Origin: Moniliella sp. 'wahieum'
Taxonomy: Eukaryota
Direction of reading: 5' to 3'
NCBI GenBank assembly: GCA_003971905.1
Contig: RSEE01000142.1
Span: forward strand, 1 to 64,000
Length of the DNA stretch: 64,000 nt
Position numbers and translations under genes: made by a program
Shown: positions 1-64,000 of the stretch, piece after piece
How the letters are laid out: each line of letters starts with the position of its first letter
How positions within the stretch are numbered: the stretch's first letter is position 1
Notes under the pieces: model-generated
Database searches by the model: none
The model's input: the letters and a program-made list of their open reading frames with translations, nothing else
Told to the model about the DNA's origin: nothing

Positions 1-22
1 CCCTAACCTAACCCTAACCCTA
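1..22 (+). repeat. Telomere repeat (CCCTAA)n, chromosome left end
   Basis: The window begins CCCTAA CCTAA CCCTAA CCCTA, the canonical fungal TTAGGG telomere. One unit lacks a C. Confidence 0.9.
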
Positions 23-78
23 GGGGAGGGCCGAGGGTAGATAGCGAGCTACCCGAAGGGGAGAGAGTTATGCCGAGG

Positions 79-682
79 CGATAGCTCGCTACGAAATCGT
101 CCGCTCTATGCAGCATATGCCCTCCGTTTTCCCATCCGACGCCCCGTTCAAAAGTTACACCCACCCCACCCTAACCCTCACCCCCCTCACCCACCCCACC
201 CTAACCCTCACCCCCCTCACCCACCACCATGCTGACACACCCCCCGACACACCACCATGCCTGACACACCCCCCCGATGGCCTCGACGATAGCTCGCTAC
301 GAAATCGTCCGCTCTATGCAGCATATGGCCTCAGATTCCCATCCGACGCACCGTTGAGAAGTTACACCCACCCATCCCTAACCCTACCCACCCCGACCCA
401 CAACACCCACCCTCCGATGGCCTCGACGATAGCTCGCTACGAAATCGTCCGCTCGTTGCAGCATATGGCCTCCGTTTTCCATTGGACCACCCGTTCAAAA
501 GTTACACCCACCATGCCTAACCCTACCACCCCAGCCCACCACCCACACCCTCGATGGCCTCGACGATAGCTCGCTATAAAATCGTCCGCTCGTTGCAGCA
601 TATGGCCTCCGTTTTTCCATTGGACGCACCGTTGAGAAGTTACACCCCCCATCCCTAACCCTACCCACCCCGACCCAACCCT
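79..682 (+). repeat. Subtelomeric tandem repeat, 4 units of ~140-210 bp with embedded telomere-like motifs
   Basis: The core CGATAGCTCGCTAyrAAATCGTCCGCTC...GCAGCATATG...CCGTTsArAAGTTACACCC starts at 79, 287, 427 and 564. Each unit is followed by a C-rich tract containing CCTAACCCT. Confidence 0.9.
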
Positions 683-978
683 GGGGTGCCACGTTGTTAA
701 ACGAGGCAACAGACCTTGGGGGGCGGGCAATGCCAGCCGGGGTGGGGTGGTGGTGGTAAGAAACCAACCAGATCAATCGCCAGGCCACCGCATTCAACCG
801 CCGCTGGCTAACCCTACTATTTGAATTGCACCGATGCATGCGCGGCCGGCGCGGTCAGACAGAGCTTGTACGATTTTCACCAACCGGGCTCGCTTTTTTT
901 CACCTAGTCGTTTTTGGAACAAGGTGGGTGCCGATTTCAAATTGAAAATCACCAATTGATGCTGACAACATATGTCTA

Positions 979-1004
979 GGATTAACGAGACTCCCACTGT
1001 CCCT
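979..1004 (+). other. 26-nt fragment matching 28S rDNA
   Basis: GGATTAACGAGACTCCCACTGTCCCT against the conserved LSU sequence GGATTAACGAGATTCCCACTGTCCCT (25/26, recalled from memory). The flanks are not rDNA. Confidence 0.6.
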
Positions 1005-2887
1005 CACTGGTCAAAAGATCCGTCGCAGCCCTGATTGAAGCAACAAATAATCGGCACATCTGCTCCCCCCTCTCTCTTCGGAGAGAGGGGGGCTTTGTGT
1101 CCCCAAAGACAACCCTACCGAACCATACAGCAAATTCACTTTGATCCCCTCATCATTCCCCTCCTGTAAATCTCGGTCACGGAACCCTCTTGTAAGATTC
1201 CGACTTGTCGATGTACTGACTCTCCTGCCACTTGCGCGTGTGCTGACCCGTGCAGATACTAACTTGTGCATATACTGTTAAGGAAAGTAACCCGGGCACT
1301 ATCTTCGGGACTAGCACCGGAGTTGTGTTTAATTTCCCTTGCAGCACCGGCACCAGACTTCTCTCGCCCTCCTACAGACCAATGCATGCTCTCATATCTC
1401 TCCTTAATCTGCCACTACCCCTATCCGCGGCCATAGAACTGTGAATTCACCGCATCTCGGCCGATATAAGAAGGTCACCGAAAGATCTCGCCCATGCATA
1501 CAGTCATTATATACCGCAGTAAAAGAGGTACATGTGGGAATTTCGGTGCCGCCATTCTTTTTTGCCACCTACCCCTCTCCAGCTGCGCCCCGCACCTTCT
1601 GTGACTGCCACACGCAGTCCCCGTCCAGCGCTCCCTTCCGTACTAAGACACCCCGTCCCCACCGCCCACTGCCAATGAGCAGCTACATCTCATAGCACTC
1701 CCAACTTTGCATGCTCGCCCCTTCCGAACGAACACCGCCCCCCGTAGCCACGCTATCCTGCTCCTAGCGTCACTTCGTACTAATACCACTTGGACGTAGC
1801 ACCAGCCATACTGGAGCCATCCTGTTCTTCCCTTGTTAATGGTGTGGCTACGGATATATTCCAAACACTTGTCTCCATGTCATAAACAGATGGCGATGCG
1901 ACTATTGTCATTGTGCGCGTTTTGGGGCCCTCCAATTGTGTGTGTGCAGTGCTGGATACCTTGTCCATGCCTTAATAATGTGGCACGGTGTCGCCGCCGC
2001 TACCAATGATACGCGATTATAGCGACACCTATGCATGGTATGTCTGCACCGCAGCGCACGTGCGTTTTAACGACGCTCACTTGCCCCATCTATGCCTCAG
2101 ATTATCCCCACCGGCATGGGGCGCGTGCTAGCGTGAGAAAAGGCAGGCACTGCTCTACTTGAGGATGGGCATCCGCCTTCGCAAGGAACGTGCGCCCACC
2201 ACTCTCTCTTTGGCGGGGTCTGTACAGAAGGTCCTGGCTGGGCTTGGCCAGGAAGGGACGTGATGCCAATACAGTGTCCGAGATCCACCCACTTGATTCA
2301 GCGACTAAGCGCCATCTCTGGGTGGTAGCAAGTTGCGCCTGGCCAGTACGGCGGGGACCTTTTGGAGCCACATTTGCATCGTGCAGGGTTAGAAGACACC
2401 TCCCACTCACCTGGCGCTGGACCCAGACGTCGTGTGCGACCCTTTAGCCCCATCCAAGATCTTGCGGGGAACGGATCACCGAACGCCAGGAACTTCAGCA
2501 CAGCACACAAGTCGTGCTCACTTCGATGCGTCCGTCCAACGCGAGTAGTTCCCTACGTACTCATGGGTGCAGCGTCTTTTTTGTGCCGCGTACATATGGT
2601 CTGCTTGGTTCCCTATCCGCCAGATGGACAGAGCCCCTGCATATCGGTAGCGCCCCATGGGTACCGGCACTTACCATTTCTCAACGCGGCCGGCGATGTG
2701 GGCGACGAAGCAACCTGGATCCCTTTGTTGCGTCGAATGCTGGAGGGCCCCACTGGGACTATCTAGGCCAGCTTTCAGTGGAAATAATGGTGGTGGTTTC
2801 TCGTCTGATTGGTAGTTGTGAGATCTAGACCCTATAGTTACCGCGCGAATGCCAGCAGGCCACGTGTTCACCTCCTGCCCCATGGCT

Positions 2888-3036
2888 TGTACAGCCCTCT
2901 TCGCCACCACCTCTCCTTCCCATTCCCTTACCTCTCGCTCACCTCGTTACTTGATTATCACTCGCGGATAGCTCTTACTTGAGAAACTATTATAGGCAGT
3001 GTCTCCCAGGTCAGAGAGTCTTTAGACGTCGCTACA
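2888..3036 (-). mobile_element. Degenerate solo-LTR-like remnant (related to 36458-36585)
   Basis: The minus strand starts TGTAGCGACGT and contains GTAACGAGGTGAGCGAGAGGT. Both are shared with the + strand copy at 36458. Confidence 0.35.
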
Positions 3037-3580
3037 GTGGTCCACACAAAATGGGAGAGTCTCGGTGACTGTGACGTGCGAACCCTGGCTGTCAGGCCAG
3101 CGCAGCGCGAAGAGGCGAGCATTGGCCGCCGGGCCGGCAGCACCTCTACCCACGTCCGTTTTCTCGCTCCCACAATATGGCTTTGACTCGCGCCTCCGAC
3201 GAAAAAGGAATGAGGAGTGAGCGAATGAGAAGAGACTTATTGACTCGCAACCCCCGACGTTCGAAGAAAGTCGGGGGGGCGTGTGAGCAAAAACCCACTT
3301 GGATAGTATGCCTAAAGACTGAAGGAAGGAGGATCGTGCCAATTATCCAGTCCCCGCTCCAAGGTTGGTCGGCACGGCGTGGGCCTAACGCCGATGGTAT
3401 GCGCAATGACCGAAGAAGAAGAAAAGGGCGTACCTCTTCATTGCTTTAACGTGGCAAGGAGAGATGCGCGCTCGGGGAAACATGCACTTCTTCACCTCCT
3501 CCTCAGATGTGAGAGGGAGGGAAGCCGTTCCTTTAACCGGAGAACGTTGAGCGTCGGACCACATCTGGGTTAATACTCTC

Positions 3581-3644
3581 AGTTTGGTTCGATTCTAGTT
3601 TGGTTCGGTCCTAGTCTGGTTCTGTCCTAGTTTGGCTTGAACTG
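3581..3644. repeat. 16-bp minisatellite x4 (AGTTTGGTTCGGTCCT-like)
   Basis: Units start at 3581, 3597, 3613 and 3629. Confidence 0.75.
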
Positions 3645-4829
3645 CTTTATGGGCAAACCGACTTCGTGGTCTAACCTGCATGGTTCTTTTGTTTGGGTTA
3701 CCTTTCTTTTTTTCCCTACTTTGCGTATAAGTAGGATGACCCCTCGCGGGTACAATGCTATTCTTCACCACAGCCACCCTGTTTGCCTTACCTGATGGTA
3801 TAGACTCCGCTTCTTCATAGCATGCTTGATGAGGAGATGCGTGGTGTCATGGGCGAAGACCCGGCTGGCACATATGCGCTCCCTTCGCTTTCCGAGGCTA
3901 GACGCCAGGTTGTTCATCGAATGTGCGCCGATCTCAGCTGAGGCCAGCAATATAGGCTCCCAAATCGAACCCATTCCGATCGTGGCTAGCCAGACCACCA
4001 GCACGATCACCAGTTCTAGATACCCGCGCTTCAATTGTCGCATCTTGCCCAAGTGGGTCGGTAACCACCGCGTGGCCACCCAATTGTCAGTATTCTCTTT
4101 TGCGACAATAGTCGCCCCCTGCCCGTTAACCTTGCATTCTAGGCTGGCCGTGTGGCAATCCCCCCCTCCCACCTGTTCTTCACTGTCCCTTTTCTTCACC
4201 TATCGCGTCGTTTCCCTTCTAGTCCCTGTCTGTATGCAATATGATTTGTAGTTTTCCCCCACGGCCATTGGCGTTCCTCTACTGTCCTCCAATTCATCAA
4301 CTCAGGACAGGCAAGACAAGCAACTTCTCCTCTTAGCTGCTCCTCCACTTCTCAACCCCGCTCACCAGCTCCCGCACCTCGCTCTCGGCATCTCATCCAA
4401 TCCATCAGTCGCGTGTGCCCTCCTCGCGCCACGTCGAAAGCCAGTCCGATCGCTGCCACTTTCCGTCCCTGAACCGAAGGCTTCGGACACGTTACAACCA
4501 CCGAAGCTGGTGCTACGCATCCTTGCCACGCTTGCATCCGCCTATACTATACGCCGGGAAGCATCCGCTTGTTCCTATTCAGTAGCCCCGCTCGGATCCA
4601 CCAAATCAGCCCAAGCGCGTAACTACCTGAGTCGACCTTAGGACCTCCTTGAAGGGATTGCATCCTGTATCCAACCCATCTGCCTCCCATATAATCCTCC
4701 TCCAACTCGCGTGTCATGACAGTAATCGATCGCTGAAGATCCAATATGGGAACGCAGCCCGCCTGACATGTTTGCCATCATGCATGTACTGCGAATATAT
4801 ACGCCGAGCGGCTGTCCGGTATGGAAATG

Positions 4830-4849
4830 ACGCGTGACGCGTGACGCGT
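4830..4849. promoter_or_regulatory. Three tandem ACGCGT (MCB-like) sites upstream of PIF1
   Basis: (ACGCGTG)x3 lies about 110-130 bp before the probable ATG at 4957. ACGCGT is the MluI cell-cycle box of fungal G1/S genes. Confidence 0.5.
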
Positions 4850-4956
4850 GACGAGGGACGAGGTGGATCTGCTAAATTGGCGGGGGGGCGGAACGGGACG
4901 TGTCTCCATTCTGCCTGGTCGCTCCGCCCGGGGGCAGGCGGCCCTTGAGCTACGCG

Positions 4957-7900
4957 ATGAGCTTGCCGCCACCACTGCTGCCTTCCATGGGTCGCCCGCC
5001 ATCGCCCGTCCCATTGCGCTCGCCCGCCACCTCGCACAAGCGCAAGCGCGCTCCATTTCCACCTCCACCACCCCCACCACCATCCCCACCACCTCCAACG
5101 ACGACGACGAGTTTTCCGACGACGGCGTCGACTGGGACGCATGCATGCATCTTTGCCTCTGCCCACTGTCCCCCAACCGTCCCCATTGGCCCCATAGGCA
5201 GCATCCAGCGCACACCCGCCTGCACCTGCCGCTGCACCTGTGGTGCATGGCAGACGTCCCAGCCTCAAAGGGCATCCTCACCTTCTCTCCGCCGCGCGTC
5301 CCCTCCCTCCGCCCCCCGCCCTTCTGCCCTCCCCCAAGCGACGGCGCACCTCTCCTGATCCTCCCCCTCCTTCCCCTCCTCCAGCCACCACCGCCGTCGA
5401 CCCGCCCGCATCCCATCCCACCCGCGGGCTCAATTCCCCTGCCGACGCCGCCCCCACTCCCACACTCCAGTCCCAGACCCAGGCCCAGGATGCGAGGAGC
5501 GTGACCGACGTGGCCAAGGTGACTGTCAACCCCACCGTCCCCACAGGCCCCGCCGCCCCTCCACGCCCTCCATCCCCGCCGTCCCCGCCGTCCCCACCGC
5601 TCTGGCCGCCCCCACCGCTCCCGCAGCCCCCATCGCTTCTGCAACCCCCACCGCCCGCAACCCCACCGCTCCCGCAACCCCCACCGCTCCCGCAACCCCC
5701 ACAGCTCCCGCAGCCGCGCCCGAGCTCTCGCTCGAGCAAAAAGCTGTCCTCCACCTCATCCGCACCCGGCACTCGTTGATGTTCACCGGCGGCGCCGGCA
5801 CGGGCAAGTCGGTGCTGGTGCGTGCGGTGGTGCAGGAGCTGCGCAAGCTCTACCCCTGGCGCGATGCCGTGGCCGTGTGTGCAATGACGGGCTTGGCCGG
5901 GCTGCACATTGGCGGCCAGACGCTGCATGCCTGGGCCGGCGTGGGGCTGGGCAACAAGCCACCAGACCAGCTGGTCCAAACCGTACTCCGAGCACGTGCC
6001 AGTCGCGCGCGCTGGATTGCGGCGCAGGTGTTGGTGGTGGACGAAGTGAGTATGCTTGATGCCGTCTTGTTTGACAAACTTGAGTACGTGGCGCGCGAGG
6101 TGCGCCAGTGCCCCAAGCCGTTTGGCGGGATCCAGTTGGTGTTGGTTGGCGATTTTTACCAGTTGCCGCCAGTCATTACAACGCCCATTTTTTTGGCCGA
6201 CACGATACCCAAATGCGCCTCAAGATCGAGTACCAAGCGCTGTGCCAAACCTACGAGTCGCGCTACGTGTTTGATGCTAAGCGATGGGCGAAGTGTGGCC
6301 GCGCACTGTCATCTTGACCCACGTCTTTCGCCAGGCCGATCCAACGTTTGTGGAAATGCTCGAGCAGACGCGGCGCGGCGCGTTGGAACCCAGCACGATT
6401 TCCAAGTTTTATCGCCTTTCCCGGCCACTACCCGTAGACGATGGCATCATTCCCACCGAACTCTATTCGACACGCTCCCAGGTGGGCGATGCCAACGCCA
6501 GTCGCTTGGCGGCTTTGCCGGGGCCGACGCACCGCTACGTTTCCCAAGACCTAAGTTTTGTCCACGAGCGGCGTAAGCCATACCAGGCCCATTCTTCGGG
6601 AAGTGGACGGCCGGGGGAGGATGGTGCGGGATCGGACCCCGTCAAGGAGTACCTCGACAAGCATTGCATGGCGGCACAACTGGTTGAACTCAAGGAAGGC
6701 GCCCAAGTCATGTTGATCAAGAACTTGGTCAATGGCTTGGTCAATGGCTCGCGCGGCATTGTTACCGGTTTTGTTGATCCATCCAACGGCACCGCCACGC
6801 GCCACGAGTCGGGGGGCTGTATTGGGTCGAATCGGCAAGCAAGGCGGAGCGCCGGACTAGGTTGGTCAAACGCAAAGTCCGCAAAGTGCGACGCGTTTTC
6901 CCCACCGCCCTACCGTTGTTCCGTCTCGTTCTCCTTCCCCTTCAGCTACAGGTACGGTTCTGCTACACCACTAGTACGGTCATTGGTACTGCCACCAGTA
7001 CTGCTACCGCATCTGCTTCGGACGCAGGGGCGGTCGTGGCTACCTTGTCTCGACAGAACCCTACCGATCCCATCGATTTGTCCAGTGAACCGGACCGAGG
7101 TCTCACCACCACGGCTCCTCCCTCCTCCCTGCCCCCGAACCAGCCCGCATGTCGGGTGTAGAACCCAAATCGGGAGCGGGAACAGGAACGGGAAAGGAAC
7201 GGGATCGACGGGCGCATTGTTGACCGGGACCGAGGCAGCAACGGCCATCCCGCTCTCGCCTCACACTCACACCCACACCATACCCATTCCCACACGCATG
7301 CCCAGTACACGGACCACACCACAAGTGGGGCCCACCTTGATCGCACCGATCCCCATCCGCCTATGTCGCCGCAGCGGGATCGGCAGGGCGTACCTGGGAG
7401 TACGAAGAGTACGAGACAGAAGAGGAAGTGGTGGAAGAAGAGCCGCTACGACATATTGAGGTGGCCACCGCTGCTGTAGGCGGAAACAAGGCTGACGAGA
7501 CGCGGCGGCCCGGTGGGGGGGCAGGGGTGGCAGGGTATGCTTTCGCGTGCATCCCGCGGCAGAGGCGGCAGTGGCGTGGGTGGCGGGTGGCGGCGGCAGT
7601 GGGGCGGCAGTGGTAGAGCGGTTGCGACGGGCGTGGTGGGGAGCAATGAGCGGGCATGGAGGGCGTGCAGCCCGGCACACTCTACCCGCTGGTGCGTTTC
7701 GTGACGGGCGCCACGCTACTGGTGGTACCACTGAAATTTGAGGTCGAGTCGTTGGTGGGTGGGGCAGAGGCCAGTCGGGTGCAAGTCCCACTGAGTCTGG
7801 CCTGGTCGCTATCGATCCACAAGGCCCAAGGCCAGACCCTCGATAAGTGCAAAGTCGACCTGAGCCGCGTGTTTGAAAAGGCCCAGGCATACGTTGCCTT

Positions 7901-8285
7901 GTCGCGCGCCCGCTCCCTCGACGGCCTGCAGGTCGAAGGCTTCGACCCGAGCAGCGTCCGTGCCGACCCGCGCGTGCTTGCGTGGGAAGCAGTGTCTTAG
8001 CAGGGCCCAATTGGCTCGCTGAGGCCCAGGCGACGTTGAAGCGGGTCGAGGCGGTCCAGCAGTCACTCCAGGCGTCACCCGCGGCGCCAGCCACGCCAAT
8101 GACGACGGCAGCCACAACGGCCACGGGACGACGACGGCGGCGGCGACGACAGCGAATGCGACGACAGCAACGACAGCGAAGGAGACAATGGCCAAGGAGA
8201 CGACAGCGACGACAGCGAAGGCGACGACGACGATGTCCAAGCCGCGGCGCCCGACCGAGATTGCATCTCGGACACGGACGACTAG
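4957..8285 (+). CDS. PIF1: Pif1-family 5'-3' DNA helicase (several apparent frameshifts)
   Basis: Motifs LSLEQKAVL, FTGGAGTGKS, GGQTLHAWAGVG, VVDEVSML, PFGGIQLVLVGDFYQLPPV, LTHVFRQAD, GAQVMLIKN..LVNGSRG and QVPLSLAWSLSIHKAQGQTLD...QAYVALSRARSLDGLQ occur across successive frames. An acidic tail ends at TAG 8283-8285. The start is approximate. Confidence 0.9.
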
Positions 8286-8504
8286 GCAGAATGGACAGGA
8301 ATGGATTGGATTGGCTTGGCTAAAAGTACCGTTGTCTGTTGGGGAAAGGTAGATCGGAAGATTCGCTTTTCGGCCACTGTCTTCTGCCGCGGGTGCTCGC
8401 ATCGCCCAGGTGGCGAGCCAACACCTCCACCTCCACCTCCACCTCCACCTCCGCCAGCACCACCTTTACATTTTACCTCTGCCACCTCGAGTGCTGCGGC
8501 CACC

Positions 8505-8800
8505 ATGTCGCTCGCTGCGCTGGGCGCTTGCGCCGGCCCGATCTACGCCATTTTTCTCGTCTGTGCCTTCTCCAGGACCGCATCGGCACCCACGCCCATG
8601 CGCGACCCACACCTACGCCTCCGTCACCGATGTCTCCGTCATTGCCCGCTTCCCGCCTGCTCTTTCCCAATGCCATCCAGTGCATGACCAGTGCGCTGTT
8701 CGGTGCCATCTACCTCCTCCCAAGGTGCCGGTGGTGCGCGGCCAGAGCAAGGAATGGCCACAGTAAGTATGATGGCGAGCGGCGCAGTGGGTCTGACTAG
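8505..8800 (+). pseudogene. Truncated N-terminal fragment of HUT1/SLC35B1-like UDP-galactose transporter
   Basis: GCCACCATG start. With frame changes it reads MSLAALGACAGPIYAIFLVCAF-LQDRI...ARFP..LFPNAIQCMTSALFGAIYLL, resembling TM1-TM2 of Hut1 (CxxGIYxxFLxWxxxQE...F..P...QxxxxxxxGxxYL). It stops at ~8800. Confidence 0.5.
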
Positions 8801-9055
8801 TAAGTAGGGAAGCTATCATATCCTCATGTCACAATTAACACATGTGCCTACTACTCAGATGAAGCGATCGATGAAGGATTACCGATTACCAAACTGTGGC
8901 AGGCTTACAGGCGTACAGGCTTAGTATTCATCTCACCATAACCACTGACCCCACGTACGGCGATGACATTTGCCATATCATAAGCTTCGAGAAGAAAGGA
9001 GCGGTGGAGGGGGGGCACGTGCCAGGCGCCGCAAGGTGGTATCCGTAGTGTGGTG

Positions 9056-12050
9056 CTATGGGCGGGGGACGCGGTGTGGTGGCAAATGCGAATCTAACAA
9101 AGGGGCAGGCCGTAATGGTGAGATGGAGATGGGAAATGGGAAATGGGGAATGGGAAGGGAAAGCAATGAGTTTTGGACGAAAGCTGGAGGGAAACTGGAG
9201 GAAATAGATGCGCTGGGGCCGGGGGGTGCCGGTAATGTGGAGGGTAAGTTGCGCGCAGTTGTGAAGTGGGAATTAAGAAGGGTAGTAGGGAACGTGGCAG
9301 GAGAGCAGGCGTTGCGAGGAGACAGGGGGAACTTAGGGAGCACGGGGAAGACACAAGACAGACCAAAAAAAGGTCTCGCCAGAGGGGTAGGTCACTCAGG
9401 AACCCGATTCGATCGAGTTTTGACACCCGGCACAAAGCCCAGCACCACGCCCATTCGTTTGCGGTACATCGGGTCCGACCATGTTAGTGGTAGTGGTACG
9501 GGGGGAGGGGGGGGGGGGGGGGGGTAATAGGCACAGCATGATGCAAAGTGCATTGTAGTATTTGGGAGAGGTGGGTCACTTTTTCCATAATTTGAGCATG
9601 GCCTACCCCGGCGCAAGCTACCACGGATGCGGGGTGGAGCGAAGAGGCAAGCTTCGCTTGGGTTTGATGGGCGTCCGAATTGGGAGAAGGGTGACGGAGC
9701 AAGTGGGGGAGGGAGGGCGGCGCGTTGAGTAAGGGAGGGCCACGCACTGGGATATGCGTTCCTGTGGAGCGGCCTGCGCAGCTGGTGGAGGAGAAGGCAT
9801 GTCTCATCTGGGCTGGGGATGGGGTGGGAGTCGACGCTGAAACTGGTTCGGACGAGCGGGGGCGGTTGCAACAGCTGGGCGGGCAGAGTTGCGGGAACTA
9901 AAGAATAGTGGCTGCACCGTTGATCGCCGAAGGCGCGGCAGCGTGGGGAGGGAAGTGGGCTTCTCGCTGTTGGGCGGGTCACGAGCCGTTGTCGGCTGGG
10001 GCGAGTACGAACAAGGGAAGTGGGGCGAGAGAGGGGTAAGCGGCGAGGGAGCAGGAGCTCTGGGAGGGAAAGGTCCGGATCAGCCAGGGGGGAAGCAAGT
10101 CCGTCGCCCATTCGCAGACCGTTCCATCCAGTAGGGGGCGGCGCCAAGGGGGTGGGCAATGGTCCCGGGCGAGGACCTAGTTTGCGTCGTCCCAGACTCC
10201 GCAGCGGGCGTACGGGTCGCGAGAGCGTGCCCAGCGTGCTCGGACCGACGCCGCAGTTCCATGGGGCGATGCGGGTGAGAGAGGGAGAGGATAATGGGGG
10301 TGAAGAGGCCACGGCTCCCGGAATGGGCGAGGAAAGCGGGAGCAGCAAGGGCAGATCAAAGGGCAATGCAGTGATGGAGGGGCTGCTCGCGACGGGGGGA
10401 GACAAGTCCGAACAGCTCAGTTGGGGAGAAGGGACCATGGAGACGGTTTCACGCCGGAACGCCTCGCCCAAAGAAGCAAGATGATGGGCCAAATTGAGAA
10501 CAGAACTGGAGGGATTGGTGGGGCCAGGTAGGTGGGCGACGGGAGGCGCGTCGTCACTGGGTGAGCAAACCAGTTCTTCCCATCCTTCCCTCTCCAACTC
10601 TGGGGAGGATAAGACGGATGTGGTGTGCTGTCTCTTGTCAGCATCCGGACGGGAAATGGGAGCGGGAAGGAGACGCCTCTTTTCCGAGAGGTCTGCGCTC
10701 GGTGATGATCGGTAGCGACGGGCGACGTGAACGTGTGCCGCTGGCAGGCCTGCTTCTCCAGGAGGTGGTAGGGGGTGGTGAGGCGTGTGGGGACGACAGA
10801 TCAAGGCTTCTACTCTTGCTGTTCTCTTCGGGAGAAGGGGTGGGCGCCCGAGGAGGTCGTCGTGCCCTCCTGAGCTACCCATCAGGAAAGGAGAACGATC
10901 CAATGGCGAAAACAGCCGCCTTCTACTCTCTCCTCCCTGAATGGCGATTGTCCAACCCGTAGCCAAAGTGAAAGAAGAGGAACGGGAGAGGCCGGCGCCC
11001 GCCCGCACATTGCCACGTTTGTAGCGAGGGTCGATGGGAAGCGGGGGATGAGTGGAGATTACTGAGCGAGCGAACCTTGGGGGTGATACGCTCTTTCCAC
11101 GAAGAAGAAACAGACGGCGGGGCCATCTTCTCCAAAGATCGGACGGGAGCGAGTTTGTTGTATCTGGGGGCGGGAGCGTGCCCTGAACCGGAAGGACAGC
11201 TTGGGACGTCCCCGGTAAAGAGGCGAAGGGTATGGAGCGGAGCGGGGGAGGGGGCTGGCAGGCGGGGTGCCTTCAGCTGGCTGGGGGTGAGCAGTTCTTC
11301 TGAGGACGCACACTATCCCGAGGGGAGGAGGCCAGTGGTCCTTGGCAAGGCCCAGGCCACCACGTTGGAGAGGTGAAGGCGTAGGCAGAATAGCAAGTCT
11401 GTCCGGAATGATGTTGGCAGAAAGGGGAGAGGAGGAGAAGGGGGTGTTTGAGGGAGGCATGTGCAGGGGCGAGGGAAAGCACGGCAAGCAACTCTGTCAA
11501 GGGCGTGCCGGGTGGCCAAAGAGACAAGGTGTTGCGCCTCGTTCATCTTCCATGTCCACACGCGCGCCTGCTTCGAGAAGAAGACGCACCACCTGGGGAT
11601 GGCCATTGGCCACAGCCAAGTGCAGGGGGTTGCTCCAACAGGGATGACAACGGGTGCAGTGGGAGGGAGGGCAGGCAACGAATGCTGCGGGCGGCGTGTG
11701 GGAGGTTGGGGGTCGGCGCCATGGGCAAGTAGGAGTGCAACCACGTCTGCTGCCGGCAGCGGGCAGCATGCAACGCGCGAGGCCCACATGGTCTGGTCGG
11801 CGTCGGCGTGATGGAGGGCGGCGCGCACAGCGGGCACGTCGCCCGCCAAGGCGGCGGCGGCAAGGCAGGTGTGCTGGGCCCGCCGGACGGCGGGCCAGAG
11901 GAGGGCGAGGGCGGGGCGGGGATGGTGAGGGCGGACGGCGGGGACCGCGGCGGTGGTGGAGGGGCAGAAGACGGAGGGCGCGGAGCAGCTGGTAGCGGGC
12001 ACCGAAGGCGTCGGAAGCGCTAATGCCCCCGCGTCGTGTCTGGCGCCGAG
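9056..12050 (-). CDS. Ankyrin-repeat protein with long Pro/Ser-rich C-terminus (boundaries approximate, frameshifted)
   Basis: Ankyrin consensus GATPLHLAVANGHPQVVRLLLEAGARVDMEDERGATP (~11530-11640), plus AAALAGDVPAVRAAL and DVVALLLAHGADP. Long low-complexity minus-strand ORFs lie downstream (9392..11008). Confidence 0.65.
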
Positions 12051-13785
12051 GCTGAGGATGGGACGAGGGAGGCGGGGCGGCTGGCGGCCAACTGGACGGG
12101 TGGACAAGGCAGTCACAGTCACTCCTCCCCGCGTCCAGCGCGCATATATTCACCCCCCATCTATCCCCCGTGCCGTCCAGGGTGCAGCAGGGTGCAGCCC
12201 AGCACGCGGCAGCCACAACAAACAGTGGAGAGAGACACTGCCCCCGCGCTCCCCGGCGGCGGCGAACAGCACGTCTGACCGATGATCGCGGATCGCTGAC
12301 CGTTGTTCCTCCTCCATTCCAACATCCGCCCGCCCAGCACAGCCGCCCCAGCCAACCCTAGCCGCAACCGCCGCTCATCCCCACCCCCGCACCTGCCACC
12401 AGGCCCTGATCCGCCGACGTCATCCATCCTCCTCCTCTCTTGCAAGGGGGAGGTGGCGTGTCAGGAAACACGCAGGCCCCTCCTTGACCCCCAAAAGCAC
12501 ACGTCTCCCCCCCGGAAACAGATACAGCAGACTCTTCCTAGCCCGTGGCTACGCCTATCCAGCATCCGGTGAGCTCCACCAGTGCAGTTCCGTGCCGCCC
12601 CGTCTGCCTGTCACGGGCTGCGGCGGACACGAGAGTCCGACCCAAGCTAAGGCCCGCCTGCTCGCACATGCCCAGTAGAGCGTGCACCGCAGGCCAACCA
12701 AGTGTGATGATGGTTGGCTAAATTAAGTATCGTGGCCGAAGGGCCATGCTCCGCGCGACAATAGTCGCCCCCCGCCCAAGTCCAAGTCGGCCGGCCTAAA
12801 TAAGGCCACCGAGCTTCCAGTGCCGTGGCGGCATCTGCCGTCCCGTCCCCGTTTCCGTTTCCTTTCTCGGTCGCGCCTGTGGCGACCAACCCCGCTTTTG
12901 ACATGTCTTCCTTTCTACACCCCTCTTGTATCCGTTTCCCTTTTGATCCTGCCTGTACCCCTGGTTGATGGGGACTTTTCCCCCACCTTCCATTCTCGTC
13001 ATCCTCTCGTCATCCTCTCGTCTCCACTTTCGTCCCTTTCCCGCCTATCCTGTCCGACTCCTGCCCGTTTCCAGCCAATTGATCCAGTACAGGCAGCTCC
13101 TCTTGTTAGCGTCCGACATCTCCTCCGACCTCGTCTCCAGCCCTTCGTCAGTCCAATCGCGCGAGCCCTCCTTCGGTTGCGGCGATTCCCAGTCCCAGTT
13201 AAGGCAGTGTTTGTCCGCCGCTGCCTCCTCCCGTCCCTAAGTCCCGGAGGCTTCAGACACGTTACTACAGCCCAAGCCGGTGCAGACGCAGCCTTGCCAC
13301 ACGTGCAGCGCCCCACCAAGGCCCCTCCTCGTCCCTAGCTCCGCTCGGACACACCAACCAGCCTAATCCCGAAACTACCGTGAGTCGACCTACCGTCGCC
13401 TAAGGGATTGTACCCCAAAAACCCCAGGGCGGGCCCCCTGGCGGCGCCCGCCCGTGACACTGCCCAGTGGTCCGGCCTATCGCCCACGTGCACAGCAGGT
13501 GTCTATGCCTTGTCTCCCGGCAGGAAGTGTGGAGGAGGGGAGGGGGGGAGGAACAGGCAGGAAGTCAATCAGTCAATAACAATGCGGTGTTAGATACCCA
13601 GCAGGGGCCATGTCCTATACAGAAGGCAAGCGTACGCGCTACGCCCAAGGCGAAAATAGGGGGGGGGTGGGGGGGTAGCGGTTGGATGCCCTGTCCGGGA
13701 AAACGTCCATGGGAGGCGAGAGTCGGAGGAAAGTGCGCGGCTAGGGCCTGGGAACCAAATCCATCCCCATCGCTTTCAGCATTCA

Positions 13786-14547
13786 TCACCAGTGCAGAAC
13801 GTGGGTGGGGCAATGGTAGCCCGAAGGGTTGTTTGAAGAGGTAGTCTTGATGGTACTCGTCGGCGGGGAAAAAGTTTGGCCGGCCGCTCTTCGATCCGGG
13901 TGACGATTTTTCGCCAGTCGGGTCAAAGTACTGTGATCCGCGCAGCGGAAGGCAAGTTGGTCAGGACACAGTACAATGGGGCGGGGCGGGGAGGGGGGGG
14001 GGGAGCAAAGCGGAGGAATATGCGTACTTTTGTACTTCGGCGGTCACTTGACGTGCAATGCTCAGCTGTTCCGGGCTGTGGGCCCAGATGGCAGAGCGGT
14101 ACTGCGTCCCGCGGTCGGCGCCTTGGCGGTCAAGGGTGGTGGGGTCGTGGGTGCGGGAAAAGTGGTGAATGAGTTGGGCGTAGGAGACGAGCGAAGGGTC
14201 GTAGACAAGCTGGTATGCCTCGGCATGGCCGTGCGGCCCGTGCACATCCTCGTAGCTTGGCGTCGGATGGGAAGCGCTGCCGCCAATAAATCCCACCTCG
14301 CCACTCACCAGTCCGCGACCCTTGCCAAAGTGCTGGGCAAAAATAGGAGGAAGCCCCCAAAAGCAGCCGGCCGAGAGGGTGGCAATGGCGGTGGGGAGGG
14401 GGAGGGGGGATGGGGAGAGGCGGCCGACATGGCAGGGGCACTGGTGTGGAAGGGAGCTGCGATGGGGAGACGGGGGGGAGCAGGCGCACTGGAGGGGGAA
14501 GCAAGGGTGACGCGAGGGAGGGCGGAGGCAAGGCGGGGACGGAACAT
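13786..14547 (-). CDS. msrA: Peptide methionine sulfoxide reductase A
   Basis: Motifs GCFWG, GHAEAYQLVYDP, HDPTTLDRQGADRGTQYRSAI and ADEYHQDYL..NPSGYHCPTHVLHW*. Intron 13931-14027 (GTACGC..CTGAC..CAG). Confidence 0.93.
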
Positions 14548-14710
14548 GCAGTAGGGCGTGATGTTCGTCGGTCTGGGTGAGTCGAGGGGGTCGGGCCGGA
14601 TGGGGGAGAAAGAGACACAGCAAGTGGCTGGTCGCCACAAGAGATATGGAGGGGGCTTGGGCGCACGTGCGTATGACGTCATGCCGCCCGTCTGGGGAAG
14701 GCCTGGGTTC

Positions 14711-14744
14711 AACGTTCAACGTTCAACGTTCAACGTTCAATGTT
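14711..14744. repeat. (AACGTT-C) heptamer array in msrA upstream region
   Basis: Four perfect units and one degenerate unit. Confidence 0.9.
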
Positions 14745-15355
14745 CAGTGTGGGTCGCACGGCCAACCGAGCAAACGCCCACGTGACGCGGTGGACGCCTT
14801 CCTGTCCCGTGCCTCTCATCTGCATTGGCGAGACAAGCAAGAGGGAGAGCCTGTCGAACCAGCCAGCACACAAAGCGCACACGTGTGGATCCTATCTTCA
14901 TCGAGGGGCGCCGCCCAGGCATCCTCAGCTACCTGGAAAACAACCGATGCGGCGGCACACGTCGACCTGGCAGAGGCGCGTCTTCAGCCTGCAAGGACGC
15001 CCCAGGGGAAAGGGACAATGAGGGAATAACGGGCGATAGATGCGGGTAGTGCGATCCACAAGAAGAATGCAGCAGGGTACTGGGCTTCGCGCGCTTACCC
15101 TTGTACTTGTACTTGGACTTGGACTTGTATCCTCGCACTTGTTCCCGTACCAGCTGCTGCCATATAAATGGGTAAAAAATAAAGGTTCGAGGCCAGGCGG
15201 GCTGCGGGTGCGTCGCGCGGGAGGGGGGGTAGGTGGGTCGCCTGGCCGGTGGATATAAAAGGTATCAACAAAACCAGAATGTACTAGGGTGTGCGATCCA
15301 CGCACGACCGGATCAACGAGGGTGTGCGGGGCGGGGCAGCGCGGCGCCAAGGGGG

Positions 15356-18300
15356 TTACGGGGAAGGGGTGAATGGTGAATGTGTGGGGGTGATGGAGAT
15401 CGTGATGGTGACCCCCAGGCTTGCACCGCTCGAATCATCATCCTCATCATGGCCGCTGTTTGCCATCTTTCTGGCGCTTGCTGCGTTGCTCTCACGTAGT
15501 GAGAAGGTCAAGTGCGCGTGCGCACAGGCAGCTGTCGATCCGCTGTCATGCTGGACCGCAAACTCTCTTCGTCCGCCTCGACGAGCGAGTGCAGTGGCTG
15601 ACCGGGCTGATACCGTTCTCGGAACACGGGCGTCTCCTCCGCTTCCTCCTCTAGCATCAGCAGTTGTTCCTGCTGATCGGGCGGTAAGTCGGTGGTGTAG
15701 CGCCACGGATGCGGAGCCTCGAACGAAACGGCCGGATTCCCGCAGACCGTCCTGCCGACAAGCCGGATCCCGAGCCGGAGTCTGAGTCCGAGCCCGAGCC
15801 CCCAGAGCCGAAGGGGACAGTGGCAGGCCCACTCGCTGGTCTCTCGTCATGCCGCTCAGCCCCAGCCCGATCCAGCAGGGAGGAGGGCAGGAGACGAGTC
15901 TTCTTCAGTCGCGGACTCGGCCTCGGTCTGTGTCTTTGCCGCTGGCGCTGGCGCTGGCGCTCCGGCTGGCTCTGGCTCTGGCTCTGGCTCTAGCTCTGGC
16001 TCTTGCTCTGGCTCTTGCTCTGGCTCTGGCTCGGCTTCGGCCGGGTCCAATGTTGTGTCCGACCCGTTCTGCTGGGCATACATCTGGATCCGCACCGCAG
16101 GGTCTGCCGCTGCCCTAGATACCTCCTCCTCCTCCTCCTCCTCCCGCTCCTGAGGCCGACGGGCCACTGGCCACGTCCATCGCGGGCGGTGCACCGCGCA
16201 CCATGCCAGTAGGACGGAACCGGGCGCGTGGTGTCACTGCTGGACCTCTCTCCCTTCCCCTTCCCGTTGCCCTGGCCCTTGCCCTGGCCCAGCACGCTGA
16301 CTCTGTTCCTCATGGGCCGGGGGGGCGGGTGAAATGGGTCGGGGCAGAGGGCGGGCGGGCCTGTGGGGCGAGAGAAGCTGGGATTCAGCGTGGGGCCGAA
16401 CGGGATCCGCGGTGGAGGGCGCCATGTCCTCCTGGCCAAGGTCAGGAGCCAGAGCTGAGGATGGAGAAAGGGACTGGCGGGGGGAGGGGAAGAAGTTGGA
16501 AGTGTCTCTTGACGTGTGCGGGCCGATGAGGCGGGGGCGGGACTGGCCTCGGCAGAGGCGAGGTGACGTGGGCTCGGGGGGTGGAGGACGATCCGGCTAG
16601 GATGGAAGAAGGTGAAGAGGAAGAGGGTGGGAGCGTTTCCTCGAGAGAGTGCAGGAGGTTCAACAATCAATTTTGGTCGAGCTCGCGGGGTAGAGGGGGA
16701 GCTAGTATGCGAGCGAGGAGATGGCGGTTGCAGCTTGATCTGTACATCCACCCACCTCTCCTCCCTAGAGACGGGCTGGCCGGTGGATGGGTCCGTGTCC
16801 AGGACGGAGACAGTGTCAAAATCAACGGCGGAGAAGGAGGATTGGCGTGGCCGGCGCCGATTGGCTACGGAGGCCACGCCGGATACCACCCCCGCTAGCT
16901 CATGGCGCACTTTGCTTTTATGTCCGGACGATGGTTGATGAGGCAGGGGATCCGCGGATCCTGTGCGGTCTTTGCCATTCGTACTCCGTGCCTTGAGCAC
17001 AGAGATGAGCCGGGAGCTCCCGGCGGTCAAACGGGACAGGTTCCCACCTGAGCCATACAAAGGCGGATCAAAATCGGGGCTGCTGGAATCCGATTGTCCT
17101 CCCGCCGACTTTGGGGTGTTAGGCCGAGGTTCGTATGGACGGGAGGAGAGAACGTAGAGAGGAAGTTCCATTCGCCACGGACGAAGCCACGGCACGCATA
17201 GGGTTCAGACTTGGGGGGCTCGAAGGACTTGCTGGTCAGATTGCTCTTCCGGCCCTGTTTGTGCCGCTTCGTCGCCGCGCCCGCTACTTCGCTTTCCACG
17301 CTTAAACACAGTAAACTTGGATCGCATTGACCGCGTTTTGTCCAAGTTGCTGTGATCCAATGTTTCCAGCTGGGCACGGTACTCGGGCGGGATGACCTCA
17401 GAGAGGACAAACCAAGCGCCTTCCGTGCGCGGGTCCAAGTCTTCCTGCTCTTGCCACCCGCCAACAGGGATGGAGGTGGGCGTGGGACCGACTTGTACTG
17501 CAGCACCACAAAGTTAGCTGGGCGGTGCGATAGGTCATCGCGGTTGCTCCACCTGCCACCAAGGAGGTACTCCGCCCAGACCTCGGCAAAACATGGGATC
17601 AAAGTGGGGCGCCACCTCTTCGGGCGCCGAGGGAGAGGAGATGATCCTGGGCTTGGTCGAGTAGGGAAACGAAGGCAGACGATCGGTGGCCTGTCTTAGA
17701 CGCTGAAGGAGTGCCTGCCTTTCGTCCGGCCGTGCCTCGCGCTCCACTTCGAACTGGGCTTCGAACGCTAGGATGGAATCGAGACTTGTCTCCTCGCCAA
17801 ATCCAGCATGCTCAAAGTCGGACCAGGCCACCGTGTTGGGTCGCACTCTCTGGCGTTTGCGTTGCGTTTTTCAGTCAAGTCAAACTGCAACTTGCTTTCG
17901 TCGGTGGCTTCAACCCGGTAGAAGCAAAGCTGCCCCACTCTGCCTCGGCAAGGGAGGAGGCCGACTGTATGCCCGACTGGGCCGGTAGCTGTTGCAGGGC
18001 AAGTCCAAACGGCGCCGATGCACTTTGGCTGGGCGTTGTCGTCCCGCCCTGAACGCCACCGGTAAAGCAAAGCAGTTTGCGCGTCCGTGCCGAAAACTGT
18101 GGCCGCGCTCCGTACTTATCGTTCTGGACAAACACGCGTCCCATCCCCGCAGCCCTGGACGGGAGCCAAGCAGGCCGTCTGCACCAGGTCGGGACTGTAG
18201 AGTGGCACATTCCACTCCAGCACGGTCACCGGTTCCTGATGGATGTGAGCCTTGACCTGCCTCCCGTCCCCCCCATCTCGCATGACTGCCACATAATCCG

Positions 18301-19400
18301 CCACATGCTCTTGTAACCGGACAGGCAGCGGGGAGCTAGCCCCCACCTCGCGAATGTACGCCAGAAGAGATGCTCCGCCGCATTGCCCGCCTGGACGTAC
18401 GCGGCATATGTCAACCCAAACGTTTCATCCTCTGGTAGACCAAACAGCAGCGGACCAAACACTCGCCCGAGTCGTGAGGGAGTCATTCCATTCTTCAAGA
18501 GTAGGCCACTGTCGATGAGAGAAGGGAGAAAAGCGTTTGAAGGAGACTCCGTTCGTTCGGACCCAGCTGAGAAGCAAAGAGAGAAAAAGCTTGGGGCGGG
18601 AAGCCGGAGCCTATTCGTAGCGTCAGTCAGAACCATGCGTGGGGGGGGGGGGGACGGGAAGGCAACTGAAAAGGATGGGAGGTAACGCACGTTGTTCGGT
18701 TTGCGCGCCACTGGATGTACGTGCTAACCTGGAGGAAACCGCGATGTTGTGTAGCAAGGGTCTCGGGAGCGCCTGTTGCGAACGAAGGAGCAGCTACTCC
18801 GCTACGAATCCGACACAGAGCCCATTTAATGAGTGCTGCCAGGTCGACCGGGTTGGCAAACGCACATTCTTGGGCAAAGGCAGGCGGGATGGGTTGGTCG
18901 GGCGACGGGGCGTGTGGGGTAAAGGTTGCTGGAGACTGGGTGGGAGTAAGGACGGGGAGGCCCAAGTAGGCGCGCAGCAGGGAGGCGCAGCCGTCGGGGC
19001 TGAGGCCGATGGCGAGGGGGAGAAGAGAAGGGGCGTGTCGAGGGCGCGCTGGCGGATGTGGGTGCGCGCAGAGACGCACCAGCGCCTCGACACGTGGAGC
19101 ATCGAGCTCAATGTCTGCGGGGGGGACGAGGGCTCCATAGGAGCGCACGAGCCCGGCAGCGGCTTGGCCAGCCATGGCCAGTGCGCCTGCGCGCTCGCGC
19201 CAGAGGCCGAGCCGAGCCAGAGGCGGAGCGGGCGCGGGCGCGCGCAGCGCGCAGAGGGCGGTGCAGGCGCAGGAGGCGAGAGGTCCAGTGCGCTCTTCCA
19301 CGGCTCGAGAGGCGGGAGGGAGGCGGCGAGGAGGTGCGGGAGCGGGGGCGCAGGCTGGCGGGGGGGAGAGGGCGAAGATGGCGGGCGCGCAATGCTCGGC
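15356..19400 (-). CDS. Msb1/Mug8 (DUF1708, RhoGAP-like) domain protein; start approximate, frameshifted
   Basis: Segments ELDAPRVEALVRLCAH, LDTPLLFS, FAQECAFANPVDLAALIKWALCRI and NGMTPSRLGRVFGPLLFGLPEDETFGLTYAAYVQAGNAAEHLF, followed by a long disordered C-terminus with an (EP)n repeat at ~15960-16030. Confidence 0.7.
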
Positions 19401-19677
19401 CGGCGCTGAGGCGGCGGCAGCGCAGCGGGCAGGCCGGGCGGAGGAGCAAACGCAGGCGGCGCGCGGCGCGGCGTGGTGGGCGAGTCCAAGCGGCTGGTGG
19501 GGAGGGCCAGGGAGATGTTGACGGGGAGACCGGCCGCGAGGGAGCGGGTTAGCGGCAGCTAACCGCTCCCGGCCACGCCCGGGCAAGTGGCAGCCATCGG
19601 CTATCCTCGCAGCCGTGCGGAGTCCCGACAGCCTCGACGTCGCCGACTCCTACTCCCGCCGCTGCCCTGCGCGGCCG

Positions 19678-19742
19678 CTGCCCACTGCCCCGTCCCCACT
19701 GCCCCGTCCCCACTGCCCCGTCCCACTGCCCCGTCCCCACAG
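19678..19742. repeat. 14-bp minisatellite (CCCCACTGCCCCGT) x~4.5
   Basis: Visible tandem units upstream of the Msb1-like gene. Confidence 0.85.
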
Positions 19743-20571
19743 CCGTCCTGGTGCGCTGGTGCGCCTCTGTCACACACACCCTGACATGCATCATGCATCG
19801 TGTCACCCGCCCTATCACTTCCTCGCCGCCTGTCCACAAAAATGTCACCCCAGCCGCCACTCCCCACACCCACACACTCCACCCTCATCCACCCCATCTA
19901 CCGTCGCCATGCCATTCCTGCCGCCAGGCTGTGCCCGTGGGCGAGACGTCTCCCACGCATCGGACCCCGCCGAGGGAACCCATCACCACTGGCGTTGCCT
20001 GCAGCGTCCGGAAAACGAAACGGTCGAGTCCGCACCAGCACCGCTGCTCCGTTCATCAGGAGCGCTTTTGGCGATCCGCATGGGGTGTGGCACCCAGGCC
20101 GATTCGAAACAGGGGTCATCGTCCACATGGCCACAGGCCACCAAAGAGTGGCGCAGAGTGTATCCAGGGAAGCGCGTCTGCGCTCTGTCCCTCTTCCGCG
20201 CCCCACAGACGTCTCCAGCCATTGAGACCCGAAAGTGGGTGATTGTGCAGGGGGGTCGTTCGAGATTCCAGAGGACAACTGGTCGTCGAGCATAATGCCC
20301 TATTCACTACAACCGTCTCAGATCCAGCATGCGTTTCCGAGTGCTTGTCACGCGTCACGAGAGATTGGTGCGGCCACACGGATATGTTGTGGGTGCGGCT
20401 TTTCAGATGCCTGGCGCATCTGTTTTTTCCCTGGAGAGTGTGTCCCTCTCTGCGGCCATGGTGTGCTCCCCATTCTCTGCTATTTAATGTTTTGTCCCCA
20501 AACGCTTTTACATTTCTTGGTCTTGTCTAAAGAGACCTAGAGTCCGGATGGTCTCTCGAGGGTGATGCAAT

Positions 20572-20733
20572 CGCACTAGTGGTGATGGTGGTCTAAGCCA
20601 ACCATCAACGCCTACAGAGGAAATCAAGCACCGAGTCGCCACCAGGGCTAAGCTGCGGAACAAGGAAAAACAGGAGAGAGAAGACAACGGAACTCCTGGC
20701 CTGAGGAGAGAACTGAAGGGGCGTTGACCAAAA
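20572..20733 (+). repeat. Dispersed repeat copy 1 (homologous to 27274-27472)
   Basis: Colinear shared blocks CGCACTAGTGGTG, AGCCAACCA, ACGCCTAC, GGAAAA.CAG, GGCCTGAGGAGAGA.CTGAAGG and GTTG.CCAAAA. Confidence 0.75.
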
Positions 20734-21596
20734 AGCCCGTACGAGCCACTCGGTGGCTCCACATTTTCTCGAGAGACTATAGGAAGTACGTCAGAGTTAG
20801 CGACGGAGGCGTTGACCGTATAGACGGTTGAAGCTGGAAGGGCAAATGATACGGGTTCTGGTGTATGATGTAAGATGCATGGGGTGGATGAGGTGGGCAG
20901 CCATGTAAGAGGAAGCATGTCTTGTTCCTGGGGTCTTAATGCATCTAATGCCCGGCCTCCTTTTATCTCCGGCGCCAGGATGGAGCTGGGACGATGAACG
21001 TTGACGCCATAGTATACCGATTGCGAACAAGCGTTTACTCAACAAGGCCATACAACCATAGCACACTTGCTGCACATATGGCCTCAGCGCAAGGCGATTT
21101 TAGCGAGGTGGCGCAGATGCACCGCGCATTGAATCGGCTTATTGACGACAATCCACAGTCCACACGCACGCGGAAGGTTCAACTTGAACGTTAAACGTAA
21201 AGTACGTTACAACGTCAAGGCCCATTGGCTTAATAGTGTTGCTTAAGGACCTTATTAAGACCCCACACACCCGCCACACACCCGCTTTGCCGCGGTTCCC
21301 CTCCGCGGCTCTCCTCCCTTTAATTCCCATCCGGCACGCACGGGCCCACGTGCCACCACCGCGCGTGCTGGCCTTCCTATGGACACAAGCGCCCACACCT
21401 CGGCGCCGTCCACTAGCCACATTCAGCCTCTGCTCGCCAGACGCGACAACAGGCGACAAGTCAAGATGCCTGACTCTCATCCCAGCGAAATATATATATG
21501 TGCGGTATGGCCGCTTCTCTTCGCCTCCCCTTCCACAACTTTGCTCACCCGATACGCATCCAGCCTCCTAGTAACTCTACAGACACCACCGTTCCC

Positions 21597-22505
21597 ATGT
21601 CGGCCGCGCCCAAGATTGTTCAGCAACTGAAAGGCCAGCGCTCCATCGTGCTGGGGGGCACGTCTGGGATTGGCTATGCGATTGCCTCGGGCCTAGTGGA
21701 AGAAGGAGCGCGCGTGCTTGTCGCCTCGTCTTCAGCGAGCAAAGTCGAGGCGGCTGTCCAGTCTCTGTCGGACCCTAACACGCAGTACAATGCGTCTCCA
21801 TCCCGTGTCGCAGGGCGGGTGATCGATCTAGGCCAGGGGGCCAAGACAGAAGCCGCGTTGGAGACGCTGTTTGCCTCGCTCCCGCCCGATTGGGAGGGCA
21901 AGGTAGACAATGTTGTGTTTACCGCCTCTCCCTTGCTGGTCCGGCCATTGGGCCCATTGATCAATTGGACTATGCGACAGCAATCAAAACGTTCGAGGGA
22001 CGCATTGGCGTTCCTCTCCTGATCGCCAAGGTGGCATCGAAATATTTCGCCAAAGGAGGCGCACTGCTTTTTACGGGGGGGATGTTTTCTTACGTCCCAA
22101 TCCTTCCATGGCGGTACGTTCTTTCCCCTCGTTCTTGTATCCCCATATCAGTGTGCGTTCCCCTGTCAAAGAATTTGGCACTGACATGAGCATGTGCATG
22201 GTTCGTCATATGTGCACAGCTGGTTAGCATCTCTGCCACGCTTCCTCGCTTGCTCAGACCATTTCCTTGGACTATGCCCAATCGGGCTTAAATGTGCGTG
22301 TGAATGTGGTTCCTGTGGCCGGTCGACACCCCACTTTATTCTTCCTTCCCGCAGGCTGCCCAGGATGCGCTCAACAGCCATCTTGTCACCAAAAGCCAGC
22401 CAGCCCCTTTACTATTGCGCAGTCATACTTTCCCTCCTCAAGGATACCACTGTCATTGGCCAGACCATCCTGTCCGATTCGGGATACGTCGCCAGCCCGC
22501 CTTGA
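21597..22505 (+). CDS. Short-chain dehydrogenase/reductase
   Basis: Motifs IVLGGTSGIGYAIA (Rossmann), VDNVVFTA, LNVRVNVV.PG.VDTPLY and IGQTILSDSG. TATA-like run at ~21490. Probable intron ~22114-22219. Confidence 0.85.
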
Positions 22506-23859
22506 ACCACCAAGGCAAAAAAGTTGAGATGCACTGGGGGATTTGGTTTCTCTTTCATTTTCTGGCTGTGTTCTCTCCCTTTGTGTCATACTCCTTCCTG
22601 TAGACTCAAGACCGTAGCCTCATCTCCTTTCCTTGGTGCATAGTGCGTATACAAGAGTAGTATCTCTCTGCAGTAGCAGCCGCGAGAAATCTTATATGCA
22701 GGGCAAGCACCACATTTTTGTAGGAAAGCTCCATCATATTTGGCATCTGTACTAACAGCGAAGTTTCTAGTGCTTTCCCGGTCTAGAATAGCCTACATCT
22801 CCCCGCCGTTGTGTGTTTCCTGTGTTTCGCGCGAGTACTCCGTACTGAGTGTTTAGGATCCGTTCGAACACATCCAGTTGTGCTTCTCGTGGTCAGAAGA
22901 GTAACATGACTCATGCCAGGCCTCATGCATGACGCCGCTGGGAGCCTGTGCGCGGTCCGGTTCCACGTCCTGTAGCTAGATAAGGTTATCGATCATGCCC
23001 ACCAAATTGCTCTCCATTCCGGTGGGGTGAGGGTCTGAAGAACGAGGAAAACGCCATAGATTACTGCCAGCTGCGCGATCACCTCGCTGGCAAATTAAGT
23101 TCCCCCCTGCCTCACGGGTTTCGCCCTGTGCCCCGTGCTCTGTCGTCGTCTCCTGTGCCGTTCTTCATTCCCCTCTTGCTCTTGTTTCTTTCCCACGAAC
23201 AAGATTGGCACATGCGCTGACTTGGGTCTGGGCTTTGCTTCTCGTAGGCTTAATAACGCATTTGTCCCCCGACTGTTCTGAGTGAGAAGAGTGAGACCAC
23301 CACGTTTCCCTGGGCCTTTTGCCTCATCGAGCCCTCAGGCCTCTCATCACTAATTCACTAGTCACACTAGTCACTTCCAATCGTCGTTATTTTTACGTAG
23401 AAGACTGATACTGACCGGTGAAAGTATTCTAGAAAGCATCGCTACAACCCGCTTGCTTGGATTGGGGCTGGCGAGGTAAGCCAATGTGGAGATGCAGTTT
23501 GCTTTGCGGGGTTCCATTCTAGAATGTGACCGAGTACTCCGACCAAGGACACTGGGCACTGCGAGTTACTGAGCGCGTGGAGTCCGTCGAACGTTGAACG
23601 TTGAATGTTAAAACTACGTACACGCTGGCCATTGACTAGCTATTGACTACTAGTGACTAGTGACTGTAGAGTTGAAGTGTTGCATGTTGAGTAAGACTGA
23701 GTTAGCCATACTAAGTACGTTGGGTTTTCCTACGCGCTTCACTGGCTTAACCCCGCCCCTTGGCTGTCCCCAGGCTGCGCCTTAGTAGGAGAGGTGGCGT
23801 GGATTCAAAGGGTGGCCAGGGGCAAGGGGCGAGCTTGCTCCTAGTCGCCCGCTCCCCAA

Positions 23860-23901
23860 AGGCCTAAGGCCTAAGGCCTAAAGCCTAAAGCCCAAGGCCC
23901 A
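23860..23901. repeat. (AGGCCT-A) heptamer array
   Basis: Three perfect and three degenerate units. A further AGGCCT array lies at 24086-24111. Confidence 0.85.
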
Positions 23902-24959
23902 ACACGCACGAGCATGCTGCCATGTCACAGTCCCTAACCCCGACCTGCGTGATGCGTGACCGGTGACTGGACAAGCGCGCGCGTGACCCCAACGTCTTGC
24001 CCAGCTGGCCTAGCTGGCCTAGCCCCGCCGTTGGAGCTTGTGAGAGATGTGGCAAGTGAGCGATTGGTGGGGTCTTAGCGTTCTGAGGCCTAGGCCTCAG
24101 GCCTCAGGCCTGGGCGAACCATTGCATTCCCCAGGCCTTGTAGCTGCTAGGTTGGACTTCTGGGTTGGTAAGGCCCTAAGGCCTAATCAGGGTAACACGT
24201 AACGCGCAAGGTGCTCCCAATCCCACCCCCTGGTTGGCGTTTCCCACTTGGTTTCTCGCTGGTCTGTGTAGTCAGTCCCTAGCGGCGAGCCTCCTCGCAA
24301 CGCTGCCCCCCTACCCAACCACGCTGTGATATGTGTCAATGTGTCACATTTGGCACCAGGCCGATAATCGATAATCGATAAGGCCTGCCCATCAGCCAAG
24401 CAGGTCTGAGGGTTAAGCCTCAGCCTGAGGAGGCTGGGTGGGCGCTACAATCGTAGACGTGAGTCGAGGGCACAAGGGTTGGATTGAAGTTGAAGGTCAC
24501 CTGGGCGGGGGGGCTGGGCGCACGGCTCTCGAGACTTGCGCTGGGCATCCGTGTGCGCCAGCCTATCGTACTGCTTGCCGGGTACCCATCCTCGATCCGG
24601 GCCGCCGCATCTGCCCCGGCGGGTCCCATCCGTACGCGGCGAGAGCGAGTGACTAGGCCACGCTTGCACTGGGCTCGTCTATAACCCCTTCCCCCCCGCT
24701 TCCGTCAGCCCGCTCACAGCCCGCAAACAAAGACACAGCATGGTTCGTAGTGCGCGCCAGGAGCAAATCCTGGCCGGGGGAAGAAGCAGAAAGGGAGCAA
24801 GGGACAAGGGAGGAAAGAGCAACCAAGCAACCAAGCAACCAAGCAACCAAGCAACCGAGCAACCAAACAACCGAGGAAGAAAGCAAGAAAGCAAGAAGCA
24901 AGCTGTGGTCTTGGCTCGGCCCGGCCCGGATCGGATCGGGTCCCCCCACTCCCCTCCAC

Positions 24960-25869
24960 CTAGCCCATCACCGTATCCTCCGCATCGGCGGCGGAGAAAC
25001 TTTCCCTGGAGAGGTGAGACGAGGTGCGGGTCGGCCGGTCGTCTTCCGGGATGGATTCGCCCGGGGTGGGCAGTGTGGCTTGCCGCGGCGGTTGGCCCGG
25101 GAGGGAAAAGGAGCCCGAGACGCTGGACCGGCCGTGGGGGGAGCCAGCGTGGTGGATGGGGATGGTGGACACGCGCGCATGGGTGGTCGGGAGCCCGTCG
25201 TAGGCATACAAGCTACTGCCCAGCGGGCTGCCTGCGATCGAGCCACGAGGGGCACCGGGCGCGGCTGATCCGGCACCGGGTCCTGTTGGGCCGAGGGAGA
25301 GGGTGCGGGCAATGGGCGAGGACGGGCCCGGGCCCGGGAGGGTGGCGGACCGTGGCAGGGGAGGGGCGTCAAGCGGAGCCGGAGCTGCAGCCCGCGGGCT
25401 GGACGGGGAGACGGGCGCCGGTGGAGGCAAAAAGGGCGCCATCTCATCGGGGGGGAGCTCTTCGGGGCACCGACGGTGGCCGAGCCCGGCTGCTCGGCCG
25501 AGGCAAAACTAAAGCCAGCCTCAACGTGCGGCGAGGCGGGGGGGACGTCGATGGTGCCGGCGCCCAGGCTTGCGGGGTGGCGATTTGCTGGCCTACATCC
25601 GTGTCGGGAGACTGGCCGGCCTGCTTCAGCGCATAGTCGCCCGAGTCAAAGTACTTGCGCTCCTTGAGGCGCTGCTGCAGCCAGGGTTTCTTGCCGGGCA
25701 GCTTGCCGCCGTAGCGCGCCGCGAGCTGGGCCTCTTCCGCTGCAAAGGGGGCCTGGAGGGGGGGGGGGGGGGGGTGAGTGGTCGGAAGCGGGGGGGGGCA
25801 GGCGGGGACGTACGGCCATTGTGGGAGGGACGGGGTGGGGATGGGAGGGAGGGGATGGGAGGCAAGCAT
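24960..25869 (-). CDS. IGO1: Endosulfine/ARPP19 family (Igo1-like) PP2A-B55 inhibitor
   Basis: EEAQLAARYGGKLPGKKPWLQQRLKERKYFDSGDYALKQAG contains the Greatwall/Rim15 phosphosite FDSGDY. Probable intron 25753-25813. Extended Pro/Ser tail to 24960. Confidence 0.88.
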
Positions 25870-27273
25870 GGTGGGCGGATGGACTGGAGCTGGCAGGCGC
25901 GGGCCGGGGGGCGGGAGGAGGCGTGGGTGATGGGGCGGGGTGGGTGACGGGCAGCAGGGGGCGAGACAGACAGGGCAGGCAAGCTGCAAGGGCCAGCCAG
26001 CGTGCGCATGGCTTGGCTGCTGCCCGGCCGTCGCCGTGGCTGGGGGCGGTGTGGTGGGGTGCGGCGTGGTGCTGCGCCGGGCGAACAAAACGAGGCGGGA
26101 GCGTGCCAGCACGCAGCACACCGCACCCGCTGCCCCAGCGCCACTGTACGCGGGCGGCGCACGGGCCCAGCCAGCGCGTATCAATGTCCAGGACCCAGTG
26201 TGTCGCATGTCACATGTCACTGTCAGTATCAGTCCGCTGTATGCGGTTGCTGCGGCCGCTGGGGCAGCCGGGCGACAGCAGGCGGCCACTGGCAGGCGCG
26301 ATCGCATGCGACAGCGCTGGCGCAGTGCGGCCGTGCACCGAACCGATTGCATCGCATCTCGATCGCAAGAAGCCAGCAGCAGCTGCATGCACTCGTACTC
26401 AGTACTCGGACTCAGTTCTCGTACTCAGTATGCGCAACGTACTCACCCCATCAGGCATCCCAGCGTTCATTAATATGTTCATTCCCACAATCAGTGCTCA
26501 GCCGCGGCATTAAACCCCAGCGGTCCCCTGCTGCGTGCTTGGGCTGCCTTAGGTAACCCACAGTCTCGACTGCACGTTGAATTTCAGTTCGATATGCGAT
26601 GGCATCTGACATGGTGGGACCAGCACCAGCACTCGCACCAAGCAACCCCGTTTGCCGACGCTGCAGGGATCGCCCCCACGCAATCCCCGTGTGGCTGCAG
26701 CAAAACAACTCCCCAGATAGCCCACCCACATGCCTCATGCCTCCCTCCCTGACAGCCCCTCCCAGATCCCACGTCCAAGTGGGTCCGTTGGGGTTACGGT
26801 TACTGCGCCCTCTACACCTCACCGGTCACCGGTCACCGGTCACCACGCATATAATGTCCGCGATGTTTTTCGCGCAACTCCAACTGGGCCCCATGATCCA
26901 TCTGATCGATGCCAACCGCACCAACAACGTCCTCAGGTTCCAAACGCATTGCGCGTGTCTTTGGACCATGTGGAATGGTCCCACCATGTTGCGGCACTCC
27001 TACCCTGGTCCCACAGGACGGCATCGATATACCATGGCGATGGGGGGCCATTGGTTCCACCTATAGCTACGTAGAAAAGATGGGTTGTACCAACGAGACT
27101 GTATAACGTCTCCAAGTCGCGCAACGCGCAAGTGGATCTGCTGCAACCCGCTGGTCAGTCAATGTAAGTGGCGTGCACGGCCGCCGTACATTCAGCAGGC
27201 TTTTGCCACTCCCTCACTATCTGATGATGAAATCTAGAGTGATGGAATTCTGATAGTCCTCCAAGGTGGTGCA

Positions 27274-27472
27274 CGCACTAGTGGTGGTAGTGGTGGACTA
27301 GTCAGCCAACCAACCACGCCTACTTACAGAAGAACTCGACCATCAAGTAGCCAGTCACCACCAGAGGCTAGGCTGCAGGCCAGGGAAAACAGAAGCGAGA
27401 CAACAACGCAATGACTCCTATAGGCCTGAGGCCTGAGGCCTGAGGAGAGACTGAAGGAACAGTTGGCCAAAA
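27274..27472 (+). repeat. Dispersed repeat copy 2 (homologous to 20572-20733)
   Basis: See copy 1. This copy carries (AGGCCTG)x3 at 27422-27441. Confidence 0.75.
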
Positions 27473-28518
27473 CACCGAAGCCACCAACACTATCCCAATG
27501 TCCGTGTGGATTGCCGGCAAGTCAGTCGCACTAGCAACTGTTGGCTCCGAGATCTGAGTACTCGGCGTCCGTCCGTCGCAACTGCACTGGGACAAAGATA
27601 GAGTCCACCTGGAAAAGGTTTGCTAGTACGAACGGTAATTATCCCGAGATCGTGCAGGCCATGCGCAAGCATCATCATTGATGCCTCGGGGCCTTATGGG
27701 CCTCATCATGGACTAGGCCAACTCCCAACCTACTATATATTGAAGCAACAACAAATGTGACCTCTTTTGCTCTGCTCGTCCGGCCAATAAGCCGAGACTG
27801 ACGTTCCTAGATTCTGAGCGACGTGGTAAGGGCAGTAGCCAGCATGCAGCGGGGTAGAAAAAAGGAAGGCGCTAAGGGTCAAACCTAAGGTCAGGAACGG
27901 AAGGAGGAGATAGAAAGGACGTCGGAGGCCAGTGCAAGATAGGAGGAAATCCTACTGCGCGTGGCGCTGGCATCACAAAAGTCCATTAGTGTGAGTGTGA
28001 CATCACATGTGATGTGGGTGGTGGCTGCCAGAGGCTGTCTGCGACCCTAGGTTTCAGTCGAAACACCAACAACGCAACAGTCCTCACTAGGTCTGAGGTC
28101 GGAGGCTACATGTTACATTGACAGCCTACTAAGGGACTACCGGTGGTAATCGGCAAAACGGTTCTGAGCCTATAGGCCATGGGTGAGGCAGCTCAGATCA
28201 CTGGGGCTCTACGGCAATTCCAAGTTCCTGTCGAACTCACTCGGCCCTGTCTAGCCCCCATAGCACAACTTTGCTCGGCGTGCTCAGGCTGAGCCCTGAA
28301 GCTCAGGCTGAACCAACTCCACACTAGGGAAGGAAGACAACAGTATGCGACATATAGCACTTCATGGCCATGCGCACCATGCATCCTGCATCCTGCATCC
28401 TGCATCCTACTTCCTACTTTCTACTTCCTACTTACGCCATCCCCGTCCTAGCCGGCGGCTCCGGTGTGCACGACGTGCACGATGGACAAGCATCTTTGCC
28501 AACAACAACAGTAGTGTA

Positions 28519-30562
28519 CTAGGCGGGCCGGCCACCAAGCGGGTGCAGGCTGGTACAATGGCGGTCACTTATAACCGCATGACAGGGGGGGGGGGGGCAA
28601 GGAAGAAACCCCAGCGCTTGGGGCAAAGGCAAACGTGGAGCCGGAGGGCCGACAGACCGGCGCCGACTACCTCCGTGCGCGTAGCGGCGACGACTTGGGC
28701 TTCGCCTTGGACTTGGGCGAGAGGCGGGGCGGGGCAGAGGCAGTGGGTGTAGCGGTGGCAGTGGCCAAGCCGAGCAACGCGTCGACTGCCGCGCCGTCCT
28801 GGTCGCCGGACCCGGTGCGGGCGGGTGCGCTGGTGCCGGCGCCCCGAGCGGAATCCAAGCTGACAGGGGCGGCGGCTTGCGCATCAGCGGCCTCCGTTCC
28901 AGCCGGCTCGGGGGGGGGCAGGAGGACGAGGGTATCAATGTCGACGGGTTCGGGTCGGTCCAAAGCCGGCCAAGCAGGCGCGGAGATGGTCCATGCGTGC
29001 GCCGGGACCGGAAGGGCTTGTTCAGCGCGTCGCAGGGCCACTTCGGCGTCCTCGTTGTGGCCCGGGGTGTGGAGGTAGAGACAGGCGAGGTTGAACCACG
29101 GTTCGGGCAACGACGGTCCGCGCTGCGCGGCCTGGGCCAGCGCAAACAAACTGTCTCGGTTTGGTTCGTGCGGTAGTAAGCACGCCAATCGCGTTCCAGA
29201 TGCGCGCATCCTGAGGCGCGAGGCGAATGGCCTGTTGGTACGCGGCAAACGCTTCGGTCACCTGTCCTGCAGCGCGTACAGATCGCCAGAGAGGTAGGCC
29301 GTGCGTGCGTCCAGGTCTTTGCCTTCCTCCGTGTCGAGGGACCAGCAAACTGGACGGCTTCAATGTGTTTGCGTGCGCGGTCCAAGTCGAGCAGGCCGGC
29401 GTAGCGCGAAAGGTAGAGCGAGGCGAGGGCTTGGTGCGCTTGGACCTTGATCGCCCGTGGAGCCTGCAGCGCGCGCTCCCACGCGTCCTGAGCCGAGGCA
29501 AAGTCCTCTGCAAGCGCATACACTCTCCCCAGCTCGAGGTACACCTCCCCGACCCGCCGGCGCAGGCGGGCGTCAACGAGCAAAAGAAAAGCGCGTGCGC
29601 TCTCGGGGTACAGACCTTGTTGCCGATAAATTAAGCCCAGACGATATAGAGCACCTCGGAAAGGTGGCGGAAGCGTTGGGGGCTGGTAAGTACTTGGCGT
29701 ATCCTTTCCTCCTCTCTGTCCTCCGAATTCACCGCAACGGCCACCACGCGTTCCAGCGCCTGTTGAGCGTACTCTAGCGAGCCATACCGCTCATACAGGA
29801 TGCCAATCGGGTACCACAGTTCGGGCAGATTAGGGTCGGGAAGCAAACGGAGCGCATGCTGGTACGCTTCGTACGCCTGCTCCAGCTGGTCGAGGGCGAG
29901 ATAGGCGTCGCCCATGGTTTGGTACGTCGCGCCTTCGTTGGGGTCGAGGGAGAGGGCGGTGTGGAGGGCAGTCAGAGCGTCGTCCGGTTGCTGGCCAAGA
30001 TCGAGGTAAACGCGCCCGAGAAGACGGTAGGCGGGAGCCGAGTTGGGGTCGTGTTGCAGCGCATGCTGCAGAGCCAAGGCATCCTTGGGTGCCTCCTCGC
30101 CTCCGACCGCGACAATGGCAGAAGCAATGGCGAGCCAGGCGTCGGCGTTGGCACGAACCAGTTGTTGCTTCAGCTGGACCACGGGACTTGAAGTGGAGGC
30201 AGGGCCGGGAGGAGGTAAGGTAGGGCCAGGGCTACGATCAAGGGGGGCCGGGGCCGAGGCCGGGGCCGGGAGGAGGAGCCGGGGGGAGGGAAGTACATGT
30301 GGTGTGGGGGCAGCGGGGCCGGAGGCGGGCGGGAGGGGAGAGGGCCGGAGCGATGCAGGGCGCCCGGAGGCCTCCGAGGGGGGAGGGAGCGGCATGGACA
30401 TGGGCAGCCGGGAGGCGGCATGGCGGCAAAGGGCATGGCGGGCACTGCGCCGGGCGGGAGGGGCGGCGGGTAGGGCGAGTAGGCGGGGGGTAGGGCGGAT
30501 AGGGGGGGGCGCAGGGGGGGCGGGGCGCGGTCGGAGTAGCGGGGGGGAGCGTAGTAGGCCAT
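28519..30562 (-). CDS. Ssn6/Cyc8-like TPR corepressor (divergent; frameshifted; 3' end approximate)
   Basis: Pro-rich N-terminus, then a TPR array: ANADAWLAIA, QAYEAYQHALRLLPDPNLPELWYPIGILYERYGSLEYAQQALERV, AFAAYQQAI, DARIWNAIGVL, PEPWFNLACLY. Confidence 0.78.
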
Positions 30563-31391
30563 GGCGGCGGGGCGGCGGAGACGAGCGGGCGGGTAGGGGG
30601 CGGGGGGGGACAGCAGGTGGGGGGGGCGACGGGGCGAGGGTGGAAGCCGGTGGAAGCGGGAGCGATGGCGGTCACCGGTCACCCGTCTCAGCGCAAGGGG
30701 AGCGCCGGTCGCCGGCTATTCTGGGCAGTATGCAGGCGCCCTGGCGCCAGGCGCTCAGGCTCAGGCACGCACCCATCGGCAGCTGACGTGTGACATGGGA
30801 CGTGGGATGCATGTGACGCTGTGACGGCATCCTGGGTACCCACACGCTGCTCGCACAGCACAACCCAGCCGGCCGCCGCCGCAGTGCCGCCGCGTGCCGC
30901 GTGCTGCGCGGGGCGCCGCACAACGACATAGCGCTCCGTGCGGCGGGCGATGCGATGCAGATGCAGCTGCAGCAGAGCAAGTGCTCCCTCGGTTGAATGG
31001 CCAGCATCCCACAGACGCCGCCTGAGACGCGGCGCCAGAGCGGCTCATCCATCAGCGCTCAGCCAGCGCTGACCAGCACGCATCACGCGTCCCAGCCTGC
31101 TCGCTTCCTCGCCCAGCGCCCAGCGGCCTGGGATGCATCATGCATCCCATGGTGCATCCCATCCTGCGTGTCACGCGTCACGCATGCACTCGAACATCAT
31201 GCATCAAGCACCACATATCACGCATCATGCATCCCACGGCATGGGATCCGCGTCTCAACCGCCTCCGCGCCTCCGCGCCTCAGCCTGAGTACTGTACTGA
31301 GTCATTCCGCTGGCTGTGCGCTGCTGTCGCCGACCAGCCCCGACAGGCGCCGACGACGTTACTCGATCGATTTGGATCGGTGATCACGATC

Positions 31392-31475
31392 ATCGATCAT
31401 CGATCATCGATCAACCATGCACGACTCTCCCCGCTTGGCTCTGCACGCTTCAAGCTTCAAGCTTCAAGCTTCAAG
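31392..31475. repeat. Adjacent (ATCGAT-C)x3 and (AAGCTT-C)x3 heptamer arrays
   Basis: Arrays at 31392-31411 and 31452-31471. Confidence 0.9.
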
Positions 31476-31869
31476 CCGCACAGGCACACCCTGCCCAGGC
31501 ACAGTGCGGCGGTGCCTGATGCATGATGCTCGGCTGCTGGCGTCTCCACTGGCCAGCTGCGGCGCTGGCCGATGACTGGCCCTGGGCCAGCCACGCACGA
31601 CAGGCGTGCAGTCACTTGGCTAGTCATTATATAGTCACTTGGCTAGTCAGCGCTCCGCTGGGCTGGCCATCTCTTTCTGAGGCCATTTAGGGTTATCCAT
31701 AATCCCTCAGGGCAATGGCTGGGATTCCCCAGCCCCACCCCCAGCACGTCCACGTTTAACGTTTACCGGTTACCACGGTAGTCGCGCTGCAGAAGGTACC
31801 CTTGGGCCATTCTCCCGTTGCACCCTTGGCGTCGAGACGCTGCATCTCTATGTAATGCATGTGCATATC

Positions 31870-31911
31870 ACGCATCACGCATCATGCATCATGCATCATG
31901 CATCATGCATC
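31870..31911. repeat. (ATGCAT-C) heptamer array
   Basis: Four perfect units at 31884-31910, preceded by two ACGCATC variants. Confidence 0.9.
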
Positions 31912-32100
31912 ATGTAACATGGAACGGCCATCAATTTTACGTACCCAGGACCAAATGAACTCTTGGCTCGGATGGTAAATGAGCTGCCGGACTCCCGGTC
32001 GGCAGCAGCAGAGACACGTGCTCACTCCAGGCTCCTTGAAGCTTGAGAGTTAAGATCTTGTTCAGTTAGCTTACCTACTCAGAAGGTTTCCTTTTCCTCT

Positions 32101-32250
32101 TGTAGCATCGCCTGTATTTGCCCTCCCACCACCTGTATCTCGCTCCCGCTTATCCTCGATACTCCTCCTCTCCCTCTCCGCTGTATCCGCTGTCTGTACC
32201 GTACAGACTGTTGTGTCGCGATTGCGCTCTGGCATACTTGCGGCGCTACA
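32101..32250 (-). mobile_element. Candidate 150-bp solo LTR
   Basis: TG...CA termini with an imperfect terminal inverted repeat TGTAGCATCGC / GCGGCGCTACA (9/11). The flanks CCTCT / CCATT match only partly. Confidence 0.4.
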
Positions 32251-33085
32251 CCATTCCCATATCGAAAGCGAAACCATCTACTCCATCGCATGTCACATGT
32301 CCCACCTTTCCAAGAACGCCTCATGTCGGATCGGAACAGGTCTGTCGCTATTAGCCAACGAGCGGCGGCATGTGGTACTTCGCACAAATGCCCATGTCGA
32401 ACGAGAGAGCTAATAGGCATGGTACACGTGTCCGTCCATCTATTCCTTGTCTCCGTCTACAGAAGCGATGGGATGAGTAGCATACTGTTGACCCCATTCA
32501 GTCACAAGACGAATGAGGCAGAAGGCAGTGGACGACGTAGCCGACACTCATGTAAGAACCAATAAGTGTCCTGTCACTCCAAGCGATGACGATGACCGGG
32601 TGGAGTGGATGGGTAGTAATTAGGTTGATTAAGCCAGTGCCGTGGAAACCAGAGACAATGCTGTCACAGGCCTTGCTAGCGATGCTAGCGATGCTGGCGA
32701 TGAGGGATGAAGATGGCATTCGAGAGCTAAGGAGAGCTAGAGCTATGGGCCTTGATAGGCTCCTGGCCTGGAGGCCAATGGAAACCCGTGGAAGGTCCGG
32801 AACTCACTGCCCTGGTGCACTGTGTGCATCGGGCCACGTGTCACTGAAGGCCGATGGTCTCTGGACCACTGGTGGTCAACAAATGCTACAGAATGCCAAC
32901 ATGCTACTTGACGGACGGTGGAGAGGGTCCAATGAATATATATGACGGTAGCATGCATACAGGAGGGGGGGTGGATCAAGTCCGGTTGATGAAGAGCGGA
33001 GAAGGAAACACAAGTGTGCATGCGGCGTGCACGAGTGCTGGAATGCTTGAAACATGCGACGAGCCAGGAGGTTCTGGACCGAGAG

Positions 33086-34686
33086 TCATACCAGAGCCAG
33101 CAAAGTTGGGGTAACAACCGTCGTGCCTGGCTCAATCGCGGGCGGTGGGGTGTGGAGAGCGGCAAACGCAAAGTCAGGGTAGGTAGGGGGGGTGCAGAAC
33201 GCAACCCCGGTGGGGAGGGGAAAAAACGGGTTGGCGGTAGAGGAGCGGGTAGAGTTTAGAGGAGTAGGCATAGCCGGCCGTACACCATCTCTGCACCACG
33301 GTGCATCGAGCGACTTGAGCAATGGGGAAAAGTCGAGCGGGGCCGTCGTTTGGTCGTGATGGCTCTGGTGGGCACAAGCGTGCAGCTGGGCCGCAGAAAC
33401 GTGGACTTGCCTTGAGGGTAGGGAGCAGGCAGGCGATTGGGGGGTCACCTGTTCCTCCCACGGGTCAGTTGACAACGACAAGTAGGTATACGGGGTGTAG
33501 GGGGTATTGAGGGTGGCGCTGTCCCACATCAGAATCGGCGATCTAACGGAAGGACAAAGAGGGCGAGGGATGGGCACCGAGGGGACAGAGTTCAAAGGAG
33601 TTGGCTGGCGCAAGGGAAAGGGAGGTTGCAATCTCGGAGGGTAGAGGGAAAGTCTGCAGCGGAGAGACAGCCCGATATAGACCGCCGATGGAGGGGCGGC
33701 ACAGGGGAGAAAGGCTGGGGGGCAATATTGTAGTGACTGTGAAGCTGATAAGAGACGCACTCAAGGGGGGTCATTGGAGGGGTGCTCCGTAGTTCATCCT
33801 CCGAGGCTTGGAGGCGCGCACATGCTTCCTTCCTCTCGGTGGTGAGAGCTTGGAGGCGGTGGGACCAGTTGTCAAATTGTTCCGTTGGCACGAACACCGT
33901 CATGCCCAGTCCACACCACAACTCCCGCTCGGCATGGGTAAGGGTAGCAAGGGGGATGGCGCCCATCTGGGACCAGGTTTTGGTGGTGTAGGTGTTGTCG
34001 TCCAAGTACTTGTTGGCCAGCATGAGGGATACGATGGCGGCGCAGTACTCCGACCCGGACGCATAACGCCAATCTGGTTGGCGCGCCTCGAAACGATAGA
34101 GGAAGTAGAGGGCCAAAAGCACCGTAGAGGTGGAGAGCTGGGTGGTGCGCAGAATCTTGCGCACAAAACTGATAAAGTCAGGGGCGGGGTGTAAACGTCT
34201 CTGTTGTATCTCCCGTCGCAGCGGAGCGGACACAGACCCGGGGAAGGCTTCGGTTGCCAGCGACGAGGGACGGGAAACAGACACAGGCGAAGTGGCAGCG
34301 GAAGAGACCAGGGGGGGGGGGGCGTACCAGAGGTAGCAGGTGAGATTGGCGAACCACTCAGCACGGGGGCAGAGTGCCGGACTCGGTGCAGCGTCGACGC
34401 TTGGGAGGACTGGGGCGAACGTCCAAAGAGAGGGCTGAAGCAGCAGGGGTAGCAGCAGCCGCGATGGCAGCCGCTGGGAGGAGCATTTGAACGCCGGCTG
34501 CCAGAGACGGGCGGTGCGTGGGTGACTTGGGCAGCTCGGACAGCGGTGGCGGAAGGGATGGGGGGGTGAGGCGGTGAGGCGGGGCGATCGACGTCCGCTT
34601 TCGCTTCAAGGGATGGGCGGTTCCGTGAGCAGCAAGGGAGACATGGGAGAGGCAGAGGCCAGCGGTGGGGGCGCGGATGTGAGCAT
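33086..34686 (-). CDS. Clg1/Pcl-type (Pho85) cyclin
   Basis: Cyclin box FISFVRKILRTTQLSTSTVLLALYFLYRF...GSEYCAAIVSLMLANKYLDDNTYTTKTWSQM...ERE. TATA-like ATATAAATAAAA at ~34770-34781 (-). Confidence 0.82.
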
Positions 34687-36457
34687 GGATACGCTTGAAG
34701 CCTGAGACCTGAAAGTAAATGGGGGGGCGGCAGGGGTAGGATGGGCCGGACAAGGAACGGGGGGTGGGATTTTTATTTATATCGATTGGAGGTGGGATGG
34801 GGTGCAGAAGCAGGACGCAGCTAGTCACGCGTGGCTGCGTCGCGATGAATCGCAGACATCGATCATCATGCATCATGCATCATGAATCATGCATCATGCA
34901 TGGATGTTGACTGTGCTGGTGTGGGACCTTGTGGCCTGTGTGACTGGACGCGAGACATGGGGGTGCGAGGGGCGTGGGAGCGGTGTGGGATGAGCGACTG
35001 AATTTAAATGATACTATGTACAGTGTCGGCCTGCAGTTTCAAGCTTCACGCCCCTCTGTCTTGGATTGCCTGGCTCTCCGATCTGAGATCGTGAGATCCG
35101 ACGCGTGACGCACGACTGCCGCGTGGAGAAGGAAGGGCAAAGAGGATCGATGAGGCTGAGGTTGATCAAGTCGATGAAGTCGACGAAGCTTGAAGCTTGA
35201 AGCTTCAAGCCCTTCAATGCCTCATCTGTATCCCTGCATAGCATCCCTGAATAGCATTTTAGGTTGTACTCGCAGCCCTACATGTTCGCACAGTGTGCGC
35301 AACACACGTATATACTCGTAAAGCGGTAAACCATCGCCTAAAGCGTAACATGTAACACACGTATACAAAACGCGATATCGCGTAGTGCGTAACGCGCAGT
35401 ATCTATACTCGCACAATGATTAAAGAATTGAACGGAAGACAATTTAGGCCTTGGGTAGAACTTAGACCGAAAAAACCTAAGCCGGTAACCAACAGTAATT
35501 GATAACCGGCAACCGAACAAATCCTAGCATCGGGGGGACGCACGTAGTACTAAAGTACCCCTCTATGCGTGCATCTTATTATCATCGGGATCGATCGACG
35601 ATCGGCCACTGGCTCAGCGCTCATGCGCTCATCGATCATCTCAAAATTCGTCCGGAAGGTCGCGTAGCATTAATTGCTGTGCGTTTTTTATGCGTCTAAG
35701 TAGATATATACCAGGTGTACTAAGTAGTGCGTATACCGGTTACCGCGCGGTTAGCTGATGAAGAACCCTTCTCCATCCAAATAAGCGAGCGTCACGCGTT
35801 CGGCGCCACGAGTCAGCGACTCCGAAAGGTCGTGCAGGGGAGCCGTAGCACTATTAATATACCCGCAGGCCTCTTTCACAGATCTCACATTGCAGGACAC
35901 GCATACTTCTCCTGTCGTCACCTTCTCGTGCGTTAAATCCACAGCAATTGCAAAAATGCTACAAGGACATGAGAAACACGTCGCCCCCCTGACCGTTCGC
36001 TGAGAGAAGAAGAACCGACCATCATAAAAGATGATTGATGATTATTGATGGCGGATCCGGAAAGCTATTGAGGCGATGAGAAGAGATGAGAACACCACTT
36101 AATCATAGGGTCCGCTCTCGCGTTGGGTGGCAAGAGAAGTTGTGCATAATAAGCACCGGACCAGACAAGACCATATCATTGCCCCCGTATATATAGTCCT
36201 AGAAGGGCGTTGGGTCAGGAAAGGTGATGCAGGCAATAACAGGGCCGAGAAGGTCTTGTCACTGGAAAACTCAACTCTCGTAGGAGTGCAGTGGAATACG
36301 GGAGGATCGTATACGGATCAGACTGTGGATATTGAGTTCGACAGAAGCCGTTGTGCCCTGTCGAAGAGATGCTGGACTTCGACGGCCCACATAATGGCTG
36401 CCCGCCAGTTTAGAGGAAGCTGGAAAACCAAAAAGTATATAACGGACTACAGGCACG

Positions 36458-36585
36458 TGTAGCGACGTACCACGTCAGGCAGACGGGGCAGTCTGGACTA
36501 CCAAAAGCAGATGAGAGAGAATGAGAGGTAACGAGTTGAGCGACGAGGTGGGCGGTGGTAGGGGAGAACAGAGGAATGCGCCACA
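36458..36585 (+). mobile_element. Degenerate solo-LTR-like remnant
   Basis: Starts TGTAGCGACGT and ends GCGCCACA. Shares an internal block with the minus-strand 2930-2950. Confidence 0.35.
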
Positions 36586-37782
36586 GGGGTGTCTACTATA
36601 CGAGCGGCTTGCAACAATTGGAACGATGTGGAGGCGCCACGGATAGGACGCGCGGCGCAGGCTAAGCCTAAAACAAACCTCTAACTAGGGCAGTCCCACT
36701 CACGACGACCACGGTGCAACACACGCTTGTATTCTTGCTCGTTCCCAGCGTCTATGCCGCGTTGTCACGAGAGCCAGCGCCCCAATTTAGATTCACCTCG
36801 TCTCTGATCTGCCCGGTCGGATCTGTCAGTGGTGCTTAACGTTCAGGGTCAATCGCCGTGAAGAGGCCGTGCCAGAGCCGTCCTTCTCTAAAACGGAAGC
36901 ATCCCTGTACACTGTGGGCCGCGCCCCAGTCCTGAATTCGCCTATGCCAACCCTTTCAGGTTTGATCACCTGGCTCTGCGTGTCCGTGTGGTGTACTGTG
37001 CAACGTTTGGGGCCTGTTGTCCTTGATAAACTATGTTTTGGCGGAGAGAGAGGCCAATAACACTGGGGGTGCGGTATAGCGATGATGACTTCAAACTATG
37101 CCTTGCCCTATAACCTCGACGCATCGACGTAGATCGGGAGTCGGTATCGGCATCGAAAAGGACGATTGCTTCGTAACGCGTAAGGCCAGGTGGCGGCAGG
37201 CTCATCCTGCGCGGCTGCCTATAGAATGGTGCGGTGGATGCAGGATGGGCTTGTTGAGTAGAGCTAGTAATCCTTTTGCGGAGGTCGGCGCTGATGTCAT
37301 CGCTCGCGGTGTCTGTGCCTGGGGGCGGTTACAGGTTACCGGTTATGCATATGGTTACTGGGAGTCGCCCCCCTTAGGGCGAAGGCACGGGGGCAGCCTG
37401 CATCCTGCCTGCCGTCTTGGGTTCTGAAATTTGAAATCGCATCTTCCGTTGTGATGTCCTCCCGGCGATCCTTTTTCGCCAAAGCTGCCGCTGGTCGTGT
37501 GACCATGTGACTTGAGCGCCTGAGGGCCTGAGCGTCGCCCATCGTCGCCCATCGGCGTGCGCGCCTCGATCTGGGATCTGAGATCGGACTGCCGTCCAAC
37601 CCAAGTCGTTGCGCTGCCCAAGCACACTATTCTTCTCTCAGCAGCACGCCCTGAATTGTAGCCTCCCTTCGGCCTTCGCTTCTTTCCGTTGACTCTTCTC
37701 CCGCTCCCACTGCGCTCTCTGGTTTAATTTCTGGAGACTTGCCACGCCGTCCGCTCAGCGCTCGGCTTGCTTGCGCCCTACC

Positions 37783-40700
37783 ATGTCCAGCCCGGACACC
37801 ACCGCGCCCCCCTCTGCTGTCGAGGACGCGCAGCTGCAACAAGACCTCGAGTCGGCCCGCGAAATTCAGCGCGCTCGTCGTACCAGTATGTCTTCGTCTC
37901 CTGCTTGCCGCTGTTACTAATATTAGTCACTTGCGCTGCGGGCACCGTATGGTCGACCGCTCCTAAGGCCTTCCTTCCTAAGGCCTAGTGGGCTGCGGGC
38001 CTAACCCCCCCCCCCGCCGCCGCCCCGGGCTCAGCGGCTCAGTGCTCATGGCTCCTTTAGTCTTCTTCCACTCTTCCCCCGTTCGACCCAGATCACCAAC
38101 TCAAATCACATGTCACATCCGATTTTTTTTTCCCCTTGGCCTGCCGCCGCACACCGCGAAATCAGCGAGACTAACTTAACTCACTTGCTCTTCCAGGTTC
38201 TCTTGCGCTACTCACCACCATGCGGCCTTCCCACTCTCGCAACGGCGCAGAGGGGGAGGAGAGGGTGCGCACGCGTCCCCAGTGCCCGCGACGGTACTCG
38301 AAGGCAGCTCGGCGCTGCTCGCGCACTCGCACTCACACTCGCACTCGCCCACCTCGGCGTGGCCAGCGTCGTCGCCCATCACGTTTGCCAGGTCGCCACC
38401 GGGGCATGGTGAACGGTTTTCGGCCCCACCGCTGCGTGGCGCGAGTGTAGATTCGGACCGGAGCCATGCGCATCCAGAGCCTGGGTCGACCTGGATCGAC
38501 CACCGGCTGTCGCAAGCCGCGCCGGCGAGGGGGGACATGGCATCGTCGTCCCGCTCGCCTGGCCTGGTACGCAACAGCTATTCGCCTGTCCAGCTGGGTT
38601 GCGGCCAGCCTCCCTTGCCGGCGCGCAGTAGGACCTTTGATTCAGCCCGTTCTCGCGCCGCGGGCGTGGGCTCGCTGGACGCGCATCATGCCACGCTGAC
38701 CTCCCCCCATCTGTCCCGCCCACCCAGCGAGGCGACCGCAGAGGACGATGTTTGTTTTCCTAGTCCCCCCCCCGACCTGCTTGACGAGCTCAACCGGGAT
38801 TCGGAGCCCGTCGGGGACGCCACGGTGCAAGATGCGAGGGGAACGCGAACGCGCACGGTGCGGGCCCGGGCCCAGTCGGTGCTTCCCCCCGGCTACCCCT
38901 ACACGTTTGATCTCCAAGCGCTCGACGAGTTTGTTCGCCAGCAACGGGATGAGGCGGATGCGATTCCGATTCAGGCGCGGGTGGTGACTGGGATGCGGAC
39001 GGGCGCAGGGGCGGTGGCCAAGAGCCAACCGGCAGCAAGCTCTACGGGTACCGGCAGTTCCTTTTATTCCCGTCGGCCGCGGAAGCAGGTTGCGCCAGAG
39101 GGGACGGAGTGGCGGTACCGCCGCATCCCTCCTCTTCGGCCTTTTCTCAGCCTGCGTCGGCGCCAGTGGAGCCGTCGAGTATGGCGGGACGGTACCAACG
39201 CAAACTGGCATTGTTTGAGGACCAAGTCGGGACCGCTCCACCGTCTCCTCCGGCTCAGTGGGAGGAGCCGACGGCCGTGTCGGATGGAACGACGGTGGGT
39301 GGTGCGAACGCTCCGGACGCAGGGTACGCCACCGCTCGTACGTCGCTCTTGGACCGCAAGGAGGCGCACGCCGCGCCGAGTTACGGTGTGAGAGAGGACG
39401 AGGAGATGCCCGAGGCGCCCGCTTCCGTGCGCGGCCCAGTTTCCTTCCTTCGGCGCAAGAGCACCCGCGCTTCGGTTCCGGGTGCCCGCGGGCGGGTAGG
39501 CGCCGAAGCACGCTACGATGCTGCGGGCGAGAAGCAGAGACCGTTCCGGTTTGCCTTTTATAGCAATGCGCTCAACAGCACCATCCATGCGCGCCAGCTG
39601 TACGAGCTACCCGGGCCAGGACAGACATTTGAGAACTTGCTCACGGGCCGGCCGGCTTCGAAAGTTGAGATGGATCCCGTCCCCGAACAAGCAGAGGGCG
39701 ACACGGATACCCTAGGAGGGACCACCAACCCCGACTTTCTGGGACCCAGCGCTTCGCCCGAGCCGCGCGAACGTACCCCCACTGCCGGCCGGTACCCGGT
39801 GCCCTGCCTGCTGGGTGGGTCGCGTGCCACCCGATCCGCTGGGCAAAGGGATGCCAACGGGGGGTGATGACGACAACGGCTCAGGAGGACACCAATACCT
39901 GGTGGTTGGATGTTCAGAGTCCCACTGTGGAGGAGATGAAGGTGATCAGCCGCGCGTTTGGGATTCATCCCTTGACGACGGAGGACATTCTGATGGAAGA
40001 AACGCGGGAGAAGATTGAGCTGTTCCGCAACTACTATTTGGTCTGTTTCCGTTCGTTTGACCAAGACCCCTACAGCCCCACCTACCTCCAACCCCTGAAC
40101 ATGTACATCGTAGTGTTCCGCGAGGGCACACTTTCCTTCCATTTCCGCACACACCGCACCCGCACCATGTGCGTCGGCGCATCAAGCAGCTCAAAGACTA
40201 TATTCAGGTTACCTCGGATTGGATCTCGTACGCTTTGATTGACGATATCACCGATGCGTTTGGCCCGTTAATCCAGAGCATTGAGTACGAGGTGGATTCG
40301 ATTGACGAATTGGTCTTGATTTTGAAGGAGGCCGAGCAGAGCGATATGTTGCGGCGCATCGGGCGTGCCGCAAGAAGGTGATGGGGCTGCTGCGTCTGAT
40401 GGGGAGCAAGGCAGATGTGGTCAAGGGACTGGCGAAACGGTGCAACGAGAATTGGTCGGTGGCGCCCAAGTCGGACATTGGTCTCTACCTCTCTGACATT
40501 CAGGACCACTTGATCACCATGACCCAGAACCTGAACCACTACGAGAAGATTCTGTCCCGCTCTCACTCCAACTACCTCGCCCAAATTTCGATCGAGATGA
40601 CGGACGCCAACAATCAAATTAACGATGTGCTGTCCAAGCTCACCGCTCTCGGTACCGTTATTGTGCCGCTCAATATTGTCACGGGTTTGTGGGGTATGAA

Positions 40701-40893
40701 CGTAAAGGTGTGTGTGTCTTCTTCTTCCATCCCTCCTCTCTTGCTTGGATGATATATGGTAGCTGACCTTCCTTAGGTCCCCGGGCAAGTGGATGAGCAT
40801 GACAACCTCTATTGGTTTGGTGGAATTGTGGCCGTCATGGTGGCCATTGGGTTGGGTGGCTTTATTATAACCCTCCGCTTTCTGCGGCGCTGA
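37783..40893 (+). CDS. ALR1: CorA-family Mg2+ transporter (Alr1/Mnr2-like)
   Basis: Motifs WWLDVQSPTVEEMKVISRAFGIHPLTTEDI, DWISYALIDDITDAF, EKILSRSHSNYLAQ and TGLWGMNVK|VPGQ (GMN motif). Introns 37886-38196 and 40708-40776. Confidence 0.93.
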
Positions 40894-41635
40894 GCGCCAA
40901 TTCCCCACCGATTTGCCTCAATCTGGTACCCCTGTCACAAGTTACCCTTCCCATATTGTCCTGTCTTTTCCTATCGCATCTCATGTCGGTTCCGAACAAA
41001 ATCCCACTGCTCTTTCTGCGCTGTATCCCGCAGGTGTCATAGTTTGGCTGATCTCGCTCCCATTTCCAATTTCTTCGTCTCGAGCGTCTCGCTCCCTCCC
41101 TGTTCCTTCCACTTCGCACCATGTCCTCTGTTCTTGCTTCTTCCCCACGAACGATTGCTACACCCCTTGGCCTAGTCCGATTACACCCCTTGGCCTAGTC
41201 CGATTCTGGTCTCCCTCGTCTTAGCCCTGACTGTGACAGCAGGCCTTCGAAGTCATCAGCTGCAAAATTTTACCTGTTACATAAGTTTTTCGACGTCGGC
41301 TTGCTCCGTGTACTTGCCAGTCCCCCTGGGCCAGTAAGCATCTTTGGGAAGCGGTGGCCATAAGGGCACCCAACCTCCCCAATGGGAAGAGGTGAACTGT
41401 AGGACAGAGGGAGCAGCATGGCGAGGGGGCCGCGGGTTAGAGCCTAACCTGCGACAGGAAGATTACCAGCAACTGTATCCTGCACCGGGCTACGACGCCA
41501 TCAAGCGCGATAGACAAAATTACATCTATGTAGCAAGGGCAACAGGAGTCATATCGGAAGCATGCTTCCCAAAAGGCCTAGTAATACAAAACAGGGATCG
41601 AGAGCGAAGAAACGCCAAGCAAGCGAGCGAGAGCT

Positions 41636-42031
<396 letters not shown>

Positions 42032-42068
42032 CTAGCGACAGGTGACAACCCATCGAAAAAAGACTCAC

Positions 42069-42917
42069 TTTAGGAGAGTGTTGAGAGAGAAAAGGGCGAG
42101 TTGGTGGGAGGGAGAAAGCTGCGTTTGCGCCAGGCGAGCGCAGGGGTCGAGGGCTTTATAGCAGAGCTGGGGGTCGCTCGGGGGGGCAGGCGGGGCTGTG
42201 AACGGTGGGGGAGTCAGCGCTTGCGCTTGCGAGGCGAGAGATGCTGCCCAGGTGCGGGCAGGGCGTGAATTGGCGGGGCGGATGCGGCTGGGAGGGCACG
42301 GCGACTGGGCTGTTGCCGGCGCAACCCCCGCTGTCCCCCTCCCCCCGCGCAGGCAAGCAGCAGAGTCCAACTCGAGTCGAGTGCCCAGTTCACCACTGGG
42401 CCTGCGTGCGGCCGCCGCCAGGGGAGGACCACCGAGGAGGGCGAGACACTCTTCCTCCCTGCTCCAGCGCGCGCTTGTGAACGTCCTGGAAGCTGTCCGC
42501 CAGCCCAACGTTCACACGTTCACACGTTCACAGAATCCCAGGCAGTGAGACATGCCTCCGTCGCACTCTGCCGCAGGGCCGGGGCCCAGCAGCGCGCCAT
42601 CATGCATCCTCCACCGTGCATCATGCATCGCTGGCCACCTTATAGCCCCGCCCTGCTGCAGCCTCCTGTCGCCCCCAACGCAACACGTTGTGAACGCGAG
42701 TGGACTGCAACGACTGACAAGCACCCGCTGTGAACGTCTCGAGTCGATGTGAACGCGTGGCCGACGGCCTGCACGACTGACGCGCTGGCACGCCTGGTGG
42801 CCGCCCAACAGCTCGAGAGGGAGCCAACGCAGCCATCCATATATACCCACGCCTCCCTAGCCATTGGGGCCCCCTTCCCCCTTCCCCCTTACCCTCTTCT
42901 CTCTCGTCTCTCTCACT
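42069..42917. promoter_or_regulatory. Bidirectional H4/H3 promoter with 8 TGTGAACG motifs
   Basis: Motif at 42197, 42476, 42689, 42729 and 42748 (+), and three tandem copies at 42509-42532 (-). TATA-like boxes near 42155-42160 and 42839-42845. Confidence 0.75.
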
Positions 42918-43390
<473 letters not shown>

Positions 43391-43922
43391 GGCCTACCCC
43401 GTCTAGGTATGCACACCTTACGTCCCTCCCGCTGTACTTTACCATGTACAATACATGTTCTCCCCGGAGCTTGTCCTGTTTCCCTATTGGTCCCGTAGTT
43501 GGTCCCTGCGCGTGAGCAGCAGAGCCTGGTTGGAGCCAGATGGGAAGCTTGAAGGGAGACCAGAGGGCAGAAAAGTCTTTTGTAAAAGATGAGGATCGCA
43601 ACCCTCGGTACCTCTCAGCCTATTAGTTTCCGTTCCCCGCCACCTACTCCGTACCAACTGCGTACTTCTGGGCAAAGCTGCGGGCGGCGACGAGCGAGAT
43701 CTATAGCAGACAAGCGGGGGGTGGGGGTTGCGTAATGCATCCTGGACTAAGTCCCGCCGTGCACGTGAGGGGTAGGTGGGAGATGGATAGCGATGCGAAA
43801 GAGAGCGCAGGGGGGGGGGGGGGGAGAGAGGGACTTGGGCCCGCCTTGCGGGTTACGGGTTACCACGGAGGCTGTCGGGGAAAGTGCGTCCCAATCGGGC
43901 GGGGCATGGGGCTGCAAACCCG

Positions 43923-45482
43923 CTAGGCAAGCAGGGCTAGGCTAGGTGTGACCTGGGGGCGGGGCAAAGTGAGCGTGGTGCGCCAGAGGCGGGGGTGGGA
44001 AGGCGCGGGTGCCGTGCTGGGTGGGTGGTTGGCCGGGTGGACATGGGCGTGGGCGTGGGCGTGAGCGTGAGCGTGGGCACCTGCCTTCCCACTGGCCGAC
44101 TCGAGCGAGACCTGGCCCGAGCCAAACTGCAACAACTGGTCCGCGTAGCGTTGGAACTCGTCGAGCGGGATGGAGAGATGGAAATCGTTGAGCAAGAGGA
44201 ACTGCAGTTCGAGCTGGTTCAGCTCGGTGACGCCCAAGCCGCCGACCTTGGCGTAGCGCGAGTTGGTGTAAAACACGTCGGAGAAAAATTTGCTGGCCAC
44301 CGTGATGCCGGCAATGACCAGCCGATGCACATTGTACGAGTCGATGGCAAATCCCTTCATACCCGGGTACACCAACTCTTCCTTCTCCTCCGCCGCCGCA
44401 GAGGCGGTAGGGGCAGGGGCAGGGGCAGACTGAGCCAGATTGTCCAGCGGAGGCAAGCGGGTATGGGTCAGGCTGTCGGCGGTGACTGCTGGCGCACGCG
44501 GTGCGTCACCCGAGGAGGGGAGGAGGGAAAGGTGGCGCCGCCCATGCGGCTCATCCGATCAAAGTAGACCAAAAGGGAGATGAAGACCTCGTTGGTGGTA
44601 GGGCAGTACTTGAGAATGCGTAAGAGGTAGTCGGCAATAGAGATGCTGGGTACAGTTCGTGCATGGAAACAGAGTGTGCTGCCCACCGTAGTCAGTGCGC
44701 CCTGGGCAGCCGAAGTCATCTGGGGGGTGCCACTGATTCGGTCCAAGCTGGACTCGAGCGCCTCTCGCCGCTGGCTCGCGGTGGGCGTGCCAGTCGTGCC
44801 AGCGGAGGAGGCAGGACCGGCTGGCTGGCCGTGGCTGTGGCCGTGGCTGTGGCTGCCGTAGTCGGAGTCTCCTCGGTCGCAGATGCAGGATTGGGTATCA
44901 TCGCAGCCGCTTGCCGCGAGTGGGAGGGGGGCTGGGAGGAGGAGTGGGAGCGAGAATGGGAGGGGCTGTTGGACGGAGGGCGCAGGCGGTCGTTGGCACT
45001 GGCGATCTGCTGCAAAGCGCAGCCAGTATCCGCAGCAAGTCGCGGCTAGGGAAGGTGGCCAGGTTGAGATGTTGCCTGGGCTGGGCGGCGCCGTCTGAGC
45101 CGGGCTGGGCTGGGACTGCAGACGATCGGATGACGATGCGGGGGGCGAGGGGGGGAGGGGCGCGCGCGAGGCTGCGGAGGCGGGCCGGCAGACGCAGCAT
45201 GCGCAGGGGCATGGCCAGCGACGGACGGCGGTTGCGTCTGCGGGGGCGGGGGCGGGGCGGGGGGGGTTGTATGGGGGGCCGGGGCGGACATGGCGGGGGA
45301 GCAGGGAGGATGGCGGGGGCAGGGGCGGGGGCAGGGGCGAGGACGAGGGCGAGGGCGAGGGCGCCGGGTGTGGTGCTGGAGAGGCGATGTGGTTGGGCAG
45401 GTGCTGGCCCGGGCACTGCGACTGGCAGCGGCGGCGTGCTCCCAGCAAGAACGTGCGGAGGCGAGCGGATGATCAAAGCCAT
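43923..45482 (-). CDS. Pho80/Pcl6-7-like cyclin
   Basis: Segments FHARTVPSISIADYLLRILKYCPTTNEVFISLLVYFDRM and YNVHRLVIAGITVASKFFSDVFYTNSRYAKVGGL..ELNQLELQFLLLNDF. Confidence 0.88.
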
Positions 45483-47948
45483 TCAATCTTCAATGGCGGC
45501 GGATGCGCTAAGCCTGGCCCGGAAGAGGCAGCCCTGATCATCCATCCGCATCACCCGTCCTCCCTCAAACCAGCCGTGCCACACTGCCGCCCTGCCCCGC
45601 TCGCCCCCCCCCCAGCGCCGTGCTCACGCGTCACACGTCACCCTTCGAGCTTGGAGACAGCCAGCGTGTGACAACCAGGGACATGCGACACCGGCCCAGG
45701 CGCCCTTCGGAGAGACGCTCTGAAGCTTGAGGCCCATGAAAAACATTCCCATTCGCCGTCTCTTGAGAGTGCCGCCTGCAGCATCGCCTCCTATGCCTGA
45801 CATCCAACACGGTCTTCCCGCGCCGTAGTACCTCTGCAGACCCCATCCCCCCTATCATCGTCTATGCCATGTCTCGTAGAGGGGTCTCAACAGCCATATA
45901 GTGCGATAGCAATGTAACATCGCATCATTGCCCAGCCGTCAGACCGTCGGATACTGGTTGTGCAATCTGGCAGCGTAGTAGGACCAACAACGAAGCTGGA
46001 AGGCAGACGAGGGCAGGCGCTGCGGATTGCTGGTGCGCGCTCCATACTCGTCTGTTGGCAGCTAAAACCCACACGCAGATACTTACGCCCGTGGGTCGCA
46101 AGCATCCGCCGCCGCGTGCCCAAGTCCACGGGGCCGCGACGGCCGAGGACGAGGGTCGGCGGTTGGAGGAAGATTCCACTGAATGTGGAGCACGCCGAGG
46201 AACACCAAGGACTATGCCAGTGCGATGGGCTACGGCAGCGGCGACCACCAGAAGACACGCTGGCTTGCGCACGTGCGACGAGTGCTGTGCAGTGCCCAGC
46301 CCCCGTGTGGTGCAGCCTGCTCGCACCTCTCCATCCCAGGTCGCATCGGTGCAAGTCCCCATCGTGTCCAAAATGCAATGTTCACTACGCCAGGTCGGCT
46401 CCACGGTCACGTGCCGCTGCGGTGGGTGCGCGGGCCAGCACGCACCGCAGGCCAGCTGGCAGACAGAACACGTGCCCCCGCCGTTCGTCCATACCGCCCA
46501 TCCCCCGCCTCCACCTCTTTCCCACACATCTCCTCCACCGCGCTGGGCTGCCCAATTTCCAGCGAGCAGATCTCCTCGTCGAACCGCACTGCCGAGGCTT
46601 GGTTTTCCGCGCTTTTCTCGAGGGCCTGAGCGCAGTGAACAACCAAGACCTGGTCGCGCAGAACACGACGTGGTCAGGCCAGTGGATTGGAACCCAAGTA
46701 GCTCTCCGCATTATCCTTCAACTTCATCTTCCTCTTTCGCACGTGGGAGGGCCGGCTCATAAACCCCCGCTGCCATCACCGTCTTCACCCTGTTGCATCG
46801 TACCAGCCCACCCAAGGATTGGGTCCCCCAAGGTGGGTGCACTAATGCGCAACTCCGTGAGTCCTCACACACCGCGATAATTGAATTAGCGCAGGAGAAG
46901 CGGAATGGGTCGGATGCGAGGCGGTAGAGGGACTTGGGTGCCTCCTAAGCTGCTGCGCGCGCTACAGCAAACCAATCCATCCATCGGGTGCTCAGGATCA
47001 AGGGGCAGGGGCAGGGGCAGCCAAACCCACTGCAGACGCAGTGGAGAATCTTGTGGCGCCGCCCGAGACCGAGCAGGACGACCTCTTTCAATATCAGCAG
47101 GCTGTCCAGCGAATCCAGCTGGACACGGCCCCGCCCCGACCGCCTCCAGGTCAACTTAGAGCAGGAAACGGGAGGACCTATGGACCCAGAAGCAAGAAGA
47201 ACGGCGACAGTCGCTCCAACTCGCTTCCATTGACAAGCAAGCCAAGGTAGCAGGAGGCCGTAACACGGGACAAAACGTGCCGTGAATGGAAGAACCAGGT
47301 ATGCCCCCTCTGTCAATCCTTTGAACGTTGACAACCAGAGTTCTTATGTTGTGAGGAGATTCACCGGGCACCATGCGCCAGTGCCCAAATTGCAGGAGCG
47401 GGACATCCTCCAGGGTCGTGCAGGAACAGTATCGCCCAGAGTCTTGGGGATTGCCTTTGAGCTCGCCACGCCAGGTGGACGGATAGCTCCACTGCTCCTT
47501 TTGGGACTGGCACTTGACTCGCGCCCTTGTTGTGACCGCCTTCTTATTCCTTCGGCGGTCTGGCGACTGGCATGCACTGCTATCGGCTTAAATTCGACCA
47601 GACTAATCACCTCGCTTGGGCCATGTGTATTGGAGACAGGTAACCGAGCCGCTGGGTCCAAAGGCCGAGCCTGCAGCACAAACTGGAACCGGTCCGGTCT
47701 ATATTGGATGGATGGAGCACAGGATCAGGGAAGCCGATGAGGAAGTACATTGTACAGGGATGGAAGCAGATGCTACCAACGAGAGAGGGAGCAGGGAAGG
47801 GCATCAGGGTAAGCGGAGGAGGGGGGAGGGGCGGGAGGGGTACATATTACACAGAGACGATCGCGCCCGAATCCGAGTCGATGGGGGGGCACCTTGCTCG
47901 CGTCCATTCCATCGACCAGAGCAGGTTCAAGATCTAGGCCACGGCGAC

Positions 47949-48572
47949 TTAGGCCGCGACCTTCTTGGCCTTGGGGGCCTTTGCCTTGGCGGGCTTGGCC
48001 GACTTGGCCGTCTTAGCCTTGGAAGTCTTGGTCGTGGTGGCCTTGGCTTTGGGAGCGGCCTTGGTCGTGCTGGCTTTCTTAGTGGTGCTCGACGCCTTCT
48101 TGGCCGTCTTGGTCGCCGCCTTCTTGGGCGCAGCCGCCTTGGGTGCCGCCTTCTTGACGGCGGCCACCTTGGCGGTCGGAGCAAGCTTCACCTTCCCTGC
48201 CGGGCCCTTGGGGAGAAGGAACACGTTCTTCTCGGCTCCCTTGGCGATGGCGCGCGAGATGAGACCGCTAAAGGTCGCTGCAGGGCGCGCGGCCGTGGCG
48301 GGGTGCTTGGCCTGGATCCACTTCTTGAGCAGCGGACGCGACAGTCCGACGCGCGAAGCTTCGGGATGGGCAAGGATGGCCTCCTTGATCATCTCCTGCA
48401 GGCGGGTACAGTTGTTAGTTGCGCTTGCTCACGAACCGGGGCAGGGTGGCAACCGCCCCCTATCTTTTCCCATTTTCACCCGGTCACGCGCAGCGCGCAG
48501 GGGTGGCAACAGAGCACGTACCTCGTAGGATGGCCCTTCGGGCTTCTTGGCAGCAGTCTTGGCAGTAGGCAT
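47949..48572 (-). CDS. HHO1: Linker histone H1
   Basis: MPTAKTAAKKPEGPSYE, intron 48396-48521, then EMIKEAILAHPEASRVGLSRPLLKKWIQAKHP...LPKGPAGKVKLAP and a K/A/P-rich tail. About 165 aa. Confidence 0.95.
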
Positions 48573-51508
48573 GGTGGTGGGGGATCGGGTGGTGGGGAGG
48601 GTGGTGGTGGTAGTGGGGAAGGGGAGGGCGGGCGGGGGACAGAGGGAAAGAGAGCGGGTCAGGTGCCGAGGGGTATATGTGCCAGGGAGGGAGATGTGTC
48701 TCAGATGGAGCTGTGTGCTAGTTGGGGCTCGAACTGATTGGGCAGATCGGATTGCGAAGCGCCGAGGCTGGCTCAGGTGGGAGGACATTTGTGAACGTCT
48801 CCCTTGGAGGACCCGTGTGCGTGCAACAAACGCACCAAACTCGCTCCGAGTGGCTTATTACTTACCCAGCACACGCGCTCCAGACGCTGGGCATCTCTCG
48901 CCCGCGCCACGGGGCACAGTCGCTGCCACCTACTAATCAACCACTCGCAGAATGAGCGCCCAGGCTCTCAGAAGCTACAAGAAGTACGACCGGCACCCGC
49001 GCATGGGGAGAACTGAGAGGAAACCACTGCTAGTAGGATGGGGTGCGTGTTTTGGCACAGGGCATCTCTCCTTAGGTAGTCGAGTCTAGCAGCTGCCTCG
49101 CCCGCCTCTCTCGCAGCGCGTGCTGTCCAATACGCCGACCGCAGCAAACCTCGGTCTTGGCGCTGTTTCTGCAATGCATCGAAAGCGGGCGTCTCAATCT
49201 CATCGTTGCTGGCCAAAAGCCCATACTCCTCGAGGAGAACAGCAGCTCCAGGAGGTGCTTCTCCAAAGCAATTCCAACGAGGTTGGCATGTTTATTGGTT
49301 TAACGTTTAACCCGGCACATTGTGTTTTAGTGCGCACCATAACCAACCAAAGTGTTCAAATCACCAATCACGAATCACCCGAAAATCGTAGCAAACGGTG
49401 AACGCAACCCACACCTCCGCCTCCGCCCCAATGGAAGACGGAAACCCACACTCGCCTGTGGGAGCTGGGACGACGACATCGCGCCCGCCGTCCCGCGCAT
49501 GCAGAGAGCCGTTCGGAGGATCGAGGGAGGCGAAAATGACACGCAGTGCGGCCAAAACCTCCGTCGCGTTGCACACATTGAATCCGTGTGGCATGCCGCT
49601 CTCCCCTCGAACTCGTGAGCAATCCCACAAGAGCGGAAACGCGCCAACAAACCCCTGCCATCAGCACGTCTCGAGTTCACTCTTGCACCATCCGGCCGGA
49701 ATACGCAGGCCTACTCGATGACCCGATAGATTCAAGACGTGTCAGGCGTCCAGCGTCAGGGGGACGGGTCGGGGCTGTATGACCAGATACACGTTATGGC
49801 CTAGCCCGCCGAGCCACAAAAGATACGGTCGAGAAGCGTACCAGGTGCCCCAATTCGTTCTCGCCGCGGTGGTACCAATGACCGTGTCTGTGTGAGCGAG
49901 CACAATACACGCCCAACGGCCCTTCGTGACATTGTCAAGGCCACCTCAACCCGTACGGTTACCACCCTAAAAGAAAGGTGACGAGGGGCATGAAGTGCCA
50001 CTCCCCCGGTGGCCCCACACCCATGGAGGCGAATACAAAACCCAGCCACCACAGGGCCGAGCGGGAACTTGAACAGGCCCTGCAGTGCCCTGCGGTTCAA
50101 CCCGCCTCGACCACGGCTGGACGCAACTGGCATCCTCTCTCCACAGATGGCACGTCGGAGTGGGTCCTGTCCCGCGGCCCGGCAGATCTTACCAGAGTGG
50201 GCCATTGGATCGCTCCCCGTACCGCTCTCACTACATGCTCCCTCACCGCCACCAGCACGTTCCTGGACCCGGCCATCCCCTCGAGTGAGATGCAGGCTGT
50301 GCTTATGGGATTAGGCATGGCTCTTGTCTCCATAGCCCTGCAGCTGTGCGAGCGCGACCTGCTTGTTTAGCCCCGTACATGTGCGCAGGATGGCGTTGCA
50401 AGCGGCTTCGCCCCGATGCTGGTCGAGTAGCAGGCGCGTTGTGTCGCTGCCGCCACGGATTTGCGCAACTGAGAACCTATAGCCGGGTGGCTGACGACCT
50501 GGTCATACTGGCAGGGTAGAGGGGCTCGACATGGCCACCACGGCTGAGCGTATATCCCAGACCAGCCGTGTGGTCGGTTCGGGTGTACAAGCCTCTGGGC
50601 AGAGACACGACGGGTAGCATTCCCGCCCCGCGTACTCTTGCTCAACGCCCATCACAACCGACTGGCCTCTCCCACAGGGCCGCTCTTCTCGTCCAGGCCC
50701 ACTGTTCTGGGAGGAGGAGCAGCGATTGAGCCTTGTCAAGAACAGGCACTTGCTAAACGTGACGGGCTTGACCCACCTGTCAAGCTAAGTCAAAGACATT
50801 CGCCGCGCTCATTCGTCTGCCGGAAGCCTGCGGCTGTGCTCGACTGTGTGCTCTGGCGCATCCAGCGCGGCGTTGGCAAAGGTCCCTTGCGCTCCGTGGA
50901 TGGCATGCCGCCAGGTCAGGATCACCCATATGATTGTGAAGACGCCCATGGCCGCATCCAGTTTGAAGTGTTGACCGTCGTCTCCTTGTGGGGTCGGCTA
51001 GGCTCGGGTGCCTTTGATTGGGCACAAAGTGGCTGTTCGTTGGGGTTGGGTCCAAATCGGTCTAGCACGGCGCTTCCTGCAGCTGCAAAGCACGGTTGCT
51101 GCCACTCCCACATGTACGTGTGAAAGGCTTTCTATTGACTGCATCTTTTCCCAATCTCCTACCGAAACTTCGCCCTCCATGCATCTCTCTCCACTTGTCC
51201 TGCGCCTTGTGTCCAACGATGCCTGTCACGACGATATAATCCTTTTGCGGTGGTCAGTGGGATGGATGGCGGTGTATACTCGTACTTGATACGGATGTCA
51301 GCCGCTCCTTCCCCGACCAGTTTCCAGCTCAAGTCAATCTCTCCGCTCTCATCTTCCTTCCCCACCACATGGACCCCTCCATCCCCCTACATCGGCTCAC
51401 ACCAGCAAAGGTGGTCCTTCTTGTGATCAAAGTGTTTTGTGGCGTGGGAAGCCGCGAAAAATCAGAGTCCATGGCGGGGCCAAACAAGGAAAGTTTCTTG
51501 CAGCAAGC

Positions 51509-52579
51509 TTAGAGCAGCGTCTCCCCCAGGGCAGCGCGAACAAGCGAGCAACCAATCGCGACGGTCGCATCGGCGTGCTCGGGAGACAGAGCCGGGTTGA
51601 CCTCCATAATGTCCATGGCAACCAAGCTTCCGGTCTCGTACAGTGCCTCGCAGATGTAGTGACCCTCACGGAACGTCAGGCCACCTCGGACGGGGGTGCC
51701 CGTGCTGGCGGCCACAGTGGGGTCCATAGCGTCAACGTCAAAGGAGAGGTGGATGGGGCGGTCCCGCTTGCCCTGCACACCGTCGTTGAGGTAGTCGAGC
51801 GCCTTGTCGACAACGGCCCCAATCCCATACTTGTCCACCTCAAACATAGAGTAGGCCTTGATGCCGTACTCACGCAGGATCTGCTTCTCCCCAGCGTCCA
51901 CATCACGCAGACCAATAAACACGAGGCGCTTGGGGTCGAGGAATTTGCCTGCGGGACCGGGGAGCCACTCAAAGGGGTGAACCAAACTGTCCTTCAGTCC
52001 AAGCAGGAAAGAAACGGGGCAGCCGTGCAGATTTCCACTCTCGGTCGACTTGGGCGTGTTAATGTCGGCATGAGCATCGACCCAGATCAGCCCAGCGTCG
52101 GGGTGGGCAGTCAAGGTGCCAAGCACCGTACCCAGGCCCTACTCGCGGAAAAGTCAGTACGGCTGGAGAATACACAGCGGGAAAGGGAGCACGCGAGGGG
52201 TGGGTGGGTGGGTGGGGCGTACAAGGCTATGGTCACCACCAAGGGTGACGGGAATCTGGCCTTGGGTTGCGTGGCTGGCAACTACTTCGGCGACCTTCTT
52301 GGCGATGGTCGACACGGTACGGGGCTTCTTCATGCCGTCCAGGTCGGTGTCCTGGGCCACAAACTCCGGGGGCGCAAGGGCGGCAAAGTCCTGGTGGCCT
52401 TCAAACTGGACATGCCAGCCAAGCTGCTCGAGTTGAGCGGGAAGGCCAGGGTTGATGAGAGCACTGGGGCCGTGCTCGACGCCAGCCTTGCCCTGGCCAG
52501 CAGAGCTGGGGCAGCCGATGAGAGCAGCAGTGTTGCTCTTGACGTAGCGGAGGTGGTGCTGGGGGGAGTCGGCAGACAT
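51509..52579 (-). CDS. CAR1: Arginase
   Basis: Motifs [25 protein letters not shown] and [20 protein letters not shown]. Intron 52139-52222. About 328 aa. Confidence 0.97.
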
Positions 52580-53308
52580 GGTGAGGGTGGTGGGGAAGGG
52601 GCGAGGGGTGGAGGGGTGGAGGGATGGGAAGATGGCTGGCGGGGAGTGCTGAGCCGTGGAGGCTGAGTGGGGTTAACGTGGTTAGGCGCTGGAAGCCTCG
52701 GAATCGGAAATCAGATCTCGCTTCTCGCCTGTCACATCTCGGGTGCGAGAACAACGGATTAAATGAGCGCGCACAGCGGCATTGGGGCAGTCTTCAGCCT
52801 CGTACTGAATATGCCTCGACGGGTGGCGGAGTAACTAGCAACTAGTCACTAGTCACGGCCCAAATTAAATTGCAAATCAAGAGACCCTGCTTCCTGAGGA
52901 GGCCTTAACCAATGCAAACACCGTTGGGGCTTGCCAAGGCTCCCTTCTGCTATGCCCGATGGCCCACCACCAGGTACCTCACACACTTGGTGGGGAATAC
53001 GCCGTGGCTGCCGGCTATCCCGGCTACTCGCGGCCAGGCCTCCTCAATCTCTCGCTGATGGCAAACGTGTGGCTAGTCGGAGGCAGAGCAGGAGGGCATA
53101 GGAGGAGAAGGCCACACGACAGCGTCTATACTAGTACGGGCTTGGGCTTCTAAGAAGCTTGATTGGGAAAGAGCAAAGTCGTACATGAAAAGGGGAGACA
53201 AGCTGGCACCCACGGGGGTAAGAGGATCTGGGTGAAATGGCATGAAGAGAAAGTAGGGCAAAGAGCGAGGGAACGGGATGAGAAGAACCACATTGAGAAA
53301 AGAGAGGC

Positions 53309-56300
53309 CTAAGCGAATGCTACCCCTAGCCGCTTGGGCGCTGCCGTCGAACCCGAGAGGGTGATGCCAGCAAAGAGGGAACCAATATCGACGTAGCGCC
53401 TCGCGGAGCGCGAGAGCATACGGTCAACCGTCGTGTAGAGCACCTTGGCCAGTCGGGCGTGACGCATGCGCAGCTGCAGCACCGCACCGGGAGCCTTGTG
53501 GCCTCGGCGGAGTTGGCCACGGTGGGGAGGTCAAACAGATACTGGTAATACGAAAGTTGGGTGTACAAGTCCTTGTCCGTGTACTCCTCTACCGTCGTTC
53601 CAGGGCATCCGCGAGAACGGCAGCGCATCGCATACACCCCAGGCAACCGGCAACGCAGCCCACATGCCGAGTCGGTACAGACCCGCCAGCCAGCGTAGTA
53701 GCGATTGATGTGCTGCTGCATCCGACGGTTCAGCTGAACCGCCAACAACGGCAGGCCGAGCGTCCGCTGGCAGCCAGAGCAGCGGACGCCCACGCTGTTG
53801 GCCGGGGCGACCGGGGGCCAGAACAAGCTGTTCCTTGGCGAATGCAGGCAGCAGGCCGTCAAACGCCGTGTCGGCGCGGCAGGACGGGCAGTGGAAAGTA
53901 AGCTTGTCGCAGTGGCCATACCGCTGCTCGGGCGTGAGCTGACTATCGAGCGGAGCAAACGCGCCCCCCTGCGCTGCCGACACGTCATTCTCACTCGCTT
54001 GGGTGTAACGGCGAACATCGAGGCCGAGGCACTCGGCCAAGCGGGCGCGATCGGTACCCTCGATGCTCTCGCACAGACGCTCAATGGGGGGCAGCACTTG
54101 CAACGAGAGGTAGTACTCGAGGTCCACTTTGAGCGAGCTTCCATCACGACGAAGGTCGTCCGGGTGGTAAGCGCGCGATGCTTGCGCCGACTTGGTCGAT
54201 GCTTCCTCTCCCTCGGAACAGTAAAGATGTACGGAATCACATCCCCAGACCGAGCAGACAGACCCTTCTCCTTCATCCGCAACGCCACTTGTACATGTGG
54301 CTGGGACTTAACGTCAGGGTAGTCTTCTGGGTTTTTACCCAGGCGCTTGTAGATTATGAATGAATCAAGTGTTTGTGGCCCTCACGGACCTCAGTCGCCA
54401 GTGTACGGAGGTACTCGTGGACCTCACCTACCACGGTCTCTGTAGCCTCTCCCGAGAGGATGTAAGACAGGACACAACTGAGCATACGTGGTCAGTAAGG
54501 GGAAAAAATGCAGGAGGAAAAAAATACTTGGAGGCGTCTTTGGAAAGCTGGCAGTATTCACGACGTTTCATATCCAGACCTTTGATTTCTTTGGAGCGAG
54601 TTCCATCATCCTCGACCTTGAGAGCAGCATACTTCTTCTTTTGAAGAAGGAGCATACGCTCAAACACGGCATCAATGTCGATCTCCAGCAACTTGTAATG
54701 CTTGTTGACCGCTTTCTTGAACTCGCGTCCAATCTGCATCGCCTCCTCGTAGGTCACCTTGTTGGTGTTGATCATGACGGAATCAGTGTCGCCATAGATG
54801 ACCTCAAGGGAGATCCCTTCGGCCAGCTCGCGGGTTTGCCGCAAAATCTCACGGCCTTTAAAGGTGGTCAAGGCAGCCAGGGCCGGGCATAAAATCGAGA
54901 GTTCTCAAAACCCAGACACCCGTACATACTGTTGGCCGTCAGCTTGAGCGCAAGTTGTTTGACGTTCCACTGGGCCAGCTGCGCCTTGGTCGCCCGCTTG
55001 TCCTTCATGAGACCCTTGACGGCCCGACGCTTGTCCACCAAGGTAGCAATGAGCGCGGGCAGCACACCTCGTTCAACATCAGACGGAGGCACATCGGGTA
55101 CATCCTCCGCGCGATGGCCTCTTCCCCTTCGCCCGTCTGTTCGACCGGACTGGGGTCTCCCTTGACCCGCTCAACCGTGGTGAAGTCAATGTTGAACTCC
55201 TGGATGATGGAGGGATACAGCGAGTTAAAGTCCATGACCAGGACGTACTTGTCGCACAGCCCGCGCTTGGGCTCAAACACCAAGCCACCCTTGAACTTGT
55301 CGCGCTTGACCTTGGCGGCGCCACAACCGCGGGCTGGGGTACGTTGAACTTGTCCCGGACGCGCTTTGCGTGCATACGCTCCCGCCCAGTAATCTTGTCG
55401 GGCCACGTACTTCTTGTCGTAAAAGTCATGGAGCAGAATGTACTCATTCCTCTCTGCGCGCCCACCGTTCAAAGTCCGGTTCCAGCTGTTGCCGGCAATG
55501 TTGGTGAGTTGTTTTGTGAGCGCGAGCACTTGCAACTTGGCGGCAATGGCCATGACGAGCCAGGTGTCCATCTCGCAATGGCTTAGGAACAGACAGATCT
55601 TGGCCGGATCCAGGAACGCGCCCGCCGTCTCATCAGGGTCAATCTCGTCGCGCAAGATGCCAAGGTGGGTGGACGCCATCTCGGTAAGCGACCATGAGGT
55701 GGAGGCAATCATGCTCTTTCCACAGTCCGAGGAGAGATCCATCAACAACCGGCCGGCCATGATGTAGATAGCCGAGTTGGCCGTCAGATTCGGCCATGCT
55801 CGCCGGCGCATCCGACCGACGCGCGACCATTGGTCCGATTTCAGCTCCCGCATCCGATGCAGCAGCACGTCCAGAGACACACCAATCATGTCGTGGCCCA
55901 CAATCACGTCGGGATCTTGCGCTTGGATGTGGGCGAGAAGCCCATTGAGGAGCCCACGTTCATAATTGACCGCCACAACCTTGGAGCGTTGCCGACTGAC
56001 CAACTTGTCAAATCCATCGGGGAAACTCCCCCCAATGGGTCGAACAAAGCTCTTGATAGTTGAGGGTCGCTTATCAAACGGACGATCGTCGAACTTTCCA
56101 TTGAGTGGCTTATCGTCTTCCAGCGCATAGTCGGACCACGTTCGTGCCGATGCACACAGCACCTCGCGCTGATTCGCCTTAAAGTTCACCACGGTGCGCA
56201 CGCTCAGGGACATGATCCGCAGCGGCGGTGTACCGATTGGTGCGTCGGGCATGGAGGCCGTGACAACCGAGACGGATTTGGGTTCGTCCACAGACAACTC

Positions 56301-58232
56301 GGTCTGGCACCAACTGACCACCTCGTCACCTGTATGAACCGGCTTACCCCGAACCGCACGGGGGTAGGATCCTCGAGCCGGAGCCAGCAGGGGCCCATAA
56401 TTCGCCGCTTAAGAAGGAAAAGCTCAAATGCCGATGCGCCAGTACCAAACACACGAGCAATTTGGTCTCCCCCTCCGACTTGCCCAGAGCCTGAGCAATC
56501 GTCTCTTCCGTCAAATCGTAAGGCAGTTGCGTCTCATCAAATCCGTACCGCACTTTGAGGTAGCGAGATTGGCGTGGCACCTCGGGCAGTTCAAACGCAT
56601 AATCACGCAACACCCAGGTTGTGATGAACGACTTGATTCCAAATTTGGATCGAAGGGCATCAAACTCGTCAAATACTTCCTCCTGCCATGGCTGCTCGTC
56701 CTCTTCGTCAATCTCCATATCATCCACATTCTGCCCCCGACGTTTCTTGGCACGACGAGCCAGCTTGTCCTCCCGGATCTTACGGGCCGCCTCGAGATCT
56801 AGAAAGGAGGTTAGTACAATGCGACTCAACGCGGAGAGAGACACGAACCCTGGTCTTCTGGATCCCGTTTGGGCAACACATATAGACACCGCTCCATGCC
56901 CTCGACCGTGACGCAGCATCTCCCACTCCTGGGTGGTCTTGGAGCAATCTTGCCAATCAGGTGGATTTTGTCGCCTTGCTCATAGTGGTCCAGCCAGTAA
57001 AAGTAGACACCTCCGTCGGACTCGTAGTACGCCTCGCGCACCTTGGTATCACGGTCATCCAAACAATCTCCGTCATTGGATCCTTCTTGCCAGGGACGGG
57101 GGACGAAGAGCGGGCGCGCTGGGCGGGTGCGTGCGCGTGAGCCTTGAGTCCTGCATCCTCCTCCATCAAGTCTGCCTCCCAATCGTCGTCGTCCATGATG
57201 AGCGCCTCATGGATTTGGCGCCAGTCAATGTCGAGTTTTGCTGGTGCAGCCGACGCTGGTGCTGCCGTAGCTGATGCAGTGGCAGGAGCAGAAACAGGTT
57301 TGGTCACGGGCGGGCGTGACTGGGTCGTGGCGCGCTCAAATTTGCTTTGTGGCTGTACGGCACGCACGCCTTCGTCCTCGCTATCGTCCTCGTCAAAGAC
57401 GGAGACCTGAGGCTGGACTGCGGCTGCGACCGCATCCAATGCGGCGGGAGTAGCTTGGGTTTTGGCGCGTTTTACCGGCGCACGTTGAGGGGGAGGCACA
57501 GGGGCCTCGTTGAGCCAGCTCAGTTCATCATCCCCAGTAGGCGCCGGCTGCATTATCCGTACCCTGGGAGTGGAATTGCCCTTGGGTGGGCTCTCGAGCA
57601 TAGGGTCGCTACTGGGAATGTGGGTCGCGCTTGTGACGCTACTTGATGGACTGACAGGAGCGCGACGAGCGGTCCGGAAGCGCTCGAACCCACCAAACTC
57701 GAGAGGGCGCGCTCGCTTCTGACCCTGCAAGGGTCGCACGATGGCAGCGGGAGGGTCCTCCTCCTGGGCATCCAGACCGTTGAGAATGTTGTTCATAAAC
57801 TCGTCCTCGTCCTGCTTGGAATGTTGGGCAACAGGTGTCGTGCCGAAGAGGGTGCGCGCGCGGGCGGCGGGGTTGTGGGTGCGGGCTGCAGGCTTCTTCT
57901 GCCTGGGGGCCGACGAGAAGTAGTCGCCCTGCTGGGGGGGTGCGCTTGGCCTTCTTCTTGCCGGCACCAAAGTGGCGACGATACTCTTCCTCGCTATCTG
58001 CGCCGTCGCTAGCCCACTCGTCTTGCCCATGGTCGACATAGCCACTGCCATCGTCGTCCTCGATGAAAGTGTCGGCGAGCACACGGCCACGCACATAGCT
58101 GTTGTACTCGGCCTCGGAGACCTCGTCGTAGATGCGGCCATCGTCGTCCGAGTCGCTGGTGGGGAGGGCATGGCCCTTGCGCCGCGCAGCAAGAGCCTGC
58201 AGGGCGGAGGCACGGGCAGCGCGAGAAGACAT
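53309..58232 (-). CDS. POL1: DNA polymerase alpha catalytic subunit (frameshifted)
   Basis: N-terminal IYDEVSEAEY..FIEDDDGSGYVDHG; PolB motifs DFNSLYPSIIQEFNI, KLTANSMYGCLG and YGDTDS; C-terminal Cys clusters. Introns 56799-56848 and 54478-54527. Confidence 0.97.
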
Positions 58233-58311
58233 GGTGGTGGTGGTGGTGGTGGTGGTGGTGGGGAGGAGACGCGACGCACGCAGCTCAGCCCGCCGTCTTT
58301 TAGCACGCCAG

Positions 58312-58343
58312 ACGCGTCCCAGTGGGCGTCACGCGTCACGCGT
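58312..58343. promoter_or_regulatory. Three ACGCGT (MCB) sites upstream of POL1
   Basis: ACGCGT at 58312, 58331 and 58338, 80-110 bp upstream of the ATG. POL1 is a classic MCB-regulated gene in yeasts. Confidence 0.65.
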
Positions 58344-58664
58344 TCGGGTTCCGCCAGCCCGTCGGCGTCACCCCTGCCGCATCTCACCCTTCATGCCGCA
58401 TCTCACCCTTCAGAAGCAGGACGCGACGCGGCCCTCAGGGCACTGCGCCAGTCTCCTCCCACCACCAGCGGCATTCGGATCAGCCCGCGCGGCTTTGTTT
58501 CATTGCAGATGCCGCGTCGGGCGTCGGAGGCGCGCTGCATCATGCAAGTCCCACGATGGATTCTCATTCGATGTGCCTCGCCAGCTCTCCCAGCTCCAGC
58601 CGCCCCCACCCAAGGCAGTATAGAACACGCACACAGCATGCTAGAAACAGTGGTTGTGTGAGTG

Positions 58665-59804
58665 CTATAGAATCGAGTCCAGAAAGTCCTCGGCATCTTC
58701 CAACTTGATAGGGCCATCGTGTGTGGGAGCCGCGCCGGTCTTAGCCGCCGCCGCCGCCGCCGCGCGCGCGAAGAGCCAATTGTGCGCTTGTCGATCCCCC
58801 CATGCACCGTGGCTCCCGTCACTTGCCCGCCCCCCGCACGAGGAGCGGAGAGGTCGAGGGTGCGTGCTTGCGTCGTTCGCTCCCCGAGCTGCGCCCGGTG
58901 AAGCGTGCCTTCAAACCTGCGTGTTGCGTCAGCACTTCTACGACCCGTCGCGTCCAAGTCCGTACCGCCTTTCCTGGACCAGGACCGCTCAACATGCCCC
59001 ATCCTACAGGAGCAAGACGTACTGCTGCGCAAATGCTCGGCATGTTGCTTGTTCTTCTCAATCTCAGCGAGGAGGGCTAGTTCCTTGTCCATTTCCTCCT
59101 TTGTCAACGCTTTGGGTGTCGGCCGAACCTCGTTCTCGCTGCGCACTTTCTTGCCCTGGGCTTGGCGCGCGCTTGGGCGCGCCGTCAAATAGTCCAAATC
59201 GTGATCAATGTCCTCTTCGATCCGGCGCCGACGGCGTTCCTCCTCTTCAGGATCCCACTGAGTCTGGGCCTGGGCACGGTCGCGGGCAAGGAGGCCATCG
59301 GAAAGGGCGCCCTTGGAAGCGTCCAGCTGCTTGACCTTTTCCATTAGCTCCGTCAGGTCTGCTTCGGGTTCCACCTCCTCCTCTTCGGCCAATCTAGGAT
59401 CCTTGGGGGCCAAGTCGGCTTGCATCTGTGCAAAGCGCCACGCATTGGACTGCAGCGGTCGTCGTGCATACCGTTTGTTCGCTTGCGCCTCCGACTCCTC
59501 CTCTTCCTTCTGTTTCGTCTGCTCGGACTGGGAGGGGTGCTGCGCAGCCACCTGGAGCGTAGGGAACTCGCTGTCCTTCTTGGCGGCTTGATCTGCCTCC
59601 TCTGCCCTCCTCATCCTCCTCATCCTCCTCCGCCTCCGCTTCGGACCCCTCGTCCTCCCGCCCGGGAAAGCCGGAGGAGCCAGCGCGCCCGCCTCCACGT
59701 CCGCGTCCGCGTCCTCGCCCACGTCCACGTGCCTTGGGCTCCATCCCATGCGCCGCACGGTACCGCGCCGAAGCACGGGCCTTGTACTTGTCCTGCAACA
59801 CCAT
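58665..59804 (-). CDS. RG-repeat protein, candidate AVEN-like
   Basis: MVLQDKYKARAS..ARGRGRGRGRGRGGGR, an acidic tract, KRYARRPLQSNAWRF, and C-terminal LEDAEDFLDSIL*. Intron 58917-59022. Confidence 0.6.
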
Positions 59805-60460
59805 CCTCGCCACCAACCGAGTGGGCACGAACTAGGGACGCTCCCGCCTCTCTGCTCTCAGAATCTCACCAGTACCTGTTGCATCGTCACCAACAAGACC
59901 GAGCAGAGCGGAATCTCATTTAGGAGGCGGGGGAGCATGGGCGCAGCGGGCAGTTTGAACGTTCAATATTACATCCAATCCCTGTTGAAGTTCAACATTC
60001 ACGTTTCAATTTTCAACGTAACGATCGACGTTGTCATTCGCAGCTGCGGCGACACCGGTGTCGGAGTGCCAGAGTGTCTCCGCCACGGGTATATAACGCC
60101 TAAGGCCTAAGGGGTGCCCCCACCTCGTTAACACGGAATGCACGCCTACTATCTTATCTGCACAGCAGTCACCATCAACTCATAGAAGCGGCCTGGTGCG
60201 GCGCATCAACGGAACAAACGCAAGTACTAGTCATTACAATGGGACCAAGCGTCAAGCTTCAAGGCTGTGGTCCTCAATCGTCGCGAGCAAAAAAACGGGA
60301 GGGTATGAGCGGGCACCGCGGCACAGCCGTAGCATCTCGGTGGGGTCACAAAGGTGCATGGGGGGGGGGGAGAGAGGTGGGCAGGAAGAGAAGTGAAAAG
60401 AAGGACATGGTAGTTCATGCAGCAGGCGTTCATGGTGCATACCTCATCTTCAGAAGAGGA

Positions 60461-62196
60461 TTACATCACGGTGCAATTGGCTTCCCCTTCGTATGAGCGC
60501 GCTTGCGGCCCGGTACGCCGAGTCGACGGACTTGGATGGTTGTGGAGCCTGCGGGGCAGGTGGGAGGAGCGGCGCTCGATCATCGGCGAGCTAGGCGTAG
60601 GTGGGGTGGAATCGACGGGGCTGCGAGGGACCTTCGGTTCTTCCTCCAGGATGGGGACGACAGGCAGACGGCGTTCGAGCTGAAGGGGTGCGGCGGGGGC
60701 CTCCTTGACCACCGGCTGGGCACGCGCTTGAAGCCGAGGGGTAGTACGGTTGGAGGGGGGCGAAGAGGCAAGTGCGGCGCGGATCGCACCGAATCCGGCC
60801 ATCGGGGTCGGTGTACGAGCATCTTCCGTTCGGGCTCACTTCCCTCCACATCGGGGGTGGCCGTGTGACGCATGCTCCGCAAGGCACTCAGGCTTGCTTG
60901 CACGCCATGTCCGGCTGCTTGAGGTCGGCGCCGGGAAGAGGAGCTGTGCTACCAGCGGTCAAGGTTGCGCTGCGGGCACGCGTATCGGTGCCGGAGCTGG
61001 CGGGAGCTGGGAGAGTTGTAGGACGAGGAACGTGCTGCTCGCCCTTGATACCAGGGGTGGGGGGTACGGAACGGGCTTCACTCGTCCAGCTTGTGCCCAT
61101 GCTCAAGCCCGAAGTGCTTACTTGGGAGGCCGTCGAGGCGAGAGAGCCTTGATGATGCACGGTCCTCAACGAGCGCTCCTTGGGGGGCGTACGGGGCGAG
61201 CTGCGGCCCAAGCCAAGGAACGAACGCTTCTTGTCGTTCAACCTGTGCCCCGAAGCGACCCCAAACGCCTTGCCCCCCGTGGTGCGAGACTCGATCTGGT
61301 TGAGGGCGAGCTTGCGCGCCAGGCTGACGTCCTGGTAGCGTGCCAAGTATTCCTGTGCCGAGGGAAATTCCAATGCGGCGACAAGAACGGGATCGTCGAT
61401 GCCCAGGCGGTGACCCTCGGCTTGACGCCGTTCAAACTCGGCTTGCACCGGGTCAAACAGGTCCTTGTCCCCCAGACGCGGCATGCACCCGGTCCAATCT
61501 TCCGGGTCCTTGGGCGTAGGTGGCACTTCTTCGCCCGAGTAGCCTACCAAGAATTGGCTCGGGTTTGCATTGATCAGCTGCGCAATCCGGCCTTGGTACC
61601 GCGCCTTGGGCACCCGCACTGCCATTTCTTCCAGCATCTTGTCCAGGACTGCCAGCGCCACATCACGGGGGTAAGTGGAATCCGTGAGGATCACCCCGCA
61701 TAGCTCGTCCTCCTCTGGCCGGCCAGAGGAGAGAGCGAGAAAATCGGTGGATTCGAACTGGACTTGGTCGTTCGGCGCAGTCTCCTCAGCCAAGTCCTGT
61801 GGGTACAACGGAATGCATCCTATGGTTAACTCTGTTTTCTGGATCGACAAAAGCCAACGCAAGAGAAGGACGTACCTTGGCATCAGACGCCATTTGGTCT
61901 TGCATCTGCTGCCTCCGTAGCCAACTGAAAGGGCTCAAATCCCATGCCGCCAGAAGTGGGATGCGGTGCGTGCTCTTGTCCTGGGTAAAGATGATGGCTC
62001 CGTCTGGAAAATGAATGGATCGACGGTCAGGACTTCGTCTCTTCATCCGCACCATCCAAAAAAGGGGTGCGGGAGGAGGGGGGGGTAACATACATAAGTG
62101 CCTGCAGAGACGGGGTCCAAGCGGAAGCAGAGAGAAGAGTCTCTGGGGTCAGTATCTACGCTTCCAAAGCAGAAACGGGAGGAACGGAGCGTACAT
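60461..62196 (-). CDS. Ykt6-like longin-domain protein with C-terminal CAAX but no SNARE motif
   Basis: Spliced N-terminus MHLYGAIIF...AAWDLSPFSWLRRQQMQ...LCGVILTDSTYPRDVALAVLDKMLEE...FPSAQEYLARYQD. Introns 62102-62194, 62004-62093 and 61797-61875. It ends NCTVM* after two -1 shifts. Confidence 0.7.
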
Positions 62197-64000
62197 GGCA
62201 GTGGTGGTCAGAAGCGGGGGATGGGGGTGTGGCAAAGACAGGGAACAGAGATGATCTGGATGAACAATGTTGCTCAGAGTGTGGTGGCCGTAAGAAACCG
62301 ACGGGTGTGAAGCCGGAGGAGAGAGTGCTTCACGCTTAGAAAGGGCGAGGAAGGAAGGAAGGCCGAGAGGTGGGAAAGAAGGAAGAGGAGAGGAACGTGT
62401 TGCGGTTGCCCAGCGTGTGGTGCGTCAGCATCTTGTAGCAGCTACGAGTAAAACCCATACCAGGCCGGATCGGCTGCTGCCATAGGAGCGGGTGTACCGC
62501 TCTTCATCCTTGCCGGTTAGGGCCACTGCCAGCGCAAACACCAAAGTGTCCAGTGGCTAGTGGCAAAAGAAGCCTGAAAATCACTTGGGCCCCTCACTCC
62601 GCCCAAGGCGACTGGGCACTGTGCAACCTCGAACCAGATTGGACACTCGCGGGATGCGGGATCTGCCGGCCAGGCATGAGGTGCAAGAGGGCCTGGGATC
62701 TGAGACCAGAGGGCGTGGCCGGGCTCAGGAGCGGGGCCAGTGTCCACACTGTGGGCGCCCCCGCACCGCTCCGATGCGGAGGACGCGGAAGAAGCCGGCA
62801 AGCACCCGGTACGCCTTGCGACGCCCTAGGGGTCGTGTCAGCATGTCAGATCGTGTCACTGTCACTTGCCCAGCCACTGTGACACGTGACATGCGACTAG
62901 TGACATGAGTGACAAGGCACTATTAGTCATTCTGGTCACTGCCCTGCAGATGAAGCAGCGCCACCGGCGGTAGGGGCCTTGGGGCCGTTTGCCTTGGGGT
63001 CCGCGCTTAGCGGTTCCCGGTAACCGGTAACCAGCTAGGCGAGTGACTAGTGACGAGCTATTGGTTACGAGTGACAAGTTGCCAGTTGCTAGCTACTGGT
63101 TAGGCCGTAGGCCGTAGGGCGAAGCGCTCACACGCCAAGGTCTGCCAGTGTGGGCAGTGTGTTACACCCTGGCGGGTGGGAGCCGCAAGCCGCAAGCCAC
63201 CAACTGGCGCTGCTGGCTTCTCGCATGTCGTGGCGCACGCTGGCAACAGACGCATGTTCCGGCTCCCGCCGGGGTGTGCCCTGGCACACCCTGGTGCCAA
63301 AGGGTCTGAAGGGTCCCGGACCCAAAGCTAGCATGGCGCCGCGTGGGACGCAGCACTGACGCCGGCGCAGACCGCGGAGTGGAGAGGCTGCAAGCTGCAA
63401 CAGGGAGAAAATCGATGATCGATGATGTCGATGATGCACGATGCATGGTGGTTGTAAGAGGAAATTCAGTTGAAGCGCTGCGCAAAAGTAGCATCGGCGT
63501 CCAGTCGCCTCCAATGGCCCACCAGGGCCCAGTTCCGACCACCCCCTGGCGTTGGCAGTGGGCAGCTGGGGAACAGCACTTCTGAAAAGTGTGCATTGTT
63601 GTCGGCTCAGCCTGAGCGCTCAGCGTGCGGCCAGCAGCAGAAACGGCTCCTCTTTTTCCCCATGGCCCACACTACGTCTCGCGGCTATCCCTGGCTTTCC
63701 AGCCTCTCGTCGTACTTCAAGCTCTTCAATACGCTTGAACTTCAAGCTTCCTTTGCTCATATCTTAGCGCTTCGTAGATCTTCTCTCTCCTGAAGCCTTT
63801 TCCGGCAGATCCGCCATCTTCACACGCCATCGCCATCGTCCTGCCAGCAGCACGGAACATAATGGCAACACTAAAGCGCTGGTCCAGATTCTCAGGTCTC
63901 AGGCCTCAACGGTTGATCGAGGCCTCAGGCCTCATCGGCAGCAAGCGCCAAACACCCTACCATGTGTATACATGTCACACCCACGATCCCACGATCTGTG

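Follow-up and report, generated by a model that had tools for sequence, protein, structure and literature searches.

We propose that the seven-base tandem arrays scattered through the non-coding DNA of Moniliella sp. 'wahieum' are probably excision scars of a putative cut-and-paste DNA transposon. The window, that is the whole 64-kb stretch analysed (contig RSEE01000142.1, positions 1 to 64,000), represents one chromosome end in a fungus related to the smuts. The arrays trace back to one basic event, in which TnAbc becomes TnAbc + c'b' + TnAbc, with five bases copied forward and two backward. Copies of 5, 6 or 7 bp, and almost never 8, point to a 7-bp target duplication on TnA, blunt hairpin opening and end joining; since no element was found, we infer this mechanism from the scars.

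A sequence-only reading had described non-coding arrays of a 6-bp A..T palindrome plus one base, and all 18 sites checked carry the arrays it claimed. Among 60 exact period-7 arrays of at least 14 bp in the window, 28 belong to this class, against 0.03, 0 and 0.17 expected per window under Markov models of order 1, 3 and 5 (30 runs each), which bears out the proposed excess over composition models (fewer than 0.2 by chance). The remark that no equivalent arrays were seen for C..G, G..C and T..A palindromes held for C..G and T..A, with none each, but not for G..C, with 3 of the 60. In a genome sample of 79 other 10-kb loci (790 kb), the A class accounts for 232 of 510 arrays and the other three palindrome classes together for 13; 12 of the 16 A..T hexamers are common, where at least 8 had been claimed, whereas those four built wholly of A and T are rare (2 for ATTAAT, 0 for the others). 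The spacer base in these 232 arrays is C or G in 187 and A or T in 45. As a triple, the AGGCCT unit occurs at 66 places genome-wide, against none for its reversed control. We counted 512 scar sites in 854 kb; sites cluster, with a median gap of 228 bp. Coding DNA, as predicted by our own crude codon model, has 3 sites in 239 kb, in keeping with the non-coding placement first described. Per target, the rate falls from 5.5% in divergent gaps through 2.9% (tandem) and 1.6% (convergent) to 0.13% where same-strand gaps are short, and sites are densest on the promoter side; within the window, a dense cluster at 30.6-32.3 kb lies upstream of a TPR gene.

The hexamer plus spacer is not the real unit. 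Arrays keep their ends in fixed phase with T-n-A, and the minimal form is a 12-mer, TnAbc-c'b'-TnAbc, rather than two full hexamers. A pentamer, two templated bases and the same pentamer again occur at 138.8 per 10,000 TnA pentamers, compared with 0.9-8.4 in the other 15 classes. Keeping those two templated bases, we found copies of 5, 6, 7 and 8 bp in 861, 90, 48 and 2 cases (616 kb non-coding sample), and seven control classes reach at most 11, 6 and 2 cases at 6, 7 and 8 bp. Counted without stretches below 5 bp, a turn 2 nt past A gives 427/90/48/2 cases, a turn one base further out 31/4/2/0 and one base further in 0/31/5/4. Together, the duplication counts and the turn position indicate a unit of 7 bp, symmetric about n. 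Where the whole 7-mer is duplicated with a filler of one or two bases, the filler is templated in 60/68 and 45/68 cases, far above controls. No enrichment is seen for scars templated from both ends (1 case at 2 bp and 3 at 3 bp), nor do plain 7-bp duplications exceed background at TnA. The two orientations are equal (221 versus 210), as are TCA and TGA, and neighbours within 200 bp are not co-oriented (59 same, 63 opposite). Two-core chains comprise 20 mixed and 55 homogeneous cases, near the 1:3 ratio predicted for repeat hits, and both expected flanks are present in 12 of the mixed ones. We rejected a model with a symmetric 5-bp duplication, given no preference for A at c and an A-n-T class at background, and apparent period-11 variants turned out to be slips within existing arrays.

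In the mechanism that we favour, the element would insert at u v T n A b c and duplicate these 7 bp, with most insertions at TCA or TGA and in promoter DNA. On excision, each flank would be sealed as a blunt hairpin, as RAG does, and a host nuclease would open the hairpins 2 nt off the tip, leaving 3' overhangs of 4 nt, b c c' b' at one flank and v' u' u v at the other. As seen in the sequence, one overhang is kept whole and the other loses all, three or two bases, giving TnAbc-c'b'-TnAbc (+7, the main product), +8 and +9 equally in both orientations. Two new TnA targets lie within the scar, and one of these is a perfect palindrome of 7 bp. The scar would thus recreate its own landing site, and repeats could keep growing; repeat hits, perhaps aided by slippage, would lengthen it into A-NNNN-T-N arrays. 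The A..T rule would then arise because T-n-A is read across the templated 4-bp palindrome.

The window was compared with its homologous contig (C68), about 90% identical to it (Table 1). Many arrays are common to the two separately assembled homologues and other sites turn over between them; 23 of 33 seven-base indels, which are unpolarised, fit the rule, the kind of 7-bp polymorphism that the earlier reading proposed to look for. The AGGCCT-G array at 27422 grew in place within an old solo LTR, because 9/9 other aligned copies of the family carry one unit. This one polarised case shows a unit already present growing, rather than a birth. LTR retrotransposon target sites were rejected as a source, as the duplications of the solo LTRs are 5 bp long and do not obey the TnA rule.

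Table 1. Arrays, single scars and empty sites in the window. C68 is the homologous contig; "scar" and "empty site" presuppose the putative excision reading.
Positions	Strand	Feature
4828..4853	.	array TGA-CGCG x3 + TGACG; T of TnA to after b,c
14707..14740	.	array AACGTT-C
23589..23605	.	array AACGTT-G
23649..23665	.	array ACTAGT-G; missing from C68
23859..23881	.	array AGGCCT-A
24092..24111	.	array AGGCCT-C; C68 one unit shorter
24362..24381	.	array ATCGAT-A
26206..26220	.	array ACATGT-C
26819..26844	.	array ACCGGT-C; C68 shorter
27422..27445	.	array AGGCCT-G, within old solo LTR
30669..30683	.	single scar GGTCA-CC-GGTCA; C68 one GGTCA
31133..31183	.	two short arrays ATGCAT-C, ACGCGT-C, in 30.6-32.3 kb cluster
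31387..31413	.	array ATCGAT-C
31447..31476	.	array AAGCTT-C
31571..31575	+	empty site GATGA; C68 GATGA-TC-GATGA
31691..31695	+	empty site GGTTA; C68 GGTTA-CC-GGTTA
31754..31774	.	mixed chain GT-TTA-ACGT-TTA-CCGG-TTA-CC; read as left-hand + right-hand event, one TTA
31879..31914	.	array ATGCAT-C
34864..34901	.	array ATGCAT-C, one substitution; C68 14 bp shorter
35185..35205	.	array AAGCTT-G, last spacer complemented
37425..37437	.	single scar TGAAA-TT-TGAAA; C68 one TGAAA
37498..37532	-	two 6-bp-duplication variants GTCACA-TG-GTCACA, CTCAGG-CC-CTCAGG
49298..49311	.	array AACGTT-T
52841..52856	.	array ACTAGT-C
58326..58343	.	array ACGCGT-C; C68 one unit longer
60098..60112	.	array AGGCCT-A
62836..62849	-	6-bp-duplication variant CTGACA-TG-CTGACA
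62899..62914	+	full 7-bp duplication + 2 templated bases AGTGACA-TG-AGTGACA (+9); C68 one AGTGACA
63017..63032	.	array ACCGGT-A
63355..63359	+	empty site ACTGA; C68 ACTGA-GT-ACTGA
63411..63436	.	array ATCGAT-G, running into 7-bp-duplication variant
63789..63793	+	empty site CCTGA; C68 CCTGA-GG-CCTGA
63920..63934	.	array AGGCCT-C

RAG hairpins are blunt, in agreement with PMC2175297, and the sites here show the signature of a blunt flank hairpin: an even centre with the turn fixed at c|c' and one or two templated filler bases. V(D)J coding joints with P nucleotides and Transib excision have such hairpin features in the available text of PMC2175297 and PMC5499845, and the former describes Artemis as opening RAG hairpins mainly at +2 to give 4-nt overhangs. 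RAG-Artemis and Transib share with the route proposed for our sites a hairpin on the flank that is opened mainly 2 nt from its tip, 3' overhangs of 4 nt, one or two templated bases and end joining; the genome holds one match to DRMBL (the Pso2/Artemis family). In contrast, Transib and RAG make 5-bp duplications at GC-rich sites (available parts of PMC1131882), whereas here the duplication reaches 7 bp centred on TnA, and one product dominates and recreates the target. Ac/Ds and other hAT footprints likewise combine a target duplication with palindromic bases, but Ac/Ds palindromes have an odd centre, on the complement of the base adjoining the element (PMC5873905, in the portion available), and ours an even one. 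Scars of this odd-centred type lie below expectation in 15/15 length cells, and the classic 8-bp hAT scar with an inverted middle (hexamer, base, inverted hexamer) is seen 5 times against 5.0 expected. The 7-bp ceiling departs from classic hAT (8 bp) and is compatible with hAT7 of rust fungi, which gives 7-bp duplications in basidiomycetes (section 3.1.2 of PMC12730594, the part available), a comparison of duplication length only. The MULE Muta1 also forms its hairpin on flanking DNA (PMC5499845, same extract), but it makes 8-9-bp duplications, lacks a target preference and excises precisely in about 90% of cases (PMC5225508, available text). The 8-10-bp duplication of MULEs exceeds our ceiling, and the domain searches below gave no MULE or Mutator match. 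In the literature searched, which left most subscription journals outside its coverage, we found no description of the pattern and no family joining a 7-bp duplication with blunt flank hairpins.

Among the matches listed from about 0.95 Mb (about 1.4% of 69.5 Mb), there was no element with inverted repeats lying between 7-bp nnTnAnn duplications, nor any empty donor site of such an element bearing the scar. A Pfam search for 14 transposase families, blind to introns and hurt by frameshift errors, gave no match for 13, of which 10 had no positive control. In the genome, the hAT-linked domains PF05699, PF02892, PF04937 and PF14372 and the RAG1/Transib domain PF12940 had no match, each without a positive control; for MULE/Mutator, PF10551 had none with a positive control and PF20700 none without one. 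The only matches were two CACTA-like PF02992 genes, L100, which is old and syntenic in both haplotypes, and L101, which is single-copy. Neither has terminal repeats in the 2.5-kb flanks examined, and no element was found at these loci or their deleted relatives. CACTA/EnSpm fits poorly as the source, as terminal inverted repeats in those flanks and several mobile copies were not found and the scars imply 7 bp rather than a 3-bp duplication. A homologue search with the L100 frame returned nothing among longer proteins and only distant relatives among representatives. Of at least 121 listed metagenome loci with one such array (41 of them short), none had two or more other cores nearby and six had one.

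An unlikely alternative dispenses with the element: a host enzyme, a domesticated CACTA/Transib-type transposase or a nuclease, would make the 7-bp stagger and hairpin at promoter TSA sites. The scarcity of transposase matches, the templating from one end only, the events still separating the two homologues and a single-copy CACTA-like gene (L101) without terminal repeats all suit it. However, we could not derive a 7-bp duplication with a blunt hairpin from a break without an insertion step, EnSpm/CACTA families give 3-bp duplications (PMC12730594, as far as available), and haplotype differences in the other CACTA-like gene are spread evenly over codon positions (14/18/16), as in a dead gene. 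That such an enzyme, possibly L101, is an endogenous sequence-directed mutator leaving a self-renewing 7-bp hairpin scar at promoter TCA/TGA, with no mobile element, we consider doubtful; if true, it would build microsatellites and reshuffle promoter motifs genome-wide.

The earlier reading was right that the rule is structural and that slippage alone cannot impose the symmetry. Its fold-back process survives as a fold-back step, with the hairpin at the even centre c|c', 2 bases past A; the T-N-A mini-hairpin is contradicted by the 6- and 7-bp duplications, which exclude a 3' end folding back at A. A replicative version, in which a 5-nt 3' flap c'b'TnA folds on its T-A pair and, after a 2-nt extension, is ligated to give a minimal small inverted triplication, seems improbable. 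It needs no element, yields the main +7 product exactly, including the spacer unchanged in 874/960, and accords with the disfavouring of all-A/T stems (0.41% versus 1.15-2.06%). Yet it cannot yield the 6- and 7-bp classes or their ceiling. There is no sign of 4- or 6-nt flaps, strand polarity is absent, hardly any sites lie in short same-strand gaps, and closing pairs of C-G or G-C do not exceed background. FEN1 deficiency finds no support either, as the genome has two copies of what we take to be FEN1, both with apparently intact catalytic motifs. Published work derives small inverted triplications from flap fold-back, and our sites formally resemble them (forward-inverted-forward: Abc, c'b'T, Abc), but those tied to FEN1/rad27 loss have medians of 148/160/148 bp and no sequence or TnA rule in the available text of PMC13334657, compared with 7 bp in a fixed register here.

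Ordinary microsatellite slippage, with arrays kept by selection as protein-binding or structural promoter cis elements, is very improbable. Promoter-side clustering favours it, as do units holding ACGCGT or TGACG, presumably familiar motifs, but the flank predicts the two inserted bases, most cases read by eye have no matching junction sequence, nearly all b,c pairs are used, and sites turn over between homologues and arise inside solo LTRs. As an origin, slippage is largely refuted; it could still act on a subset. The structure-recognised cis element suggested earlier is unsupported, because sites differ between homologous contigs and tolerate nearly any b,c. A base-calling or assembly artefact deserves hardly any credence: the assembly does look noisy, with FEN1 interrupted by frame breaks and 417 one-base indels separating the homologues over about 46 kb, but an artefact would not respect coding DNA, and many arrays recur in separately assembled homologues.

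If the excision reading is right, the genome would hold roughly 40,000 sites (extrapolated from the sampled density, both haplotypes counted) that keep a trace of past transposition in the absence of the element. Sequence alone would then reveal how long the target is and which sites are preferred, along with the hairpin geometry and the repair spectrum of the host, and the same footprint test is applicable to any genome. The scars would point to a transposase pairing a 7-bp duplication with RAG-like blunt hairpins, and to a way of generating microsatellites that requires no pre-existing repeat and restores its own substrate. Most of the palindromic motifs created by the inserts lie in promoters, so the process may contribute to cis-regulatory change.

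Period-7 arrays built from an A-NNNN-T hexamer palindrome plus one spacer base are a real pattern in this genome. All 18 array coordinates of the sequence-only reading that were checked matched its description, and the excess it proposed is borne out: of the window's 60 exact period-7 arrays, 28 have this form, against 0-0.17 expected. The statistics draw on 854 kb (1.2% of the genome), made up of the window and 79 ten-kb loci taken from large contigs at fixed offsets, a few of the loci being homologous to one another. In the 79 loci the class supplies 232 of 510 exact arrays, and the other three palindrome classes together 13. Writing the unit as u v T n A b c, with a prime for the complement, array ends are phase-locked and the commonest short form, in arrays of 11-12 bp, is TnAbc-c'b'-TnAbc or its mirror (88 and 101 cases); the hexamer is A-b-c-c'-b'-T, with n as its spacer. 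This 12-mer occurs 138.8 times per 10,000 TnA pentamers, compared with 0.9-8.4 for the other 15 first/third-base classes. In 874 of 960 cases the two copies share the same spacer. TCA and TGA serve as targets at equal rates, about twice those of TAA and TTA, and b,c pairs made wholly of A/T are disfavoured. Around TnA there is no wider flank preference beyond echoes of decayed copies.

Across 616 kb of non-coding sample, the stretch copied with the same two templated bases was TnAbc in 861 cases, vTnAbc in 90, uvTnAbc in 48 and one base longer in 2 (array-internal cases, 7 at 6 bp and 10 at 7 bp, are excluded), while the maxima in seven control classes were 11, 6 and 2 at 6, 7 and 8 bp. Since the copied stretch tops out at uvTnAbc and the turn lies 2 nt beyond A, the unit is 7 bp, symmetric about n, with edges two bases either side of TnA. 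Where a whole 7-mer at TnA is duplicated around a filler, the filler is templated in 60/68 cases when it is one base long and in 45/68 when it is two.

The 854 kb contain 512 non-overlapping 12-mer sites in a clustered distribution (median gap 228 bp); 41 lie in the window. Under a crude gene model from a self-trained codon model, whose classes are approximate, density per kb rises from 0.01 (coding DNA) and 0.04 (short same-strand gaps) to 0.43 (convergent gaps), 0.67 (tandem) and 1.52 (divergent); the share of TnA targets hit follows the same order over the four gap classes, at 0.13%, 1.6%, 2.9% and 5.5%. Within 150 bp of another site the target rate is 8.9%, against 1.5% far off. Once a site has been hit, a second event can take four forms, of which three would lengthen the same unit and one would add a different core. 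Arrays can be explained by such repeat hits, because two-core chains are homogeneous in 55 cases and mixed in 20, 12 of the 20 mixed chains carry both predicted flanks, and n is unchanged in 26/30 mixed triplets; slippage probably contributes as well.

The window is C142:1-64000 in an assembly of 69.5 Mb and 223 contigs. After two top proteins at 82% and 79%, the window's DNA polymerase alpha is nearest to Tilletiaria anomala (61%) and smut fungi, which on protein similarity places the source in the Ustilaginomycotina. The repair genes examined are mostly paired, so two haplotypes were probably assembled apart. The window's homologue is contig C68 (~90%), with more distant copies on C29 and C102 at ~75%, and the window also has two Pho80-type cyclin matches; these relations point to a hybrid or dikaryon, perhaps with an older duplication underneath. 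Conserved genes contain frame breaks, and C68 differs from the window by 417 one-base indels over ~46 kb, which suggests a long-read assembly that was not polished.

Between the window and C68, indels of 7 bp (33) outnumber those of 6 bp (17) and 8 bp (11), and 23 of the 33 follow the rule with no more than one mismatch. Many show one pentamer in one homologue and pentamer, two templated bases and pentamer in the other (GATGA/TC, GGTTA/CC, TGAAA/TT, CCTAA/GG, TCTCA/GA, CTTCA/AG, ACTGA/GT, CCTGA/GG, GGTCA/CC), a comparison that does not polarise gain against loss. The one case with direction readable from family alignment is the array at 27422 in an old solo LTR, which has three units in the window and C68 and one in all nine other aligned copies (11 of 12 loci aligned, four on the opposite strand).

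Features of the window and of sampled loci
Feature	Location	Strand	Details
Telomere repeats	window 1-22		CCCTAA; open the window
Subtelomeric 140-bp unit	window 264-677		three copies after the CCCTAA repeats
Pif1-family helicase gene	window ~5500-7500	+	subtelomeric; Pif1 2B domain
Solo LTR-like	window 12609-13459		TG..CA ends; 5-bp duplication CTGCC
Solo LTR-like	window ~20510-20770		TG..CA ends
Solo LTR-like	window ~27240-27490		TG..CA ends
Solo LTR-like	window 41035-41238		TG..CA ends; 5-bp duplication GCAGG; missing from C68
Overlapping open frames	L031:6084-9756		1,054 and 1,200 codons; internal repeats; no Pfam match
CACTA/EnSpm-like transposase gene (L101)	G000:C34:513408-516695	-	single-copy; long open frames

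That transposons can leave footprints with palindromic bases is well established. Excision of a flank-hairpin transposon would leave this combination of a 7-bp duplication, two templated bases and a blunt hairpin at the duplication's edge, and we lean towards this origin of the scars. Flank hairpins are made by hAT, Transib, RAG and MULE enzymes (PMC5499845), and Artemis cuts RAG hairpins chiefly at +2, which leaves 4-nt overhangs (PMC2175297). Full overlap of two such overhangs would give 5 + 4 + 5 = 14 bp, which is the +7 product and could form in either orientation; a loss of three or two bases from one overhang would yield +8 and +9, and longer products would be impossible. Plain 7-bp duplications at TnA stay at background level and fillers combining bases of both ends are not enriched, both of which count against the simple picture. 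In a minor class the second spacer is complemented (43 cases, versus 32 transitions and 10 other changes); a hairpin opened further off the tip could produce it, a weak reading because complement counts are similar at other positions.

Flap fold-back (PMC13334657) would write the main +7 product, but it does not produce the 6- and 7-bp duplication classes, and FEN1 motifs are intact in this genome. The two orientations occur in near-equal numbers (221 vs 210) and neighbouring sites are not co-oriented, a pattern that a symmetric enzyme would give and a lagging-strand error would not. Among known systems, hAT7 families of rust fungi make 7-bp duplications (PMC12730594), a length compatible with the scars; Transib makes 5-bp duplications (PMC1131882) and Muta1 8-9-bp ones with mostly precise excision (PMC5225508). 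Ac/Ds scars centre on an extra complemented base (PMC5873905); that odd-centred geometry fell below expectation here in 15/15 cells. A scar that occurs throughout a genome, has a single product and renews itself, built on a 7-bp TnA-centred unit with an even hairpin centre, had no description in the literature searched, which left most subscription journals outside its coverage.

Scans of about 0.95 Mb of the genome showed no element that combines terminal repeats with a 7-bp nnTnAnn duplication. Of 14 transposase families searched genome-wide only CACTA matched; for the 13 without a match, a positive control was in place for 3 and none for 10. Recognisable cut-and-paste transposases are nearly absent genome-wide and solo LTRs are plentiful. 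One CACTA-like gene (L100) is old, present in both haplotypes and diverging neutrally, and an internally deleted relative (L233/L234) is likewise in both; the L101 gene, with no terminal repeats in its 2.5-kb flanks, is possibly domesticated. The missing element may be a rare or too divergent one, may have been broken by assembly errors, or may have been lost recently; otherwise the scar writer would be a host enzyme. Because the rate between homologues is modest, at 23 rule-fitting 7-bp indels per 1,777 substitutions, a low-copy element could suffice for the scars.

Follow-up and report, generated by a model that had tools for sequence, protein, structure and literature searches.

Some transmembrane longins are known to have lost the SNARE coil while keeping the longin head and the membrane anchor, namely the phytolongins, which arose from VAMP7, and relatives of Sec22. 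Among the latter, mammalian Sec22a and Sec22c are non-SNARE proteins. A lipid-based anchor of farnesyl plus polybasic sequence is found in K-Ras4B, which has a single CaaX Cys, Met as the last residue and a run of Arg/Lys before the box; a final Met in a CaaX box is of the farnesyltransferase type. Phytolongins are described as non-SNARE longins derived from VAMP7 and confined to land plants that carry a transmembrane anchor and a short 'PhyL' region (PMC2779197, PMC4861013), and a plant non-SNARE Sec22 gene is mentioned in the first of these papers (PMC2779197). Ykt6 is the lipid-anchored longin R-SNARE. Its CaaX Cys is farnesylated, the preceding Cys receives a second lipid, and both residues are called 'strictly conserved' (PMC12001115). 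Here we describe a gene of Moniliella sp. 'wahieum' in a window of 64,000 nucleotides, the whole stretch of contig RSEE01000142.1 that was analysed. The best overall explanation, with a probability of roughly 0.6, is a real Ykt6-derived non-SNARE longin with a farnesyl and polybasic anchor that would act as an adaptor or competitor, while the breaks in its reading frame would be assembly errors. A literature search found no description of a fungal non-SNARE, CaaX-ended Ykt6-type longin, which agrees with the first-pass annotation of this DNA.

The longin head and its exons

The spliced gene has about 490 codons and lies on the minus strand at about 62196-60461. Its parts up to the end of the longin domain are the following.

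62195..62196, minus strand: candidate split start codon, bases AT, from the model of the first-pass annotation and uncertain; GTACGC follows immediately
62102..62194, minus strand: candidate intron 1 of 93 nt, GTACGC...TACTGAC...pyrimidine tract...CAG, read from the sequence and uncertain
62094..62101, minus strand: coding bases G CAC TTA T (..H L Y), placed by homology to canonical N-termini
62004..62093, minus strand: intron 2 of 90 nt, GTATGT...CTGAC...CAG, read from the sequence, both flanks backed by homology
61876..62003, minus strand: exon (P0003) for the first strands of the longin domain and its helix alpha1, from translation, Ykt6 homology and tblastn
61797..61875, minus strand: intron 3 of 79 nt, GTACGT...ACAG, phase 0 between ..DAK and DLAEET, read from the sequence
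61329..61796, minus strand: remaining longin domain with three strands, alpha2, the insert and alpha3 ending in YQD, from hhalign, PDB phmmer and AlphaFold with Foldseek
61389..61559, minus strand: lineage-specific insert, about 55 aa long and placed between alpha2 and alpha3, containing the block GCMPRLGD..FDPVQAEF, unaligned to canonical Ykt6 in hhalign

The Ykt6-type head that had been proposed from the letters alone is recovered by several methods. The N-terminal ~200 residues match canonical fungal Ykt6 in hhalign (98.8%, E 4.3e-17). Taken exon by exon, 62003-61876 (P0003) is 45% identical over 42 aa to the N-terminus of the canonical fungal Ykt6 P0010 (E 1e-11), and the exon from 61796 (P0001) is 34% identical over 70 aa to the next part of Ykt6 (P0015, E 2e-13). 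Against the PDB, all five phmmer matches and all five matches of a profile search were Ykt6; the N-terminal exon alone found no PDB match. An AlphaFold model of the window protein, of moderate confidence (pLDDT 63) and made without the first ~48 residues, retrieved Ykt6 at ranks 1-5 in Foldseek, and the first 13 listed rows were all longin domains. The Pfam Longin profile (PF13774) gave 20.9 bits for the last-exon product of the window and 21.5, 16.7 and 11.4 bits for three orthologs, against a curated cut-off of 26.2, with the N-terminal exons missing from all these sequences.

An insert before the final longin helix had also been noted earlier. It is present, but the hhalign gap (P0001 residues ~84-136, before the last longin helix) puts it at about 55 aa and not at the 60-70 aa first estimated. 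Its GCMPRLGD..FDPVQAEF block occurs in the window, P0004 and P0005 and is absent from P0006 and P0025, and AlphaFold predicts disorder and one helix for the insert. Another change concerns the Phe in alpha1 that acts as a clamp in Ykt6 and for which the window copy has Ser; this exchange, like the whole N-terminal third of the longin domain, is seen only in the error-prone window, and the ortholog ORF calls begin inside the last exon. The exchange F42E is described to open Ykt6 (PMC8000380, PMC12001115), and the Phe-to-Ser change in the window copy fits a loss of the Ykt6-style closed state.

No start codon stands out in the sequence. The H-L-Y codons directly upstream of the GTATGT donor at 62093 extend the match to the canonical N-terminus, where HLY+GAIIF in the window corresponds to KIF+GLLIF in the canonical P0036 (MKIFGLLIF) and to KLY+SLSVF in rat Ykt6. 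The canonical Met codon position is occupied by AGG at 62103-62101. The ATG of the first-pass annotation works only with an 8-nt micro-exon and a 93-nt intron that interrupts the start codon: AT at 62195..62196 joined to G at 62101 yields M-H-L-Y, in register with canonical MKIF/MKLY. This intron 1 model is not clean, because two further AGs occur after the branch-like site and before the proposed acceptor; 62094..62101 is a micro-exon of 8 nt or else the last part of a longer first exon. The reading frame is continuous only when 62004..62093 is spliced out, and the flanks of intron 3 align to adjacent Ykt6 residues, a position at which the canonical relative P0011 has a read-through insertion. 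An antisense ORF (60732-61703) and upstream ORFs (62439-63793) had no Pfam match and were treated as chance frames of GC-rich DNA.

The tail after YQD and the CaaX box

The part of the gene behind the longin domain contains the following features.

61200..61328, minus strand: post-longin segment, a helix (SLARKLALNQIESRT) and an invariant KKRS, from invariant alignment columns
60476..61199, minus strand: low-complexity linker, probably disordered, from composition and motif columns
60963..60980, minus strand: RARSAT, a motif of basophilic-kinase type (RxRxxT), conserved in 5/5 family sequences
60490..60525, minus strand: polybasic stretch RLGVPGRKRAHT, read in frame B and lying shortly before the CaaX box, from ortholog comparison
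60464..60475, minus strand: CaaX box C-T-V-M with a single Cys at -4 and Met last, from the sequence and orthologs
60461..60463, minus strand: stop codon TAA, read from the sequence

The hhalign match continues for ~16 aa after YQD, into what is the start of the SNARE region in Ykt6, and ends there; AlphaFold models a helix at residues 157-172 after YQD. The whole tail behind YQD, which ends at 61329, comprises 289 residues with 12% P, 11% S, 10% A, 10% R and 9% T. Within it, KKRS is present in all five family sequences, and the linker holds the short conserved motifs R..TL..P, RxRSAT, VQASL..R, RTPxP....A..ALA and ..ERR. In the AlphaFold model of the ortholog P0004 the tail is predicted with only three short helices at pLDDT 30-46; this full model is poor (pLDDT 39, shallow alignment of 7 sequences), and its low confidence is weak evidence of disorder.

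A SNARE motif was found in none of the frames. Pfam Synaptobrevin (PF00957) matched 0/11 minus-strand ORFs of the window and 0/5 paralogs, against two of three canonical controls, and tblastn of two canonical Ykt6 proteins against the whole window (E<=10) returned no SNARE part. The same tblastn revealed no separate canonical YKT6 within the window. Nor is there a transmembrane segment, as the highest 19-residue Kyte-Doolittle mean is 0.76-1.16 across the five family sequences. As judged from these sequences, the remainder of the coil, zero-layer region included, has given way to 290-600 low-complexity residues across the family, in line with the replacement suggested before.

The single-Cys end is retained, as had been claimed. 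The final codons TGC ACC GTG ATG TAA (60475-60461) encode CTVM and the stop, and the orthologs end in CIVM, CVIM, CVVM and CSVM. Cys stands at -4 in all five sequences and at -5 in none, while canonical relatives end in ..SCC.... This box is conserved 5/5 though the surrounding tails are otherwise poorly conserved. It is preceded in every family member by a basic block, R..[RK][KR][RQ][AV].T, of which four out of five fit the pattern RxRxxT, and the basic run is separated from the Cys by several acidic residues (EGEANC, EGEENC, NDQNC).

Relatives and frame breaks

A full HMMER scan of 1.84 billion representatives gave 17 matches at E<=0.001, comprising four full-architecture relatives, 12 canonical Ykt6-like proteins and P0009, which matches the low-complexity tail only. 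The full-architecture relatives are P0004 (E 1e-83, 63% identity), P0005, P0006 and P0007. In these ortholog clusters of 564-779 aa a single open frame holds the same parts, and each of the four ends in C-x-[V/I]-M after a basic stretch; the ordered motifs and this terminus are common to all five family sequences. All four clusters were found in assemblies of public sequencing runs and nowhere else, and they carry neither a name nor a Pfam domain. Searches with P0004, whole or as residues 1-215, returned the same four clusters and nothing beyond; a word-indexed homolog search with the last-exon protein of the window found nothing at 166-529 aa, and a scan of metagenome contigs found no relative. 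In a longin-block tree, unrooted and with no outgroup, the four paralogs stand apart from 13 canonical rows with 100/100 support, and the nearest named canonical relatives are from Tilletia horrida and Ceraceosorus. The gene belongs to a small family that derives from the R-SNARE Ykt6 and occurs in fungi with a canonical Ykt6 nearest to those of Tilletia and Ceraceosorus (Exobasidiomycetes).

Compared with the orthologs, the reading frame of the window copy changes at four places.

60900..60913, minus strand: frame break 1, frame A to B; uncorrected frame A stops at TGA 60890-60888
60818..60835, minus strand: frame break 2, frame B to C, from ortholog comparison
60526..60579, minus strand: frame break 3, frame C to B, from ortholog comparison, missed by the first-pass annotation
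60485..60496, minus strand: frame break 4, frame B to C; the ortholog order ..RKRA.T.EGE.NC.VM is recovered only by a frame change

Two shifts, at about 60900 and about 60805, had been proposed before. Both exist (60913-60900 and 60835-60818), but comparison with the orthologs raises the count to four. At break 1 the RARSAT block is in frame A and VQASLSALRSM in frame B, while the orthologs hold both in one frame; at break 2, VQASLSALRSM in frame B is followed by ARTPTPMAGFGAIRAALAS in frame C. Break 3 is placed by P0004 residues 560-574, which match frame B at 60525-60481 with 12 of 15 residues identical, and the conserved basic motif RLGVPGRKRA between breaks 3 and 4 is read in a different frame. 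Introns as the cause were ruled out at breaks 2 and 4, where conserved motifs in both frames lie at most ~18 nt apart; at break 2 there is no room for an intron because at most 18 nt separate the frame C stop from the conserved motif. The one contig from sequencing run X1 (share 0.06) is 234 nt long, lies at 61009-61242 and spans none of the four breaks.

These breaks could mean that the window copy is a decaying pseudogene, whose real breaks end the product at 60888 without a lipid anchor. There is no unambiguous ATG, and the four breaks do not cancel each other out. All of them fall within the final 450 nt and none breaks the frame in the preceding ~890 nt, a clustering that counts against uniform random error because uniform error does not predict it. 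Decay is nevertheless improbable. The essential DNA polymerase alpha gene, only 1-6 kb away, has breaks of the same type: at ~54880 the frame changes at a CCC run inside the invariant motif SRFYA[R/K]PLAAL, so that residues corresponding to the adjacent yeast Pol1 residues 618 and 617 are in two frames. A second change at 55143-55110 leaves no room for an intron, and a third is probably present at 56372-56318. Across both genes, six of eight frame changes point to one missing base. The breaks aside, no conserved motif is missing from the window copy, and its identity to P0004 is 61-63%. Because the neighbouring essential gene is affected in the same way, the four breaks are most likely single-base assembly indels and not marks of a pseudogene. 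The CaaX box conserved in all five sequences and the full-architecture orthologs in one open frame show that the gene is real and protein-coding.

Proposed function and known systems

The final Met, being of the farnesyltransferase type, leads us to infer that the terminal Cys would be farnesylated. With a single Cys and no second one, the protein could not receive the second lipid of Ykt6, so that membrane binding would rely on the farnesyl group and the adjacent polybasic stretch, by analogy a two-signal anchor like that of K-Ras4B. Anchor and linker would probably be controlled by basophilic kinases (AGC/PKA-type) at KKRS, RxRSAT and R[KR]R..T; the kinase and 14-3-3-type readings of these motifs are presumptive, as we take them from general consensus patterns. 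Without a SNARE coil the protein would not enter a fusion complex, and its longin head on a long flexible membrane tether may serve as an adaptor or competitor for longin-binding partners. It would thus probably regulate rather than drive membrane traffic. More tentatively, and as a possibility rather than an expectation, the family may represent the first lipid-anchored Ykt6-derived non-SNARE longins, acting as phospho-regulated tethers with a farnesyl-polybasic switch at the plasma membrane or Golgi that titrate or recruit Ykt6 partners without fusion.

A different fate of the lipid is conceivable if the protein cycles like Ykt6, with the farnesyl hidden in the longin domain and the protein mostly cytosolic and auto-inhibited until a signal brings it onto membranes. 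Conservation extends to the helix right behind YQD, which can still be aligned with the beginning of the Ykt6 coil, and mono-farnesylated Ykt6 is described as tightly closed, its lipid lying in a hydrophobic groove (PMC12001115). In Ykt6, however, this groove is completed by SNARE helices that are absent here, the window copy has Ser for the clamp Phe, and a conserved basic stretch next to a CaaX box usually acts as the second membrane signal, so that we regard such cycling as rather unlikely. That the C-terminal Cys motif serves some other purpose than prenylation, in a soluble protein, is very unlikely. Acidic residues before the Cys (EGEANC, EGEENC, NDQNC) may indeed be less favourable for some CaaX enzymes, but Cys at -4, aliphatic-type residues at -3/-2 and Met last are kept in five out of five tails that are otherwise poorly conserved, and the motif descends from the proven Ykt6 CaaX, as seen from canonical ..QNSCC..I. 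against ..QNC.IM / ..ENC.VM in the paralogs. Least credible of all is a very divergent working SNARE with its coil hidden in the conserved helical tail motifs. The ortholog model does predict three short helices in the tail, at VQxSL..R and A..ALA, yet they have only ~11 residues each with long Pro/Ser-rich stretches between them; there is no heptad run of ~53 residues, no Synaptobrevin signal at E<=1 and no tblastn match to the coil.

If the protein is a lipid-anchored non-SNARE longin as we favour, it combines traits of several described systems. The Arg/Lys run with nearby Ser/Thr resembles K-Ras4B and might form an electrostatic switch, but the cargo is a longin domain and not a GTPase, and acidic residues stand between the basic run and the Cys. 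Non-SNARE Sec22 relatives are likewise longin proteins that lost a functional SNARE motif; they differ in the Sec22 type, in their transmembrane helices and in having no CaaX box. With Ykt6 the family shares the longin type, the YQD domain end, the lack of a transmembrane segment and a CaaX box whose last residue is Met or aliphatic, and at least one intron position is apparently common with canonical genes of related fungi. It differs from Ykt6 by the missing SNARE coil, the ~55-aa longin insert, the linker of 290-600 low-complexity residues, the pre-CaaX basic stretch and, in the window copy, the replaced clamp Phe, and it has one Cys where Ykt6 has a tandem CC (PMC12001115). The family would be a natural separation of function, a Ykt6 longin domain and farnesyl signal without the coil and the second Cys, that could help to test the roles of the longin domain and of single farnesylation alone. 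Such proteins would escape SNARE surveys in which the coil is the query, and as the family has no database name, its annotation is useful in itself.

Phytolongins have in common with this family that the SNARE motif was swapped for unrelated sequence and the membrane anchor was kept, and both diverge on the coil-binding alpha1 side (PMC2779197). Membership among the phytolongins was rejected, since the head is a Ykt6-type longin, there is no transmembrane helix and the nearest named relatives are fungal. The proteins described here differ from phytolongins in being Ykt6-derived and, as proposed, lipid-anchored, with a long and probably disordered linker. The same evolutionary step would then have been taken independently from the lipid-anchored Ykt6 in a narrow fungal group, and, if true, the family is an independently arisen, fungal and lipid-anchored counterpart of the plant phytolongins.

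Longin domain and start of the gene

We show here that the N-terminal part of the window protein is a Ykt6-type longin domain. Two exons encode most of it, at the following positions:

61796 (exon start, ACAG acceptor) to TGA at 60890-60888, minus strand: long open frame, product P0001, 302 aa
62003-61876, minus strand: N-terminal exon, 128 nt, encoding DGAIIF...SDAK, product P0003
between the 62003-61876 exon and the long exon, minus strand: intron of 79 nt, GTACGT...ACAG, phase 0 (SDAK / DLAEET)
62093, minus strand: consensus donor GTATGT, with H-L-Y codons directly upstream

Pfam Longin matches the partial window protein weakly (E 3e-4, 20.9 bits; cut-off 26.2). All five matches of a PDB sequence search (E 0.004-0.01) are Ykt6 longin structures, as are all five of a PDB profile search, and hhalign aligns the profile of the family, the window protein and its relatives of the same architecture, with that of nine canonical relatives over 122 columns (probability 98.8%, E 4.3e-17). 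An AlphaFold model of long-exon residues 1-200 (19-row alignment, pLDDT 63) has, in order, three strands, helix alpha2, an insert that is disordered apart from one helix, helix alpha3 and a further helix. Foldseek of this model against the PDB places Ykt6 at ranks 1-5, and the first 13 rows listed are longin domains; the absence of the first 48 residues from the model limits the E-values to about 0.01. A language-model atlas likewise places the protein among longin clusters (score 0.90-0.91). The Ykt6 longin pattern recognized in the first-pass annotation is thus borne out by hhalign, PDB and Foldseek matches, and the insert that it described is real, about 55 residues long (P0001 ~84-136) and without canonical Ykt6 counterpart in the hhalign alignment. 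Within the insert, the block GCMPRLGD..FDPVQAEF.RR.AEG.RLG (within 61389-61559, minus strand) is common to the window, P0004 and P0005 and absent in P0006 and P0025/P0007, which divides the family into two subgroups.

P0003 is 45% identical to the N-terminus of the canonical fungal Ykt6 P0010 (42 residues, E 1e-11), and the long exon carries the same alignment on (34% over 70 residues against P0015, also canonical; E 2e-13). The H-L-Y codons before the 62093 donor lengthen the match, window HLY+GAIIF aligning with MKIF+GLLIF in Ceraceosorus Ykt6 and MKLY+SLSVF in rat Ykt6. From the initially noted M.LY...F pattern, the LY...F part therefore stands, and the M falls, AGG taking the canonical ATG position. 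A start ATG is possible only by splicing AT at 62196-62195 over 93 nt to G at 62101, leaving an 8-nt micro-exon; this candidate first intron shows a good donor together with a TACTGAC box and a pyrimidine tract, yet its acceptor is preceded by two further AGs, and the resulting ATG is a candidate start codon.

Relatives, tail and SNARE motif

In a full HMMER scan against 1.84 billion representatives, 17 matches passed E<=0.001. Canonical Ykt6-like proteins account for twelve of these, and a further one, P0009, matches the low-complexity tail only, through 15 stretches. The other four have the complete architecture:

P0004: 580 aa; E 1e-83, 63% identical to the window protein
P0005: 779 aa
P0006: 629 aa
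P0007: 564 aa; cluster mate P0025, 575 aa

Together, these four clusters comprise nine sequences that were all assembled from public sequencing runs and that lack both a name and a precomputed Pfam domain. The ortholog proteins are ORF calls starting within the last exon and do not cover the N-terminal exons. Because the relatives share ordered motifs and a C-terminal CaaX, the tail and its CaaX box are settled.

Ordered motifs common to all five family sequences (window frames connected through homology, X marking each break)
helix after YQD, then KKRS
R..TL..P
RxRSAT
VQxSL..R
RTPxP....A..ALA
..E[RK]R
basic block R..[RK][KR][RQ][AV].T, in the RxRxxT form in four of the five
CaaX box at the C-terminal end

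The relatives end in ENCIVM, QNCVIM, DGCVVM and DQCSVM and the window protein in ANCTVM. The terminal CaaX first read in the window copy is hence conserved, with exactly one Cys among the last five residues, at -4, in each of the five sequences, none of which contains a transmembrane-like segment. Tails span 289 to 602 residues, of which 79-84% are small, polar or charged. In an AlphaFold model of P0004, which is weak evidence, being poor overall and built on a seven-row alignment, the tail has pLDDT 30-46 and only three helices of about 11 residues, at conserved motifs.

The proposed absence of a recognisable SNARE motif after YQD held in every search. Pfam Synaptobrevin at E<=1 is found in none of the five family proteins and in two of three canonical controls, the third being a cut-off ORF call; it is also missing from all 11 scanned minus-strand ORFs (at least 37 aa, 60450-61934). 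When the whole window was searched by tblastn with two canonical Ykt6 proteins (E<=10), only the longin exons matched, with no SNARE part and no second YKT6 within the window. The hhalign alignment continues 16 residues beyond YQD, where YQDVSLARKLALNQIESR is aligned with canonical YQDPRQADTIMKVQQELD, and goes no further.

Five of nine ORF-called canonical Ykt6 proteins (P0008, P0010, P0011, P0017 and P0020) diverge directly past ..ETKIVL, with Val-Ser or Val-Arg, which looks like intron read-through inside the SNARE motif. This putative intron lies about 20 residues past YQDP. Since homology between paralog and Ykt6 stops about six residues earlier, coil loss may be linked to that exon boundary.

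Frame breaks and the neighbouring polymerase gene

The last exon is spread over three minus-strand frames, with the RARSAT block in frame A, VQASLSALRSM in frame B and ARTPTPMAGFGAIRAALAS in frame C; each ortholog carries all three in one frame. The breaks are:

~60913-60900, minus strand: break 1, frame A to B, by ortholog comparison
~60835-60818, minus strand: break 2, frame B to C, by ortholog comparison
within 60579-60526, minus strand: break 3, reading leaves frame C
~60496-60485, minus strand: break 4, return to frame C, reaching EGEANCTVM

Breaks 3 and 4 follow from P0004 RLGVPGRKRAATEGE, identical to window frame B at 60525-60481 in 12 of 15 residues. Both shifts that the first-pass annotation had placed before CTVM are recovered as breaks 1 and 2, its count of two being too low by two. 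An intron at 60835-60818 is excluded, with at most 18 nt between the stop and the next conserved motif. The breaks are clustered, the preceding ~890 nt of the gene and two stretches of about 1.4 kb in the neighbouring polymerase gene having none, and the only sequencing run found covers 61009-61242 of the window.

The next gene downstream encodes the DNA polymerase alpha catalytic subunit (Pfam DNA_pol_B, exonuclease and zinc-finger domains):

53326-58390, minus strand: polymerase gene, spread over at least four reading frames
~54880, minus strand: frame change; ORFs meet inside SRFYA[R/K]PLAAL, at a CCC run, with no room for an intron
55143-55110, minus strand: frame change, with no room for an intron
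56372-56318, minus strand: probable frame change

The part of yeast Pol1 up to residue 618 aligns to one ORF and the part starting at residue 617 to another. In the longin and polymerase genes together, six of eight frame changes have the direction of one missing base. As this essential gene is broken likewise, assembly indels are indicated, and we take the longin gene to be intact in the organism (probability about 0.85). The pattern suggests that the assembly frequently omits single bases, and other genes in the window are to be read with these omissions in mind.

Between both genes lies a 484-codon open frame (58403-59857, minus strand), rich in Arg, Glu and Lys runs and without Pfam match, that could be a separate gene or the polymerase N-terminal region in another frame. 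An open frame at 44468-45472 (minus strand) matches Pfam Cyclin (PF08613, E 6e-14). Antisense to the longin gene, a 323-codon open frame (60732-61703, plus strand) has no Pfam match and most likely arises by chance in GC-rich coding sequence.

Origin, proposed mechanism and known longins

The canonical Ykt6 proteins nearest to the family (E 9e-11 to 2e-4, library of 1.8 billion), those named being from Tilletia horrida and two Ceraceosorus species (Exobasidiomycetes), are far closer than yeast, rat and human Ykt6 in the PDB (E ~0.004, library of 178,000). In an unrooted tree without timing, which holds four of the five family sequences (P0025 being too short for the block), a long branch with 100/100 support splits family and canonical group. 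Canonical P0011 has a 20-codon read-through insertion between FMSK and TVAERT, at the exact position of the window phase-0 intron (SDAK / DLAEET). This coincidence, seen in ORF-called proteins, suggests that the family arose by DNA-level duplication with the intron kept.

According to PMC8000380 and PMC12001115, the CaaX Cys of Ykt6 is farnesylated and a neighbouring Cys receives a second lipid, which Ykt6 requires to insert stably into membranes, both Cys being "strictly conserved" in the words of the latter; in the closed cytosolic form the longin domain packs onto the SNARE helices via hydrophobic residues, and F42E opens Ykt6. The family, in contrast, retains the farnesyl-type CaaX box without the second Cys and without the helices completing the closed state, and has gained a basic run beside the box. 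The Phe aligned with rat ..MTF.. and canonical ..MAF.. is Ser in the window copy, followed by Asp. From these features we infer a model in which farnesyl plus polybasic residues would anchor the protein, and basophilic kinases would control it at the invariant KKRS and RxRSAT and the near-invariant R[KR]R..T, which follow basophilic-kinase consensus patterns. The longin head would be unable to fuse membranes but might bind longin partners on its long tether and act as adaptor or competitor. For this narrowly distributed family, function is something that we infer only.

With the coil and the tandem Cys that define Ykt6 both absent, the window gene is not a Ykt6; judged by its sequence, it belongs among the non-SNARE longins, as a new form. 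Full-text literature searches and passages of the fungal SNARE survey PMC2639358 yielded no Ykt6-derived or prenylated non-SNARE longin. PMC2779197 mentions a plant non-SNARE Sec22 gene and describes phytolongins as VAMP7-derived, anchored by a transmembrane helix and confined to land plants. Whereas phytolongins thus combine VAMP7 origin with a transmembrane helix, the window family is Ykt6-derived with a predicted lipid anchor. In this family, the step seen in phytolongins would have been repeated independently with a lipid anchor, and functions of Ykt6 would be naturally separated.
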